64,000 nucleotides of DNA from Planctomycetota bacterium (GTDB lineage: Bacteria > Planctomycetota > SZUA-567 > H5-PLA8), in NCBI GenBank assembly GCA_038227875.1, contig JBBRPR010000018.1, positions 1 to 64,000 of the forward strand, given 5' to 3'. The position numbers were made by a program, and so were the translations under genes. Shown piece after piece: positions 1-64,000 of the stretch. The notes beneath the pieces were generated by a model, which was not told where the DNA came from, made no database searches, and was given only the letters and a program-made list of their open reading frames with translations. How positions within the stretch are numbered: position 1 is the stretch's first letter; each line of letters starts with the position of its first letter.

Positions 1-117
1 ACTGGATTGTAAACCGCGTCTGTCCTGTAGACAAAGCGGTCAGTACGAAGCGAGCCCCTTGACGAGGCCGTGAAAGGAAGGTACGTTTCGGTTTCGGCTA
101 CGGACGTTCAACCAATT

Positions 118-465
118 TCAACAACGGATGGGACATCCGCCTGGACCGGTTGTGCCCATGCATACGCCTAGCCTACCGGTGTACTTGGCGTAACCACTGG
201 CCATAAACGCCGCGGCCTCTTCGTGCCGGGTCGTTATCAGGCGGATCTTGTCTTTGCGTTTGCGCAGCGCTTCGGTGATATGATTTACGCCGTCGCCGAT
301 GACCGTAAAGACTAGCGAAACATCCCATGCGACGAGTTTATCCACGAGCACATCGGCGGTATTCATGCCGGATTTCTCCTTAGCGGTCTTCACTTCCGGG
401 GCATTCGCGGGCGCATCGGCACCATGGGCCGGGTCCGTGAACAAATTGGCTTTCGTTTTTTCCAT
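118..465 (-). pseudogene. N-terminal fragment of a TPP-dependent enzyme (pyruvate oxidase/PoxB-like)
   Basis: TADVLVDKL..W..GDGVN..EAL..TRHEEAAAFMASGYAKYTGRLGVCMGTTGPG is the TPP_enzyme_N signature; the frame breaks right after GPGG and only degenerate traces (V-L...T-G-Q-T) continue toward position 1. Confidence 0.75.
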
Positions 466-716
466 TAACAAGCTCCGCAGGGCCTTTCGAGCCGCCGCAA
501 ACCTATGGCCATGAATTGCCCTTGGAGCGACACTATAAATAGTGCGCACGGCACCTGTTTTTATTGAAACATCAAACGAAAACGATCCATGGACTATCGG
601 ATTTCGATGGGCCATCGAAATGCTACCCTCTCTCTCTGCCGGCTTGGAAATAACCTTGGCTTAACGGTTGCTTATGTTTGCCGGTCGGCGTCTTGCATAC
701 TCAAAAGAAAGTCATC

Positions 717-851
717 ATGAAATTGAGACAGGGAAGTTTTTACTGGCCTTTCAGGAATAGAGAATTCGATCGGCGGCTACTTCAGCGCCTGATTGAAGAT
801 CTGCTCGCCGATGTGGTCGTGATTGGCGGTGGGATCAGCGGCGGTTCTTGA
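717..851 (+). pseudogene. 44-aa N-terminal stub of an FAD-dependent oxidoreductase (DAO/PuuB-like)
   Basis: Read manually: MKLRQGSFYWPFRNREFDRRLLQRLIEDLLADVVVIGGGISGGS*; DVVVIGGGISG is the Rossmann GxGxxG motif and the ORF stops immediately after it. Confidence 0.7.
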
Positions 852-1804
852 AATTCTGGCGTAAGGAACTCAACTTGGTCTACATCGCAGATCTCAATAA
901 CGTCTTTCCCCGCGTGGAACAAGTCCTCAGGAAGCTCTCTGCGGTCAGCCTCGCCGGAAAGAAGACGCCAAAAGGAAAGCCGATCGCACCTCGTCCGCTC
1001 TCGGGCACGACGGTTAATCGTTACCTGGAAGCGCTCGCGGCGTTCTGTGACTGGTGTTCCAATGCAAATCGCCGCTACTTAGACGTCGATCCTCTTAAAG
1101 GGATCGAAAAATTTGAACAGCCGAGCGAATCGCCGCGACGCGCAATCACGCCGGCGGAAATCCAACTGTTGCTTGAAAAGTGCTACCCCCCTCGACGGAT
1201 TGTGTATGAGATGGCCTTGGTCAGTGGCCTCCGAGCAAATGAGTTGCGATCGTTGTGTGTGAAGCATCTGGATACCGAACGCGGCGGTATCATTCTGGAC
1301 GCGCTCTTTACTGAATCGAAAAAAGATGCCTCGTTTACGAAGTCTCGCAAGGGCGGGTTTCAGCCCTTGCCGTCTTGGATCGTAGACAAGCTGGCGGCGA
1401 TGGCGGAGGAGAAAGAACCAAACGACACGCTTCTACAGGTGCCACTCCACCCCCACCGGCCGTTCCAGCACGACCTGAAGCGGGCTGGCATTCCTAAGTG
1501 GGCGCCGGGCGGCAAGCTCGATTTCCACGCGCTGCGCACTGGCTTCACCACACTCGTGTTTGAAGCCGGCGCCAACCCGAAGGAAGCGCAGAAGCTGGCT
1601 CGGCACGCCACACCGGAGTTGACGATGCGCATCTACGCCCGGGCTCGAGATCCACGCCTGGCCGAACTGGTGAATACCGTTGGCGACGTGATCAACCCGG
1701 AACGGACTGCGGAGCAGCGTATCGCCGTCGGTGCCGAAGGCCAAGAAGGCCCTGTAGGGCCTTCGCCGAGCCAAAACGTGCACGAGCTATACAGCGGTCG
1801 CTAG
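848..1804 (+). CDS. Tyrosine recombinase/integrase, probably N-terminally truncated
   Basis: SGLRANEL (R), FHALR (HxxR), ARH..PELTMRIY (H,Y); TTG start without RBS, directly fused to the oxidoreductase stub; convergent on tRNA 3' end. Confidence 0.88.
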   Translation: MKFWRKELNLVYIADLNNVFPRVEQVLRKLSAVSLAGKKTPKGKPIAPRPLSGTTVNRYLEALAAFCDWCSNANRRYLDVDPLKGIEKFEQPSESPRRAITPAEIQLLLEKCYPPRRIVYEMALVSGLRANELRSLCVKHLDTERGGIILDALFTESKKDASFTKSRKGGFQPLPSWIVDKLAAMAEEKEPNDTLLQVPLHPHRPFQHDLKRAGIPKWAPGGKLDFHALRTGFTTLVFEAGANPKEAQKLARHATPELTMRIYARARDPRLAELVNTVGDVINPERTAEQRIAVGAEGQEGPVGPSPSQNVHELYSGR

Positions 1805-1825
1805 CACACCTATGAAAAAAGGCAA

Positions 1826-1899
1826 TATACCCGGGGGGATTCGAACCTCCGACCTCAGCCTTCGCAGGGCTGCGCTCTATCCAGCTGAGCTACGGGTAC
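1826..1899 (-). tRNA. tRNA-Arg (anticodon GCG), CCA not encoded
   Basis: GTACCCG-TA-GCTC AGCTGGATA GAGC-G-CAGCC CTGCGAA GGCTG-AGGTC-GGAGG TTCGAAT CCCCC-CGGGTAT-A cloverleaf; A20 arginine identity element present. Confidence 0.95.
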
Positions 1900-2109
1900 A
1901 AACTGAACTTCCGAAGTAGATTAGCCATACCGCCCGCGTTTTCAATCTCAAATGCGAAATCGGCCCGCTTCGCCTCAACAATCCTTCCGTCCAGCGCAAT
2001 CAAATCGTCATTACTGTCGGGCGCATCAAGGGTACGCAGGGCGGAATAGACCTTTTTGCTTCGAACTGCTATCATACGGAGCAAGCCACTTATCAGGAGG
2101 CCGGCGCGC

Positions 2110-3669
2110 GTGCTCGACCCGCATTCGGATTTGTCCGAGAAGAAAAGTTGGGACCTCGACTTCGCTCAGGCGCTGGTTCAGGCTACCCCCACGTTCTTCG
2201 TCGCGTTGGCTCCCGACGGGCGCGTGCGACTGATGAACCGCGCGATGCTGGAAGCACTTGGTTATACGCTCCAGGAAGTCCTCGGCGCCGACTACATTCG
2301 AATGTTCGTGCCGCCGGAAGATCACCCCCTGCTCAATTCCATCTTTGCCCGCATCACCGTCGACCGCGCGCTGACGGTGAACGAAAATCAAGTCATTTCA
2401 AAATCTGGAGAGAAGCTGCTGGTCGAATGGCATGGGCGGCCAAGCTTCAAGGCCGACGGATCACTCGATTATTTCTTCGGCGTCGGCATCAACATCACCG
2501 AGCGCAAGGCGGCCGAAATCGCACTGAAACGCAGCGAAGAACTCAGCCGACGCATTCTTGAAAACGTCTCCGGCGGCATAGTGTTGGTCTCGTCAGCCGG
2601 CGCAATCCTCAAGGCCAACTCCGAAGCGCAGCGGTTCCTGGGTCTTAACTACGTCGAATTACAGCAACTGTACGTCTCCGATTTTTCCACCAAGACCGTG
2701 CGTGAGGACGGCTCTGCTTGCCCCATCGAGGAGTATCCCGTGTCGCTGGCGCTGAAGACCGGACAACCGCAGCCGCCAGTCACGATCGGCGTTCAAAAGC
2801 CAGACGGCAGCATCAACTGGGGAATTTTTTCCGCGGTCCCGCTGGCCGATCCGGTCACGGGAGAACCCTCCGGAGTCGTGGTGACCTTCGTCGACATCAC
2901 CCAGCGCAAGCGCGAAGAGCGCGAACGCCTGGCACTGGAACGCAAGCTGCTGGAGGCGCAGAAACTCGAAAGCCTCGGCATTCTCGCCGGCGGCATCGCG
3001 CACGATTTCAACAATCTGCTCGCGGCCATTCTCGGCAATGCCAATTTGCTCTCGATGCAACTGGCGGCCAATTCGCCACTGCGCCCCTATTTGAAAAGTA
3101 TCGAAGATTCCACTCAGACCGCCGCGCGGCTTTGCACGCAGATGCTCGCCTACTCCGGCCGCGGCCGCACGCTGGTGCAGGCGGTAAGTCTCAATGCCGT
3201 CATTGAAGAGATGATCAGCCTGCTGGCCATCTTTGTCGGTGAGCGCACTGAAATGAAGTTCGAGCTTTCGGAAACGCTGCCGCCGGTCGTCGCGGATTCC
3301 ACCCAACTGAGACAGGTGCTGCTCAACCTGGTGATGAACGCGTCGGAAGCCATCGGCGAGAATCCGGGATCGATCCGCATCTGCACCGGCGTGACCAGCG
3401 CGGACCGCGCTTACTTAAGCCAGTCGCACGCATCGCCGGAAATGCCAGCCGGTGAGTATGCCTATATCGATGTGATCGATTCCGGCTGCGGCATGGACGC
3501 GACGATGGTGCCGCGTATTTTCGATCCATTCTTCACTACAAAATTCAGTGGAAGGGGGTTGGGTCTGGCTGCGGTGCTTGGAATTGTGCGCAGTCACAAG
3601 GGCACGATCAAGGTTGACAGTCTGCCGGGCCGCGGATCCACGTTTCGCGTATTGCTGCCAGTGAAATAA
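2110..3669 (+). CDS. PAS-PAS sensor histidine kinase (CckA-like HisKA/HATPase, no receiver)
   Basis: Two PAS domains, H-box AGGIAHDFNNLL, N-box NLVMNA, DSGCGM, FDPFFTTK, GRGLGL; GTG 2110 preceded by AGGAGG. Confidence 0.9.
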   Translation: MLDPHSDLSEKKSWDLDFAQALVQATPTFFVALAPDGRVRLMNRAMLEALGYTLQEVLGADYIRMFVPPEDHPLLNSIFARITVDRALTVNENQVISKSGEKLLVEWHGRPSFKADGSLDYFFGVGINITERKAAEIALKRSEELSRRILENVSGGIVLVSSAGAILKANSEAQRFLGLNYVELQQLYVSDFSTKTVREDGSACPIEEYPVSLALKTGQPQPPVTIGVQKPDGSINWGIFSAVPLADPVTGEPSGVVVTFVDITQRKREERERLALERKLLEAQKLESLGILAGGIAHDFNNLLAAILGNANLLSMQLAANSPLRPYLKSIEDSTQTAARLCTQMLAYSGRGRTLVQAVSLNAVIEEMISLLAIFVGERTEMKFELSETLPPVVADSTQLRQVLLNLVMNASEAIGENPGSIRICTGVTSADRAYLSQSHASPEMPAGEYAYIDVIDSGCGMDATMVPRIFDPFFTTKFSGRGLGLAAVLGIVRSHKGTIKVDSLPGRGSTFRVLLPVK

Positions 3670-3696
3670 CGGTTCGTTCTTCAGACGAATGCGGCC

Positions 3697-4641
3697 TTAC
3701 TGATCCCAGTTATTCACGTCGTCGAGGTGGGCATTGGTCGTGCGGGCTTCGTTACAGGCTACGGTCATGGCGCCATTCATGCGCGCCGCGCCCAATTCAT
3801 CCGCGTTGTCGACAATTCCGTCGCCGTTGTTGTCGAGTCCATCGTAAGCGAGATTGACCGGCGAAGGAGCGTTGCCGACGCCCGTCAGGCGGTCCGGTCC
3901 GGCAGAGAAAAGATCGAACGAACCGGGGTTGTGTACGACGCGCCGCGCGTCCCCCACGTAGCCGATGGGCGTGCCCCACGGATCGGCGACGTAAAAGCTC
4001 GCACCTTTGACCGGATCCTGGTACGCAGTCAGTTCCGACGCGCTGAATTGAATGTACGGCCCAAAGGTTTTTCCGTTCTCCTGCGTTTGTTTGCTCAGGC
4101 AGCGCCAGAGCGAGCCGGCATCGTACGTTTTGCCGGCGCCCTGAGCTACACTGTCCGGCGCGAGTCCAAAACCCGTGTCGGGCGGAAGCTGATGATGGTC
4201 TGCAACATAGCGCCCGATGGCTTCGTGCAGGCGGCGGATCAGTGCGTGAGCCTCGGCGACGCGTTTGTTTTCCTGCGAACGTGCGGAGGCGATCCAGAGC
4301 ATCGCGGCGCAGAGCATCACCGCTGCCGCCGCGCCCACTTTATGCAGCGGTCTCCAGCGCAGGCTCAGCCGGAAACGCGCCGACGGCGTCAAATCAATCG
4401 CCACGGCTTTTTTCACTTCTGCGTCGATCACGGTGCGACGGTGCGACGCCAGACGCAACGGTTTTTCCTGCTTCAGCTCGGCGCTCAACATTGCACCAGC
4501 GGCCTGGATGTCTGCCACTTCGCGCTGCAGCGCCGGGTTACGCTGCAACTCCGCTTCGAATTCGTCTCGCTCAACGCCGTTCATTTCGCCCAATGCGTAG
4601 GCGGTAATGCGCGGATCGTCTTCGGAAATCGGAGTAGCCAT
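3697..4641 (-). CDS. Putative anti-sigma factor with C-terminal GspG/pseudopilin-like head
   Basis: N-term ITAYALGEM..ERDEFEAEL...P.LQREV anti-sigma pattern, one TM helix, then DPWGTP..Y...NPGSFDLFSAGPD...DDVNNW; 13 bp downstream of an ECF sigma. Confidence 0.7.
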   Translation of the reverse strand: MATPISEDDPRITAYALGEMNGVERDEFEAELQRNPALQREVADIQAAGAMLSAELKQEKPLRLASHRRTVIDAEVKKAVAIDLTPSARFRLSLRWRPLHKVGAAAAVMLCAAMLWIASARSQENKRVAEAHALIRRLHEAIGRYVADHHQLPPDTGFGLAPDSVAQGAGKTYDAGSLWRCLSKQTQENGKTFGPYIQFSASELTAYQDPVKGASFYVADPWGTPIGYVGDARRVVHNPGSFDLFSAGPDRLTGVGNAPSPVNLAYDGLDNNGDGIVDNADELGAARMNGAMTVACNEARTTNAHLDDVNNWDQ

Positions 4642-4654
4642 GGGAAAACCGTTC

Positions 4655-5191
4655 CTACTTTTGCGTGCCCAGTTCCTGAGACTGCCCGACCAGACGTTCG
4701 CGGATCTTTTTCAATCCGACATGGATCAGAAAACCGACATTGGTGACAGTGAGCTTGGTGACGTCACTGATTTCGCGATACGACAGTCCGTGCTGAAACT
4801 TCAAGCGGATCACCTCCTGCTGATTGACCGGCAGCGTCGCCAGCTCCTTCAGCACCTGGGAGACCGACTCCTGCCGTTCCAGCACCGCTTCCTGCAGGTT
4901 GGGTTCCGCTGGCGAGGGAATGTCTTCGGGGGATTTGTTCATGGATGTCATTCGCGATTGTTTTCGCCGTAGCTCCAACGCGTAATTGCGGCAGACGCTG
5001 AACAGCCAGACATTCAGATGACCTTCGATCGTGGCGCGATCCTGAGCGCACAGCCTCAGGAAAGTTTCCTGCACCACATCCTGCGCTTCCTCGGTGTGTC
5101 CGGTCATGCGGAGGGCATACAGCAGCAACGGTTCTTCGAAACGCGAAATGGTGGAGTTAATCCATTCCGCCCAAGCCTCGTCGCGAACCAT
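4655..5191 (-). CDS. ECF RNA polymerase sigma factor
   Basis: EAQDVVQETFLRL, WLFSVCRN, LP..QQEVIRLKF..GLSYREIS. Confidence 0.92.
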   Translation of the reverse strand: MVRDEAWAEWINSTISRFEEPLLLYALRMTGHTEEAQDVVQETFLRLCAQDRATIEGHLNVWLFSVCRNYALELRRKQSRMTSMNKSPEDIPSPAEPNLQEAVLERQESVSQVLKELATLPVNQQEVIRLKFQHGLSYREISDVTKLTVTNVGFLIHVGLKKIRERLVGQSQELGTQK

Positions 5192-5332
5192 GCTTGCCCC
5201 GTGGCTTTGGATCAGCCCCTAACGCTTAAAACGCGCCAGTCTGAGCTTTATTAGGCTGCACGCACATTATTTTTAATTTCGCTACCGGCACTCTCGATCA
5301 CAGCTAATTTGACGTGCCTTGCGGCGGATGCT

Positions 5333-5566
5333 TCAACTGTGCGCGCTGATAAACGTGACAAGATCATTCACCGTCACCATTTTCGCCGCATCCTCGTCGC
5401 CTATCTCGACCTTGAATTGTTCCTCCAGGTCCATCAATAATTGCAACCCTTTTGGAGAATCAATGCCCAGATCCGCCAGCAATTCAGATTCCGGCTTGAT
5501 CAGTGTCCGGTCTTTCTTCGAAACTTTGGCTATCACGTCGATCACCTGCGCTTGCTTGTCGCTCAT
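5333..5566 (-). CDS. Acyl carrier protein
   Basis: 77 aa, acidic, DLGIDS phosphopantetheine site, LEEQFKVEIGDEDA..TV.D. Confidence 0.85.
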   Translation of the reverse strand: MSDKQAQVIDVIAKVSKKDRTLIKPESELLADLGIDSPKGLQLLMDLEEQFKVEIGDEDAAKMVTVNDLVTFISAHS

Positions 5567-5694
5567 TGCGGTCCCTTCGGTTTTTCACGGTTTTTCGAAC
5601 GTGAGACCAATTCTAGTCCGGCCGTGAATAAAAGACAACGACCCCGGGCGGAGTCTTTGGCTGCTGCGCTGAGATGACGCGGGTTTGGGAATTG

Positions 5695-8541
5695 CTACTT
5701 CGCCGGCGTGAGCAGAATGATATCGCCTTCGAGCACGACCTTCAGCTCCGCGGCGCGCGCCAGCGCGTCGAGATACTGGCCGATCGAAAACTGCGAGACA
5801 TCCAGCGCCGCGATGGGCTTGCTGTGGTTCTGCTGCATGCCCGCCAGATCTACAAGCACCGTGTAGCGCAGTTGCGTGCCGATGCCCGACTGCCGCAGCA
5901 GACCCGCGAACGTCCCCGAGACCGCGCCGCTGCCATCGCCTTTAAACGGCTCGGCCAGATTCTTCTCGAGATTGCGACGCGACGCCGGCACCCAGGTTTG
6001 CAAATCAAGCTTTCGTTCGCCATTCTCCGCGGCCGGAGCCACGCCCAATTCCTGGTCGAAGGCCTGGAACAATTCCTGCGCCAGCTGCAGCTGTCGCTTG
6101 TCACCCACGAACACCAGGCGCCCGGCGACGGTCTTCATCTCCACAGTGGCGAAGGAGACTGGATAGAGCTGTGGCAGCAGGCGCGCGAAGGTTTCGGGCA
6201 ACTTCGCGGCCAGTTCGGCGCTGTGTTCGGCGCTTGGCGTGAGCGGCAGCACCTGTAGCGATGGGGCGCCGTAGCACTGCGCCGCATCGTCGATCACCAG
6301 CCCGTTGGTGCTGGGTCGGATGCCGCAGCCCTGCATCCATGCGCCCCATTCCAGCGCACGGCCCAGCGACAGATTGCGGACAGCCAGGGCCTGATGATTG
6401 AACGCCAGATTTTTCAGCCGTGATTCCACCGGCACGAACGGTTTGGCCAGTTCAATGAGTTGGTTGGTGTCGCGGATCGCCACCGACTGCAGCATATTCG
6501 TCAGCCCACTGGCGCCCCGCACCTGCTGGCTGCCGCGTTCGATTTCATTGAGCAGCGCGGTGACGTAAGCGTCGCCGAAAATTCCGGCGCGGTAATGGAG
6601 AATGGGCCCGTCGTTGGAGTCGGCCACCCATGTTCCCGCAAAGGCCGCGCGGCCCGTGAGCATCGGATCGACATCCCAGTAGCCGGGAAGTTCGGCGCTC
6701 GGCGGCATCCCCAGCGAGCGCGGCAACTGCGCGGGCATCGCCGATCGCAGGTTGAGCATCCACAACAAATTCTTGCTCCACGTTGGCGATTGCGGCAACC
6801 CCACCAGCACCGAGACCGGGGTGCTGCGGCGATCGAGCGTCGTCAGCGCCTCCAGCCGCGGCGCGGGCGCAACGTACAGGACATTGTCGTACCACGCGGC
6901 GCAGAGATGAGCCGCGCTCAGAATTGCATCGAGCCGCCGCGCGCCGTTTTGAAAGTGAGCCGGCCGGGCGGGATTATCCAGCGGCATGGCTGCCTCGACG
7001 TGATCGGAAATGATGGTCAGCGAACAAGCCCGTGCAACTTCGTCGAGCGCCGTGGTCACTGAGATCCGCGCGCCGGCACGTCCGTTACGCTCCCACGGAC
7101 TTTCCAGCGCCGCGCGGTATTCCGAAGGAATCGCGCCGCTCTCCGGCGGGCCGGGAAGTTCTTCCGGCGCGGCGAGGCGCAGACGGCCCTGGCCGTCCTG
7201 GTCGACTTCGAAACGCGCGCTGACATCGCGAGCCATCCACGCCAGCACGGATCGCACGGGCATCGCGTGGCGCACGGAAAAGGTCAATCTGTTGTCGCGA
7301 GCGATCAGCGGTCCGCGCGCCAGCTGCGCCAGTTCGGTGATCGCGCGCGGGCTGTTGATCTTCGCGGCCAGCGCATCGAGTCCTTCCGCCAGTGTCAGAC
7401 CGGAAAGCGACAGCGGCCCGACGCTCCGCTCCCAATCAAAAACCGTGTCGGGAACCGCGGGCGGCACAGTCAGCAACGGCGGAGGAGGCACGGGCAGAGT
7501 CCGGCCGCCCGGCGAAACCGGCACTTTCACGGGAGGCAGGGAAGTCAGCGCGACCGTGCCGTTGAAACCACCCGGCCCCAGCGCGATCTGTTCACCGTCG
7601 CGGAGTTGGTTCACCGCCGCACCGCACTGCACTTCCACGTGGCCTTCCTGGACCTGCACCACGGCTTCGCTGGTTCCGGCATTCTTGATGTCGAAGACCG
7701 TGCCGCGCACGCGGACGATACCGCTGTCGGCGATCCGCACTTCAAACAGTTCGTCGGGGCCTTTCGGCCGATTTTTTTGAACATCGAAATGCGCAGAGCC
7801 TGAACGAAGCGTGTAGACGTGGCGGTTGTCCGCCGCCAGCTCAGCGCCGTTGCTCAAGCTGACGCGTGCCAGGTGCGCGTCGCCAAAATTCAACCAGCAT
7901 TCAAAATCGGAATTCGGAATATCCGCGCTCAACACATCGCCCGGCGCGAGCAGACGCTCGTTGGCCAGCGTGTTGATTTTCTTGTCGCCTTCACGGACGT
8001 GCGCCTTGCCCGACAACTCCACGACCAGCGGCGCCTGATCCGCGTCGCGCTGACCCAGTCGGAAGCCCATTCGGAACGCCACGCCCAGCAACCCGAGACC
8101 AATGCACGCCGCCACGCCGATGACCGTCCGCCAGCGGTACGCCCAGCGCAACTTCGGCAGCCGCGACGTCACCCGCTCGAACTTCGACGTCCGCCGGCCC
8201 ACGTTCTCTCCCGCGGCCGACGGCATCTGCTCGATCTTCGGCTTGTAGTCCATGTTCGGCAGCGCGGCCATCACGCGCTGGTTGAAGTCCGGCCGTGTGT
8301 CGATGGGCGCAAACGTTTCCTTCAGGCGCACTTCCAACTGGCGGTGCCGCTGCAGATCCGCCTTGCAGCTAGCGCAGACGCGAATGTGCGTAAACAGCAG
8401 CGCCCGCTCAATATCCTTGAGTTCCCCGTCCTCGATCAACCGCTCCATCTGCCGCGCCGCCTGTTCACAGGTCATCACGTCCAACCCGCCGTTGGGCGGT
8501 GGAAGCGGACTAGTGGGGTCAGATGGCACGTTGTTACTCAC
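5695..8541 (-). CDS. Large anti-sigma factor: zf-HC + TM + FecR + STN/secretin-N-like repeats
   Basis: HIRVCASC zinc-finger, TM near aa 140-160, FecR motif (L..GSAHFDV...VRVRGTVF...V.V.EG.VEV), Pro linker, repeated STN-like segments; downstream of ECF sigma. Confidence 0.75.
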   Translation of the reverse strand: MSNNVPSDPTSPLPPPNGGLDVMTCEQAARQMERLIEDGELKDIERALLFTHIRVCASCKADLQRHRQLEVRLKETFAPIDTRPDFNQRVMAALPNMDYKPKIEQMPSAAGENVGRRTSKFERVTSRLPKLRWAYRWRTVIGVAACIGLGLLGVAFRMGFRLGQRDADQAPLVVELSGKAHVREGDKKINTLANERLLAPGDVLSADIPNSDFECWLNFGDAHLARVSLSNGAELAADNRHVYTLRSGSAHFDVQKNRPKGPDELFEVRIADSGIVRVRGTVFDIKNAGTSEAVVQVQEGHVEVQCGAAVNQLRDGEQIALGPGGFNGTVALTSLPPVKVPVSPGGRTLPVPPPPLLTVPPAVPDTVFDWERSVGPLSLSGLTLAEGLDALAAKINSPRAITELAQLARGPLIARDNRLTFSVRHAMPVRSVLAWMARDVSARFEVDQDGQGRLRLAAPEELPGPPESGAIPSEYRAALESPWERNGRAGARISVTTALDEVARACSLTIISDHVEAAMPLDNPARPAHFQNGARRLDAILSAAHLCAAWYDNVLYVAPAPRLEALTTLDRRSTPVSVLVGLPQSPTWSKNLLWMLNLRSAMPAQLPRSLGMPPSAELPGYWDVDPMLTGRAAFAGTWVADSNDGPILHYRAGIFGDAYVTALLNEIERGSQQVRGASGLTNMLQSVAIRDTNQLIELAKPFVPVESRLKNLAFNHQALAVRNLSLGRALEWGAWMQGCGIRPSTNGLVIDDAAQCYGAPSLQVLPLTPSAEHSAELAAKLPETFARLLPQLYPVSFATVEMKTVAGRLVFVGDKRQLQLAQELFQAFDQELGVAPAAENGERKLDLQTWVPASRRNLEKNLAEPFKGDGSGAVSGTFAGLLRQSGIGTQLRYTVLVDLAGMQQNHSKPIAALDVSQFSIGQYLDALARAAELKVVLEGDIILLTPAK

Positions 8542-8559
8542 GACAGATGTTGCTCCAAC

Positions 8560-8667
8560 AGTTTTGAGTTCTTAGTTTTGAGTGTTGAGTTACGTTTGAA
8601 ATACAACACTCACCACCTGCTCGAACTCTCCCTTTTTCAATCCCCTTCTGCAACCCAACTCAAAACT
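8560..8667. repeat. Heptamer-arm inverted repeat (AGTTTTG units / AACTCAAAACT)
   Basis: AGTTTTG AGTTCTT AGTTTTG AGTGTTG AGT on the left; complementary CAACACTCA (8604) and AACTCAAAACT (8657-8667). Confidence 0.7.
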
Positions 8668-8672
8668 ACTGC

Positions 8673-9227
8673 CTACTCTTTCCCCGCCGGCCGCATCCCA
8701 AACGCCGACTGCAGATACTCCAGCGCATGATGCAAGCGGCTGCGCACGGTGCCGCGCGGTTCGCCTAGGCGTTCCGCGATCTCCTTCGGGCTCAGGCCTT
8801 CCAAGTACCGCAACGTCAGAACCGTGCGCTGATCTTCCGGCAGCTCGGACAACGCGCGCATCACGTCGACCCGGTCTTGCAGTGCCACTTCACTGACGAA
8901 CGATTCCCGCGGGTCGGCCACTTCCGGGGCGCTCTCCAGACGTACGTCGTCGGCATGCCTCCGGCGGCTTCGCGCGGCATCGGCTGCCACGTGACCGGCG
9001 ATACCATACACCCAGCGCGCGAAGTGGTCGGGCGTTTGGAGCGACGCCAGACCGCGGTACGCCTTGATGAACACCTCCTGTGTCACGTCCTCGGCCTCGG
9101 CGGCTTGCAGACCCCGCTGCAGGCAAAGCGCGAAAATTGTGCGACGATGCCGGTCGACCAGCTTGCCAAAGGCGTCGCGGTCACCCGTCAGGGTCTCTTG
9201 AACCAGTTCCGCGTCCGACCACGCCAC
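8673..9227 (-). CDS. ECF RNA polymerase sigma factor (SigE/SigW-like)
   Basis: SDAELV...GDRDAFGKLV, AEDVTQEVFIKAY, FARW, LPEDQRTVLTLRYLEGLS..EIA....P.GTVRSRL. Confidence 0.93.
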   Translation of the reverse strand: MAWSDAELVQETLTGDRDAFGKLVDRHRRTIFALCLQRGLQAAEAEDVTQEVFIKAYRGLASLQTPDHFARWVYGIAGHVAADAARSRRRHADDVRLESAPEVADPRESFVSEVALQDRVDVMRALSELPEDQRTVLTLRYLEGLSPKEIAERLGEPRGTVRSRLHHALEYLQSAFGMRPAGKE

Positions 9228-9320
9228 GGCGTTGCTACCTCCGCCTCAAGTACGTCGACACCACTTCACCAAGTGTTGTGCAGATTGTTTTAAGTGCTTC
9301 CATCATCGAGACTTGATTCA

Positions 9321-9361
9321 CACTCAGAGCACTCAGAGCACTCAGGCCACGCGGCCTGAGT
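9321..9361. repeat. Nonamer tandem repeat (CACTCAGAG x2.8) ending in a hairpin
   Basis: CACTCAGAG CACTCAGAG CACTCAG then ACTCAGGCC-ACGC-GGCCTGAGT. Confidence 0.6.
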
Positions 9362-9619
9362 CCTGCATGCAAAATGCATCGTACTACTACGACGCAGCGC
9401 GCACGCCGCGCTTAGAACCTACCTTATATTACAACCAGAGTCGCCCAATGGTGCGAGAGAATCCGAATCCCGCTCATCAATTCGTCAACTCGGGCGGTAA
9501 CGAATTCGTTACCTGGTTAGAAACCACCACTACCCGATTCATTAAGCCTTCGAGAATCGCCTTGAACTTAATGTGTATCGCCGCCATGATTTCCGACACA
9601 TTAAGCGAAAGGTTTCACC

Positions 9620-10690
9620 GTGGCCGACAGCCCCAAGAGTTCTGGTTACCGCATGCCCGCAGAATGGGAGCCGCACGAAGGCACGTGGCTCTCGTGGCCC
9701 CACAATCCGCGCACGTGGACAGGCAACTTCGGACCGATTCCCTCAGTCTTCGTCGAGATCGTCCGGGGCCTCTGCCCGCACGAAAACGTCCACATTTGTG
9801 TCGGTAACGCATTAAGCGAAGCTGCTGTCCGCACTATGCTTACAGAATCCGGACTGGACGCCAAGGACTGTATCCGCTTCTATCACATCCCGACCAACGA
9901 CGCCTGGGCCCGCGACCATGGGCCGATCTTTATCGTCTCTGAGAAACCCAACCAGAGCCGCACGGCCATCGTCGACTGGAAGTTCAATTCCTGGGGCGGC
10001 AAGTACGCCCCTTGGGAGGACGACGACGCCGTCCCCGAACGCATTGCCGAACGCCTGAAGCTTCCGTGTTACAGTCCGCGCGTGGTTCTGGAAGGCGGAT
10101 CGATCGACGTCAACGGCAAGGGCACGGTGCTGACCACCGAATCCGTGCTGCTCAACCCCAACCGCAACCCCACCCTTTCGCGCAAGCAGATCGAAGACCG
10201 CATCGACGATTACCTCGCCGCGCGCCACGTCGTCTGGCTGGGCGATGGCATCGCCGGCGACGACACCGACGGCCACATCGACGACCTGTCGCGCTTCGTC
10301 AACGCCACGACCATCGTCACGGTGGTCGAAGACGATCCGGAAGATATCAACTACCGCGCGTTGCATGAGAATTTCGAACGGCTGCAGACAGCCAAGGACC
10401 AGGACGGCTCAAAATTCGAAATCGTCAAGCTGCCGACGCCAGGAAAAGTCTGCCGCGGCGCCGTACACGGCGGCCGACCGGCCGAAGAACGGCTGCCGGC
10501 CAGCTACGCCAATTTCTACATCGGCAACGGTTCAGTTCTCGTACCCACCTTCGGCCACGCCAACGACGAGAAGGTGCTGGGCATGCTCGGCGAATTCTTC
10601 CCCGGCCGCAAAATGATCGGCATCCGCTGCAACGATCTCGTCGGCGGCTACGGCGCGATTCACTGCGTCACCCAGCAGCAACCGGTTTAA
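9620..10690 (+). CDS. aguA: Agmatine deiminase (peptidyl-arginine deiminase family)
   Basis: RMPAEWEPH, NDAWARDHGP, LEGGSIDVNG, DTDGHID, SYANFY, GAIHCVTQQQP. Confidence 0.92.
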   Translation: MADSPKSSGYRMPAEWEPHEGTWLSWPHNPRTWTGNFGPIPSVFVEIVRGLCPHENVHICVGNALSEAAVRTMLTESGLDAKDCIRFYHIPTNDAWARDHGPIFIVSEKPNQSRTAIVDWKFNSWGGKYAPWEDDDAVPERIAERLKLPCYSPRVVLEGGSIDVNGKGTVLTTESVLLNPNRNPTLSRKQIEDRIDDYLAARHVVWLGDGIAGDDTDGHIDDLSRFVNATTIVTVVEDDPEDINYRALHENFERLQTAKDQDGSKFEIVKLPTPGKVCRGAVHGGRPAEERLPASYANFYIGNGSVLVPTFGHANDEKVLGMLGEFFPGRKMIGIRCNDLVGGYGAIHCVTQQQPV

Positions 10691-10691
10691 A

Positions 10692-10828
10692 AGAGTCATT
10701 GATCATTGGGCATTGGTCATTTTTCATTTACGAGGATCGGCGAACAGGCGATTTGATTTGCCGCAACGCTCTTCGTAAATGAAAAATGACAAATAACCGA
10801 TGCCCAATGACCAATGACCAATGACTCT
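10692..10828. repeat. Heptamer-arm inverted repeat (GTCATTG/CAATGAC), 137 bp, between convergent genes
   Basis: AGA GTCATTG ATCATTG GGCATTG GTCATTT TTCATTT ACGA ... TCGT AAATGAA AAATGAC AAATAAC CGATGCC CAATGAC CAATGAC CAATGAC TCT. Confidence 0.92.
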
Positions 10829-10830
10829 GT

Positions 10831-11643
10831 TCAGAACTTCGGTGCTCGCTCCCCATTCAGCATGAACCACAGGTCCATAAAATTCTGCAGCTTATCGTGC
10901 GCGGTGTTGCGCAGCGGTTCTTTGCTGATGAAACTGATGTCCTTTTCCAGTTGCTCGATCATTTTTACCAAGGTCACATTCTGCTGGCGGTAGGCGTAGG
11001 CCAGGCGCAGCACCTGGACGCGGACTTCCAATTCCAAGGTGGAATCCTTGAGCTGCGTGCGCGCTTTGTTGATGTACTCGTTGAGCTTCCCGCTGGCCGC
11101 GGCGGCTTTGGTATCTTCTTCGGCGTTCATCATCTGCTTGATGAAAACCAGCCCGCCCACGGCGCGGACAGCCGGGAGCTTGTCCGGAAGATCGTTGAGC
11201 TCCGCCTGTTCGGCGGGTGATAATTTTGTCGTGCGCCACTTCTTCATCAGCTCCATGAAACGTTTGTGATCTTCGCGGCGCTTGTTGTCCGTGACGTCTT
11301 TGGACGTCGACGTGCCAGTGCCAGTCCCGGTAGCTGTAGCCGTGGCGGTGGATGTCGCAGTCGCTGTGACTTTCGGAGGTGGCGGGGGTGGCGGCGCGGG
11401 CGGCGGAACGAAACGCAGGCTCTTGAACGCCGACGTTTTCTCCTGCCGAATCTCGCCGGACGGACTTTGGAGCTCGAGCACGCCGTCCTTCATCTCCAGC
11501 AACACGGCGGTGAAAGCCGCGCCCTCATTGGGCGTCAATTCCACGAGTGGACCGACCGGCTTGTCAGCCCTGTCCGGCGGAACGCTCTCCGCACGAAGAC
11601 TCACGGCCAGCAGAGCGAGAATCGATACAGCGATCCATTTCAT
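10831..11643 (-). CDS. Secreted hypothetical protein with Pro/Thr-rich linker
   Basis: Signal peptide MKWIAVSILALLAVSLRA, PPPAPPPPPPP and TATATSTATATATGTGTG linker, helical C-terminus. Confidence 0.75.
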   Translation of the reverse strand: MKWIAVSILALLAVSLRAESVPPDRADKPVGPLVELTPNEGAAFTAVLLEMKDGVLELQSPSGEIRQEKTSAFKSLRFVPPPAPPPPPPPKVTATATSTATATATGTGTGTSTSKDVTDNKRREDHKRFMELMKKWRTTKLSPAEQAELNDLPDKLPAVRAVGGLVFIKQMMNAEEDTKAAAASGKLNEYINKARTQLKDSTLELEVRVQVLRLAYAYRQQNVTLVKMIEQLEKDISFISKEPLRNTAHDKLQNFMDLWFMLNGERAPKF

Positions 11644-11762
11644 AGGCGCATTCTAGCCCACCGGGCAACGCAACAAAGCAATTTCTCCGAGCGGGCCGCC
11701 CGGACTACAAAAATCCATCGCGATCGGTATAGTGTCCCGATCACCACACTCAGGAGCTTCGC

Positions 11763-12986
11763 ATGAAAGCATCGGTCCGCACTGCCACGCCTACGACTCC
11801 CAATACATCAGGCACTCCGACCATCGACGAAACCCGCGCGATGAAACTGATCATGGAGATGTTACCGATCGACGGTCTCTCCGGTCACGAGGACCGCATC
11901 GCCGCCTACATCACCAAGCAACTGCGCGCGGCGGGCGTGCCGGCCAGCGCGATTCGTACCGACAGCGCCCACAAGCGCAGCCCGCTCGGCGGCGTGCATG
12001 GTAATCTGATCTGCACGCTTCCCGGCACGATCGACGCGCCGCGCCGCTTGCTCATGTCGCACCTCGATACCGTGCCACTGTGCGCCGGAACCAAACCGGT
12101 CCGCGACGGCGAAGTGATCAAGAGCGGCAATCCGGCCAGCGGCCTGGGCGGCGACAACCGTTCCGGCTGCGCGGTGACGCTCAACGCCGTACTTGAAATC
12201 CTGCGCCGCAAACTCCCCCACCCTCCGCTGACAATCATGTGGGCCGTGCAGGAGGAAGTCGGCCTCTACGGTGCGCGCAACGCCGACGTCGCGCTATTGA
12301 AAAATCCGAAGCTCTGCTTCAACTGGGACGGCGGCGCCGCCAACAAGGTCATCATCGGAGCGACCGGCGCGTACCGCATGCAGATCACCGTCAACGGCGT
12401 CGCCAGCCACGCCGGCGTGCATCCGGAACTCGGCGTAAGCGCGATTGCCATCGCCGCCGTCGCCATAGCCGACCTGCAGATCAACGGCTGGCACGGCCTG
12501 GTCGTGAAAAACGGCAAGCGCGGCACCAGCAACGTCGGCGTGATCAATGGCGGTGATGCCACCAACGTCGTCACGCCGCTGGTGACGCTCCGCGCCGAAG
12601 CTCGCAGCCACGACCGCGTCTTCCGCAAGAAAATCAACGACGCGATCATCGGCGCCTTTGAGCGCGCCGTGAAAGGTGTGCGCAGTGCCGAAGGCCGCAA
12701 AGGCAGCGTTCAGATCCATTCGGAGCTTCACTACGAATCGTTCAAGCTTCCGGAAAACAATCCGAGCGTCGTCGAAGCCGCCCGCGCCATCACCGCCGCC
12801 GGCCTGAAGCCCGAAATCTGCGTCGCCAACGGCGGCCTCGACGCCAACTGGATGAGCGTCCGCGGCATGCCCACAGTAACGCTCGGCGCCGGCCAGCAGG
12901 ACGTTCACACGGTGGATGAGAAGCTGGTAATCAAGTCGTATTTGCAGGGATGTCGGATTGCGCTGGCTCTCGCCACGGGGGCCTAG
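11763..12986 (+). CDS. M20 family metallopeptidase (peptidase T-like)
   Basis: SHLDTV, GGDNRSG, QEEVG, SHAGVHPELG, GGDATNVV, GGLDAN, HTVDE. Confidence 0.9.
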   Translation: MKASVRTATPTTPNTSGTPTIDETRAMKLIMEMLPIDGLSGHEDRIAAYITKQLRAAGVPASAIRTDSAHKRSPLGGVHGNLICTLPGTIDAPRRLLMSHLDTVPLCAGTKPVRDGEVIKSGNPASGLGGDNRSGCAVTLNAVLEILRRKLPHPPLTIMWAVQEEVGLYGARNADVALLKNPKLCFNWDGGAANKVIIGATGAYRMQITVNGVASHAGVHPELGVSAIAIAAVAIADLQINGWHGLVVKNGKRGTSNVGVINGGDATNVVTPLVTLRAEARSHDRVFRKKINDAIIGAFERAVKGVRSAEGRKGSVQIHSELHYESFKLPENNPSVVEAARAITAAGLKPEICVANGGLDANWMSVRGMPTVTLGAGQQDVHTVDEKLVIKSYLQGCRIALALATGA

Positions 12987-12992
12987 CGTTTT

Positions 12993-13137
12993 TATCTCAC
13001 GCAAAGCCGCGAAGCCGCAAAGAACAGCAACGGCAACAGATTGAACGGTTCCAGGGCTTGGGAAATGCGTCCCCCAGTTCTCCGGTGCCACACAAATTCG
13101 TGCTTTTCTTTGCGTCTTTGCGGCTTTGCGTGAGATA
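12993..13137. repeat. Nonamer-arm inverted-repeat element (CGCAAAGNC), copy 1, 145 bp
   Basis: TATCTCACGCAAAGCCGCGAAGCCGCAAAGAA ... TTCTTTGCGTCTTTGCGGCTTTGCGTGAGATA, 30/32 complementary. Confidence 0.92.
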
Positions 13138-13143
13138 TAAGAA

Positions 13144-13767
13144 TTACAGCACGCCTTTAGTCGAAGGCACGTCACTGATCCGCGGGTCGAATTCCACCGC
13201 TTCGCGCAGGGCGCGCGCGAAAGCTTTGAATGTCGCTTCGATCATGTGATGGCGGTTGCGGCCGGCGCGGATTTCGGCGTGGAGTGTGGTATTGCTCGAA
13301 GCGCAGAACGCGCCGAGAAAATCTTCCATTAGTTCGACGTCGAACGTGCCGACTTTGCCTTTTCCTAAACGTTCTGCGCCCGTGAAGGTGAAGGACGCAC
13401 GGCCAGCGAGGTCCACGGTGCACTGCGAGAGCGCTTCATCGAGAGGCACGCTGGCAAAACCGAAGCGACGGATGCCGGCCTTGGTGCCCAGCGCCTGCAG
13501 GACCGCGCTGCCGAGGACAATGCCGGTGTCTTCGACGGTGTGATGGTCGTCGATGTACGTGTCGCCGGTCACTTTGACGGTCAGGTCGATGGCGGAGTGC
13601 TTCGAAAGCGCCGTGAGCATGTGATCGAAAAAGCCGACGCCGGTCGCGATCTCGCTGACGCCCGTGCCGTCAAGATTGACGCTGAGCGCGATCTGCGTCT
13701 CTTTCGTCGCGCGTGAAATCGACGCGCTGCGCTGCTTCGAATTGGTTTTCGACGTCTTCTTGGCCAC
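13144..13767 (-). CDS. hisB: Imidazoleglycerol-phosphate dehydratase
   Basis: RATKETQI, TGVGFFDHML, DDHHTVED, PLDEAL, NRHHMIEA.FKA, PSTKGVL. Confidence 0.97.
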   Translation of the reverse strand: MAKKTSKTNSKQRSASISRATKETQIALSVNLDGTGVSEIATGVGFFDHMLTALSKHSAIDLTVKVTGDTYIDDHHTVEDTGIVLGSAVLQALGTKAGIRRFGFASVPLDEALSQCTVDLAGRASFTFTGAERLGKGKVGTFDVELMEDFLGAFCASSNTTLHAEIRAGRNRHHMIEATFKAFARALREAVEFDPRISDVPSTKGVL

Positions 13768-13779
13768 GACCGGGACCCC

Positions 13780-14844
13780 CTAACGCTTCAAGTATTCTGT
13801 TAATGTCGCGAGGAACGCGTCGATTTCGGCGTCGGTGCCCACAGTGACGCGGATGCCATCGTCGAGCAACCTTGCCGAGAAGTATCGGATCAGAATGCCT
13901 TTTTCTTTGAGGAATTTATACGCGCCGGAGGCCTGTTCGGCGTTTTTCATACGCGCGAAGAGGAAATTGGCCTGGCTGGGCACCACGTCCAGCCCCAGCT
14001 TCGTGAGCGCCGCCGCCAGCCTCGTCCGCGTCGCCCGGACGCGCTTGGCATTCTCGGCCGTCCACGCCGTATCGCGCAACGCGGCCGCACCGGCGACAAT
14101 GGCCAGGCGGTCGAGATTGTAGCTGTCCTTCACTTTCCACAGTTCGCTGATGATCCGCTTGTCCCCGAAGAGTAGTCCCAGGCGCATCCCGGCGAGACTG
14201 TGACTCTTCGAAAACGTGCGCATGACGACGACGTTCTCAATCGATCCGGCCAGCGAGAGATTGTTGAAGTCCGCGAACTCCGCGTACGCCTCGTCGATCA
14301 CAATCAAACTATTGGGCAGCGCCGCCGCGAGCTTCTTGATCTGCTCGGCCGTGTACACCGTGCCCGAAGGCGAATTCGGCGACGCGAGAAAGACCAGCTT
14401 TGCGCGCGTTTTTGAAAGCGCTTCGGGCAGTTCGAAGCGGCGGTTGAAATCCGCCATCTCGATTTTCGCGCCCTGCGCGTGCGCGAGCGTTTCGTAGAGC
14501 ACGTATGTCGGGTACGGATAGGCAATGAAATCGCCTTCCCCGGCGAACGCGCGGCAGAGCATCGCCAGCAGTTCGTCGGAGCCGTTGCCGTGCAGGACCT
14601 GATCGATGGAAAATCCAAAGACATCCGCCGCGGCCTGGCGCAAAGCGAGCGCCTTGGGATCGGAGTACAACCGGAGCCGGTCGCCGTCCTTCCCCATCTC
14701 CGACTGAATCGCCGGCACCACCGTGGGCGACGGCGGGTACGGATTTTCGTTGGTGTTCAGCTTGATGACCTTGGTTCCCGGCGCGGGCTGCTCGCCCGGA
14801 ACGTAAGGGGCCATCGCTTCGACGTTGGGTCGGACTTTTAACAT
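13780..14844 (-). CDS. hisC: Histidinol-phosphate aminotransferase
   Basis: YVPGEQP, KLNTNENPY, GNGSDE, DEAY, RTFSK (PLP Lys); between hisD and hisB. Confidence 0.95.
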   Translation of the reverse strand: MLKVRPNVEAMAPYVPGEQPAPGTKVIKLNTNENPYPPSPTVVPAIQSEMGKDGDRLRLYSDPKALALRQAAADVFGFSIDQVLHGNGSDELLAMLCRAFAGEGDFIAYPYPTYVLYETLAHAQGAKIEMADFNRRFELPEALSKTRAKLVFLASPNSPSGTVYTAEQIKKLAAALPNSLIVIDEAYAEFADFNNLSLAGSIENVVVMRTFSKSHSLAGMRLGLLFGDKRIISELWKVKDSYNLDRLAIVAGAAALRDTAWTAENAKRVRATRTRLAAALTKLGLDVVPSQANFLFARMKNAEQASGAYKFLKEKGILIRYFSARLLDDGIRVTVGTDAEIDAFLATLTEYLKR

Positions 14845-14846
14845 GA

Positions 14847-15281
14847 TTAGCTCGCCTTTTGATCCGTATTTCTCTGCAGTATCTGCAAATCCATGCGCGC
14901 CGCGAAACCGGTGGAGCGCCAGAACTTCTTCCCCTCTTCGTTATCCGCGTACACCCAGATGTTGCACTTGATAATCCGTTGCGTGCTCAAGTCGCTTAGA
15001 CACGCGGCAACGAGCTGACGCCCGATGCCCCGCTGGCGGTATTCAGGGTCGACAGCGAGATGGTGCAGAAATCCGCGCCGTCCATCATGCCCACACAAAA
15101 CTGCTGCAATGACCCGCCCTTTTTCGCGCACAACACGGCTGAGGCCTGGATTTCGCCCCAGAAATTGAGCAATCTGTTCGCGCGAATCGCTTTCGTTCAA
15201 CCCCACCCCGCTTTGCTTTTTCCAGAATTCCACTACATCAGTGTAGTCGTTGAGCTGCATCTCCTGAATCTCAAATTCCAT
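14847..15281 (-). CDS. GNAT N-acetyltransferase (YpeA-like)
   Basis: CGHDGRRG.LHHLAVDPEYRQRGIG, N..GKKFW...GF. Confidence 0.9.
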   Translation of the reverse strand: MEFEIQEMQLNDYTDVVEFWKKQSGVGLNESDSREQIAQFLGRNPGLSRVVREKGRVIAAVLCGHDGRRGFLHHLAVDPEYRQRGIGRQLVAACLSDLSTQRIIKCNIWVYADNEEGKKFWRSTGFAARMDLQILQRNTDQKAS

Positions 15282-15329
15282 GGCTCATCTCCGAGTCGTC
15301 CGGGATCAATGCGTTAGACCTGCAAGCGA

Positions 15330-16703
15330 TTACTTCGCCTGCAGTCGCCTGATCACGGCTCTCCGATGAGCTTCCAAGCCTTCCGCGGCGGCGAGAACTG
15401 AAATCGGCTCCGCCAACGCGCTCAATCCCGCTGCGTCGGCCTCGATGATGCTCGTGCGCCGCAAGAACGTGAAGACGCTCAAGCCCGAGAACGCGCGCGC
15501 GGTTGCGCCCGTTGGCAGGGTGTGGCTGGGGCCGGCAATGTAGTCGCCCAGCGGTTCGGTGGCGTACGGCCCGACGAAAATCGCGCCGGCAGAATTCAGC
15601 TTGGGAATCAACGACCGCGTCGAACGCGTGAGCAGTTCCAGATGCTCCGGCGCGAGCTGGTTGCTTAAGGCCACTGCCTGTTCGATGTTCTTCGTGACAA
15701 CGATCAGCCCCCAGTTCTTGAGCGCCGCTTCCGCGATCGATTTACGCGGCAGGTCGCTGAGCTGCGTGCGCAATTCGGACGCGACGGCGTTGGCGAGCAT
15801 CAGGCTGTCGGTCAGCAGCACGCAGGAGGCCAGGCCATCGTGTTCGGCTTGCGCAAGCAGATCGGCCGCGACGTATTCGGGGTTGGCGGTCTTATCGGCG
15901 ATCACCAGCACTTCGCTGGGTCCGGCGAGCATGTCGATGTCGACGTGGCCAAAGACCGCGCGCTTGGCCAGCATCACGAAGAGATTTCCCGGACCGACAA
16001 TCTTGTCGACCGGCGCGATGGACTTCGTGCCATACGCCAGCGCACCGATGGCCTGCGCGCCGCCGAGCCGGTAGATTTCTTTCACGCCCAGAATTTCGCA
16101 GGCGCAGAGCACGCCGTCGCTGACCGCGCCGTCGCGGCCGCAGGGCGTGATCGCCGCGATTTCCTTCACGCCGGCGACCAGCGCAGGGACGATGTTCATC
16201 AGGACGCTCGACGGATACGCCGCCGTGCCGCCGGGAATGTACGCGCCGATGCGGCTGAGCGGCGACCAGCGCAGCCCGGACTTCACGCCCGGAGGCCCGC
16301 CTTTCGCCGCCTGTGCTGGAACATCCTTCGGCAGAAGACGCGTCTGGTAATCGGCGATCCGTTCGGCCGCCAGTTCCAACGCCGCGCGCACAGCCGGCGC
16401 CGTTCGTCGGAAACCCGCGCGCCGCTCGGCATCCGAGATGCGCAGCGATTTGGGAGAAAGCTTCACGCCGTCAATCTTGTTCGTGTACGAAACCAGCGCC
16501 GCATCACCGTCGTTGCGAACGTCCTCAAGTATGCGCGCAACCACCTGCTCGGGCGTGAGCACCTTGCCGAAGACCTGCTTGACGCGCTTGCGGTATTCAG
16601 CGCTGTCGAGCCGCTCCATGGCGCTCAGCCGTCCCGACAGCTTGGCCATCTGCTTGACGGCCATAGCCGTGCCTGCCCTCACAATTGGAATCACAGCACT
16701 CAT
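15330..16703 (-). CDS. hisD: Histidinol dehydrogenase
   Basis: GAYIPGG.AAYPSSVLMN, GGAQAIGALAYG, KIVGPGN, DMLAGPSE, DLLAQAEHD, APEHLEL, GDYIAGPSHTLPT. Confidence 0.97.
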   Translation of the reverse strand: MSAVIPIVRAGTAMAVKQMAKLSGRLSAMERLDSAEYRKRVKQVFGKVLTPEQVVARILEDVRNDGDAALVSYTNKIDGVKLSPKSLRISDAERRAGFRRTAPAVRAALELAAERIADYQTRLLPKDVPAQAAKGGPPGVKSGLRWSPLSRIGAYIPGGTAAYPSSVLMNIVPALVAGVKEIAAITPCGRDGAVSDGVLCACEILGVKEIYRLGGAQAIGALAYGTKSIAPVDKIVGPGNLFVMLAKRAVFGHVDIDMLAGPSEVLVIADKTANPEYVAADLLAQAEHDGLASCVLLTDSLMLANAVASELRTQLSDLPRKSIAEAALKNWGLIVVTKNIEQAVALSNQLAPEHLELLTRSTRSLIPKLNSAGAIFVGPYATEPLGDYIAGPSHTLPTGATARAFSGLSVFTFLRRTSIIEADAAGLSALAEPISVLAAAEGLEAHRRAVIRRLQAK

Positions 16704-16775
16704 CAAGTACTCCCTGCCTTTAAAATGAAGGAATCGTTTTCGCGCGCGTGGATTGTGTGAGAAACAGCCGGTGCG

Positions 16776-16835
16776 TCAACGCGCAATAGGATGGCGGTGG
16801 AAATGATGGTGCAGATGATGGAACGTGGCAAACAT
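16776..16835 (-). CDS. His-operon leader peptide MFATFHHLHHHFHRHPIAR (HisL-like)
   Basis: Read manually on the minus strand: 19 codons, 7 His; GAGG 6 nt before ATG; lies between a sigma70 promoter and hisD. Confidence 0.88.
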   Translation of the reverse strand: MFATFHHLHHHFHRHPIAR

Positions 16836-16860
16836 ACGAAGCCTCAACCGGGACGCTGAG

Positions 16861-16889
16861 ACTATACCCGTTGAAAATGCGGTTTGCAA
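16861..16889 (-). promoter_or_regulatory. Sigma70-type promoter of the his leader/operon
   Basis: TTGCAA-17 nt-TATAGT on the minus strand, -10 box ending 25 nt before the leader ATG. Confidence 0.75.
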
Positions 16890-16929
16890 GTTTCCCGCGA
16901 TTTGGACGAAGTGCGCTGCAGCGCTGAAC

Positions 16930-17060
16930 AGTCATTTTCCATTTTCAATTTCTCATTTTCGATTTTCTATTGCCGAAGCTGCCGTGCAAGGTTTTCAGCA
17001 CGTCCCTCGCACTCCGTAAATGGAAAATCAAAAATGACCGATGGAAAATGGAAAATGACT
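16930..17060. repeat. Heptamer-arm inverted repeat (CATTTTC/GAAAATG), 131 bp
   Basis: AGTCATTTTCCATTTTCAATTTCTCATTTTCGATTTTC ... GGAAAATCAAAAATGACCGATGGAAAATGGAAAATGACT; outer 17 bp perfectly complementary. Confidence 0.9.
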
Positions 17061-17071
17061 CCGTTCCCGTC

Positions 17072-18115
17072 CTACCCGACCTTCACTTCCTTCCCAATCT
17101 GCGCGCTCTTGTACAACCCGTCGAGCACCTGCTGAATGCGGATGCCGTCTTCGCCGTCGGCGATGGGGCGCGTGTTGTCGAGGATCGATTGGACCATGCT
17201 GCCGTACGCGTTGCGGATGCTGCTGTCGGCGAACGCGACTTTGCCGTCGACTTTGTGTTTGCCGATGTTCGAGTGGTATTCGCCGACGAAGTTGTAGCCG
17301 CCGCCCTCGTTGCGGTGAATCAGCGTGCCCTTCGTGCCGATCACGGTGGTGCTCATCCGTTCGGGATCCTTCTGATGATTGCCCCACGAAATCTCGAAGA
17401 GCAGCGATGCGCCGTTTTTAAAGCGGATGAAGCCCGCCGCGAGGTCTTCGCAGTCGTAGAGCTTGCCTTGAGCCTTCGCGCGGGGCACTCCGATCTGGTG
17501 GTGCGCGGTGCCGCTCACGGTTTCCGGCTGCGGATTGCCCATCAGCCACATCGCCATGTCGATACGATGAACGCCGAGATCGATCAGCGGGCCGCCGCCG
17601 GACAATTTCTTCTGCCCGAACCACGATCCGAAACCGGGGAAGCCGTCGCGCCGCGTCCAGCAGGTGAAGCCGTGATAAACCTTGCCGCAGAATCCGTCGT
17701 CGGCCATCTCTTTCAACGCGCGTGCCGGCGGCGTGAAGCGGTAGGAGAGATTGATGCCTAGCTTGCGCTTGGCTTTGTGCGCGACGTCGATCATCTTGCG
17801 CGCCTGCGCGACATTGAGCGCCATCGGCTTTTCGCACAGGACATGCGCGCCGGCTTTCAGCGCGTCAATGCTGACCGGCGCGTGGAGAAAATTCGGAAGC
17901 GCGACGCTGACCAGGTCGGGCTTGGCTTTTTTGAGCATCTCCTTGTAGTCGGTGTAGCAATTCTCGCGGCCCACTTTATCCGCGTACTTTTCCAGGCGCT
18001 TGGCATCGGCATCGGCGATGGCGACCACTTTTGCTTCAGGCGTGGCAAGGTAGCCCTCGAGATGATGCGACCCCATGCCCAGCCCGATCACGGCGCAACG
18101 TACAGGACTGCTCAT
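17072..18115 (-). CDS. Gfo/Idh/MocA family oxidoreductase
   Basis: VIGLGMG, HVLCEKPMA, GGGPLIDLGVH..D; start set to ATG 18115 with GGAG RBS. Confidence 0.92.
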   Translation of the reverse strand: MSSPVRCAVIGLGMGSHHLEGYLATPEAKVVAIADADAKRLEKYADKVGRENCYTDYKEMLKKAKPDLVSVALPNFLHAPVSIDALKAGAHVLCEKPMALNVAQARKMIDVAHKAKRKLGINLSYRFTPPARALKEMADDGFCGKVYHGFTCWTRRDGFPGFGSWFGQKKLSGGGPLIDLGVHRIDMAMWLMGNPQPETVSGTAHHQIGVPRAKAQGKLYDCEDLAAGFIRFKNGASLLFEISWGNHQKDPERMSTTVIGTKGTLIHRNEGGGYNFVGEYHSNIGKHKVDGKVAFADSSIRNAYGSMVQSILDNTRPIADGEDGIRIQQVLDGLYKSAQIGKEVKVG

Positions 18116-18257
18116 TTTGTTGAGTTCTCCGGGAGGTGAATGAAAGATGTGGTAATTGACACGGTAGTGGATGGTCGGGATGGGGTCAAGGTACGCAGGG
18201 ACACAGAGCACCACACTGAAATGTGGGCATGTCAGACGGGTTTTGCATTGAAGCGGT

Positions 18258-18686
18258 TTACACGCCTGTTGACGGCGGATTCTCCACAACCAACTCCGCG
18301 GCCTTCTTTTCCTGCAATTCTTTAGATAGCCGCGAAGCATTGGTCAGCAAGTATGCACCGATCGCCACGCCGATAACGACGCGCCACAATTGAGCGCCCA
18401 TCTGTTCGGCGGTTAGGAATTGAGTCATCAGGCCATAAAGTCCAATCACCAGCAGCACGTTGGCGAAGACTACGGCCTTCACGACTCCAGGCGAGTCTTC
18501 CAGTAGCTTCTGCATTTGCACGCCGACTATAATAAACGCCAGTGCCAAGGCCGCTTGAACGTAGCCTAATGCCGTGAACAACGGCACTCCCGATTTTATC
18601 AAGGGCATAGCACTCACCAGCAGCGACAACACTCCCGCCAGAATAAAATAGGCACGAATCGATCCAACCGTTTCTTTCATCGCCAT
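18258..18686 (-). CDS. Four-TM hypothetical membrane protein
   Basis: Four hydrophobic stretches; GGAGA RBS before ATG 18686; more AT-rich than neighbours. Confidence 0.7.
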   Translation of the reverse strand: MAMKETVGSIRAYFILAGVLSLLVSAMPLIKSGVPLFTALGYVQAALALAFIIVGVQMQKLLEDSPGVVKAVVFANVLLVIGLYGLMTQFLTAEQMGAQLWRVVIGVAIGAYLLTNASRLSKELQEKKAAELVVENPPSTGV

Positions 18687-18764
18687 ATCAGTGTCTCCAG
18701 TAAATAATTCAACTTTCAAATAACCAGCCTACCGCTCACTACTAATACTCAGTCCCTTTACCCA

Positions 18765-19634
18765 CTAATCGTACCGCTCGTAATGAATCCGATCCTTCGT
18801 CACGCCCATCTTCTCCAGCTGCGCCTGGCATTGTTCGATCATCGGCGTCAGTCCACAGATGAAGGCTTTGGAGTTCTTGGGGTCGCGGACGTATTTTTCG
18901 AGGTGCGACTGGACGTAGCCGGTTTCGCCCCACCATTCCGCGGGCTTGCGGGGGCGCGAGAGCGTGAAGACCGGGCGGAAGTTCGGATGCTCGGCGGCGA
19001 GTTTCTTGAATTCGTTGACGTAGAGCAGATCTTCTTCGTAGCGCACGCCGAAGAGCAGCACGATGTCGCGCTTCGCACCGGACTTCAGCAGGTGGTAGAT
19101 CATGCCCCAGAACGGCGCGATGCCGGTGCCCGCGGCGATGATTACCAAATCATGCTCGACGGGTTCTTCGGCCACGAACTTGCCATAGGGCCCGCGCAGT
19201 TCGATCTTGTCGCCTTCGCGCATGTCCCACAGCGTCGGGGTGAACGCGCCTTCCATCACCAGCTTGATGCAGAATTCCATGAAGCGCTTCTCTTCCGGCG
19301 GCGAAGCGATGGAGTAGGAGCGGATGATCTTTTTCTTCGTGCCCGGATTGTTCTTGTCGGGCACGGGGCAGATCAATTGAATGAACTGACCGGCCAGAAA
19401 CGGCATGCTTTCCGAGTAGCCATCCAGCGTCAGCCGGAACAATCGCACGTCCGGAGTCGGTTGGAGAATTTCGGCGAACGTCGCGGTGTAGCTCTGCGGC
19501 CTGCTCGTCGGCTTGAGTCCGGTGCGTTCCGGCCAGGCCTTCAGGGGTTTGCTCGGCAGCGGCGGCGGAATATTGGGGTTCAACGAGCCTAAAGGAACAG
19601 GCGCAGGAACGGGATTGCTTGAGTGGTCAGGCAT
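18765..19634 (-). CDS. Ferredoxin-NADP reductase-like FAD/NAD(P)-binding oxidoreductase
   Basis: AGQF, RSYSIAS, GPYG, AGTGIAP, FICG, terminal ERYD. Confidence 0.9.
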   Translation of the reverse strand: MPDHSSNPVPAPVPLGSLNPNIPPPLPSKPLKAWPERTGLKPTSRPQSYTATFAEILQPTPDVRLFRLTLDGYSESMPFLAGQFIQLICPVPDKNNPGTKKKIIRSYSIASPPEEKRFMEFCIKLVMEGAFTPTLWDMREGDKIELRGPYGKFVAEEPVEHDLVIIAAGTGIAPFWGMIYHLLKSGAKRDIVLLFGVRYEEDLLYVNEFKKLAAEHPNFRPVFTLSRPRKPAEWWGETGYVQSHLEKYVRDPKNSKAFICGLTPMIEQCQAQLEKMGVTKDRIHYERYD

Positions 19635-19747
19635 TTCGGGCCAACATCTCCAAAAAGGGTCGGGAGAATACTAATCTTCAAGCCAGTGATGTAAAGTTCC
19701 GTGTCCGGCTTGTTGAAAAAGGTCTATTCGTGGGTTTATCAACGGAC

Positions 19748-19797
19748 TGCAGGATGTGTTGTGCGTGTGAAACCTTTGTGCCTTTGGGCACAAAGGT
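19748..19797 (+). repeat. REP-like palindrome, copy 1
   Basis: Flank TGCAGGATGTGTTGTGCGTGTGAA + ACCTTTGTGCC-TTTG-GGCACAAAGGT; second copy at 49679. Confidence 0.8.
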
Positions 19798-19812
19798 ATG
19801 CAGATCTACCGG

Positions 19813-20658
19813 TCACGTGCAGACCACTTCCGTCAGCGCTCCGGCTACCCACGACGGTTGCGTATCCGTGTAGTCGACCAGCCGCAGTTCGCGAATAGTG
19901 ATCTGCAACGCGCGCGGACAGCCGAGCAAGTGCGCGAGCACCGGACCGGAATAGCGAAAGTCGGAACGCGCCGCCGCGCAGTGTTCGAGGAACCTCTTGA
20001 AATCGCCGCGCGCCAAATGCGCGAACTCTGCTTCGATGGATTGCGTTGCGAAGGCAAACGCTTCCGGGCTCGTGCGCGCCAAGGTTGAATCGGTGCCGTA
20101 TTCAACGCCGTAATGCACGGGATCGGCTGTCGCCACCAGTCCCGCACCGGACTGTATCAGGGACGTTAATTCCGAGAGTCCGGGCAGATCCGCGGGGTTC
20201 TCGCCTACTAAGAAGGGGTACCGCGCGATCAAGCGGGGTGAGGGAATGCCTTCCATATCTGCGGCGACGGCGACCAACTCCATGAAAGAATCGAGCGAAA
20301 ACTCATCGGTCCAGAGTTGTTGATCGTCCGCAACGCCGGGTCCGTGCACGCGCCGGAATTGCCGCAGGCAATCGGCGTCGCCGGACTTCGCCCGTTGGAC
20401 GCGTTCGCGATCCTGCGCGCGAGCGCCATGCAGCACACCAAGCATCACAATCGTGTCGCGGCGCGAACGGACGGCGGCCAGCGCGGCAGCGGCGATCAAT
20501 TCCCCAGAGTCGACGAGCCTGGTGTGTGGAAAAATGAGCGCGCCGTGCGTGGGCCAATTGGCCCGCGGAGCGCGCCGCAGCAGGCGCTCCAGGCCGGCCC
20601 GGCCAAGCGACTGGCGTTCAGCGATGTAATAATCCTTCCAATCGCGCGCGGTCTTCAT
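19813..20658 (-). CDS. Hypothetical protein, divergent Memo1/AmmeMemoRadiSam-B-like
   Basis: IFPH....SG..AA, MLGVLH, EFSLDS, VATADPVHYG..YG follow the Memo motif order. Confidence 0.55.
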   Translation of the reverse strand: MKTARDWKDYYIAERQSLGRAGLERLLRRAPRANWPTHGALIFPHTRLVDSGELIAAAALAAVRSRRDTIVMLGVLHGARAQDRERVQRAKSGDADCLRQFRRVHGPGVADDQQLWTDEFSLDSFMELVAVAADMEGIPSPRLIARYPFLVGENPADLPGLSELTSLIQSGAGLVATADPVHYGVEYGTDSTLARTSPEAFAFATQSIEAEFAHLARGDFKRFLEHCAAARSDFRYSGPVLAHLLGCPRALQITIRELRLVDYTDTQPSWVAGALTEVVCT

Positions 20659-20720
20659 GGGATCACATCCTTATAAGTGATTTACGATGCACGATTTATC
20701 CTACACGGAGATTCTGCCTC

Positions 20721-20749
20721 TTGCACCCGACTGAGAAACATACCATACT
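20721..20749 (+). promoter_or_regulatory. Putative sigma70 promoter for the phosphatase gene
   Basis: TTGCAC-17 nt-CATACT. Confidence 0.45.
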
Positions 20750-20801
20750 TCATGATAGTATAAAGTTTGGTGTCCATGTCCCGGAGCAAAGCGCGTCTAT
20801 C

Positions 20802-22703
20802 GTGGCCTTACCGCGTCGAACAACGAAATCCTCCAAAACAGGAGCGCCGACGCCGGCGAAGCCCCCGGCGACGAAGCAGACGCCCGCGCGCCCCGCGGCT
20901 TCAACACCGCCGCGTCCGCCCAAACCGCCGCCGCCCAAAACTCCGCCACCGCCGCCCGCGCCCGATCCGGAACCCGATCCCGAACAGCAACCGCTGCGAC
21001 CGCCCAAGAAGTCTTCGAAAGGCACGCGTCGCGGCAGCGGACTGTTGCAAAAGGCGCAGACCGAATCCGGCGACGACCAGCAGAAACATGGGCCGCGCGC
21101 CGCCGACCACATCGGCTCGCTGCGCCGGCGCGGCATGTCGCTGGCGATGAAGTTCTCGATCTTTACCGTGCTGGCGATGTGCCTGGTGACGTTTTTGTTC
21201 GGCTTGTTTTCGATCCGCGATTTGCGCAGCCATATGATCGACGAGATTTCGCGCTCCGGGTACCAGGACGTGCTGATCCTGCAGGCCTTCGGCCGGCGCG
21301 TGATCAATGATGTGCGCGGCGACGGCGCGAAGTTCAATCTGGATAACCTGGAGACGTTCAACAAAAGCAAGAATAAGGAAGACGACCTGAAGCATCTGAA
21401 GGAGATCAAGGACGCCGATTCGCGCATCGTCGACCTCGCCATTTTCGCCTCGAATGAAGCGACTGAGAATCCGACCACGGTGCTGGTCAGCGCAACGAAG
21501 ATCGACAATTTCAGTCCCGGCACGCCGGCCAACGACATCAACCTGCCGGAGAGCAATTCCAAGGTGCTGGTCTTCCACCGCGACTACGGCGGCAAGCCGT
21601 GCCTTTACTTCCGTCTGCCGCTGGTGGAATCGACGGGCGGAAAGATGTACGCCTCCGCCGACATCATCCTCTCCGCCGAAGCCATCGACAACGAAGTGGG
21701 AAAACTCACGCGCAACCTGCTGCTGGTCGGCATCGTCTTTGTGCTGGCGGGCGTCGGCTTCTCGCTGGCGCTGGGTATGCGCATCGCCCAGCCGATCACC
21801 GGGCTGGTTGAAGACATCAAGATCGTCTCCGAAGGCGACCTGGAACACGAGAGCGAAGTTCCCAACGAAACGCACGACGAAATCGGCCTGCTGGCGATGG
21901 CCTTCAATCGCATGACACGCAGTCTCCGCGACGCCCGCGAACTGGAACGCGAAAGCGAGCGGCTGACCAGCGAATTGAACACGGCTCAGGCGATCCACGC
22001 GCAGTTGCTGCCCAAGAAGCGACCGGAACTGCCCGGGTTCGACATCGATACGCTCTACAACTGCGCCAAGGAAGTCGGCGGCGACTACTACGATTTCATC
22101 CCCGTCGGCGATGCCGAACATCTCGCGTTTGTGGTCGCCGACGTGTCCGGCAAGGGCATCCCCGGCAGCATGGTGATGGGTCAGACGCGCACGGTCATCC
22201 GCATGATGGCGGTGAACAATCTCTCCGCGTCGGACGTGCTCTCGCGCACCAATTACCACGTCGCCCGCGACATCAAGCGCGGCATGTTCGTGACCTGCAT
22301 GTACGCGATCATGAATCTTCGCACGCGCGAAATGACCATCGCCTCCGCCGGCCACAACCCGATGATCATCTGGCGCGCGGCGAGCAACACGATCGAACAC
22401 CTGCGGCCCAACGGCATCGCGCTGGGATTCGACAAGGGCCCGGTTTTCAACCGCACCGTCCGCGAACAGAAAGTGCGCGTGCTCAAGGGCGACCGCGTGG
22501 TGCTCTACACCGACGGCGTGGTTGAATCGATGAACTCCGAACGCGAAGAATGGGGCGACGAAGCACTCGACGCCTTCACCATGAAGTACGCCACGGTGCC
22601 TTCCAACGAATTCGTTCGCCTGCTCTCCAAAGCGCTTGACGATCACAAGGGCAAGGCCGAACAGCACGACGACATCACCGTCTTGACATTCCGCATTGTT
22701 TAG
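20802..22703 (+). CDS. SpoIIE/RsbU-type PP2C phosphatase with 2 TM, HAMP and Pro-rich N-terminus
   Basis: DEIGLLA.AFNRM (HAMP), EVGGDYYD, ADVSGKG, SAGHNP, YTDGV, DDIT; start uncertain (GTG 20802 chosen). Confidence 0.92.
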   Translation: MALPRRTTKSSKTGAPTPAKPPATKQTPARPAASTPPRPPKPPPPKTPPPPPAPDPEPDPEQQPLRPPKKSSKGTRRGSGLLQKAQTESGDDQQKHGPRAADHIGSLRRRGMSLAMKFSIFTVLAMCLVTFLFGLFSIRDLRSHMIDEISRSGYQDVLILQAFGRRVINDVRGDGAKFNLDNLETFNKSKNKEDDLKHLKEIKDADSRIVDLAIFASNEATENPTTVLVSATKIDNFSPGTPANDINLPESNSKVLVFHRDYGGKPCLYFRLPLVESTGGKMYASADIILSAEAIDNEVGKLTRNLLLVGIVFVLAGVGFSLALGMRIAQPITGLVEDIKIVSEGDLEHESEVPNETHDEIGLLAMAFNRMTRSLRDARELERESERLTSELNTAQAIHAQLLPKKRPELPGFDIDTLYNCAKEVGGDYYDFIPVGDAEHLAFVVADVSGKGIPGSMVMGQTRTVIRMMAVNNLSASDVLSRTNYHVARDIKRGMFVTCMYAIMNLRTREMTIASAGHNPMIIWRAASNTIEHLRPNGIALGFDKGPVFNRTVREQKVRVLKGDRVVLYTDGVVESMNSEREEWGDEALDAFTMKYATVPSNEFVRLLSKALDDHKGKAEQHDDITVLTFRIV

Positions 22704-22749
22704 TGGTTTATTGTCCCCGAGGGCACGACGCCCGCGCCAAAGATAACTG

Positions 22750-22884
22750 ATGGCATCGGGGATCAGGCATCGGGCATCTGCTTTTCGGAAGGCGTGTCCG
22801 TAAAGCTCAATCGAAGCGAAAGCACGTCGTCGTACGGCGTGCTAGCGAACTGACCGATGCCAGATGCCCGATCCCCGATCCCAT
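22750..22884. repeat. Heptamer-arm inverted repeat (GGCATCG/CGATGCC), 135 bp
   Basis: ATGGCATCGGGGATCAGGCATCGGGCATCTG ... CCGATGCCAGATGCCCGATCCCCGATCCCAT. Confidence 0.88.
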
Positions 22885-22950
22885 TTGTTGTTTGGAAAGC
22901 GCCAAAACTGACACAGAGCCTGCGCGCCTGCGGGGCGCGTGCATTTGTAA

Positions 22951-22979
22951 TTGAACCCGGTGCTCCCGACCGCTATAAG
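22951..22979 (+). promoter_or_regulatory. Putative sigma70 promoter
   Basis: TTGAAC-17 nt-TATAAG, 40 nt upstream of ATG 23020. Confidence 0.55.
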
Positions 22980-23019
22980 CGTTAAGTGCAGGACCGAACA
23001 GGTTGCGGCGTGAGGAAAC

Positions 23020-23715
23020 ATGAAAGAAATCATCGATCGTCTGAAATCACTCAACAAAATCGACATCCAGCTTCAGATGATAAAGAAAGACATGGATCGT
23101 CTCCCCCGCGAACTGTTGGACAAGCAGGTCCTCCCCAAAACACTCAAAGGCACCATCGACCGCGCCAAAACCGAAATCAGCCGCCTGAAACTCGACGCCG
23201 AATCGATCGAACTGGAAATCAAGGCCGGGGAAGAAGCGCTGAAACGTTATTCCGGCCAGATGAACGTGCTGAGAACGAGCAAGGAATTCGAAACAGTCAA
23301 ACGCCAGATGGACGCGCAGCGCATCTGGAACAAAGAGAACGAAGGCAAGGCGCTGGAACTGCTTGAGCAGGTTGACGCCAAGCAAAAGGACGTCGAAAAC
23401 AACCAGGCGGCGCTGGTGGAAGCTGAAAAAGTGCTGGCCACCGAGACCGCCAAAGTCGACTCAATGGTCGCGGAGCTCAAGGCCCAGTTTGACAAGCTCG
23501 CCACCGAACGCACCGAACTGGCCAAGGATCTGCCCGACAAAGAATTGATCATCTACGACCGCATCGCCGCTGGACGCGGCCAGGCGATCGCCACCGTGGA
23601 CCGCGGAATCTGCTCCGCGTGCTTCATGAAAATTCCAGCCCAGGTCCACAATATGGCGCTATTGGCCAAGGAACTGGTCACCTGTCCGAGCTGTGGACGC
23701 ATTTTGACGGCGTAA
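23020..23715 (+). CDS. Coiled-coil C4 zinc-ribbon protein (CT398/HP0958-like)
   Basis: Long coiled coil, CSAC...CPSCGRIL at C-terminus. Confidence 0.9.
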   Translation: MKEIIDRLKSLNKIDIQLQMIKKDMDRLPRELLDKQVLPKTLKGTIDRAKTEISRLKLDAESIELEIKAGEEALKRYSGQMNVLRTSKEFETVKRQMDAQRIWNKENEGKALELLEQVDAKQKDVENNQAALVEAEKVLATETAKVDSMVAELKAQFDKLATERTELAKDLPDKELIIYDRIAAGRGQAIATVDRGICSACFMKIPAQVHNMALLAKELVTCPSCGRILTA

Positions 23716-23746
23716 GAACAGCCCAAAAGCGCACGAAGGCCTACCC

Positions 23747-24364
23747 ATGAGCACCGAGCAGCAGGGCCCGCTCCATTTGCAACGCAATTTGGCGGTCTGC
23801 ACGGAATCGCTGGAGAAGATGGTCCGCGCGACGGTGGCCCATGGGCTCACCTCTGTTTACAGCCTGTACTGCCGCTGCGGCGCCAGCGGCAAGTTCCCGC
23901 TCTCGCGCAAGAGTTTCGAAGTCCCCGGTTCGGCCAATTCCATCGCCGCACGCACCGCGGAAGCCCGTAAGCACAATATTCAGACCGCGTCCGATGTCTC
24001 CGGTCCGCCACGCGGCCAACCTGCGAAGCCAGACTCCGAAGACGACCGTCGCGGCACGTGCCGCTTCTTTGCAATCAAGCTCAACGACGAAGAAGCGATC
24101 ATTCACGCGTACTGCCGGCGCTGCGAAAATCGCGTCTTAATTTACGACCGCGTGCTCTACTGGGGCACCAAACGCGCGAGCACCGTTTCGCCCGAAACGT
24201 TCCCCTACCGCTGCACCTGCGGCAGCCACGCCTTCGAAGTCGCCATCGGATTCGACTACTGCGACGATGCGCTGGACGAAAACGACATCAACATCATCAC
24301 CGTCGCCGTCCGCTGCGTCACCTGCGCGACGGATGCGATCATCTTCGACGACGAAGCAACGTAA
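23747..24364 (+). CDS. Cys-rich hypothetical protein (two predicted Zn ribbons)
   Basis: CRCG...CRRC and CTCG...CVTC pairs; host-like codon usage. Confidence 0.7.
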   Translation: MSTEQQGPLHLQRNLAVCTESLEKMVRATVAHGLTSVYSLYCRCGASGKFPLSRKSFEVPGSANSIAARTAEARKHNIQTASDVSGPPRGQPAKPDSEDDRRGTCRFFAIKLNDEEAIIHAYCRRCENRVLIYDRVLYWGTKRASTVSPETFPYRCTCGSHAFEVAIGFDYCDDALDENDINIITVAVRCVTCATDAIIFDDEAT

Positions 24365-24365
24365 G

Positions 24366-24407
24366 GAATGTCAAAATACGGAATGTCGAATGTCGAAATG
24401 ACAAAAA
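24366..24407. repeat. Left heptamer arm (GAATGTC units) of cassette-like element
   Basis: GAATGTC AAAATACG GAATGTC GAATGTC GAAATGACAAAAA; reverse complement mirrors 24723-24806. Confidence 0.75.
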
Positions 24408-24458
24408 TCCTCAGACATCTTGGAAGGCTGTCCTCCTTTTAATAGGAGCCACCTGATC

Positions 24459-24641
24459 ATGTTAATTTGGGCGTTCCTTATTTTTTTCATCGGCTTTACT
24501 TGCGCCATTCTGCTGGGCCGAGCCTTCCGCAAGGGCCGCGAAAGAGTGTCGGACGAGGTCATCGATAAAAGGCAGGAATTGGAGCAAATTCTCGCCCGGC
24601 ACGCTGCAGCAAAAGCGAATAAAGACAACGAAGAAAAGTAG
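24459..24641 (+). CDS. Small single-TM hypothetical protein (60 aa)
   Basis: AGGAG RBS, N-terminal hydrophobic helix MLIWAFLIFFIGFTCAILLG, charged tail. Confidence 0.65.
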   Translation: MLIWAFLIFFIGFTCAILLGRAFRKGRERVSDEVIDKRQELEQILARHAAAKANKDNEEK

Positions 24642-24696
24642 TAAGACCACACCCCATTCGATAATAACATCAACGCCGCCATCGAAATTAAAAGAA

Positions 24697-24727
24697 AAAC
24701 GGCGCCTTTCGGCGCCGTTTCCTTTTT
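24697..24727. terminator. Bidirectional intrinsic terminator
   Basis: AAACGGCGCC-TTTC-GGCGCCGTTT with A-run before and T-run after, between convergent genes. Confidence 0.8.
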
Positions 24728-24809
24728 CGTCATTCGTCATTCGTCATTCGTCATTCGTCATTCGTCATTCGTCATTCGACATTCGACATTCGACATTCGA
24801 CATTCGTCA
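24727..24809. repeat. Heptamer tandem array (TCGTCAT)7(TCGACAT)4
   Basis: Counted directly; last partial unit overlaps the matrixin stop codon. Confidence 0.97.
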
Positions 24810-26984
24810 GAATTTTCCCGATCCGCTCTTGTCCTTCTTCGACGTGTAGGTGAAGGGAATCACGCCGACGACGTACAGCGGCTCGCCATCGCCGAACCAG
24901 ATTTGCACCGGGACGTTGATGGTCTGGCCGAGGACGTCGGCATTGATCGCGCCGTGGCCGCCGAGGACTTCGCGGAGGTCGGCGGACTTGATCTGCAGCG
25001 TCAGAATGCCGGTCTTGTCGTTGACGCTGATCTTCGGACCGTTGCGGTTGATGGATTTCAGCTTGGCGGTGTCGAAGTCGAAGATCCACGGCTGGTCGCC
25101 GATGGTCACCGAACCGTGCAGGATCGAGCCTCCACCCTTGGGCGCACGGACGCCGATCAACGCGCTGTTGGAGAACGCTGCGGTGAAGTTGTCTTTGCCG
25201 GTGGCATTGAACGCCAACTTGAACGAGGCCTTCGTCGGATCGGACACCTGGCCGATCTGGATCGTCACGGTGCTCGCGGCGGTCGTGCCGTTGCCGTCGG
25301 TGACTGTCAGTGACGCGCTGAACGTGCCCGGCACCGTATAGGTGTGGCTGACTGTCGCGCCGGTCGCGGTCGCTCCATCGCCAAAGGCCCACGCAAACGT
25401 CGCGATCGGCGAACCGCTCGTGCCCGCGGCCGAACCTGTGCTGGTGAAGCTCACCGTGGTACCCGGCAGACCCGACGTCGGGCTCGCGCTGGCATTGGCC
25501 ACTGGCGGCGCGGGCGGAGTCGGCGGAGGAGGAGGCGGCGGCGTACCAGACGTGCCTCCCGGATTGGTGCCCGGATACAGCGCCTGAGCTGCGGCGATTT
25601 CGTCGGCGCTCAACTGCGTCAGTCCGCCGTCGAAAGGGAACATCACCGTCGTTTTGTCCGTGGTGTGATTGAGGCCGACGAAATGTCCGATTTCGTGGAG
25701 TGAAACGCTGGACGCATTGCCCTGTCCGCCGGCGCCCCAGTTAAAATCACGGTCGTTGAAAATGATGTCGCCATCTCTGAAGTTCGAGACCGTACCGGCC
25801 GAAAAGCTCGAGAAAGTGATCGCCAGCGTGCTGGCGCTGAAATCGTTGCTCGGAGTCGTCGTCCACGCCACGATGTTTTCGGCGTCGTTGCTGCTGGCCG
25901 TAGTGGTGTTCGACGTGCCGGTGGTGAAGCTCAGCCGCGAGCCGGTCACGCTGGCCCACTTATCAAAAGAGCCCTGCACCAGCGGGAAAACATTGGCGTT
26001 GGTTTTCGATACGGCTGGCGTCTGCTTCCAGATGATTTTCTGACCGGCCACCTTGCCTGCAATGGGGACGTCGAGATTCCAGACGGTCTTCTGATCGAAC
26101 GTCACGAACGCATGCGCGCCCGCGCCGCCGAAGATCACGCCGACCAGCGTCGCGCCGAAGAGAATCGCCACCACTGCTCGGGCGGTCGCCAGTTTCCGTT
26201 TGCGGCGGTAGACCAGCAACGCGCTGATGAATGCGACCGTGGCCACGATCAGGCCCAGGATCAGCCAACCGCGGCGCAACTCCGCGGCTTCGCGCATCGC
26301 TGCGGCGTTGGCCACGACGGACGGCACTTGCGCGGAATCGGCCGACGCGCCCGGCAGCTTCGCCGCCAGTTCACTGGGATCAATCGCCGCTTCCTTGCCT
26401 GCCGCGTACGCTTCGACCATCTGGCAGAACGTCGCATACGGAATCGATTTGGTCAGCAGTGTCGCGTCGACGTCGCTCTGATTTTCCAACTTCGAGCCCG
26501 GCGCGATCGCCTGCGGACAGACGGGGTTTTCGACGAACTTCTTTCCATTGCGTTCGACGACATTGAACTTGCCCAGCCCCAGATCCTGGACCATGTAGTG
26601 TCCGGCTTCCGGTTCCTTCACGAATACAATCGCGCGGTCGCCCTTGCGGAAATCCGGCGCGTCGGGCACGTAGCCGATGGTGTCGCCGTTGATGCCGCCG
26701 GGGAGATCGAGCTCAATCGCGTCGCTTAAATTTCCTTTCAGCGAGCGCAGCACCTGCACGCTGACATGGGTGCGGGGGAAGGTGTCGGTCGGCTTCATTT
26801 CCGGGTAGTTGTGATCAAGGACCTCGACTTCGACGACGGCGACCGCGCGCTGCGTCAGCTGCTTGAGCGTCGTGCGAGCATAAGATGCGGCAGAAGCTGC
26901 CAGACCAAAAAGCATGACCACAGCGGTTGCCATCCCAACAGACCGAAACGACCGCCCGCGTAGGTGCGGCTTGACATTGCGCAT
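24807..26984 (-). CDS. Matrixin (M10) metalloprotease + PKD domain with N-terminal beta-rich domain and internal TM pair
   Basis: HEIGHFVGLNH zinc motif, TVMFP Met-turn, PKD W.FGDG...VSHTY..PG...LTVTD; GGAGG RBS before ATG 26984. Confidence 0.88.
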   Translation of the reverse strand: MRNVKPHLRGRSFRSVGMATAVVMLFGLAASAASYARTTLKQLTQRAVAVVEVEVLDHNYPEMKPTDTFPRTHVSVQVLRSLKGNLSDAIELDLPGGINGDTIGYVPDAPDFRKGDRAIVFVKEPEAGHYMVQDLGLGKFNVVERNGKKFVENPVCPQAIAPGSKLENQSDVDATLLTKSIPYATFCQMVEAYAAGKEAAIDPSELAAKLPGASADSAQVPSVVANAAAMREAAELRRGWLILGLIVATVAFISALLVYRRKRKLATARAVVAILFGATLVGVIFGGAGAHAFVTFDQKTVWNLDVPIAGKVAGQKIIWKQTPAVSKTNANVFPLVQGSFDKWASVTGSRLSFTTGTSNTTTASSNDAENIVAWTTTPSNDFSASTLAITFSSFSAGTVSNFRDGDIIFNDRDFNWGAGGQGNASSVSLHEIGHFVGLNHTTDKTTVMFPFDGGLTQLSADEIAAAQALYPGTNPGGTSGTPPPPPPPTPPAPPVANASASPTSGLPGTTVSFTSTGSAAGTSGSPIATFAWAFGDGATATGATVSHTYTVPGTFSASLTVTDGNGTTAASTVTIQIGQVSDPTKASFKLAFNATGKDNFTAAFSNSALIGVRAPKGGGSILHGSVTIGDQPWIFDFDTAKLKSINRNGPKISVNDKTGILTLQIKSADLREVLGGHGAINADVLGQTINVPVQIWFGDGEPLYVVGVIPFTYTSKKDKSGSGKF

Positions 26985-27349
26985 GTGCGCCTCCCGTTCT
27001 AAAAGCGGACTCAACGTAAAATTCGAAAATGTTATGTAGCTACTCGTCGAATCCATCCACATTGTCCAGAAAATTTCGTGGCACAAATCATCACTTTGTG
27101 TGGAATTTCCGAGTTCCATGCACCCTTTTGCATTTCGCATCGCACCCCCTATGTGGGTAGCACTAAGCGTGTCCGCCCGAGAGGTTAAGCAGTTTCTGCC
27201 TGCTCGAAACAGTGCGCCGAAAGCGCGGGAATTGAAAGAAATTCCATTGTTGTAACCTGGCAGCAAAGTAAACTTTAAAGGCGCTGTGTTTCAAAATGAA
27301 CAACAGCGCGAAGCGCCTCGATCACGCGGATGAAGTGCAAGGGATTTCC

Positions 27350-30322
27350 ATGGCCAACGAAAATCTCCGACGCGGGTCCGGCGCGCAGATCACACCCGCG
27401 CAAGCACAGCAACCATCCAAATCTTTTGCGGAAATCGCCATTGAACGCGGCTACTGCACCGCCGAACAGATCGATGCCGCACGCCAGCACCAACGGCAGC
27501 TGGGTCCAAAATCCAACGTCGAACTCGCGCAGGTCCTCGTCGATCTGGGCACGCTGACGCAGCAGCAGGCGCGAGCCTGCGAACGCGCCACCCGCGGCGC
27601 TCAGGTCATCGCCGGCTTTGAAATTCTGGAGAAAGTCGGCCAGGGCGGCATGGGTGCCGTCTTCCGCGCGCGCCAGATGAGCATGGACCGCATCGTCGCG
27701 CTCAAGATTCTCCCGCCGAAGCTCGCGCAGGATCCGAGTTTCAAAACGCGCTTCCTCAACGAAGCCAAGGTCTGCGCCAAGCTCAGCCACATGAACATCA
27801 TCAACGGCATCGACTGCGGCGAAGCCGGCGGCTACACGTATTTCGCGATGGAGTTCGTCGACGGGCGCACGATCAAGCAGATCATGAAGGAAAAGGGCAA
27901 GTTCTCGCCCGCCGATGCGCTGAAGATCATCCGCCAGATGGTCGACGCACTGGCCTATGCCAAGAGCATGGGATTGGTCCACCGCGACGTCAAACCCGAC
28001 AACATCATGATGACCGCCGGCGGCGTCGCGAAACTCTGCGACCTGGGCCTGGCCAAGCACGTTGAAGGCAACGACGACGCCAGCCTGACGCAGTCCGGCC
28101 AGGCCGTCGGCACGCCCCATTACATCGCCCCGGAACAGGCGCGTGGCGAGGCCGTCGATTTCAACACCGACATTTACTCGCTGGGCGCGACGTTCTACCA
28201 CATGCTCACCAGCAAGACGCCCTTCGACGCGCCAACCAGCGCGGCCGTCATGGCGCTGCATATCGCCAACGACACCAAGAGCCCCTGCGACGTCGATCCG
28301 TCGGTGCCGATTGGCTACGGTCAGGTCATCTCGCGCATGATGGCCAAGTTCAAAGAAGACCGCTACAACAACCCGGCCGACCTGGTGAAGGATCTCGATG
28401 CGCTGGAAGAAGGGCGCACGCCCGCGGCAGCGTCATTCAAGGCCAAGACGTCGTGCCTGATGCCGCAGTCCTCGCCCAATCGCGGCCTGCGCGGCCGGAC
28501 CACCGGACCGCAAAGCCCCGTCACTGGGCGGACGACCGGACCGCAGACGCCTGTCGGCGGAGGCGGGGACAGTCCGCATGCGACCGGAACGCGCAACCGC
28601 CCGGCGCGCAAGGAAGGCACGCCATGGGTTGCCATCGGCGGATTTGCCATCGTGGTGCTGGTCGCGTTGATGTTCGCCTTCGGCAAGCAGCCGCCTGAAA
28701 AAGAAGTGAAGCTGCCTGAGCCGCCCAAGGTCGTGAAGAACAACGATACGCCGGCGATCCCGACTCCGCCCGTCGAAAAGAAACCCGAGCCGCCGCCGTT
28801 TGTCGATCCGAAAATCGTGAGCGGTCCGCCGCCGCGCATGGGCGATGAACCCAAGATCAAAGAGCCCGACCATCCGAAGGAGGTCGTCAAAGCCCCGGAG
28901 CCGGCGAAAGTCGACGCGCCGAAAATTGATCCGCCCGTGGCAGTGGCCGTTAAAAAGCCCGACCCGGAACCCACGCCGCCCGTGGAAGCGAAGTTCACTC
29001 TCAACAACAAAATCATCCACGCGCGCTTCTTCGCTGAAATGCTGAAGAAGACCGCCAAGGCCGATCTCGCCAAGGCCGCGCCGAAGGAAATCCACGACCT
29101 GGCGGAGAATCCCGCGTACAAAAGCATCCACAAGGAAACGCAGGCCGAGCTCGACAGCCTGGAAGTTGCGCTGAAATTCGAACAGGAAGCCATGAAGGCG
29201 ATGGCGGCCAACGGCACGGAGATCGTACTGACCGACGAACGCGCCACGCAATTGGGCGTCAGCGGCAAAGTCAACCATCTCAAGGCCGTGGAATACAAAC
29301 CCGATTACGGCTTGTCGGTGCAGATCCCCAATGGACCCATCATGCCGGTGAAAGGCATCGACATTGCCGGCGACCAGATCGTGAAAAGCAGCCCCGACGC
29401 GCCGGTTGCGTCGCGGGCCATTTACACGATGATCCGCGGTAACAAAGACGCCTTCAAAGCCATGCTCGAAACGATTCCGCCCAAGGAACGCCCGCTGTAC
29501 GAAGCCAAGCTGGCGCTCTGGAATGAAGGTGATCGTGAATGGGCAGCCCGCGCCGAGATCGACAAGTTGGAAAAGCTCACGCTCTCCAAGGATTTCAAGA
29601 TCTTCGAATCAGTGGTCGCGGACTTCGAAAAGAACTACGGTTCCACGCCAATGGCGCAGGAATTCGCGCTCAAAATCGCTGAATGGAAAGCGGTTGCCGC
29701 CAACACCCTGCGTCCGCCCAATCCGTGGAAGAACTACTTCCATGCGCCGGTCAATCGCTTGCGTGAAGATGGCTTCCTGGAACTGACCTACGACTTTTCC
29801 TCGCCGGACCAGGCACTGGACTTTGTCACGACGCGGGGCGAGCCGAAAATCCTCGATGGCCACCTCTTCGTCGCCGGAGCCGACGACCGCGGCGACCGTC
29901 TGGCCTTCGCCGCACCGATCAGCGACCTGCGCGGTATCCTGATCAGCTACAAGACTCAACACGCGCGAGACAACACGGGATTCCGACTCGGCGGCGTCCC
30001 CGAAGGCGCGCCCATCGGCGGCAAGATGGGAGTGCTGCTGGGTCTCGATTGGGACTCGGCGTTTCTCTACACCTCTCCCAGCAATCACCTCGACACGGCC
30101 GCGAGTGAACTCAATTTCGGAGATATCGCTGAACTGGAAGCGAAGTCGACCGATGGCCGATCGTTCAGCTGGACCTGCAACGGCAAACCGCTGGGCAGCG
30201 CGCCGGTGCCGGACAACCTGCACAACGCCCGACTCGCCATGAACTACTTCAACGGCGGGCACAACATCTGGCGGAAGTTCAAGATCATCTTCCGGCCGGA
30301 ACCGGGGCTATTGAACAAATAG
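27350..30322 (+). CDS. Hanks-type Ser/Thr protein kinase, membrane anchored
   Basis: GQGGMG, VALK, HRDVKPDN, DLG, GTPHYIAPE, TM near aa 425-445, Pro/Lys-rich linker, large extracytoplasmic part. Confidence 0.95.
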   Translation: MANENLRRGSGAQITPAQAQQPSKSFAEIAIERGYCTAEQIDAARQHQRQLGPKSNVELAQVLVDLGTLTQQQARACERATRGAQVIAGFEILEKVGQGGMGAVFRARQMSMDRIVALKILPPKLAQDPSFKTRFLNEAKVCAKLSHMNIINGIDCGEAGGYTYFAMEFVDGRTIKQIMKEKGKFSPADALKIIRQMVDALAYAKSMGLVHRDVKPDNIMMTAGGVAKLCDLGLAKHVEGNDDASLTQSGQAVGTPHYIAPEQARGEAVDFNTDIYSLGATFYHMLTSKTPFDAPTSAAVMALHIANDTKSPCDVDPSVPIGYGQVISRMMAKFKEDRYNNPADLVKDLDALEEGRTPAAASFKAKTSCLMPQSSPNRGLRGRTTGPQSPVTGRTTGPQTPVGGGGDSPHATGTRNRPARKEGTPWVAIGGFAIVVLVALMFAFGKQPPEKEVKLPEPPKVVKNNDTPAIPTPPVEKKPEPPPFVDPKIVSGPPPRMGDEPKIKEPDHPKEVVKAPEPAKVDAPKIDPPVAVAVKKPDPEPTPPVEAKFTLNNKIIHARFFAEMLKKTAKADLAKAAPKEIHDLAENPAYKSIHKETQAELDSLEVALKFEQEAMKAMAANGTEIVLTDERATQLGVSGKVNHLKAVEYKPDYGLSVQIPNGPIMPVKGIDIAGDQIVKSSPDAPVASRAIYTMIRGNKDAFKAMLETIPPKERPLYEAKLALWNEGDREWAARAEIDKLEKLTLSKDFKIFESVVADFEKNYGSTPMAQEFALKIAEWKAVAANTLRPPNPWKNYFHAPVNRLREDGFLELTYDFSSPDQALDFVTTRGEPKILDGHLFVAGADDRGDRLAFAAPISDLRGILISYKTQHARDNTGFRLGGVPEGAPIGGKMGVLLGLDWDSAFLYTSPSNHLDTAASELNFGDIAELEAKSTDGRSFSWTCNGKPLGSAPVPDNLHNARLAMNYFNGGHNIWRKFKIIFRPEPGLLNK

Positions 30323-30354
30323 CCGTGAGCAAATTGAATGGATGGACCAATTAC

Positions 30355-30391
30355 AATTTTGAGTTTTGAGTTCTGAATTTTGAATTGAGTT
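30355..30391. repeat. Left heptamer arm (A[AG]TTTTG) of cassette-like element
   Basis: AATTTTG AGTTTTG AGTTCTG AATTTTG AATTGAGTT. Confidence 0.88.
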
Positions 30392-30412
30392 TCGCCGGTC
30401 GACACCTTCTCT

Positions 30413-30886
30413 ATGTCTAATCAAGACTTGTTTCTTGCGGTGCCTATCGGCATTACCCTTGATGACATGACCGACATTTTACAACTCGCGCCACCGCAGG
30501 GTTGGAAGAATAGCATTGGCCGGGTCTCAAATGTCCATTTTTATTTTAATGCACAACCTAAGTTCCAGGAAAAGATCAACTACCCAGGCGAATGGGGACA
30601 GAGACTTAAAATGAGTTGTAGCAAGGGTATTGATCTGGAAGAGGTGAGATTAGCTCTCGCTGTCTATTTATATCGTCAACTGGTCAAAACCTATCCCGGG
30701 AATTACATCTGTTACGATAGTTACCCTACGACATTCTTCTACGCAATGGGCACAGTACTGGTAAAAAATTCGGCACTTACGCGAGGATTCACGTTCCGTC
30801 ATGATTTTGCGCGGGTACTGCCGATGGTTTGCGCGCCACGCGAAGAAATTGATGCAGTCTTGCTATCGTTGAAATCAGGCACTTGA
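30413..30886 (+). CDS. AT-rich orphan hypothetical protein (157 aa)
   Basis: Open frame filling the space between the two arms; many A/T-ending codons unlike neighbours. Confidence 0.65.
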   Translation: MSNQDLFLAVPIGITLDDMTDILQLAPPQGWKNSIGRVSNVHFYFNAQPKFQEKINYPGEWGQRLKMSCSKGIDLEEVRLALAVYLYRQLVKTYPGNYICYDSYPTTFFYAMGTVLVKNSALTRGFTFRHDFARVLPMVCAPREEIDAVLLSLKSGT

Positions 30887-30922
30887 AAGACCAGTCGCTG
30901 ATTTCAAACACTTCCAATCGCC

Positions 30923-30966
30923 AACCCAATTCAAAATTCAAAATTAAGAATTGAGAATTGAGAATT
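30923..30966. repeat. Right heptamer arm (CAAAATT/GAGAATT)
   Basis: AACCCAATT CAAAATT CAAAATT AAGAATT GAGAATT GAGAATT, inverted relative to 30355-30391. Confidence 0.88.
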
Positions 30967-30967
30967 C

Positions 30968-31801
30968 TCAAACCGCCACCGGCGTCTCGTACAGCGGCTC
31001 CATCTCCTTCTTAAACTTCTCCGACTGGCTCAGGAACGCGTACGGGTTTTCCCATACGACCTGTGATGTCTGCGCGCGCGTGAAACCGGTCTGCAGCATC
31101 AGCCGCGCGGCCTTCGGGACGGCCAGCGGGTCGGACGTCTCCCAATCGCAGGCGCTGTTGAGCAGGATGCGCTCGGAGCCGTACTGATCGATCATGTCGC
31201 GGGCGCGCTGCGGCGTGCATTTCGTCCGCGGGTACATCGTGATGCCCGCGTAGAAACCGCCGTCGAGCACCTGCTGGATGGTCTCTTCGGTGTTGTGATC
31301 GATGTTGATCAACTCGGGGTTGACGCCGACTTCCTTGCAGATCGCCAGCGTGCGCAGCGTTCCTTCCAGCTTATTGTTGTGCGGCGTGTGGATGATCACC
31401 GGGACGTTGAGCTTCCGCGAAATCTCGAGTTGCTCGCGCAGGATGGTCTCTTCGTTGGGCGTGATATTGTTGAAGCCAATTTCGCCGATGCCGATGGTCG
31501 TCTGGCGGTCGAGGAAAGGCATCATGCCGGCGATCACTTCGCGGGCCAGCGACAGGTGCTCGGCTTCCTTCGGATTCATCGCGACGGTGCAGAAATGTTT
31601 CATGCCGCGCTTGGCCGCGCGGTTCTTCGGCTCCCACTCGCTGATGTGATTGAAGTAGTCGAAGAAACTCCCCGCGTACTTGCGGTCGTTGCCAATCCAG
31701 AACGACGGCTCCACCAGCGCCTCGATACCGCAAAGCAACATCATCTCGTAGTCTTCAACGGTGCGGCTGTACATGTGGGCGTGAGGATCGATGATGCGCA
31801 T
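30968..31801 (-). CDS. TatD-family metal-dependent hydrolase (EboB-like)
   Basis: DPHAHM.SRT..DY, VEP.FW.G, NPKEA, GEIG, IHTPH, IDHN, NSACDW..SDPL.VPK. Confidence 0.85.
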   Translation of the reverse strand: MRIIDPHAHMYSRTVEDYEMMLLCGIEALVEPSFWIGNDRKYAGSFFDYFNHISEWEPKNRAAKRGMKHFCTVAMNPKEAEHLSLAREVIAGMMPFLDRQTTIGIGEIGFNNITPNEETILREQLEISRKLNVPVIIHTPHNNKLEGTLRTLAICKEVGVNPELINIDHNTEETIQQVLDGGFYAGITMYPRTKCTPQRARDMIDQYGSERILLNSACDWETSDPLAVPKAARLMLQTGFTRAQTSQVVWENPYAFLSQSEKFKKEMEPLYETPVAV

Positions 31802-32001
31802 GGGTCATGCTCCAGAAAGGTAGTATGGCACGTGAACCGTGACGGTTCAGGAGAGCAAATCCTTAGCCATGTTTTATCGCATTTAAGCCGAGGCGGCAAT
31901 ACAGGCTTGCGCGATTACTGTGGCCCCAATACCCACATCCTGTACAGTCCGTGGCGCTTTTTAGAATTGCGAAGTCGCCCCACTTTCGGGAAAATCAGGA
32001 C

Positions 32002-32799
32002 ATGACCATCACGATCGACGCCGATGCCCTTTTCCGAGCCGTAACCGCGACGGGTTACAAATTGCTGGCGTACAATCTCGACCTCGAGACCGGCGAGATC
32101 ATTTCCCGGACCATGCGCCCTGAAGAAGTGACAGCTCCCCCGCCCGGCCCCAGCGTCCGCCCGCTGCCGAAAATGGGCGGCGATCTGACCGTGAAGAAGG
32201 ACCTCAACCCGTTCGGCCCGACCGTGGAAGCGCCGAAGAAAAAGCTCTTCAGCGACGACGACGGACCCAAGAAGCCCGCCTTCGATTCCGAATTCTTCAA
32301 GCGCGACGACAAGAAGAAGCCCGACCTCTTTGGCGACGGCGGCTTCAAGAAGGAAAGTGGCGCCAAAAAGCTCGCCGAGATCTTCACGCCACCCGCTCCC
32401 AAGAAAGCTGCCGACCCGTTCGCGAAATCCACGCCGCCCGTGCCGGCCGCGCCCGCTGCTCCCACCGCGCCGGGCGATCCAGCAGCTCCTGTCGTCGCTG
32501 TCGAAGACCAGAATCCGAAGCGACCGCGCATTCCCGCGGTGACGGAAGTGCAGCAGCTCGAATGGATGTTCGCTTTCGCCAAAGAGTTCGGCGACCCGGA
32601 GATCCGCGACCAGATGGGCGCGGCCTTGCAATCGGCCAACCCTCTTCCCGCGTGGGAGCGCCTGCTGCGCAAACACATCCGCGCCGGGCAGCAGTGGGAA
32701 CGGTACTACCGCCGCCACGCGCTGTTTTTTGCGGAGACGTGGCTCTCGGATTTCGGCATCGCGTGGGAACTGAAAGAGGAAAGCGAGCAGGGCCACTAG
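32002..32799 (+). CDS. UPF0158-like protein with long low-complexity insertion
   Basis: LDLETGEI at N-term; IP......WM..FA....D..IR.....AL......W......W.......W at C-term. Confidence 0.6.
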   Translation: MTITIDADALFRAVTATGYKLLAYNLDLETGEIISRTMRPEEVTAPPPGPSVRPLPKMGGDLTVKKDLNPFGPTVEAPKKKLFSDDDGPKKPAFDSEFFKRDDKKKPDLFGDGGFKKESGAKKLAEIFTPPAPKKAADPFAKSTPPVPAAPAAPTAPGDPAAPVVAVEDQNPKRPRIPAVTEVQQLEWMFAFAKEFGDPEIRDQMGAALQSANPLPAWERLLRKHIRAGQQWERYYRRHALFFAETWLSDFGIAWELKEESEQGH

Positions 32800-32817
32800 C
32801 GGTGTGACTTGGCTTCA

Positions 32818-33600
32818 CTAGATCTGTATCCGAAACATCGACCCCAACTGCGGAATCGCCATGAACTGTTCGATGCGCGCAACGCAATGCTCCATCGAGG
32901 TCCCGACCGCCTCGCGCCCCACAATGCCAAAGCCGTGACCGGGAAAGATCGCGTTGAACTTCATCCCGGCGACGCGCTTTAAGCTCGCTCGAAAATCGGT
33001 CAGCTTCGAATTCCAATTGTAGTCAATCCACCCGATGCAGCCGGAGATGTGCGCCTGATCGCCGATGGCCGTGTCGCCGGTGAAGCACGCCGGTCCGTGT
33101 CCGTTGGGTAATTCAAAGACGAATCCCAGGCAATCCGGCGTGTGTCCGGGAAGTTCGATCACGCGGAGTTCCACATTGCCGACTCGGATCGCATCGCCTT
33201 CGCGCACGACTTCGTGAACCGGCGCGATGGGCGTCCCGGGACCTTTGTAATCGTCTGAGTAAATCCCCTGCTTGCCGCTCAGCGTTTCTTTTGCGAGCGC
33301 ATGCCCGTAGACCGTACAGTCCAGCGTTTTGAGCACGTCGGCCAGACCATCGACGTGATCGGTGTGGCTATGGGTGATCAGCACCTTCTTGATCTTCGCC
33401 ACATCAAAGCCCGCATCAGCAATGTTGCGCAACAAGCCGGGAACACTTTCCGGCTGGCCGACATCGATCAGCGCGAGTTCCGATCCGCCATCCAATAAAT
33501 GGACGTTAGCGCCAGCCAGCGTGAGCTTGCGGAGGCCGTTCCATTCGCCGCACCCGACGACGTAGACGTTGTCTGTAACGTGAAATCGAGATTGAGTCAT
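32818..33600 (-). CDS. MBL-fold metallo-hydrolase
   Basis: THSHTDH, PGHT, FTGD, PGHG; GGAGGA RBS before ATG 33600. Confidence 0.9.
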   Translation of the reverse strand: MTQSRFHVTDNVYVVGCGEWNGLRKLTLAGANVHLLDGGSELALIDVGQPESVPGLLRNIADAGFDVAKIKKVLITHSHTDHVDGLADVLKTLDCTVYGHALAKETLSGKQGIYSDDYKGPGTPIAPVHEVVREGDAIRVGNVELRVIELPGHTPDCLGFVFELPNGHGPACFTGDTAIGDQAHISGCIGWIDYNWNSKLTDFRASLKRVAGMKFNAIFPGHGFGIVGREAVGTSMEHCVARIEQFMAIPQLGSMFRIQI

Positions 33601-33961
33601 CGGTCCTCCACAACTGCAATTAAAGGTAGCGTTGCGCACGCGGTTCGCTTCACATGTGAAATGGATGAAATCACATGGGCGAAATCACCTGTTTCTGTTG
33701 GGAAATCCCACAGGTGGTACACCGGAAAACGCCAACTGTAGGAAATTACCTCATGCGTCATTTTTTCCTTTCATTCGATTTTTTTATGCAGCGCAGGCCA
33801 ACAAAACCCCGGCTATAATAATCAAGGGTCGGTAGTTTTTTCCATTTAAGAAGCTGGGAAACACCTCGTCTTTTAAAGAGTCGGGAACTGTAAGCAAGTG
33901 TACTAACGTGTGCAATGCCGTGAAGACTGCAATAAGAGGTAGCCGTTTGCAAGGGGGCCTC

Positions 33962-36292
33962 ATGCTAAAGAAACGCGCAGCGATTCTGGCCGTACTCGTC
34001 GCTCCGATCTTTGCTCTGCATGCCGCTGACTACATTCCGCCCAGCGCCGAATCCGCCGCGGATCTGATCAAGCTGCGCCTCGCCACGGATCTCCCGCGTC
34101 TCAAGCAACCGTCGGTGATGATCACGATGTTCGGCTCGCTGGATTCCGTCAAGCTGATCGGCGCCGACAACCAGAACCTCACCGTTAATTACAAAGAGAA
34201 AAACTTCGACCAGGCGTGGAGCAAAATGTCGGTGCAGGACATTGTCACCGTCGCCGATGTCTGCTTCGCCGGCGATGCGCAGGGCATGCTCTCGGAACTC
34301 GACTACACCTTCGCCACCGGACAACTCCAGCGCGCTCACGATCTGATCGAAGAAAAGCTCAAGACCACCACCGACGCGAAGATCAAGCAGCAGCTCGATG
34401 AGCGCATGGCTTACTGGAAGGTAAAGACCACGCCGCAGCATCCTGTCGCCGTCAGCGCGGCGTCGGTACAGACGGGATTCAACGGTGGCGGAAATCCGAC
34501 TGGCGTCCCGGCTGAAGCGGCGGCTTCCAGCTCACCCCTGGCCGCACCCGCGAAGATCGCCTTCACGCCGTCGGAACCCGGCAAGCTTAAGCCGGTGAAG
34601 GAAGTCGCGGCGGCGCTCGACAACGCGATCGAAATCGATCTCGCCGAAATGGGCCTCCGTCCGGAAGCAGTCTGCGACGACCCCGCGTTTCTGCGCCGCT
34701 CTTCGTTGGACTTGACGGGTCAGATTCCGACGCCGGAAGAGGTGATCGGCTTCTTCAACGACAACACGCCCGGCAAACGCGAAAAGAAAATTGAAGAGAT
34801 GCTCAAGCGCCCCGAATACGCCGACCGCTGGGCGACGTTCTGGGAAGTGCTCCTCGTCGGCCGCCACACACGCGACAACGCTGAAGTCGACACCGGCGAA
34901 CTGAAGAACTGGCTGCGTGACGAATTCGCCAAGAACGAACCGTACGACAAGATGGTCACGGAGCTGCTCACCGCCAGCGGCGAGAACGACAAGAACGGCC
35001 CGGTCAATTACCTCTCGTACCATCTGGCCGACACGCTGCCGAATACGATGGCGCATCTTTCGCAGACGTTCCTCGGCGCACGCATCGGTTGCGCGCAGTG
35101 CCACGACCATCCATTCGACAAGTGGACGCAGGACGACTTCTGGGGATTCTCATCGTTCCTGGCCAACACGCGCAGCGAACGCAAGGAACTCCGCGAAGAC
35201 CCCAAGGATCCCAAGAAAGTCACGCGCGCCTGGCACGTCGTCACCGATCAGCAGACCCGCAACGGCGATGGCCGCTACGCGCCGCCGCGCGCTGAACTGA
35301 ATCTACCGCCCCGCGGACTCGACGCGCCGGTCTTCAAGCCCGACGCGCCAGCGAAGACGGCCTTGAAAGCAGAACTCAAGAAGCCAGACGAAAAAAAGCC
35401 CGATGCCAATGCCAAGATGGACAAAGGCATGGAAAAGGGCATGGACAAAAACATGGCCGGCATGGGCATGATGGGCATGGGCGGATCAGGCGGCGATGCC
35501 GGCCAGATGGGCCAGCTCTACCGCCGCGGCCTGGCCGCCTGGATCACCAGCGAGAAGAACGAAAAGTTCGCGCAGTCGGTGGTCAACCGCATCTGGCGCG
35601 AAATGTTCGGCTACGGACTGGTCGAACCCGTCGACGACATTCGCCCCAAGAATCCGCCGTCGCACCCGGAAGTGATGAGCATTCTCGCCAACGATTTCAA
35701 CGCCTCCGGCCGCGATTTGAAGCGCTTGATGGCGATCATCGCCAACACCAAGGCCTACCAGCGCAGCGCCAACGGACAGGGAACGAAAGTCGACCGCATG
35801 AAGGCCGTCCGCAACGCCGCGCGCGCGGAAGTCCGGCCGATGGGCCCCGAGATGCTCTTCACCGCGATCATCAAAGCCTGCGGCGGCGAAGAGAAAGCCA
35901 AGGCGCTGATGGACGGCCTGCGCAAGCGTGATCAGGCCGACATGGACAAGAAGAACGTCGCCGTCGATCAGACCGTGACCGACGTCTACAACCTGATGCA
36001 GCGCTTCATCAACACCTCCACCGCCGAAGACCGCGCGGGCAAGCTGCAGTTCGAGGGCACCGTCTCGCAGGCGCTGATGATGATGCATTCCGATTTCATC
36101 AACAAAGCGATCCGCGACGGCATCTCACGCTTCAAGAAAAAAGGTCAGGCCGACATGATCTACATTTTTGCTGCAACGCTCGGCCGTCCGCCAACGCCTA
36201 TAGAATCGGCCGCCTTCGCCAGCTACGGCGCGGACCTCGAAGGTACGATGTGGATCCTGCTGAACTCATCGGAATTCGTAACGATACATTAG
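33962..36292 (+). CDS. DUF1549/DUF1553 (PSCyt2/PSD1) secreted protein
   Basis: FLRR..LDLTG.IPT, N.PYD.MV.ELL, FLG.RIGCAQCHDHPF..W, NR.W...FG.GLVEPVDD, PPSHPE. Confidence 0.92.
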   Translation: MLKKRAAILAVLVAPIFALHAADYIPPSAESAADLIKLRLATDLPRLKQPSVMITMFGSLDSVKLIGADNQNLTVNYKEKNFDQAWSKMSVQDIVTVADVCFAGDAQGMLSELDYTFATGQLQRAHDLIEEKLKTTTDAKIKQQLDERMAYWKVKTTPQHPVAVSAASVQTGFNGGGNPTGVPAEAAASSSPLAAPAKIAFTPSEPGKLKPVKEVAAALDNAIEIDLAEMGLRPEAVCDDPAFLRRSSLDLTGQIPTPEEVIGFFNDNTPGKREKKIEEMLKRPEYADRWATFWEVLLVGRHTRDNAEVDTGELKNWLRDEFAKNEPYDKMVTELLTASGENDKNGPVNYLSYHLADTLPNTMAHLSQTFLGARIGCAQCHDHPFDKWTQDDFWGFSSFLANTRSERKELREDPKDPKKVTRAWHVVTDQQTRNGDGRYAPPRAELNLPPRGLDAPVFKPDAPAKTALKAELKKPDEKKPDANAKMDKGMEKGMDKNMAGMGMMGMGGSGGDAGQMGQLYRRGLAAWITSEKNEKFAQSVVNRIWREMFGYGLVEPVDDIRPKNPPSHPEVMSILANDFNASGRDLKRLMAIIANTKAYQRSANGQGTKVDRMKAVRNAARAEVRPMGPEMLFTAIIKACGGEEKAKALMDGLRKRDQADMDKKNVAVDQTVTDVYNLMQRFINTSTAEDRAGKLQFEGTVSQALMMMHSDFINKAIRDGISRFKKKGQADMIYIFAATLGRPPTPIESAAFASYGADLEGTMWILLNSSEFVTIH

Positions 36293-36336
36293 TGATGATG
36301 CTGAACGCGTAACCGCCGTACCTGGAGGATTCAATC

Positions 36337-37650
36337 ATGTTCAACACCCCTCTCACTCGCCGCGGTCTGGTGAAAAACTCCATCGCCGCGACGCTCGGCT
36401 TTATGCTGGGGCGCAACCTGATTCCATCCGCTTGGGCGGCCGATGAAAAGGGCGCGGCGCTGAAAGGCACAGGCGTCGGCTCGGCGGCGACCAGCGACTA
36501 CACGCCTGCTAAGGGCAAGGCGAAGAATGTGATCCTGCTCTGGATGGCCGGCGGACCCAGCCACCTCGACACGTTCGATCCCAAGCCCGGCACGAAGTTC
36601 TCCGGCGGCGTCAACGCGATTGAAGCGGCCAACGGTCTCCAGATTTCCGCAAAGTTCCCCAAGCTCGCAGCGCAGGGCCGCCACCTCTGCGTGCTCCGCG
36701 GCGTCTCCTCCAAAGAAGGCGACCACAACAACGCCAGCCATCTCATGCACACCGGCTACCGCGAACAGTCCGGCGTCCAGTTCCCCAGCCTCGGCTCGAT
36801 CGTCTGCGCCGAAGCCAAGGACGGTCCGCGCAGCGAATTGCCCAGCTACGTCTCAATCAACGGCAGCGGCTACGGGGCAGGACTTTATGGCGCCGACTAC
36901 GGCCCGTTCAATTGCAGCGCCGGTCAGCCGATTCCCGATCTGAAAGCGCCGATGTCCGATGTGATCATGGATTCGCGCCGCGACCTGCTCAACAAGCTCG
37001 ACTCCTATTACGCCGGAATGTCCGGCGCACCGCTGGCGCTCGAACACCGCCAAACCTACGAGCGCGCCGTCAAGCTCGCGCGCTCACCGCTGGCGAAGCT
37101 ATTCGAAACCAAGGGCGAAGAGAAAAGTCTCTCCGCGTACGGTGATTCCGGTTTCGGCAAAGCCTGTTACGTGGCCAAGCGCCTGATCAGCAAGGGCGGC
37201 GTCCGCTTCGTGGAAATCGGACAGGGCGGCTGGGACACCCACGCCAAGAACGACGAGAGCACCAAGAATCTCTGCACGCAGGTCGACCAACCCTTCGCGC
37301 GCTTGCTGGAAGAACTCAGCGCCGACGGTCTGCTCGAATCGACGCTGGTCGTCTGGATGGGCGAGTTCGGCCGTACGCCGGACATCAACGCTGGTGGTGG
37401 CCGCGATCATTACCCGCGCTGCTTCAGCATCTGCATGGCCGGCGGCGGAGTGAAGGGCGGCCAGGCGGTCGGCAAATCCAACGCCAGCGGCCACGAACCC
37501 GACGGCAAGGCGATCGTGATTCCCGACTTCTACTACACACTCGCCGATGCCTGTGGCATCGACCCGACCAAGATCCGCGAATCGGCCGAAGGCCGCCCGA
37601 TCCAAGTCGTCGATCGCGGTGCCAAGGCGGTCCCGGGCGTGTTCGGCTGA
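36337..37650 (+). CDS. DUF1501 protein with Tat signal
   Basis: TRRGLV twin-arginine, LWMAGGPSHLDTFDPKP, GWDTH, GEFGRTP, RDH. Confidence 0.93.
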   Translation: MFNTPLTRRGLVKNSIAATLGFMLGRNLIPSAWAADEKGAALKGTGVGSAATSDYTPAKGKAKNVILLWMAGGPSHLDTFDPKPGTKFSGGVNAIEAANGLQISAKFPKLAAQGRHLCVLRGVSSKEGDHNNASHLMHTGYREQSGVQFPSLGSIVCAEAKDGPRSELPSYVSINGSGYGAGLYGADYGPFNCSAGQPIPDLKAPMSDVIMDSRRDLLNKLDSYYAGMSGAPLALEHRQTYERAVKLARSPLAKLFETKGEEKSLSAYGDSGFGKACYVAKRLISKGGVRFVEIGQGGWDTHAKNDESTKNLCTQVDQPFARLLEELSADGLLESTLVVWMGEFGRTPDINAGGGRDHYPRCFSICMAGGGVKGGQAVGKSNASGHEPDGKAIVIPDFYYTLADACGIDPTKIRESAEGRPIQVVDRGAKAVPGVFG

Positions 37651-37685
37651 TCGCTTTGACGCAATGTCATTCCGACCTGATCTTT

Positions 37686-37716
37686 AGAGCCGCGTTTTGA
37701 CGCGGCTCTTACTTTT
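37686..37716 (+). terminator. Putative terminator hairpin after DUF1501
   Basis: AGAGCCGCGT-TTTG-ACGCGGCTCT followed by TACTTTT. Confidence 0.6.
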
Positions 37717-38018
37717 GTAGGCGAGGGACCCTGTGGCAAATTTACCACAGGGTTGCCGTCCCTAAAATCATTGTTAGGGATCGGCACATGCTTCGCGAAA
37801 TGAGGTTCTGTTTGTGTGGTTGCCGTGCCACTTTGACAAGGTAGATCCGGCTCGCCTTCCTCACCTGAGGAAATGACAACCCTACAAAGTGCGCTATGCG
37901 AAGGTTACGTTCCTTGCTATAGTCCGGGAACGTAGTCAGCGTGGCGCAGGCGAGACGTTCCTGCACGGCTAATAGCGGGCCATGAACTTTGGGTCTGCGC
38001 TTCAATGAGGGAATGATC

Positions 38019-40655
<2,637 letters not shown>

Positions 40656-40676
40656 GTCAGGTAACCATTCCGAATG

Positions 40677-40704
40677 AAAAAGGGCGCTTAAAGCGCCCTT
40701 TTTT
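40677..40704. terminator. Intrinsic terminator after clpC
   Basis: AAAAAGGGCGCTT-A-AAGCGCCCTTTTTT. Confidence 0.85.
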
Positions 40705-40737
40705 ATTGGATAGTGCTCTCCCAAGAGGTCGAAGCCC

Positions 40738-42309
40738 ATGCCCACCCGCCGCGTCATCAACATCGTCAACTTCATCCGCTACGACGAACCGCGCGTCGCG
40801 ATGGATCTGATGCTGCCGGTCGTCGAACAGATGAAGCTGCTCGCCACTGCGAAGTTGCCGGTGACGTGGCTGCTGCAGTTCGATGCGCTCGTCGCGGGAC
40901 CGTACGTGCCGTTTCTTAAAGCTAATATGCCAGCGAACCACGAAGTCGGGCTCTGGTTTGAAATCAACCGCATGCATTGCGATGCCGCCGGCATTCCGTT
41001 TCATGGAGCCGACGGATTGAACTGGGATTATCACGCCCAAGCGTCCTTAAGCGTCGGCTACACGCCCGACGAGCGGCGAAAGCTGGTCGACGTCGCCGTC
41101 GCCCGCTTCCGCGAGATCTTCGGTCACGCGCCGCGGTCAGTGGCGGCGTGGTACATCGACGCGGTCACGCTCGATCACTTTTCGTCGATGCACAAAATCA
41201 CAGCGACGGCCAACTGCAAGGACCAGTACGGCACCGACGGCTACACGCTCTGGGGTGCGCCGTACGCCGGCGCGTATTATCCGTCGAAACTGAACGCAAT
41301 GGTTCCCGCGTCCACTCCCGAGCAGCAGATCGGCGTACCGCTCTTCCGCATGCTCGGCAGCGATCCGATCCATCAATACGACCTCGATCTCGGCGAACCG
41401 CTGCAGCGCGTGCTCTCGCTCGAACCCGTCTACGGCAACGGCGGCGCCGATCCAAATTGGGTGACGAAGTACCTCGACATCATCGCGCTCTCCCCCGCCC
41501 TCGCCCTCTCCTACGCGCAAGCCGGGCAGGAGAACAGCTTCGGCTGGGAGGCGATGAAATCCGGTTACGAACTTCAAGTCGCAGAATTCGTCCGCCGCCG
41601 TGACGCAGAAGAAGTGGAATTCGAATGCATGGGCGACACCGGGGCGTGGTTTCAGAAATCGTTTCCCGAAACGCCACCGCAGGCAACCACTGCGCTGACC
41701 GATACGCTCGGCGGCAACCGCCGCTCGATCTGGTATCACTCGAAATTCTACCGCGCCAATCTGCTGCTGCAGGACGACGCGATTCGCATCCGCGACATCC
41801 ATCTCTTCAACCAGAATTATCCCGAGCGCTTTCTCACCGAGACCTGCAAGGAACACGCCGCGGTCTTCGACACGCTTCCGGTGCTCGATGGATTGCAGTG
41901 GTCGACGAAGGAGCACCGCGCATGGGGCACGCCGCTGTTACTGCGCGATGGAACGATCGTTCACCCGCTGCGCGCCAAGGCCAATCCGAAAGTCACTGAA
42001 CACGGCTCGGTCCTCGTGCTGGAATTCCCACTCGACGCCGGCGACGGAACGTTGCGCGTGGTCTTCGACGCCGACGCGATGCGCTGGACGCTCTTTCCTT
42101 TCGCGCCGGGATTCACGCTCGGCTTGGAATTCCGCTGGGCACCTGGAGCCCCCGCGACGATGACGGGCGTTTCCGCGGACGCCTTGGAATTCCAACACAA
42201 CGGATTCAAGTATGGAGTCGGCGTCAAAAATTCGAAGATCGAGCGCACGCGCAAGGGTTTCATGCTCAAAGGCGCCGCGACGGAAATCGAACTCCGGTTT
42301 CGCGCGTAG
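40738..42309 (+). CDS. Conserved-looking hypothetical protein, possibly carbohydrate esterase/GH-type barrel plus beta-sandwich
   Basis: INIVNFIR..EPR, LPVTWLLQFDAL, HEVGLWFE, F..IFG..P.SV..W..D, DGYTLWG; function not established. Confidence 0.6.
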   Translation: MPTRRVINIVNFIRYDEPRVAMDLMLPVVEQMKLLATAKLPVTWLLQFDALVAGPYVPFLKANMPANHEVGLWFEINRMHCDAAGIPFHGADGLNWDYHAQASLSVGYTPDERRKLVDVAVARFREIFGHAPRSVAAWYIDAVTLDHFSSMHKITATANCKDQYGTDGYTLWGAPYAGAYYPSKLNAMVPASTPEQQIGVPLFRMLGSDPIHQYDLDLGEPLQRVLSLEPVYGNGGADPNWVTKYLDIIALSPALALSYAQAGQENSFGWEAMKSGYELQVAEFVRRRDAEEVEFECMGDTGAWFQKSFPETPPQATTALTDTLGGNRRSIWYHSKFYRANLLLQDDAIRIRDIHLFNQNYPERFLTETCKEHAAVFDTLPVLDGLQWSTKEHRAWGTPLLLRDGTIVHPLRAKANPKVTEHGSVLVLEFPLDAGDGTLRVVFDADAMRWTLFPFAPGFTLGLEFRWAPGAPATMTGVSADALEFQHNGFKYGVGVKNSKIERTRKGFMLKGAATEIELRFRA

Positions 42310-42343
42310 CTACATTCCGCTGCCGTGATAGAACCTCTCGATC

Positions 42344-43825
42344 ATGGCGAAAAAACCGTCGATCATTTTTTTCTGCAAGCAATGCGGCCACGAAACGCAC
42401 CGCTGGGAAGGCAAGTGCCCGGGTTGCCACGAGTGGGATACGCTGGTCGAGGCACCGAGTGAGCAGTCTAAGAACTCCAAGCGCTCCCGCAGTGGCGGCG
42501 GAAGCAATGGCGACGGGCCCACGCGCCTGACGCTCGTCACCGGTTCACAGCCCAAACCCTTGCGCGAACACGCGCGAGAGAAACTGCCGCGCATCCCCGT
42601 GCCCCTGGCGGAATTTCATCGCGTCCTCGGCGGCGGCATCGTGCCGGGCGGCAGCGTGCTCGTCGGCGGCGAGCCGGGCATCGGCAAGTCGACGTTGCTG
42701 CTCCAACTGCTCGCCACGCTCGCGTCCGTTTCGCCGGGCTCCGAAGACGGCAAGCACGGTTTTCTCTACATCACCGGCGAAGAAGCGCCCAGCCAGATCG
42801 CCGCGCGCGGTCTGCGCCTGGCGGATTCTGAAAATGGCAGCAAAGCCGACAGCTTCAAGAAGGGTTACGACAGCGACAACCTGAAACTCGCCAGCGAAAC
42901 CAGCCTCGCCACGATTCTGGAGATGCTCGATGCCGAACGCCCGCGCGTCGCTGTAATCGACTCCGTGCAGACGTTGCGCGATGACGCCTTGAACTCCGCG
43001 CCCGGTTCCGTCAGCCAGGTCCGCGAATGCGCGATGGCGCTGGTCGACGCGGCACGGCAGCTCAACGTCGCCGTCTTCCTGATCGGCCACGTCACCAAAG
43101 ACGGCACGATCGCCGGACCGCGCGTGCTCGAACATGTTGTCGACACGGTGCTGAATTTCGAAGGCGAACCGCGGCTGGATTTGCGCGTGCTCCGTGCGAG
43201 CAAGAACCGTTTTGGCAGCACCGACGAAGCGGGATTTTTCGAGATGACCCCCACGGGGCTCAACGAAGTCCCCGACCCGTCTGCCGCGCTGCTCGACCGC
43301 GACGGCGCGGCCGACAAGGGCGCCGGCTCGGCCATCGGCGCGCTCTGCGAAGGCACGCGCGTATTGCTGATCGAACTGCAAGGCCTGACCGTGCCGGTCC
43401 CCGGCGGCGGCAGCCCGCGGCGCAAGGCCAGCGGCGTCGACGCCAACCGCCTCGCGCAGATTCTCGCCGTGCTCGAAGCGAAAGCCGGCGTGCCTTTCGG
43501 CCTGCTCGACGTCTTCGCCAGCGCGGCCGGTGGTTTCCGCATCGACGAGCCTGCGGGCGACCTGCCGCTCGCCCTGGCGCTCGCCTCCGTCGCCACGAAT
43601 CGGCCGGTGCGCGAACGCCTCGTGGCCGCGGGTGAAGTGGGCCTCGGCGGCGAAATCCGTCCGATCGCGCGCGTCGAAGCGCGCATCGCGGAAGCGCGGC
43701 GACTCGGCTTTCAGAGCGTGCTTCTTCCTGCGCGTGGACGAACTACACTGCCCTCACAGATGAACGGCATGAAAATTCTGCGCGCGCGAACACTGAAGGA
43801 AGCGCTGCTGCTCGGTCTCGCTTAG
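42344..43825 (+). CDS. radA: DNA repair protein RadA/Sms
   Basis: CKQCG..CPGC zinc finger, GEPGIGKSTLL, KNRFG, Lon-like C-terminus GEVGL.GE.R. Confidence 0.97.
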   Translation: MAKKPSIIFFCKQCGHETHRWEGKCPGCHEWDTLVEAPSEQSKNSKRSRSGGGSNGDGPTRLTLVTGSQPKPLREHAREKLPRIPVPLAEFHRVLGGGIVPGGSVLVGGEPGIGKSTLLLQLLATLASVSPGSEDGKHGFLYITGEEAPSQIAARGLRLADSENGSKADSFKKGYDSDNLKLASETSLATILEMLDAERPRVAVIDSVQTLRDDALNSAPGSVSQVRECAMALVDAARQLNVAVFLIGHVTKDGTIAGPRVLEHVVDTVLNFEGEPRLDLRVLRASKNRFGSTDEAGFFEMTPTGLNEVPDPSAALLDRDGAADKGAGSAIGALCEGTRVLLIELQGLTVPVPGGGSPRRKASGVDANRLAQILAVLEAKAGVPFGLLDVFASAAGGFRIDEPAGDLPLALALASVATNRPVRERLVAAGEVGLGGEIRPIARVEARIAEARRLGFQSVLLPARGRTTLPSQMNGMKILRARTLKEALLLGLA

Positions 43826-44724
43826 CCGTTGGCTTTGCGCCATATCTTCGGTGATTGTCCATGCGCGGCGCGGAAGACGCGGCCGAAGACGCTGGGGTCC
43901 GGGTACCCGACCATTGCTCCGATGCGTGCGAGCGGTAGATCCGAACGTGCGAGCAGCGCCTCCGCCTGGCGCAACCGTTCCTGACGCAGAAAACTGCCGG
44001 GCGTGAAGCCGCGGATCTTCGTGTACTGCACGGTGAACTGCGTGCGGCTCAAGTTTGCAGCGCGTGCAAAATCGGTGACGGAAAATCCCGCGCCCAAACT
44101 CTGCCTCGCTTGCAGTTCCGCACGGGCGAAGCGGGCTTCGAGATCGAATCCCGCGCCGGGATTCCGGCGCTTTGCCTCCGCGGCCACCCACGTCAGCATC
44201 AGCGTCGAGAGCGTCGTCGTGGCTTCCAGATATGCGAGATGATCGTCGCGCTTGAAGAGCGCGATGATGCGCGGAATCGTCTGCGCAAAAATCTCCTGCA
44301 GCGGCTGCGGCACCACGACCGGCAAGTCCACGCCCCAGACGTCCGCCGGCGGCGGCTGGATAAAGCGAGCCGAGGCGCTCAGGTCGGAATCGTAGGGCCC
44401 GGGATGCGGCGCGGAGGCGCGTTGGGGATTCCACATTACATCGAAGTGAATCCACGCCGGCCGGCTGCCACGTTTCGAACCGAGATCGTGGAGCACCTTC
44501 GGCGCCACTAGATAACACCCGCGCGCGGGAATCGTGAACGGCTTGCCGCCGACCACGATCTGCTCTTCTCCGGCCAGCGAACAGACGAGCAGATAATAGG
44601 TCAGACGCCGCTGGGGAATGCTCCACGGATTGCGCGGGCTATCGTCGCCGCCGTGGATGTAGACACAGTACGGACCGCTGGTCGCGAGCATCGCCGCTCC
44701 ACACAAAATGTTGACTGTTCCCAT
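43822..44724 (-). CDS. AraC-family transcriptional regulator
   Basis: Cupin N-term; C-term double HTH ending VGY.DPSVFGRVFR...G.SP..WR; exact start uncertain. Confidence 0.88.
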   Translation of the reverse strand: MGTVNILCGAAMLATSGPYCVYIHGGDDSPRNPWSIPQRRLTYYLLVCSLAGEEQIVVGGKPFTIPARGCYLVAPKVLHDLGSKRGSRPAWIHFDVMWNPQRASAPHPGPYDSDLSASARFIQPPPADVWGVDLPVVVPQPLQEIFAQTIPRIIALFKRDDHLAYLEATTTLSTLMLTWVAAEAKRRNPGAGFDLEARFARAELQARQSLGAGFSVTDFARAANLSRTQFTVQYTKIRGFTPGSFLRQERLRQAEALLARSDLPLARIGAMVGYPDPSVFGRVFRAAHGQSPKIWRKANG

Positions 44725-44856
44725 AGGCAGTGTAACTCCTCACTGCTCAATTCAATACAAAAAGTCTATTCCGGAGGACATCTTATCTAATGCATTGCCC
44801 GGCATCGGGAGTAACTTATCTCCAGCGGATCAAACACCTCAAAAGGAGACACTTCG

Positions 44857-46974
44857 ATGGGTCAGCGCACGATTCCGGCCGGTTATGAAGAACGCGTCTA
44901 TGCGGGCGTGTTGGGCAAAATCATCGGCGTGTATCTGGGCCGCCCCTTCGAAGGCTGGGACTACGCGCGCATCATGCGCGATCTGGGTGAGATCAACTAC
45001 TACGTCCACGAAAAGCTGAAAGCCCCCCTGATCGTGACCGACGACGACATCTCCGGCACCTTCACCTTCTTCCGCGCGCTGGAAGACTTCGGCTACTCAA
45101 AGAACCTGACCGCAGCGCAGATCGGCAAAAGCTGGCTCAACTACATCATCGAAAACCGCACGATCCTCTGGTGGGGCGGCATGGGCACGTCGACGGAGCA
45201 CACCGCGTTTCAGCGCCTGAAGCGCGGCATCGAAGCGCCGCGGAGCGGCTCGATCGAACTCAATGGACAGGTCGTCGCCGAACAGATCGGCTCGCAAATC
45301 TTCATCGACGGCTGGGGCATGGTCGCGCCGGGCGACCCGGAACTCGCCGCAGACCTCTCCATGAAAGCCGCCAGCGTCAGCCACGACGGAGAAGCGATCT
45401 ACGGCGCGCAGGTCATCGCGGCGATGGAAGCTCAGGCGTTTGTCGAGCAGGACATGAACAAGCTCTTCGACACGGGCTTGCGCTTCATTCCGAAGGACTG
45501 CACGATCCGCCGCCTGATCGACGACATCCGTGAGTGGCAGGTGAAAGACAAGGATTGGCGGCACACGCGCGAACGAATTCAGGGCGCGTACGGCTACGAC
45601 AAGTTCGGCGGCGGCTGTCACATGGTTCCCAATCACGCCGTGATCATTCTCGCGCTGGCGTACGCGCCGGACGATTTCCAGAAGAGCCTGATGATCGCCA
45701 ACACGGCCGGCTGGGACACCGACTGCAATTCCGGAAACGTCGGCTGCCTGATGGGCATCCGCATGGGTTTGAAGGGCATCGACGCCGGCCCCGATTGGCG
45801 CGGCCCGGTCGCGGACCGTCTCTACCTGCCGACGGCCGACGGCGGACGCTGCATCACCGACGCGGCGCGCGAAACCCTGTCGATCGTGAAGGCCGGACAC
45901 ATTCTGGCCGGCCAGGAATTCAAAGCGCCCAAGAACGGCGCGCGCTTCCACTTCGAACTTCAAGGTTCGGTGCAAGGCTTCGTTCTGGAGCAGAGTCCCG
46001 ATACGCGCGGCGTCGCGACCGTCGAGAACACCGCCGGGCACAGCCGCACCGGTTCGCGCAGCCTGGCGATCCGCTACAAAGGCGTGGCGCTCGGCCGCTC
46101 GGCGCGCGTAGCCACGGCCACCTTCATGCCGAAAGATGCGCTGACCATGGGCGGATATTCGCTCTATTCCAGCCCGACACTGTACAGCGGGCAGGTGGTC
46201 TCGGCGGCGCTGGAGACCGACGCGGCGAACACGGTACCGGTGAGCGTGCGGCCGTACGTGCGCTTCTACGGGCAGGATGACAATCTGGAAATCGCGCGCG
46301 GTCCGGAATCGAAACTGGCCGGCGGCGGCGCTAGGGTGCTCGACTGGAAGATTCCCGAAGTCGACGGCCCGATCGCGGAAGTCGGCATCGAAATCTCTTC
46401 AGACGTCGCGGCGGAAGGTTCCGTCTACGTCGATTACCTGACGTGGAAGGGTGCGCCGTCGGTGACGCTGGGCAAGCCCAAGCAGGCCGGCAGCGCGTGG
46501 ACGCGAGCGTGGGTGAACGCCGCCGATCAGCTCTGGTTTCCGAACGCCGAACATCCGTACCGCCTGATGAGCGACTCCGGTCACAAGCTGATCAGCACCG
46601 GCACCGCCGAGTGGTCGGACTACACCGTCAGCGCCAACGTCCGTCCGCATCTGGCCAGCGCCGCCGGCGTCGCCGCGTGCGTGCAGGGCTTGCAACGCTA
46701 CTACGCGTTGGTGCTCTGCCCGGGCAACAAGGTTAGGCTCGTGAAGCAGCAGTACGGTTTGAGCGTGCTGGCCGAAGCCGACTTCAACTGGAAATTCGGC
46801 GAAACGGTCTCCCTCTCGCTGACCACGAAGGGCACGAAGCTCAGCGCGACGGCCAACGGCAAGACGCTGTTCAAGGTCGATGATGCAGGCTCGCCGTTGA
46901 CCTCCGGCGGCGTGGCGTTGATCATCGACGAAGGACGCCTGGATGCCGGACCGGTGAGCGTGCAGCCGGCGTAA
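44857..46974 (+). CDS. ADP-ribosylglycohydrolase family protein with C-terminal beta-sandwich domains
   Basis: GKIIGV.LG.PFEGW, TDDD, SHDGE, GWDTDCN.GNVG; AAGGAG RBS. Confidence 0.9.
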   Translation: MGQRTIPAGYEERVYAGVLGKIIGVYLGRPFEGWDYARIMRDLGEINYYVHEKLKAPLIVTDDDISGTFTFFRALEDFGYSKNLTAAQIGKSWLNYIIENRTILWWGGMGTSTEHTAFQRLKRGIEAPRSGSIELNGQVVAEQIGSQIFIDGWGMVAPGDPELAADLSMKAASVSHDGEAIYGAQVIAAMEAQAFVEQDMNKLFDTGLRFIPKDCTIRRLIDDIREWQVKDKDWRHTRERIQGAYGYDKFGGGCHMVPNHAVIILALAYAPDDFQKSLMIANTAGWDTDCNSGNVGCLMGIRMGLKGIDAGPDWRGPVADRLYLPTADGGRCITDAARETLSIVKAGHILAGQEFKAPKNGARFHFELQGSVQGFVLEQSPDTRGVATVENTAGHSRTGSRSLAIRYKGVALGRSARVATATFMPKDALTMGGYSLYSSPTLYSGQVVSAALETDAANTVPVSVRPYVRFYGQDDNLEIARGPESKLAGGGARVLDWKIPEVDGPIAEVGIEISSDVAAEGSVYVDYLTWKGAPSVTLGKPKQAGSAWTRAWVNAADQLWFPNAEHPYRLMSDSGHKLISTGTAEWSDYTVSANVRPHLASAAGVAACVQGLQRYYALVLCPGNKVRLVKQQYGLSVLAEADFNWKFGETVSLSLTTKGTKLSATANGKTLFKVDDAGSPLTSGGVALIIDEGRLDAGPVSVQPA

Positions 46975-47002
46975 TTCGAAGGAAACGTTTGCCAAATCTT
47001 AG

Positions 47003-47028
47003 CGGCACGATCGGAAACGGTCGTGCCG
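47003..47028. terminator. Hairpin between convergent genes
   Basis: CGGCACGATCG-GAAA-CGGTCGTGCCG. Confidence 0.55.
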
Positions 47029-47029
47029 T

Positions 47030-47968
47030 TCATTTTTTCGGTGGCGGCGTGTACCGCGAATACATCGCGGCATCGAGCTGGACGTTGGCCGGGACGATGT
47101 GCTGATTGGGCTTGAGCAGCGAGCCGGTCTCCGCGGGCGTTCCGATCGTGCTTTCTTTCTCAGCGCCGCCAGCGCGAAGGTCGCTCGGCAGGATGCCGAG
47201 ATAACGCTTGAAGGCGCGCGTAAACGAGTACGCGTCCTCAAATCCCAAAGCGAACGCCAGCGACTTGATGCTGCCGCCACCGGCGCGCAGGGATTGTGCG
47301 GCGAAGCGTAGGCGCGCCTGCGTGCGCAGCAGCTTGGGCGTGATGCCGAAGCGCTGCTTGAAACGTCGGATGAAATGATCGGCGGAGATGCCCATCTCTT
47401 TCGCCAGGTCTTGAATTTCCAGCGACGCTTTCAAATTCGTACTGAGGCGCAGGCGGGCGCGCTGCCATTCGTCGAGTTTCTGGCCGCTGTCGGGAAGTTT
47501 CTTCGCGACGGTCGCGAGAATATTCAGCATCTGCCAGACCGCGCCGTTGACCCGGCAGCGGCTGGCGGCGTCGGCGTTGGGCAGATCAATGCAGAACGTT
47601 TCGAACTGCTCGCGCATGCGGTCGAACTGATTGCCCAGTGACAGGTGTTCCGGCAGCAGGCCGATTTCGTCGAGCCACAGGGTCTGCCGGTGCTTTGGTG
47701 GACGGGCCAGTTGGATGTGAGCTTCGTAAAACACCACCGGTCCATGCGTGCCGTATTCGTTCACGTCGGTGGCGCGAAAGGAGAGCATGTCGCCGGGTTT
47801 GGCGCGGTAATGGCCGGTGGGGCTGATCGCTTCGATCTCGCCGGATTTAATCAGCAGAAAGTGCGAGCCCGGCACGCGGTAGCGGTGCCACATCGTCGCT
47901 TTGGCGTCATAATACGCCGCCAGATCTACAGTTGGGTGAACTTCGTCCAGCGTAAGATATTCGCTCAT
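47030..47968 (-). CDS. AraC-family transcriptional regulator
   Basis: LA.EMGIS..HF.R.FK..FG.TP; LGFED.YSF.R.FK...G..PS. Confidence 0.9.
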   Translation of the reverse strand: MSEYLTLDEVHPTVDLAAYYDAKATMWHRYRVPGSHFLLIKSGEIEAISPTGHYRAKPGDMLSFRATDVNEYGTHGPVVFYEAHIQLARPPKHRQTLWLDEIGLLPEHLSLGNQFDRMREQFETFCIDLPNADAASRCRVNGAVWQMLNILATVAKKLPDSGQKLDEWQRARLRLSTNLKASLEIQDLAKEMGISADHFIRRFKQRFGITPKLLRTQARLRFAAQSLRAGGGSIKSLAFALGFEDAYSFTRAFKRYLGILPSDLRAGGAEKESTIGTPAETGSLLKPNQHIVPANVQLDAAMYSRYTPPPKK

Positions 47969-48101
47969 ATCGATTTCAGCGGATCGCTTGCTCCTTAATG
48001 CGGGCGGGTACCCGTGGCGTTTTCGACGGCGCTGAGGTATTCACAATAGCGTAGTTGCGAGCACTTGGAAGTCGCTAACCAACCCGTCGAGGATCACCTG
48101 C

Positions 48102-48929
48102 ATGTCCGCCACCGCTGCACCCGCTGCCTCCGAGATCAAATCTGAAACTGACTACCTGGCCGGAAAGACTGTCAGTCCCGCTCAGATCCACGCGTGGGTC
48201 GATCAGTTCAATCGCGATGGTTATCTCTTTCTGCAAAATGTCCTGCCGCCGGATCTCGTCGCGGAACTGCGCGCGGATCTGGATACGGCCTTGAGCAAGC
48301 AGCCGCTGACTGGCGGAATCATTGAACTTCAGGCACGCATGTTCGAAACCAGTGCGGCGAACCGGCGGCTGTTCGATCTCGAACCGATCGTGACGTTTGC
48401 CGAAGCGCTGGTGTCGCAGGATTGCCATGTCGTACACAACAACTCGTTCCAGTCGCATCCCGGCAAGGGCATCGTCGGCTGGCACCAGGACGACGCGCCG
48501 CACTTTCTCGTCACGGAAGGTGAAGCGCCGAAGAACATCAAGCTGCCGTGCCTGCTCTTTACCGCGAATTATTACCTGTCGGACGTGACCACGGTCGCCA
48601 ACGGTCCGACGGAAGTCATTCCCGGATCGCATCTGTTTGGCAAGCATTGCCCGGGCGATTTAAAGGGCACGGAATACGAATCGAAAATCACGCCGTGCCT
48701 GGGTAAAGCGGGCAGCGTGGTGATGTTCAACAACCAGGTCTGGCACCACGGCGCACTGAACACGAGTAACACGATCCGCTACATGACGCAGATCAGCTAT
48801 GCGCGGCGCCTGATCGGACACAAGTACTATCCGTTCATGAATTACCAGATGCCCGAACACGTCTACGCCGGAGCGAACCCGCGCTTAAAGCGGCTCTATG
48901 GTTTCCTGCCTGCGGGCGCGTACGGATAA
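48102..48929 (+). CDS. Phytanoyl-CoA dioxygenase family (Fe/2OG) protein
   Basis: F..DGY, WHQD, NGPT.VIPGSH, G.VV.F....WH. Confidence 0.9.
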   Translation: MSATAAPAASEIKSETDYLAGKTVSPAQIHAWVDQFNRDGYLFLQNVLPPDLVAELRADLDTALSKQPLTGGIIELQARMFETSAANRRLFDLEPIVTFAEALVSQDCHVVHNNSFQSHPGKGIVGWHQDDAPHFLVTEGEAPKNIKLPCLLFTANYYLSDVTTVANGPTEVIPGSHLFGKHCPGDLKGTEYESKITPCLGKAGSVVMFNNQVWHHGALNTSNTIRYMTQISYARRLIGHKYYPFMNYQMPEHVYAGANPRLKRLYGFLPAGAYG

Positions 48930-48931
48930 CC

Positions 48932-49069
48932 GCATTGTGGATTTCGGATTGCGGATTAGATCGGCATTACTCAAAATAAAAACGGCACGCCAATCCATGG
49001 CGTGCCGCTTTATTTGGTCAGGAATCGCGCCAACCTAATCCGCAATCCGCAATCCGAAATCCGCAATGC
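48932..49069. repeat. Heptamer-arm inverted repeat (CGGATTG/CAATCCG), 138 bp, with internal terminator-like hairpin
   Basis: GCATTGTGGATTTCGGATTGCGGATTAG ... CTAATCCGCAATCCGCAATCCGAAATCCGCAATGC; inner CGGCACGCCA-ATCCA-TGGCGTGCCG. Confidence 0.92.
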
Positions 49070-49074
49070 AGTTC

Positions 49075-49542
49075 TTACTCTTTGATTCCCAGGAGCGTCT
49101 TGATCTTATCCCAGGCGAGCGTGCGGGCAGACTCGTATTTCTTGGCGTGAGCTTCGTCTTTGGTGCTCCAGATCTGCTGCAGTTCCGAACCCTGCGTCTT
49201 GAGCAGCGAGATGATGGTCAGGAATTCCTGCATCGTCTTCTGGTCGTCGGCGCTCAGCTTGTCGCTCTTGGCCACGGCGGTCAGCTGCTTGGTGATCGTG
49301 TCGGCCAGTCCCAATACGGAACCGAGCAACTGCTTGGCGGTGTCCGGTTCCATCGACTTGTTCGCGACGCTGTCGCCGATCATGCCGATGTTCAGGTACG
49401 TCTGGTAGACATACGCTGCCGACAGTCCGCCGATGGCTTCAACGACAGCGGTATCTTCCGCCGCGCGTACCTGCTGCACGCCGCTGAATAGCGGAATACA
49501 AAGCGCCAGGGCCAACACACCTTTTGCTGCAAAACGAATCAT
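49075..49542 (-). CDS. Secreted helical hypothetical protein
   Basis: AGGAGG RBS, signal peptide ending VRA, amphipathic helices. Confidence 0.75.
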   Translation of the reverse strand: MIRFAAKGVLALALCIPLFSGVQQVRAAEDTAVVEAIGGLSAAYVYQTYLNIGMIGDSVANKSMEPDTAKQLLGSVLGLADTITKQLTAVAKSDKLSADDQKTMQEFLTIISLLKTQGSELQQIWSTKDEAHAKKYESARTLAWDKIKTLLGIKE

Positions 49543-49678
49543 CGAAATCCTCCTGAAATCCCAAAGTAGCCCGACACCTCGCGGCGGCGCAGTATCTACT
49601 GCCCCCCTTCACGCGCGAGAGAGCATAGAGGGAAGATCTTCGTCTTCCAGAGTGAATTAGGGCGAGGAAGGGTCGGCT

Positions 49679-49728
49679 AACCTTTGTGCCTTTGGGCACA
49701 AAGGTTCCACACGTACAACAACCCTGCA
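49679..49728 (-). repeat. REP-like palindrome, copy 2
   Basis: AACCTTTGTGCC-TTTG-GGCACAAAGGTT with the shared flank on the right in inverted orientation. Confidence 0.8.
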
Positions 49729-49857
49729 CCTTGTTCAGTGGAAAAGAGCAAAAGATCAACCGAATCACGCATGGCTTGTTGGACATCCTATATGTTAAAC
49801 TTAGGTCGTGACAATGACGCTTTGACCTAACTTTCCAAGGCCGCGGAGACTAGAGAC

Positions 49858-50682
49858 ATGAAATTAAACGAGCAGCAGATGAAGTTCTTCCACACCTTCG
49901 GTTTCATCGCCTTGCCCGGACTGCTGAACGACCGCATCGGCAAGACCATCGATGCGTTCGAAGAAACGTGGAAATTGAATGGGGGCGGCCACAACGGCAA
50001 GCCGCACGACGGCAAGAATCGCTCCTGCATCGGCATGTACCAGACCAAGGAAATCTGCTCGCTATTGGACGATCCGCGCCTGGTCGGGATTGCGTCGAGC
50101 ATCCTGGGCGACGACTACAACTTTATGGGCGGCGACGGGAATTTTTACGTCGGCGACACCGGCTGGCATTCAGACGGCTGGCACGCCAACGTCATGCATA
50201 TCAAAATCGCGTTCTACCTCGACCCACTCACGAAGGACACCGGCTGTCTTCGCGTCATTCCCGGCAGCCACAAAGTGAAGGACGAATTCGCGCAGGAACT
50301 CCAGAACGATCTCGGCCGCTCAAAAGATTCGTGGGGCATGCTGGGCAAGGAAGTCCCGGCCATTCCGCTGGAGACCAAGCCCGGCGACGTGGTGATCTTC
50401 AATCACAACACCAAGCACGCGGCGTTCGGCGGCGGACACCGGCGGCGCATGTTCACCATGAATCTCTGCCAGCAGTATCCCCCGCACCTCATCCATGAGC
50501 TCAAGTCCTACGTCGAAGGCTGGTCGCGCTTCTGGGCGATGGAACCTTACCAGCCGGCGGTGCTCGCCGACGCCGGTCCGGAACGGATGAAGCATCTCAA
50601 TCAGCTCCTGAACAACTTCGAGCATGTCCGAGTCCTGAGCCGCAAGCGGATGGAGACGGAGCTGGAGCCGGCAAGGGGCTGA
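49858..50682 (+). CDS. Phytanoyl-CoA dioxygenase family (Fe/2OG) protein
   Basis: F.TFGF, WHSD, GCLRVIPGSH, PGDVV.F....KH. Confidence 0.9.
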   Translation: MKLNEQQMKFFHTFGFIALPGLLNDRIGKTIDAFEETWKLNGGGHNGKPHDGKNRSCIGMYQTKEICSLLDDPRLVGIASSILGDDYNFMGGDGNFYVGDTGWHSDGWHANVMHIKIAFYLDPLTKDTGCLRVIPGSHKVKDEFAQELQNDLGRSKDSWGMLGKEVPAIPLETKPGDVVIFNHNTKHAAFGGGHRRRMFTMNLCQQYPPHLIHELKSYVEGWSRFWAMEPYQPAVLADAGPERMKHLNQLLNNFEHVRVLSRKRMETELEPARG

Positions 50683-50694
50683 TCGGAGTCTTAT

Positions 50695-50769
50695 TCTCAC
50701 GCAAAGCCGCAAAGACACTAAGAACGGCGGGATTCGGGATTCCCGCTGTTCTTATGTCTTTACGCGAGA
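50695..50769. repeat. Nonamer-arm element, copy 2 (short, 75 bp)
   Basis: TCTCACGCAAAGCCGCAAAGACACTAAGAACGGCGGGATTCGGGATTCCCGCTGTTCTTATGTCTTTACGCGAGA. Confidence 0.85.
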
Positions 50770-50788
50770 TCAAAACAAGGAACTAGAA

Positions 50789-51427
50789 ATGAACAACATC
50801 ATCGATCTAATGTGCGACGTCGGCGTGCTTCCTGTGTTTCGGACGAATGAGACGCAGAAGTTGATTCCCGCGTCGCTCGCTCTCTTCAAGGCAGGCGTGC
50901 GCGTGATGGAATACACGCTGACGATGCCCAAGGCGCTGGCGTCGATCGAACACGCGGTCGCGGAGCTGCCGCCGGAGATCATCCTCGGCGCGGGGACGGC
51001 GCTGGATGGAGAATCGGCACGGCTGGCGATCCTGGCGGGCGCGAAGTTCGTGGTTTCACCGGGGCTTTCTCCGGAGGTCGTCGAAATGTGCCACCGCTAC
51101 GGTGTGCCGACGGTCGCCGGCGCGAGCACGCCGACGGAGATCATGAACGCGCTGAAGCTGGGCGTGCGCATGATCAAGATTTTCCCGGCCAATTCGCTCT
51201 CGCCGGCTCACATTTTCGATCTGAAGGCGCCGTTTCCCCAAGCGCAGTTCATGATCGCCGGCGGCATCACGCTGGAGAACGTGGGCGCGTACATCAAGGC
51301 CGGCGCGGACGTGGTGACGATCGGCGGCCATTCGGTCGATGCCGCGGCGTTTGCGAGCGGTGACTACGCGGGAATTACGCGGACGACGAAGAATTTTATC
51401 AGCGCGATCGCGCAGGCAAGGAAGTAG
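50789..51427 (+). CDS. eda: KDPG/KHG aldolase family protein
   Basis: LPVFR, EYT, GAGT, GA.FVVSPG, G..TPTE, KIFPA, GGIT..N. Confidence 0.85.
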   Translation: MNNIIDLMCDVGVLPVFRTNETQKLIPASLALFKAGVRVMEYTLTMPKALASIEHAVAELPPEIILGAGTALDGESARLAILAGAKFVVSPGLSPEVVEMCHRYGVPTVAGASTPTEIMNALKLGVRMIKIFPANSLSPAHIFDLKAPFPQAQFMIAGGITLENVGAYIKAGADVVTIGGHSVDAAAFASGDYAGITRTTKNFISAIAQARK

Positions 51428-51465
51428 GCGCGCGTACGTTCCGGCGCGGTTTCAAGCCCCTTCGC

Positions 51466-51500
51466 AAAAAAACTCGCCGCTGAATGCGGCAAGTTTTTTT
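51466..51500. terminator. Bidirectional intrinsic terminator
   Basis: AAAAAAACTCGCCGC-TGAAT-GCGGCAAGTTTTTTT between convergent genes. Confidence 0.8.
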
Positions 51501-51530
51501 CTCAGTCCCCAGTCCTCAGTCCTCAGTCCT
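51501..51530. repeat. Solo heptamer array (CTCAGTC x4)
   Basis: CTCAGTC CCCAGTC CTCAGTC CTCAGTC CT; no inverted partner arm found. Confidence 0.85.
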
Positions 51531-51534
51531 CGCC

Positions 51535-52641
51535 TCACCGCACGGTTCGCTTGCGGTTACGGATGTAATCGACGAGCAGGAACTGGCCAAGCTTGCCCAG
51601 CGCGGTGTAATAAGCGCGGCCGCGGTTGGTTTCGGTGAGTTCCTCGACGAATTCCACCAGCGGCGGGTCGTCGGTGACCATGAAGGTCGTGATTGGAATG
51701 TTCTTACGCCGGCACATCGCACCTTCTTCGAGCGTGCGGTTGACGATGCGCGGGTCGAGCCAGTACCCGGAGTTCTTGTAGCGACGGCCGCCTTCATCGA
51801 GCACCGTGGGTTTGCCGTCCGTAATCAGGAAGATCTGCTTGTTGGCGGAGCGGCCGCGCATCAGCAGCTTGCGCGACAGTTCCAGCGCGGCCTTGGTGTT
51901 GGTGTGCCAGCGGCCCCAGTTCAGAAATGGAACTTTGTCGAGCGGGATTTCGAACGCGTCGTCGCCGAAGGCGATGACGTGGAGTTTGTCTTTCGGGTAG
52001 CGCGTCTTGATCAGTTCAACGAGCCCCAGCGCGACCTGGCGCGCGGGCGTCATGCGGTCTTCGCCGTAGAGGACCATCGAGTTGGAGCAGTCGACGCACA
52101 GGGCCGTCGCGCAGGACGTGTTCATGTCCGTTTCGTGCACGGCGATGTCAGATTCCTTCACGGAGATGCCGTCTTCGCCGTCGGCCAGGGAGCGGCGCAC
52201 GGCGTTGTTGAGCGTGTCGGTCGGTGAGATCGACCAGAGTTCGTCGCCGAATTCGTAGGGTCGCGTTTCGGGCTGGCGTTCGAAGCCGGGACCCGAGGCG
52301 CTGCTGCGGTGGTCCCCCGGCCCGCCCTTCTTTAATCCGCCGAAGATTTCGTTCAGCGCATCGACGCGGAGCGCCTTCGCGCCCTTGGGCGTGAGTGTCA
52401 GCTCGCCGGGCGTTTTCTCGGTGACTTCGCCCTTCTGTTTGAGCATGTCCTTGAACGATTCGAGATTGATCTTCTCGTCCCAGATGTCGTGCTTCTGCGC
52501 GATATAATCGAGCCATTCGAGCGCCTGGTCGACGTCGCCGGCGGACTTGGCCAGCAGCGAACGGAAGAGCTTCATCAGGTCCTGTAGCTTCTGCTCGCGC
52601 GCCTCCGCTTCGTGGTCCCAGGAACCGTATTGAAAGCGCAT
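51535..52641 (-). CDS. VWA-domain protein
   Basis: MIDAS DCSNS, TNT, ITDG; R.YEFGD......TL.NA upstream segment. Confidence 0.88.
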   Translation of the reverse strand: MRFQYGSWDHEAEAREQKLQDLMKLFRSLLAKSAGDVDQALEWLDYIAQKHDIWDEKINLESFKDMLKQKGEVTEKTPGELTLTPKGAKALRVDALNEIFGGLKKGGPGDHRSSASGPGFERQPETRPYEFGDELWSISPTDTLNNAVRRSLADGEDGISVKESDIAVHETDMNTSCATALCVDCSNSMVLYGEDRMTPARQVALGLVELIKTRYPKDKLHVIAFGDDAFEIPLDKVPFLNWGRWHTNTKAALELSRKLLMRGRSANKQIFLITDGKPTVLDEGGRRYKNSGYWLDPRIVNRTLEEGAMCRRKNIPITTFMVTDDPPLVEFVEELTETNRGRAYYTALGKLGQFLLVDYIRNRKRTVR

Positions 52642-52673
52642 CGCGTTCTCCTTTTCAGCAGGCTCATTGCCCG

Positions 52674-53024
52674 CTATTCAGCGGGTTCAATGGTCGCGGA
52701 CATGCTTCCAGTCGAATTGGGAATCAGCGGATCGCGCCCGAACGCGCGGATCTGGTCGCGCTTCAGTTCAGCGCGTTCCAGCGTGGTCGTGTCGACAATG
52801 GTCACGCCAGTCTGATCGACTTCGCAGGCATGCTTGTACGCCTGTTCGTGATTCTTGCCGAACAACTGCATCAGCATGGCGATGACATAATTGTACGAGT
52901 GCGTGTCGTCGTCGTGAAGGATGACGTGATAGAGCGGTGCCTTGCGCGCGATCGGATCGGCCGGCGCGGGGAGCAACTGGGTGCCGGGCTTGCCAGGTTT
53001 GCTTGAGGGTTTTTCTTCAGCCAT
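52674..53024 (-). CDS. clpS: Clp protease adaptor ClpS
   Basis: PLYHVILHDDD.H.Y.YV..ML..LF......A.......D..G........E.AE. Confidence 0.9.
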   Translation of the reverse strand: MAEEKPSSKPGKPGTQLLPAPADPIARKAPLYHVILHDDDTHSYNYVIAMLMQLFGKNHEQAYKHACEVDQTGVTIVDTTTLERAELKRDQIRAFGRDPLIPNSTGSMSATIEPAE

Positions 53025-53132
53025 GGTGTTTCCGCGTTTTCGGAGCGTACGCAAGGAAGCATACCCCGTTATCCGCGTTTGTCGATTCGGCGGGAGAAGT
53101 TTTCATGCCCTTTGAATGAACAACGCGTCTGG

Positions 53133-53271
53133 ATCTCACGCAAAGCCGCAAAGACGCTAAGAACTGCAACTGCGGGAATCGGGAATAGGCACTCGAGATT
53201 CGCCGCGTATCTGCATGGGCGGGCGAATCCCGATTCCCGAATCCCGCCGTTCTTTGCGCTTTGCGTGAGAT
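53133..53271. repeat. Nonamer-arm element, copy 3 (139 bp) with nested heptamer arms
   Basis: ATCTCACGCAAAGCCGCAAAGACGCTAAGAAC..GCGGGAATCGGGAAT ... GAATCCCGATTCCCGAATCCCGCCGTTCTTTGCGCTTTGCGTGAGAT. Confidence 0.9.
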
Positions 53272-53294
53272 TGAAAACCGATAGCTTTACGTCC

Positions 53295-54293
53295 ATGGAT
53301 TCATCGCATCTTTCTCCAAATTTTATTATTCCCATCGGCACGCAGGTGGTGCTGAAAAAAGATCTCGAGGTCATGGGGACCGCGCTCGGGCCAGACGGGA
53401 AGCATTTATACAAAAAGGCGGGAAGTGTCGGCGTCGTGGAGCAGGCGCCGCTGACGCATGAATACACCTATCTGATTCGATTCTCTGATAACCATACGGT
53501 TCGCGCGGCGAAAATGGAGCTGGCGGTGCGGCGTGCGGAAGCGCCGGAGGATGCGATTCCGGAGCGCCACGCCGACGACTTTGAACAGTACGTCATCTAC
53601 AAAGTGCGGATGGGATCGAACGCGTTCGGTCTGGCCGATCAGAATTCCGACACGGATTTGCGCGGCGTGTATCTGCCGCCGGCCGAGTGGCATTGGTCGC
53701 TGCAGCCGCTGCCGGAGCAGATCGAGTACAAGCGCACGGCCGACGGCCGCCTGCTGGATCACAATTCGGAAGCGGACGCAGACGACGTGTGCTGGTGGGA
53801 GATCGAGAAGTTCATCCGCCTGGCGTTGAAAGCCAATCCGAACGTGCTGGAGGCGCTGTACGTTCCCGATCAGCACATCTTCTTCGCCGACGCGATGGGC
53901 TGGAAGCTCCGCGAACAGCGCGAGATGTTCATGTCGAAGTACGTCTACCAGACGTATTCGGGCTATGTGCTATCGCAGTTCAAGAAATTGAAGAAGGATA
54001 TTGAAAGCGGCGGGACGCCCAAGCACAAACATTCGATGCACTTGATCCGCCTGCTCTATTCGGGAATTGAAGCGGTACGGGGCCGCGGGATCATGGTCGA
54101 TGTCGGCGCGTACCGCGACGAGTTGCTCACGATCAAGCGCGGTGAAGTGCCGTTCGAGGCGGTGTATCAGAAGGCGTTGAAGTTGAACGCAGAGTTCGAA
54201 ACGGCGTATGGACAGACGACGCTACCGGACCGGCCCAACGTGGCGGCCGCCGATGCGTTTTTGATCGACGCTCGACGCAGCCGGGCCAGATAA
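53295..54293 (+). CDS. Pol-beta-superfamily nucleotidyltransferase (RlaP/YcgL-like) with N-terminal beta-rich domain
   Basis: GSNAFGL....SDTDLRGVY, WEIEKF..LALKANPN.LE.L, KH.MHLIRLL. Confidence 0.85.
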   Translation: MDSSHLSPNFIIPIGTQVVLKKDLEVMGTALGPDGKHLYKKAGSVGVVEQAPLTHEYTYLIRFSDNHTVRAAKMELAVRRAEAPEDAIPERHADDFEQYVIYKVRMGSNAFGLADQNSDTDLRGVYLPPAEWHWSLQPLPEQIEYKRTADGRLLDHNSEADADDVCWWEIEKFIRLALKANPNVLEALYVPDQHIFFADAMGWKLREQREMFMSKYVYQTYSGYVLSQFKKLKKDIESGGTPKHKHSMHLIRLLYSGIEAVRGRGIMVDVGAYRDELLTIKRGEVPFEAVYQKALKLNAEFETAYGQTTLPDRPNVAAADAFLIDARRSRAR

Positions 54294-54310
54294 ATCGAAA
54301 CGAGGTGATT

Positions 54311-55108
54311 ATGAACCTGGATGAGATCAACCGGCTGGCCCTGGAACGCGGACGAAAAGCGATCGCCGATGGGACGATTCCCAATCCGCCGCGCTTTGTG
54401 TTCGTTACGATTTCCGGCGCGCATTTGTATGGCTTTCCGTCCGCGGATTCTGACATCGATCTGCGCGGAGCCCACGTGCTGCCGATGAAAGACGTAATCG
54501 GGCTTACAGATCCCAACGAGACGTATGAGACGATGGATGGCATCGTCGACGGCATCGAAGTCGATTGCGTTTCGCACGACGTGAAAAAGTACCTCTCGTT
54601 GCTGACGCGCAAGAACGGATACGTGCTCGAACAGATACTTTCGCCGCTGGTCGTTTACGATTCCGGAAAACTGGAAGAGCTGCGCACGCTCGCGCGCGGA
54701 GCGATCACAAAGCATATCGTTCATCACTACAAGGGTTTTTACCGCACGCAGGAAAAACTGGTGTTGAAGGACGAGGCCGCGACTGCGAAGGCCGTGCTGT
54801 ACTTGTTTCGCGTGCTGATGACCGGCCTGCATCTGCTGCGCAGCGGCGAAGTGCAGGCGAACATTTTGCGGCTGAACGAGGACGTATTCCATCTGCCATT
54901 CATTCCGGATCTGGTCGCGCGAAAGGTCGGTGGCAAGGAAAAAGGCCGGCTGAACGTCGGCGAACGCGAGCAATTGGTCGAGGAGGCGCGAAAGTTGGAA
55001 GCGCAGCTCGACCCGGCTTCGGCCGCGTCGCATTTGCCGGACGAGATTCAGAATTACGCGGCGATCAACGATTTTCTGATTCGCGAACGGCTGGCGCGGG
55101 GCAACTGA
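54311..55108 (+). CDS. Pol-beta-superfamily nucleotidyltransferase (RlaP/YcgL-like)
   Basis: SGAHLYGFPS.DSD.DLRG.H, HD..K...L....NGYVLEQ..SP, K..LY..RVL.TG.HL. Confidence 0.87.
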   Translation: MNLDEINRLALERGRKAIADGTIPNPPRFVFVTISGAHLYGFPSADSDIDLRGAHVLPMKDVIGLTDPNETYETMDGIVDGIEVDCVSHDVKKYLSLLTRKNGYVLEQILSPLVVYDSGKLEELRTLARGAITKHIVHHYKGFYRTQEKLVLKDEAATAKAVLYLFRVLMTGLHLLRSGEVQANILRLNEDVFHLPFIPDLVARKVGGKEKGRLNVGEREQLVEEARKLEAQLDPASAASHLPDEIQNYAAINDFLIRERLARGN

Positions 55109-55113
55109 ATCGG

Positions 55114-55389
55114 TCAACGCGTGGTGAAATCGCAGAGCGCGAGAGTGATCATGATGAAGAGCCAGAATATTCCCGCCGCCGCGAAGACGCGTGTCAGCTT
55201 CTCGCCATAGTAGAGATGCATAAAGAAGCAGGCGACCAGCAGCGCCTTCACCACCGCGATGGTCATGGCGACAACGGTATTGCCCCAGCCCAGATCGAGC
55301 GAATCGAGCGCGACGGTGAGCGCCAGCAGGATCATCAACGCAACCCAAACGAGGATGTACGTGCGAAGCGGAACGATGTGAGTAGCCAT
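55114..55389 (-). CDS. Cytochrome c oxidase subunit IV
   Basis: 3 TM, KA.LV..FFMHL motif, last gene of oxidase operon. Confidence 0.88.
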   Translation of the reverse strand: MATHIVPLRTYILVWVALMILLALTVALDSLDLGWGNTVVAMTIAVVKALLVACFFMHLYYGEKLTRVFAAAGIFWLFIMITLALCDFTTR

Positions 55390-55405
55390 GGCGCTCGTCC
55401 TTGAA

Positions 55406-56068
55406 TTACGCGGCGTGATTTCCAATCAGGTAAAGCAACGGAAAGAGAAAGATCCAGACAATGTCCACGAAGTGCCAATAAAGCCCCGTCAATTCGATGG
55501 GCGCAAAATTGCCCGACGAATATTTTCCGCGCGAGGCGTGCACGGTCAAAAATCCGAGCAGTGCGATGCCGATCAACATGTGTAAGCCGTGCAGGCCCGT
55601 CATCACAAAGTACAGGCAGAAGAACAGTTCGACCTTGCGCGCGTCAACCCGCGGCGTATGGCTGACGAAACTGAAATGCGATCCCGGCACGAAGCCATCG
55701 ACCCAATCGGTGCGCCATTCAAAACCTTTAATCGTCAGAAACGTCGCGCCGAGCGCCATTGTGACGATCAGAAAAAAGACCAGCCGCTTTCGCGCTCCGA
55801 ATTGCGCGGCGTGTACGGCCAGCGCCATCGACAAACTGCTGCACAACAATACGGCTGTGTTCAACGTGCCGAGTTTGACGGAGAGCTGATGGCTGGCGAA
55901 CTGGAATTCGTGCGGGTAGGCGTGGCGGTAGACCACGTAACTCAAGATCAAGCCGCCGAAGAACAGCACTTCCGTCGCCAGAAAAGCCCACATGCCCAGC
56001 GTCACGGCCGAGTGCTGCTGCGCGAGATCGTCGAATTGCTCGTGGAGTACCGCGCCGGAGTCAGCCAA
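55406..56068 (-). CDS. Cytochrome c oxidase subunit III
   Basis: [32 protein letters not shown] start with AGGAG RBS. Confidence 0.93.
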
Positions 56069-57701
56069 CGAACTGCTCCTTTCCTTCCACATAGGTGTAC
56101 GCTTCGTCCGTGACCACGGGCGTGACATCAAAATTGTGCGTCTTCGGCGGCGAGTGCGTCTGCCACTCCAGACCCGTCGCCTGCCACGGATTCGATCCGG
56201 CCGGCTTGCCGTACTTCAGTGACCAGAGCAGATAGCAGAGCGGCAACACGTAGCCGACAGCAAGAATCGATGCGCCGGCCGTCGACATCACGTGGTAGAT
56301 CTGAAACTCCGGCGGGTACTCGTGGTAGCGTCGCGGCATGCCCAGGTAGCCAAGAATGAATTGCGGAAAGAAAGTGAGATTGAAGCCGACAAAAATAATC
56401 AGCGCGGAGAAGCGGCCCCACCATTCGGGGTACAACTTTCCCGACATCTTCGGCCACCAGTAATGAATCCCGCCGAGATACGCCATCACCGCGCCGCCGA
56501 CCATGATGTAATGAAAATGCGCGATGACGAAATACGTGTCGTGAACGTGAACGTCGATGCCCAGCGCGGCGAGAAGCAGTCCGGTCAGCCCGCCGATCGT
56601 GAATAGGCCGATGAAACCCAGCGCATAGAGCATCGGCGTATCCCACGCAATCGAACCGCGGTGCAGCGTCGCTGTCCAATTGAAGACCTTGATGGCTGAG
56701 GGAATGGCGACGAGATAACTGAGCAGCGAAAAGACCAGGCCGCCGTACATCGATTGACCTGAAACAAACAGGTGATGTCCCCACACCAAAAAACCGAGCA
56801 CGGCGATGGCCACGCTGGAGAGCGCAATGAACGAATAGCCAAACGGCCTGCGCCGCGAGAAGCAGGAGATCAATTCACTAACCACGCCCATGGCCGGAAG
56901 GATCATGATGTAGACCGCGGGGTGCGAGTAAAACCAGAAGAGATGCTGAAAGAGCAGCGGGTCGCCGCCGATCGACGGATCGAAAATGCCGATGTGAAAA
57001 ACACGCTCGATCCCAACCATTGTCAGCGTGATGGCCAGCACCGGCGTGGCGAGCACGAAAACAATGCTGGTGGCGTACATCGACCAGATGAACAGCGGCA
57101 AGCGGCTCCAGGTCAATCCCGGCGCGCGCATGCGATGAATGGTGACGATGAAATTCAGGCCCGTCAAAATCGACGAGAAGCCATTGATGAAAATTCCGAT
57201 TACCGCCAGCATCACATGGCTATTGGAAAACATGCTGCTGTACGGCGTGTAGAACGTCCAGCCCGTGTCGACGCCGCCAAGGACGATCGAGGCAATCGTC
57301 AGCGCGGCGCTGAACATGTAGATGTACCAGCTCGCCAGATTCAGCTTCGGAAATGCCAGGTCGCGCGCGCCGATCATCAGCGGCACCAGGAAATTCCCGA
57401 GCACCGCGGGGATCGACGGAATCAGGAAAAACCAGACCATGATCACGCCGTGAATCGTGAAAAGCTTATTGTACGTCTCGTTGCTGACCAGATCGGCCTG
57501 CGGCGTCATCAACTCGAGGCGGAAAATCACCGCCGCCGCCCCGCCCAGGAAAAAGAAAAACGTGATCGCCAGAAGATAGAGAATCGCGATGCGTTTGTGA
57601 TCGGTCGTGAGCAGCCACGATTTCAGGCTGTAGCCTTCCTCCACAAACGTGCCCGGATGCGGCGGATAATCTGCCACGCGCTCAGCGGTAGTCGCGCTCA
57701 T
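56061..57701 (-). CDS. ctaD: Cytochrome c oxidase subunit I (A2-type)
   Basis: [40 protein letters not shown]. Confidence 0.97.
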
Positions 57702-58654
57702 GGCTTGACCTCCGTGCTTTCAGGTCGTTTCGCTGACGCGAGCGACTTAATGTACGCGATCAGTTGAATGACTTGTTCCTCAGAGAGAATGCCTTTGTAG
57801 GCGGGCATCACTGTCGTGTACCCGGCAGCAATTTGCGCGCTGGGTTGCAGGATGGAATTGCGCAGGTAATTGTCATCCGCGAACACGACTGTGCCGTCGC
57901 TGAGTTTCACGTTGCTACGGTAGAGACCTGCCAAAGTTGGGCCGTGCTGTCCGTGGCACGTGTCGCAGGCGAACGTGTGAAAGAGCGCCGCGCCGGCTTC
58001 AGCGGCGGGAACATCGGGCGTGCCCGACGCGAGCCATTCAGCGTAGCGCACCGGCTCCATGACGTACACCCAGCCGATCATTTTGGAATGCTCGGTGCCG
58101 CAATATTGACTGCAGAAGAAATGGTATTTTCCAACTTTGGTCGGAGTGAACCATTCCTGCGTGTACGTTCCGGGCAGCGCATCCTTTTTCGTGCGAAATG
58201 CCGGCACGTAAAAATCGTGGATCACATCCATCGACGTCAGGATCAAGCGCACCGGTTTTCCCAGCGGCAAATGCAGTTCGTTGATCTCACGCTTGCCTTC
58301 GGGATGTTGAATCTTCCACATCCATTGCTTGCCGACGACGTACACGTCCATGGCATCGGGCGGCGGCGTCTGCTCTTGGATAAAAATTCGCGCGCCCCAG
58401 CCGAAGAGACCAAGTGCGATGACCAGCGGCGTGATCGTCCAGATCAGCTCCAGGCGTAGCGCTCCGTGAACGGGTTTGGGTGTCGGAACTTCACCCGGCT
58501 TGCGGCGATAGCGCACGGCAAAATAAAGAATGCATCCGCCGATCCCGAGGATCAGGACTGCGCTGAACCCCAGCAAACAAAAGTAGAGCAGGTCCACTTC
58601 ACCAGCGATGGACGACGCCTGCTCGGGAACAAAGCGGAACGATTCGGGATTCAT
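57698..58654 (-). CDS. ctaC: Cytochrome c oxidase subunit II with fused cytochrome c (caa3)
   Basis: QWMW, DVIH, Cu[14 protein letters not shown]-terminal CDTCH...MP. Confidence 0.95.
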
Positions 58655-59478
58655 GGGTGCCCCCGGGCAGTCTGCACCGCGGGAACGAGCCTCATGCGCC
58701 GTTCGCGGCGCAACGAGATGAAAATGAAAACGGCAAGCGCCAGCACGGTGGCCACCCCGCCCGCTCGAATCGCGGTGAGGACAGCGAACCCGTACTTTCC
58801 CGTCGCCGGATCGTAGCGGTAGCAGAAAAGCAGCACCTGATCGCTGAGCGTGCCGATGGAATTCTGCGACGCCTCCACCAACGCGAGGCGCAGGTCACGC
58901 GCGGAAAAATCGATGCCGAGAAAATATTTGGAGACTTTGCCCTGCGGTGTAAGCAAAACGATGCCGCTGGGATGTATGTACTGCCGCGCGGTGGGATCGT
59001 AGATGAAACGATAACCGACGCTCTGCGTCAGGAGGCGAATCGATTCGGCATCGCCGGTGAGAAAATGCCAGCCGTCGGCGGTTCCGGGACGCCGGTAGGC
59101 GTGCAGGTATTCGATCTTCTTTTTTGCGGCGAGCTCCGAGCGCTCGGTGGGATCTATGCTGACGAACACAATGGAATAATCGGTTCCCGCGTCGAGCGAA
59201 AGAACGCGCAGGCAACTGGTCAACCCATCTAGCACCGCGGTGCAGAGCATCGGGCAACCGTAATATCCCAGCACCAGAATCGTTGGCTTGTTGGTCGGAC
59301 AGAAATCGCGCAGCGGCGCCGATTTTCCGGACTCGTCACGAAACACGAGCGTCAGCGGAACGTCCGCGTTCAGCTTCTGATCAAAGCCGACGTCGCGCAG
59401 GATGTTTTCCTGAACCGTCTGCGCGCCCAGTGCTGGAGCACTCGCCAGCACGAACACCACGAGAAGTCGGAGACTCAT
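58651..59478 (-). CDS. SCO1/SenC copper chaperone
   Basis: CPMLC, SIDP, WHFLTG, conserved His; operon context. Confidence 0.92.
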   Translation of the reverse strand: MSLRLLVVFVLASAPALGAQTVQENILRDVGFDQKLNADVPLTLVFRDESGKSAPLRDFCPTNKPTILVLGYYGCPMLCTAVLDGLTSCLRVLSLDAGTDYSIVFVSIDPTERSELAAKKKIEYLHAYRRPGTADGWHFLTGDAESIRLLTQSVGYRFIYDPTARQYIHPSGIVLLTPQGKVSKYFLGIDFSARDLRLALVEASQNSIGTLSDQVLLFCYRYDPATGKYGFAVLTAIRAGGVATVLALAVFIFISLRRERRMRLVPAVQTARGHP

Positions 59479-59969
59479 GGCTTGACCTCCGGGGTTTGCG
59501 GCGTCGTCCCGCGAATGAGGCCAGCATCAGTATCGGCGCCGGGCTTGTCAGAGTCGAACATCGGCAATCCCCGTTGACTCACAAGTTCGATGGCGCGCGA
59601 CACCGGAACGCGGGTGATCCCGGCCTTTCGATCGATCCATCCATATGTTGTCAGCCGCGCCGATTCCGCTTTCCGAATAGTCTCGAGGTCCGCGGCCTCG
59701 TCGATTTGAAGACGAGGTTCGGGAGGCAAATCGAAATGCGTGGCAACCCCCTGCGTGTGCGCGCCAGGATTGGGCTTCGCATCCATGTAATTGAGTCCCG
59801 CCAGATAAATCCAGAGCACGCCGTGAGTCAGCAGCACTACCGCAAGCAACGCGAGCGCCGTCCAGAAAATCGCACGGGGCGACACATCGCTCGCTTCGTG
59901 CCGGTGTTCCCCCGGCGGAAGATGCTGGATCCCCGGAGCATTTGCGGGAGTCGGCGCTGGCGTGGGCAT
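59475..59969 (-). CDS. ACIII-associated single-TM protein (ActG-like)
   Basis: HE.SDV, TM, PP.PRLQ, L..YGW.D...G..R.P...A; TGATG coupling to actF. Confidence 0.75.
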   Translation of the reverse strand: MPTPAPTPANAPGIQHLPPGEHRHEASDVSPRAIFWTALALLAVVLLTHGVLWIYLAGLNYMDAKPNPGAHTQGVATHFDLPPEPRLQIDEAADLETIRKAESARLTTYGWIDRKAGITRVPVSRAIELVSQRGLPMFDSDKPGADTDAGLIRGTTPQTPEVKP

Positions 59970-61147
59970 CACTGACCCTCCGCAAGTGTGATCGGCGCGA
60001 GCACGTTTGGAAATTCCGGAGCGCGCACAGGAAGGATCCGGCGCCGCTGAATCAGCCATGCGAACTGCGCGAGCCAAAGACCACCGATGCCACAGAATGC
60101 CGCGATGTACGCGACATGAAATTCCATCCCGTGCAATTGAAAGGCAGGAGCTTGCAGCCAATACGCATTCAAAATTTGCGAAACAAATACAAGCACAGCA
60201 ACGCGCGCCAGCCGCCGCGGGTCGCGTTTTCGCGCGCGGAAGAGCAGCAGGAAAAATGGAACGACGAAGGCTATCGCGAACAGTATCGCGGCGACGATGG
60301 TCCAGCCGCCTTCCAACCGGGACAAATACCACGCAATTTCAATCTCTGCGTTCCCAGACCAGATCACGATCAACTGCGCGAAATTGAGGTATGCCCAGAA
60401 AAAAACGAACGTAAAAAGCAGCGATCCGAGGTCGTGAAAGCGTTGCGCGTTCAGCGCCGGCGCCCCCGCCGGGTCATCGGCGATCAGCGCGGCTATCACC
60501 GTGACGAACGCGAAACTGGAAGCGGCCTGGCCGGACATGACCATCAACGGATAAATGGACGAATACCAATGAGGCTCCAGTGACATCAGCCAATCCATCC
60601 ACGCGAACGACCCGCTGAGAATCAGCAGTACAATTCCGGGACCGCTCAGAGCGACCAATTGTTGGGTGGGACGCGGCGATGCGGTGCGGTCTTGCGTGCT
60701 CGAACCTCTGAAGAAAAGCCACGCCAGCACGCTCCAAAGCGCGAGATAGCCGGCGGCGCGAAGGCTGAAGAATGCAGGATTGAGGTAGTTGGACTTGTGA
60801 AGCAACACGGGATCCGCGGCAAGAATCTCGGGCCTAGCCCAAATGTAGACGGCGGGCAATCGCGTGAGTATCGGCAGAAAGGCGAAGGCCATCAGCGGCA
60901 TGGTCATTGCGCCTGCCTCAAAAATGCGGCGCGTCGCCACGCCCCACGCACCGCCCATGGCGTAGTGAAACAGCAGGATGGCCAGGCTGCCGAGACTCAT
61001 GCCGATCCAAAATTCAAACCCGAACAACCAGCCGCGCAAAAACGAGTCGGGATCAAAGCTGAGACTCGCCAGTGCAACGGCGATCCCGATCACACCCAGC
61101 ATGATTCCAATGCGGAACATCAGCGGAAATAATCGAGCGCAGCTCAT
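59969..61147 (-). CDS. actF: Alternative complex III subunit ActF
   Basis: Multi-TM; DW.MSL.PHW.S, DLG.L.F.F..FWAY..F.Q..IW..N..E..WY..R. Confidence 0.88.
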   Translation of the reverse strand: MSCARLFPLMFRIGIMLGVIGIAVALASLSFDPDSFLRGWLFGFEFWIGMSLGSLAILLFHYAMGGAWGVATRRIFEAGAMTMPLMAFAFLPILTRLPAVYIWARPEILAADPVLLHKSNYLNPAFFSLRAAGYLALWSVLAWLFFRGSSTQDRTASPRPTQQLVALSGPGIVLLILSGSFAWMDWLMSLEPHWYSSIYPLMVMSGQAASSFAFVTVIAALIADDPAGAPALNAQRFHDLGSLLFTFVFFWAYLNFAQLIVIWSGNAEIEIAWYLSRLEGGWTIVAAILFAIAFVVPFFLLLFRARKRDPRRLARVAVLVFVSQILNAYWLQAPAFQLHGMEFHVAYIAAFCGIGGLWLAQFAWLIQRRRILPVRAPEFPNVLAPITLAEGQ

Positions 61148-61728
61148 GGCGCGGAGTCCTCAAGCCGCGTTTGGAAATCCGGCGGGACATCGTCGCGTTC
61201 GGCGTGCTGGCTGAGTTGCAGAACCCGGATGTACGCGGCGATTGCCCAGCGGTCTTCCACGGAAACGCGCGAGGCCGCCGGGTACATGGCGCCTTTGCCA
61301 TAGGTCATCACGAAAACGAAATGTCCGATCGGCGCATTGCGCAGCGCTGCGCTGTGATAGGACGGTGGCGGAGAAAATCCGCGCTGCACCACGACGCCGT
61401 GGCCGTATCCGTCCCGGCCATGGCACATCGCACAGTGAATTTCAAAGCGCTCCTGGCCGCGCTGAAGAGTTTCGGCGGTGATGGGCATCGGCGGCTTAGT
61501 CGCCAATTTCCCATCGGGTTGGACGCCTGTGAAATACACGCTGTCGTGATTGGCTGAACCGCGCTCCACGGTGTTGGGGACGCGTGGGCGTGACGACGCG
61601 CCATCGGCAAATGCCGGCGATGGATCCAGTGGCTTGTACGCGCCCGAATGTCCCATGGGCTGACCACAACCGCACGCGGCGACGCCAATCAGCGCAAGGA
61701 GCGCGAGGTTAAGCACGCGGGGCGTCAT
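61144..61728 (-). CDS. actE: Alternative complex III monoheme cytochrome c ActE
   Basis: Lipoprotein-like N-term, RG.ERF...CAMCHG, RWAI.AY.R.LQ. Confidence 0.9.
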   Translation of the reverse strand: MTPRVLNLALLALIGVAACGCGQPMGHSGAYKPLDPSPAFADGASSRPRVPNTVERGSANHDSVYFTGVQPDGKLATKPPMPITAETLQRGQERFEIHCAMCHGRDGYGHGVVVQRGFSPPPSYHSAALRNAPIGHFVFVMTYGKGAMYPAASRVSVEDRWAIAAYIRVLQLSQHAERDDVPPDFQTRLEDSAP

Positions 61729-62261
61729 GCCGGCACCTCATGCACAGAAACGGCGCCGAGACTTTCCGTGAATGCGCGCGTGGCGATGGCATCGAATTTC
61801 GGGTCGAGTTTTTCGATGCAGAGAAAAAAGTGATCTCGCTGTGCGCGGGAGAACTCTGGTACGTTGAACAACGGGTGGTACGGCATCGGCAGTCGGTTGG
61901 CGACCAGCATGCCCAGCACCGCGCCCAGCGCAGCGAAGAGAATCGTCATTTCAAACGTGACGGGAATGAACGCCGGCCAGCTGTTCAACGGGCGGCCGCC
62001 GACGTTGATCGGGTAGTCGAATTTCGCGAGGTAGTACTGCATCAGAAAACCTGTCGATGCTCCGAACAAACCACAGCACAACACGAAGTTCTGCAGGCGC
62101 GACGGAGGCTTGCCGAGCGCGTCGGTCAGACCGTCGACTGGAAAGGGTGTGTACGCTTCAATGCGGCGATAACCGGCGTCGTGCGCCCTTTTTGCCGCAG
62201 AGAGAATGGCTTCGACGGATTCGAATTCAGCGACAAGGCCATAGAGATCTTCCGGTGCCAT
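61725..62261 (-). CDS. actD: Alternative complex III subunit ActD (DUF3341)
   Basis: AY.PFPV.G, YP.N.GG.P, P.F.P..FE.T.L. Confidence 0.9.
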   Translation of the reverse strand: MAPEDLYGLVAEFESVEAILSAAKRAHDAGYRRIEAYTPFPVDGLTDALGKPPSRLQNFVLCCGLFGASTGFLMQYYLAKFDYPINVGGRPLNSWPAFIPVTFEMTILFAALGAVLGMLVANRLPMPYHPLFNVPEFSRAQRDHFFLCIEKLDPKFDAIATRAFTESLGAVSVHEVPA

Positions 62262-62266
62262 GGCGA

Positions 62267-63646
62267 TTATTCCCCCGCCGCCGTGGCATGAGGTTCAGCC
62301 GATTTTTCATGGACGAGCTTGCGGACTTCCGACATCGAAATCATTGGCAGCACACGAATGAACATCAGGAACAGAAAGAGGAACAACCCCATCGAACCGA
62401 TGAACGTGGCCCAATCCCAGAACGTCGCGTGATAGTCGTGCCACTTGGACGGCATGAATTCGCGGTGAAGGCTTTGCACCACAATCATGAACCGCTCGGC
62501 CCACATGCCGACATTTACCAGGATCGCAATCGAAAAGAGAAGCGCTTCGTTTTTTCGCACGCTGGGTGACCAGAGCGCTTGCGGAATCAGCACGTTGCAA
62601 GCGAGCACGACCCAGAATACGTAGCCGTAGTGACCCAGCGCGCGATCAAATTGCATGTAATGCTCGTAGATGTCACCGCTGTAGAATCCGGCCAGAAAAA
62701 TTTCCATGGTGTAGCCGTACGCAACCATCAGGCTGGTCGCCAACAGCAGCTTGGCCATGCAGTCGAGGTGGCGCCGTGTAATCAACGCCTCGAGCGCATA
62801 GATGCGCCGCAGCGGAATGGCCAGGGTTAGCACCATCGCAAACCCGGAGAAAATCGCGCCGGCAACGAAGTACGGCGGAAAGATCGTGGAGTGCCAGCCG
62901 GGCACAATTCCGGCCGCAAAATCAAGACTGACGACCGTGTGCACGGAGATGACCAGCGGCGCGGCCAGCCCGGCCAGCAGTCGGTACGCATTTTCGTAGC
63001 GTTCCCAATGCGTCGCCGATCCGCGCCAGCCCAGCGCCAGTATGCCGTAGATCGTTCGTGCAAATCTGTTTCTGGCGTGTTCGCGCATCGTGGCGAGATC
63101 GGGAATCAAACCCACGTACCAGAACAGCAGTGAAACGGTCAGGTACGTCGACACGGCGAAGAAGTCCCAGACCAGCGGGCTGCGAAAATTCGGCCAGATC
63201 GACATTGTGTTCGGATACGGTGCGATCCAGTAAAAGTAGATCGGGCGGCCCAGATGCAGCAGTGGAAACAGTCCCGCGCAGGCGACGGCAAAGAGCGTCA
63301 TCGCTTCCGCGAAGCGGTTGATCGAAGTCCGCCACTGCTGATGCAGCAGCAGGAGAAATGCGGAGATCAACGTCCCGGCGTGGCCGATGCCGATCCAGAA
63401 GACAAAATTGACGATGGCAAATCCCCAGGCCACCGGAATGTTGATGCCCCAAATGCCGACGCCGCGAATCAAGACATTGGCAATCGCGAACAACAGCAAT
63501 CCGACGATCAGCAGCGACACTGAGATCAGCAGCAACCATCCCGGCTTGAAATTCTTCGTGAGTACCAGCGACGTGATTTTGTCGGTCACTGACGCGTAAG
63601 TCTGGCCGGGAGCGAGCACCTCTTCAGTGACTTCGCTGGAGTTCAT
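62267..63646 (-). CDS. actC: Alternative complex III subunit ActC (NrfD/PsrC family)
   Basis: [47 protein letters not shown] overlap with actB. Confidence 0.93.
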
Positions 63647-64000
63647 ACACGCGTCTCCGCGACGTCCTTGATTTCTGGATTCGGATTGCGGATCCGCGCC
63701 AGATATGTCGTGCGCGGGCGCGTGTTCAGTTCTTCCAACAGACCGTAGTTCAGCGGTGAGGCTTTCAGCTTCGCGACGCGACTGGCGGCATCGTTGATGT
63801 CGCCGAAGACGATGGCTTCGCTCGGGCACGCCTGCGCACACGCCGGAGTGATCTCGCCGTCCCGCAGCGCTCGGTGTTCGATTTCCGAACCGATGCGCGC
63901 GCGGGAGATGCGTTGCACGCAGTACGTGCACTTTTCCATGACGCCACGCTCGCGCACCGTGACTTCCGGATTGGCGCGCAGCCGCAGCGCGGGGTCGTTC
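63643..64000 (-). CDS. actB: Alternative complex III subunit ActB, C-terminal Fe-S part (partial)
   Basis: [22 protein letters not shown]...AC..ACP..AI.FGD; continues beyond the window. Confidence 0.9.

Follow-up and report, generated by a model that had tools for sequence, protein, structure and literature searches.

Dispersed fold-back repeats with tandem-heptamer arms in a planctomycete genome, apparently gene-less copies of small mobile cassettes

INTRODUCTION

Heptanucleotide repeats are over-represented in bacteria (Mrazek et al. 2007) and form the STRR of filamentous cyanobacteria, as cited in PMC4692102 and PMC4679880. Inverted heptamer pairs are already published for Xanthomonas: in the part of Rehm et al. 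2015 available to us (PMC4692102), X. campestris (Xcc) and X. axonopodis (Xac) carry GGGAATC repeats in inverted pairs, Nostoc PCC 7120 carries GGGGA(C/T)T, and convergent opposite-strand pairs make up 70 of 186 arrays in Xcc and 75 of 183 in Xac. The 23S rRNA IVS are known in Coxiella, Leptospira, Salmonella and others (Warrier et al. 2016, PMC4990558), and their stems are described in the available portion of that paper as RNase III substrates.

Here we analyze a 64,000-nt stretch of a planctomycete contig (the window), which is a sample of a genome-wide superfamily of dispersed fold-back repeats.

RESULTS

Tandem Repeats Finder detected 15 period-7 arrays in the window, compared to a mean of 1.75 in 20 dinucleotide shuffles. 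Inverted heptamer arms can be read at 8560, 10692, 16930, 22750, 24366/24726, 30355/30928, 48932/49037 and 53170/53224, and RNA folding gave long hairpins for six of seven window elements (−57 to −77 kcal/mol, z −7.6 to −10.9). The fold-back arms that a sequence-only reading had placed in this window are thus present. The 8560 element folds weakly (z −2.5), because its right arm is only ~1.5 units long. The features are listed below, with gene contexts from our own crude gene caller.

8560..8668, no strand assigned: GAGTTTT-family fold-back, with an ECF sigma-factor gene stop (8673) on one side and the start of the next minus-strand gene on the other; left arm of ~5 units, right arm eroded.
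10692..10828, no strand assigned: GTCATTG-family fold-back of 137 bp between convergent genes (−70.6 kcal/mol, z −10.9); family-conserved inner stem CATTTACG..GAGCG / CGCTC..CGTAAATG, variable centre of ~28 nt, 8 or more further copies, 72-80% identical.
12995..13135, no strand assigned: 8-mer-family fold-back between convergent genes (−75.4 kcal/mol, z −9.1), a sister class of the heptamer elements, laid out as TCTCAC(GCAAAGNC)n AAGAACAGCAACGGC ... (GNCTTTGC)n GTGAGA.
16930..17060, no strand assigned: CCATTTT-family fold-back of 131 bp (z −7.7), immediately past the stop of a Gfo/Idh/MocA oxidoreductase gene (17072-18340, minus strand).
22750..22884, no strand assigned: GGCATCG/GGGATCG-family fold-back of 135 bp (z −7.6), 46 nt past a SpoIIE-phosphatase gene stop; family copies are 77-85% identical.
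24366..24809, no strand assigned: GAATGTC/GACATTC-family arms (left ~45 nt; right 84 nt, or 12 units) enclosing a membrane-like ORF of 60 aa (24459-24641, no Pfam match) and a bidirectional terminator-like hairpin (about 24690-24722); the array word is highly abundant among metagenome contigs.
30355..30967, no strand assigned: AATTTTG/GAGTTTT-type arms around a 157-aa orphan ORF (30413-30886) of low GC (0.46), with no Pfam family and no homologues in 62 genomes of the class or a 5.8-billion protein set.
48928..49073, no strand assigned: GCGGATT-family fold-back between convergent genes (−74.6 kcal/mol, z −9.9); the left end (TAACCGC) runs into the TAA stop of a PhyH gene, and the core contains a bidirectional terminator-like hairpin.
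51501..51531, minus strand: solo CTCAGTC array, read on the minus strand as the G-rich 5'-arm form GACTGAG, between a bidirectional terminator-like hairpin (51468-51500) and the stop of gene 51535-52641.
53138..53268, no strand assigned: composite fold-back flanked by divergent ClpS and RlaP genes (−76 kcal/mol, z −7.6), with 8-mer outer arms (CGCAAAGN), a AAGAACTGCAACTGC junction and CGGGAAT heptamer inner arms.

A census of the 9.3-Mb genome returned ~210 paired elements and ~435 intergenic solo arrays. The elements sort into ~12 sequence families, each with its own heptamer, a family-specific inner stem and a free loop, and copies of a family have non-repeat termini as well as inner stems in common. 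One unit of this genome, GGTCATT, is presumably a rotation of the STRR2 unit TTGGTCA. The 7-mer had been thought to be specific to each locus, which holds within the window only; genome-wide, ~12 units recur 44-93 times each. The earlier view that sequence is free is wrong, because it is conserved within each family. Nor does the proposed consensus NN[CG]AN[CT]N say much: by our own arithmetic roughly one in three random heptamers would match in at least one rotation, and the unit list places two major families, GGGGTCA and GGCTCTT, outside it. A conserved total length, suggested by window elements of 131, 135, 137 and 138 bp, finds no support either: the family medians span 73-206 bp, and just 37 of the 207 elements measure 125-145 bp. 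Nor is 7 the only period: an 8-mer family (CGCAAAGN) makes up the fold-back at 12995-13135 and the outer arms at 53138-53268; this family has 14 pairs genome-wide, none with reverse polarity. Variant units mirrored between the two arms of an element had been read as a local feature. However, left arms pair no better with their own partners than with the right arms of other same-family copies (27.1 versus 27.4, 22.4 versus 22.3, 26.2 versus 26.3), and the GATTTCG variant is present in most copies of its family, i.e. it belongs to the family consensus. Because units recur, non-repeat ends and inner stems are common to copies, and own-arm pairing is unexceptional, we regard the elements as families rather than products of local growth.

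Polarity is conserved, as had been claimed. Each family keeps to a single arrangement (13/13, 16/16, 25/25, 23/23, 21/21, with others alike), and among 209 short fold-backs 197 have a G+T-rich 5' arm, on whichever strand the element is read. Outer junctions of the form AACNG...CNGTT are common to the families. Of 199 elements, 90 have AACNG at the left end and 81 have CNGTT at the right end; the corresponding figures are 14 and 20 in displaced controls and 16 and 15 in the opposite orientation. Exactly this polarity, with the G+T-rich strand running 5'-3' inward on both strands, would be predicted if the elements were break-healing scars, formed by telomerase-like templated G+T-rich extension of both 3' break ends followed by joining, sometimes with capture of filler DNA. 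Variable cores (169 cores form 150 clusters) and arm differences of whole units would be predicted as well. We nevertheless consider such scars extremely improbable: both the arrays and the outer junction contain conserved family-specific non-repeat sequence, entire cassettes whose proteins and arms are related are found in differing contexts, and a candidate enzyme was neither sought nor seen.

The elements lie close behind genes. Arrays begin a median of 12.5 nt past the upstream stop (≤20 nt in 89/124), compared to a median of 49.5 nt to the next start codon (≤20 nt in 27/124), and of 99 ends that bear the motif, 28 have a junction overlapping the stop codon. The stop-adjacent solo arrays obey the orientation rule in 103 of 126 cases, with the G+T-rich form in the sense strand. 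This bias could mean that each array is a standalone platform in the 3' untranslated region, where ssRNA (or DNA) is bound by one protein per 7 nt, inverted pairs being one array from each of two convergent genes. CspB binds heptamer repeats with one protein per unit, according to the portion of PMC4679880 at hand. Terminator-like hairpins lie between or beside the arms at 24366-24809, 48928-49073 and 51501, and therefore each transcript may carry only one arm. On the other hand, 125 of 200 pairs sit between tandem genes, placing both arms on one transcript, and a terminator-like hairpin is present in just 16 of the 207 cores; geometry would produce the same orientation bias if solo arrays were half-eroded pairs. 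Separate binding platforms thus seem quite improbable.

To what extent could the arms be terminator or mRNA-stabilizing stems, expanded in place by slippage and inherited vertically? Arm differences come in whole units, the overall length distribution is broad, and according to the available part of PMC4679880, Mrazek et al. 2007 put forward a slippage bias for heptanucleotides. Gene 3' ends are occupied and divergent intergenic regions are under-represented (19 of 199 elements versus 1071 of 6154 intergenic regions). Yet a T-run follows the 3' arm in only 7 of 207 elements, which, together with the scarcity of terminator-like core hairpins, bears out the earlier judgment that these are not ordinary terminators. 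Stems expanded in place would also not be expected to conserve non-repeat termini and inner stems among dispersed copies, or to lack any excess of own-arm pairing.

Relatives provide further evidence against growth in place. The relatives were sampled as 64-400 kb from convenience-chosen contigs. The site orthologous to the 16930 element is empty in six of seven relatives and that of the 22750 element in eight of nine. Arrays at orthologous gene ends were seen in 1/7, 1/9 and 2/7 relatives, every time of another family, and two congeneric genomes wholly lack a period-7 excess. Since the elements are mostly missing from the orthologous sites of sister genera, we infer that they were copied in and not grown in place. 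In situ expansion is accordingly improbable. Tested fold-backs of up to 700 bp yielded no paralogous empty site, and no target duplication was seen, although without a formal scan. No insertion was caught in the act: the sole informative contig from another study (run X4, covering 8408-8681) shows the 8560 element fixed in place, with 6 substitutions and 0 gaps.

The remark that no enzyme is visible in the window agrees with Pfam annotation of 22 flanking genes, which gave housekeeping functions only. Of the partners proposed for a genome-wide check, HUH/RAYT proteins show no link: of the Y1_Tnp loci inspected (four full-length and four partial hits), not one has heptamer-pair flanks, and the full-length loci have classical small REP hairpins. 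The single DUF559 fragment is likewise without arms. The 23S genes of the relatives G006 and G008 have the normal length, and what interrupts that of G014 is a group I intron.

The suggested association with four-helix-bundle genes, by contrast, was confirmed. PF05635 (four-helix-bundle, Avd-like, "23S rRNA IVS protein") genes lie between such arms in one of two cases in this genome and at 24 of 30 loci across the bacterial family, in the form of tandem-word arms. At least five inverted 9-mers between flanks were found at 24/30 PF05635 loci versus 47/600 random segments. PDDEXK_3/GxxExxY genes are bracketed by arms of a sister class, whose words are 8-10 nt long. The suggested enrichment of TIGR04256 also emerged, with the single such gene of this genome flanked by 8-mer arms and arms present at 27 of 28 TIGR04256 genes. 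Of 24 PF05635 cassettes, 21 have a best arm period of 7, versus 0 of 27 TIGR04256 cassettes, all 27 of which have one of 8-10; this comparison is not corrected for shared descent. That cargo type predicts arm period fits recognition of the periodic arms by the cassette protein; a fixed period could also be simple inheritance of unit length. To our knowledge, neither cassette protein has a function in mobility, and we know of no transposase that is involved. Among solved structures, XCC0516 (2GSC) is the nearest homologue of the local PF05635 protein, with an E value of 2.5e-22.

Several observations connect gene-less elements to cassettes. A gene-less GGGGTCA element (C38:64612) and a PF05635 cassette (C9:108834-109377) have, by eye, a leader of ~100 nt in common, and one PF05635 cassette of G008 has an arm word that is found again at ~60 other places. 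Across 13 genomes, PF05635 hits track period-7 density (Spearman rho 0.71, without correction for shared descent), and the two genomes with zero hits show no heptamer excess.

It could instead be that the small genes are passengers, and that an enzyme of the host or of an IS, unrelated to them, copies the REP/MITE-like fold-backs. Short genes of these two families would then be trapped in loops, or arms kept as an expression aid for a promoter-less gene, and the match of cargo and period would reflect common descent of each cassette lineage, since the unit length of a tandem array is inherited. Orphan ORFs of unrelated kinds can occupy the core: six small ORFs tested have no Pfam family. This genome has only two PF05635 and one TIGR04256 hits against ~12 families, gene-bearing members being confined to the GGGGTCA and 8-mer families, and the heptamer excess is absent from four genomes with 3-4 PF05635 hits. 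However, the frequency of arms at PF05635 and TIGR04256 genes is far above that of random segments, the period stays tied to cargo though unit sequences have diverged almost completely, and Y1_Tnp/RAYT, the sole transposase family tested, shows no association. We regard a passenger role as rather unlikely.

DISCUSSION

Our data suggest that these hairpins are gene-less copies of small, apparently mobile cassettes, a little-studied kind of repeat and not a proven new machine. We lean towards an account in which the short elements would be to gene-bearing cassettes what MITEs are to insertion sequences. They would arrive by copying into place, without growth in situ, the cassette protein probably recognizing the periodic arms in the process, and replication slippage could later add or remove whole arm units. 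Upon read-through from the upstream gene, the arms would form a long hairpin that RNase III may cut, like the stems of 23S IVS, both ending the host mRNA and freeing a promoter-less cassette mRNA. At the RNA level there is little to go on: sense strands fold only slightly better than antisense strands (66 versus 47, P 0.04), and no covariation was found in the inner stem. Taken as a whole, this chain of copied-in, protein-recognized and RNase III-cut hairpins is in our estimate somewhat better than an even bet; its copying and RNA-processing steps we infer.

How do the elements compare with known systems? REP/BIME/REPIN sequences, which are RAYT-mobilized (Di Nocera et al. 2013, PMC3733652), are, as far as the available part of that review describes, also high-copy extragenic palindromes at gene ends, often inverted dimers with a variable spacer. 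They differ in their GTAG or CGTC tag, absent here, and in being palindromes of 20-40 bp, compared to arms of 20-80 nt of tandem words; RAYT genes of this genome are flanked by small hairpins of their own, not heptamers. MITEs (Correia/NEMIS, ERIC, RUP, Nezha), in the same part of that review, are likewise non-coding, 60-300 bp long and bounded by terminal inverted repeats, insert next to genes, are co-transcribed and form strong hairpins. Here, in contrast, neither a target duplication (short of a formal scan) nor a parent IS with a transposase was seen, and the gene-bearing relatives encode a four-helix-bundle or PD-(D/E)XK protein of no assigned function.

Like our elements, the 23S IVS, as described in the source at hand, have inverted-repeat borders that form a long stem, may contain a PF05635-type ORF (S23p), and are sporadically distributed with suspected horizontal transfer. 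Their stem is cut by RNase III, whereas such cutting is conjectural for our elements, which lie past protein-gene stops and not in 23S helices, have arms of tandem words, and number in the hundreds, most of them gene-less. STRR resemble our elements in having several heptamer units per genome, an intergenic location and no assigned function; the descriptions available to us present them as direct tandem arrays, so that fold-back, junction motifs and cargo genes fall outside that description.

The Xanthomonas repeats come closest, being intergenic tandem heptamers of mostly ~4 units. They have one unit type, versus ~12 here, and are regarded as simple repeats that form G-quadruplexes; the available part of Rehm et al. 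2015 (PMC4692102) contains no description of shared termini, stop-codon placement or a four-helix-bundle link. Their word GGGAATC/GGGATTC is nonetheless that of one family here (53170/53224), and table S2 of that paper supplies an independent case of array and cargo: a GGGAATC array lies 6 nt from XCC0517 and overlaps the start of XCC0516, a PF05635 protein.

Fold-back elements in the window

Fold-back arms of tandem 7-nt words could be read at every place where the sequence-only reading had put them. Tandem Repeats Finder returned 15 period-7 arrays in the window, compared to a mean of 1.75 in 20 dinucleotide-preserving shuffles, and every copy in the window is located between protein genes. 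When folded as RNA, six of the seven elements form long hairpins (–57 to –77 kcal/mol, z –7.6 to –10.9); folding at 8560 is weak (z –2.5), owing to erosion of the right arm there to ∼1.5 units. No Rfam family was found on any window element at gathering score, the sole match being a tRNA at 1826–1899. Words of 8 nt also make up arms:

Window 12995–13135: fold-back of 8-nt words, found in addition to the loci first noticed
Window 53138–53268: composite element, its outer arms being the 8-mers of the 12995–13135 fold-back

Several other features of the window were recorded. A 2-unit CGGGATT array (50728–50742) occupies the gap between genes 49858–50682 and 50789–51427. The 3-unit GCCGACG array at 45828–45848 lies within a coding region and is probably unrelated to the heptamer elements. 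Both a 60-aa ORF with a hydrophobic start (24459–24641) and a bidirectional terminator-like hairpin (∼24690–24722) sit between the same very unequal arms (∼6 versus 12 units), and the right-arm word of this element reaches a depth of 245–1210 in sediment metagenome contigs, compared to 1–40 elsewhere on the stretch. At 30413–30886, a fold-back encloses a low-GC (0.46) 157-aa ORF for which neither a Pfam family nor a homologue was found in the collections searched; it may represent an orphan gene acquired recently, or may not be a gene.

Recurring families of heptamer arrays

The host genome carries families of these elements that have conserved non-repeat junctions, fixed polarity and a characteristic placement at stop codons. 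Its assembly (9.34 Mb, 176 contigs, 59.6% G+C) contains 1313 period-7 arrays; period-6 arrays number 463 and period-8 arrays 434. The corresponding intergenic counts are 1000, 56 and 186, and a stricter detector returned 294, 56 and 16. Such arrays are present in ∼13% (639/5072) of the intergenic regions. The heptamer had been described as locus-specific, but about a dozen units recur 44–93 times each genome-wide. Copies of a family also have non-repeat sequence in common, e.g. ACGGAGTCATTGG ... TTTTCATTTACGGAGCG, ∼28 variable nt, then CGCTCCGTAAATG ... CCAATGACTCCGT. Where an array has a partner within 3 kb, the partner is inverted for 249 arrays versus direct for 72.

The common total length of ∼131–138 bp that had been proposed does not hold, as family medians range from 73 to 206 bp and only 37/207 fall between 125 and 145 bp. 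Loops are mostly unrelated, with 150 BLAST clusters from 169 cores. Variant units had been seen as mirrored between the two arms of a locus. However, a left arm pairs no better with its own right arm than with those of other copies (own/other 27.1/27.4, 22.4/22.3, 21.4/21.4 and 26.2/26.3). The ‘mirrored variants’ thus derive from the family consensus rather than being local. The recurring units, common non-repeat sequence, family lengths and arm-pairing result fit copying from master sequences, not growth in place. We found no nested insertion of one heptamer family within another and no covariation in the GTCATTG inner stem, where paired columns are nearly invariant.

A sister family has arms in which 8-nt words (CGCAAAGN) precede AACNGC hexamers, with 14 pairs genome-wide, all of a single polarity. 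Period-10 intergenic families recur genome-wide as well (AAAATGTTAC, 28 arrays; AAGCCGGCTG, 14 arrays). A separate observation concerns the SpoIIE-phosphatase gene of the window (20721–22703), whose 3′ part has a 79%-identical paralogue on another contig of the host (C3:206045–207443). Downstream of the C3 paralogue lies a GGGGTCA element, versus a GGCATCG element at the window copy.

Polarity, junctions and placement

Each family adopts one arrangement (13/13, 16/16, 25/25, 23/23, 21/21 and so on), in agreement with the polarity first noticed. The 5′ arm is the G+T-rich one in 197/209 short fold-backs, copies that are not independent of each other; counted per family, the rule holds in 11/12, the twelfth splitting 5 to 4. 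The left array is bordered on its outer side by the motif AACNG in 90/199 elements, and the right array by CNGTT in 81/199. Control counts are 14 and 20 for displaced positions, and 16 and 15 for the opposite orientation. In the 8-mer family, the AACNG/CNGTT motif stands between the 8-mers and the inner part.

According to our own crude gene calls, arrays start a median of 12.5 nt from the upstream stop codon (≤20 nt in 89/124) and lie a median of 49.5 nt from the next start (≤20 nt in 27/124). Among 99 motif-bearing ends, 28 have the junction motif overlapping the stop codon (TAACNG or TGAACNG). By the same gene calls, elements between divergent genes are underrepresented (19/199 elements versus 1071/6154 intergenic regions). 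The view that these are not ordinary terminators is sustained: the U-run that directly follows the G+C-rich hairpin of an intrinsic terminator is mostly lacking, with at least six T in the 10 nt past the 3′ arm in only 7/207 elements and a terminator-like hairpin in 16/207 cores. Sense folding is only slightly better than antisense (66 versus 47, P = 0.04).

A Rhodothermales MAG record (L021) contains a long composite array at 201–520, in which GATTGGG/GATTCGG blocks alternate with GTCATTG blocks. Every GTCATTG block there is preceded by a GAGACGGAGTCATTGG junction, which is also present in the host genome.

Small genes enclosed by the arms

Like arms surround members of two small gene families, and the period of the arms is linked to the cargo. 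The suggestion that four-helix-bundle genes lie between similar arms proved correct for one of the two PF05635 loci of the host and for 24/30 across the bacterial family. The host gene in question, C9:109003–109308, lies between GGGGTCA arms (108834–109377), directly behind a stop codon. A gene-less GGGGTCA element (C38:64612–64822) has, judged by eye rather than by alignment, a leader of ∼100 nt in common with this cassette. PF05635 matches are found in 15/17 genomes of the family, the host included, and 30 loci were fetched, two of them from the host. At least five inverted 9-mers between the 330-nt flanks were present at 24/30 PF05635 loci, compared to 47/600 random segments, and alignment revealed tandem-word arms at 24/30 loci, each with its own unit. 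The closest PF05635 proteins (pairs of 69%, 67% and 52% identity) have related arm words and, apart from one syntenic pair, unrelated flanks; by sequence comparison, PF05635 cassettes appear to travel as units. In one relative (G008), the arm word of one PF05635 cassette occurs at ∼60 other places.

An anticipated link to TIGR04256 was likewise seen, the sole TIGR04256/PDDEXK_3 gene of the host lying within one copy of the 8-mer sister family (C2:183787–184295), between 8-mer arms, the left of which begins 10 nt past a stop codon. From 30 fetched TIGR04256 loci, 28 were analysed after two sub-threshold fragments were dropped; 22/28 passed the 9-mer test and 27/28 have tandem-word arms. The best arm period is 7 in 21/24 PF05635 cassettes and 8, 9 or 10 in 27/27 TIGR04256 cassettes (Fisher P = 2 × 10⁻¹¹, not corrected for descent). 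DUF559, which had also been suggested as cargo, is represented in the host by one fragment without arms.

Across 13 genomes, the number of PF05635 matches correlates with period-7 density (Spearman 0.71, P = 0.007, uncorrected), where density was sampled from 64–400 kb of contigs chosen for convenience, and from the whole genome for the host. The two genomes with 0 PF05635 matches have no period-7 excess (ratios 0.98 and 1.21), and their congener with 11 matches reaches 2.9. No period-7 excess is seen in four genomes with 3–4 matches, and the host, with 2 matches, has a ratio of 2.9.

Orthologous sites and proposed copying

In sister genera, most orthologous sites lack an element; the nearest genomes compared are from the same family but other genera, with coding DNA ≤81% identical. 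At three orthologous genes, the region behind the stop codon contains an array in 1/7, 1/9 and 2/7 relatives, always of a family other than the one in the host and once of opposite polarity, and the remaining sites are short and empty. A single contig from another study spans 8408–8681 with the 8560 element in place. No strain-level polymorphism emerged from contigs of other samples, and short contigs from four sequencing runs gave neither a change in unit number nor an empty site at window elements. Among the sequencing runs listed as containing this DNA, none is of RNA. Contig joints at 13022/13108 resemble other copies of the 8-mer family with different loops. No insertion event was caught in these comparisons. 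Within the host genome, no paralogous empty site was found for fold-backs of up to 700 bp, a flank paralogue existing for 34 elements and both flanks together for 0. In the printed element flanks, the end motifs are inverted, not direct, and no target duplication was seen. A scan of exact 20-mers against 185,579 species gave 5 matches, spread over 5 phyla and including at least 2 similar fold-backs, and this does not separate horizontal spread from chance, because 5 matches are too few amid many GTCATTG arrays.

Probable hairpin cassettes and their proposed copying

We consider the window elements most likely to be gene-less members of small hairpin cassettes. Copying would take place at the DNA level and use the cassette protein, with whole units slipping later, after copying. 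By analogy with 23S intervening sequences (IVS), RNase III may cut the read-through hairpin. The main rival explanation is that the genes are passengers and that another enzyme copies the fold-backs. Among 41 longer pairs, no transposase was evident from translations, and the six enclosed ORFs that were scanned against Pfam matched no family. An HUH/RAYT association had been envisaged, but none of the four full-length and four partial PF01797 (Y1_Tnp) matches of the host is flanked by a heptamer pair. On this basis RAYT/HUH was rejected as the mobiliser, and RAYT, the one transposase family tested, is not the copying enzyme. The full-length Y1_Tnp (RAYT/IS200-like) genes have small classical palindromes beside them, e.g. 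TTGTCCTGTAAGGACAA:

C72:36122–36574: full-length Y1_Tnp gene, flanked by small palindromes
C9:158288–158740: full-length Y1_Tnp gene, flanked by small palindromes
C3:47816–48160: full-length Y1_Tnp gene, flanked by small palindromes
C79:186–632: full-length Y1_Tnp gene, flanked by small palindromes

Because some of these palindromes recur in the genome, a separate REP-like system seems to exist in the host.

A broader version of the hairpin-cassette interpretation is, in our estimation, doubtful. It would make the PF05635 and PDDEXK_3/GxxExxY proteins trans-acting factors of widespread, undescribed hairpin-cassette mobile elements, each family reading its arms by period (7 versus 8–10 nt) and polarity, largely regardless of the word. 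One protein could thus copy many gene-less families behind stop codons or into hairpin loops, and 23S IVS, cyanobacterial STRR and Xanthomonas GGGAATC pairs would be facets of one system. To our knowledge, heptamer repeats (STRR, Xanthomonas GGGAATC arrays) and 23S IVS ORFs have gone unexplained for ∼30 years, and we know of no assigned role for the large PF05635 and PDDEXK_3 families outside diversity-generating retroelements. The present data tie these two puzzles together, in that the repeats are arms of small cassettes and the arm period is predicted by the cargo protein. The arrays also affect assembly, gene-end annotation and 3′-end RNA biology in Planctomycetota-like genomes.

Comparison with known systems

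Like MITEs, the elements have terminal inverted repeats without coding capacity. MITEs derive from a parent with the same ends and a transposase, whereas the gene-bearing relatives here encode PF05635 or PDDEXK_3 proteins, not a known transposase. REPs and REPINs are 20–40-bp palindromes with a GTAG or CGTC tag, whereas the ends here read AACNG...CNGTT. In the available text of the respective sources, PF05635 is regarded as Avd-like (PMC10053308) and the function of PDDEXK_3 is listed as unknown (PMC3424549). Our literature search returned no paper that places PF05635 or PDDEXK_3 genes between tandem-word arms or reports a cargo-specific period, although subscription journals may contain one.

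As in 23S IVS, terminal inverted repeats surround a PF05635 ORF at C9:108834–109377 and at 24/30 loci of the family; window copies are gene-less. RNase III cuts the stems of IVS, whose ORF is described as having an unknown role (PMC4990558). IVS are inserted in 23S helix 9, 25 or 45, unlike the elements here. No 23S gene was found in the host assembly. Among relatives, G006 and G008 have 23S genes of the usual length, and the 23S gene of G014 (locus L191, G014:C1) has a ∼690-nt insertion (∼2457–3149 of the locus) at the conserved site between ...CCTAAGGT and AGCGAAG..., with a LAGLIDADG-type ORF. This insertion, a group I intron, has no relation to the heptamer elements, and IVS were rejected for these relatives.

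Inverted heptamer pairs have already been published for Xanthomonas (Rehm 2015, PMC4692102). Among solved structures, XCC0516 of Xanthomonas campestris (2GSC) is the nearest homologue of the local PF05635 protein (E 2.5e-22). The strain that encodes XCC0516 is reported to have 186 GGGAATC arrays, of which 70 form convergent pairs (Rehm et al. 2015, PMC4692102). Row 15 of supplementary table S2 of that paper places an array 6 nt from XCC0517 (bccP), overlapping the XCC0516 start, an overlap that passes without comment in the available portion of the article (PMC4692102). In the host genome, the CGGGAAT/CGGGATT family (65 + 23 arrays) has a unit of the GGGNATC type, which in the Xanthomonas pairs goes with G-quadruplex potential; the units of other families are not of this type. 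As in the Xanthomonas-type pairs (Rehm 2015), the elements here are intergenic tandem arrays of at least two 7-nt units, and their convergent arrays lie close together on opposite strands.
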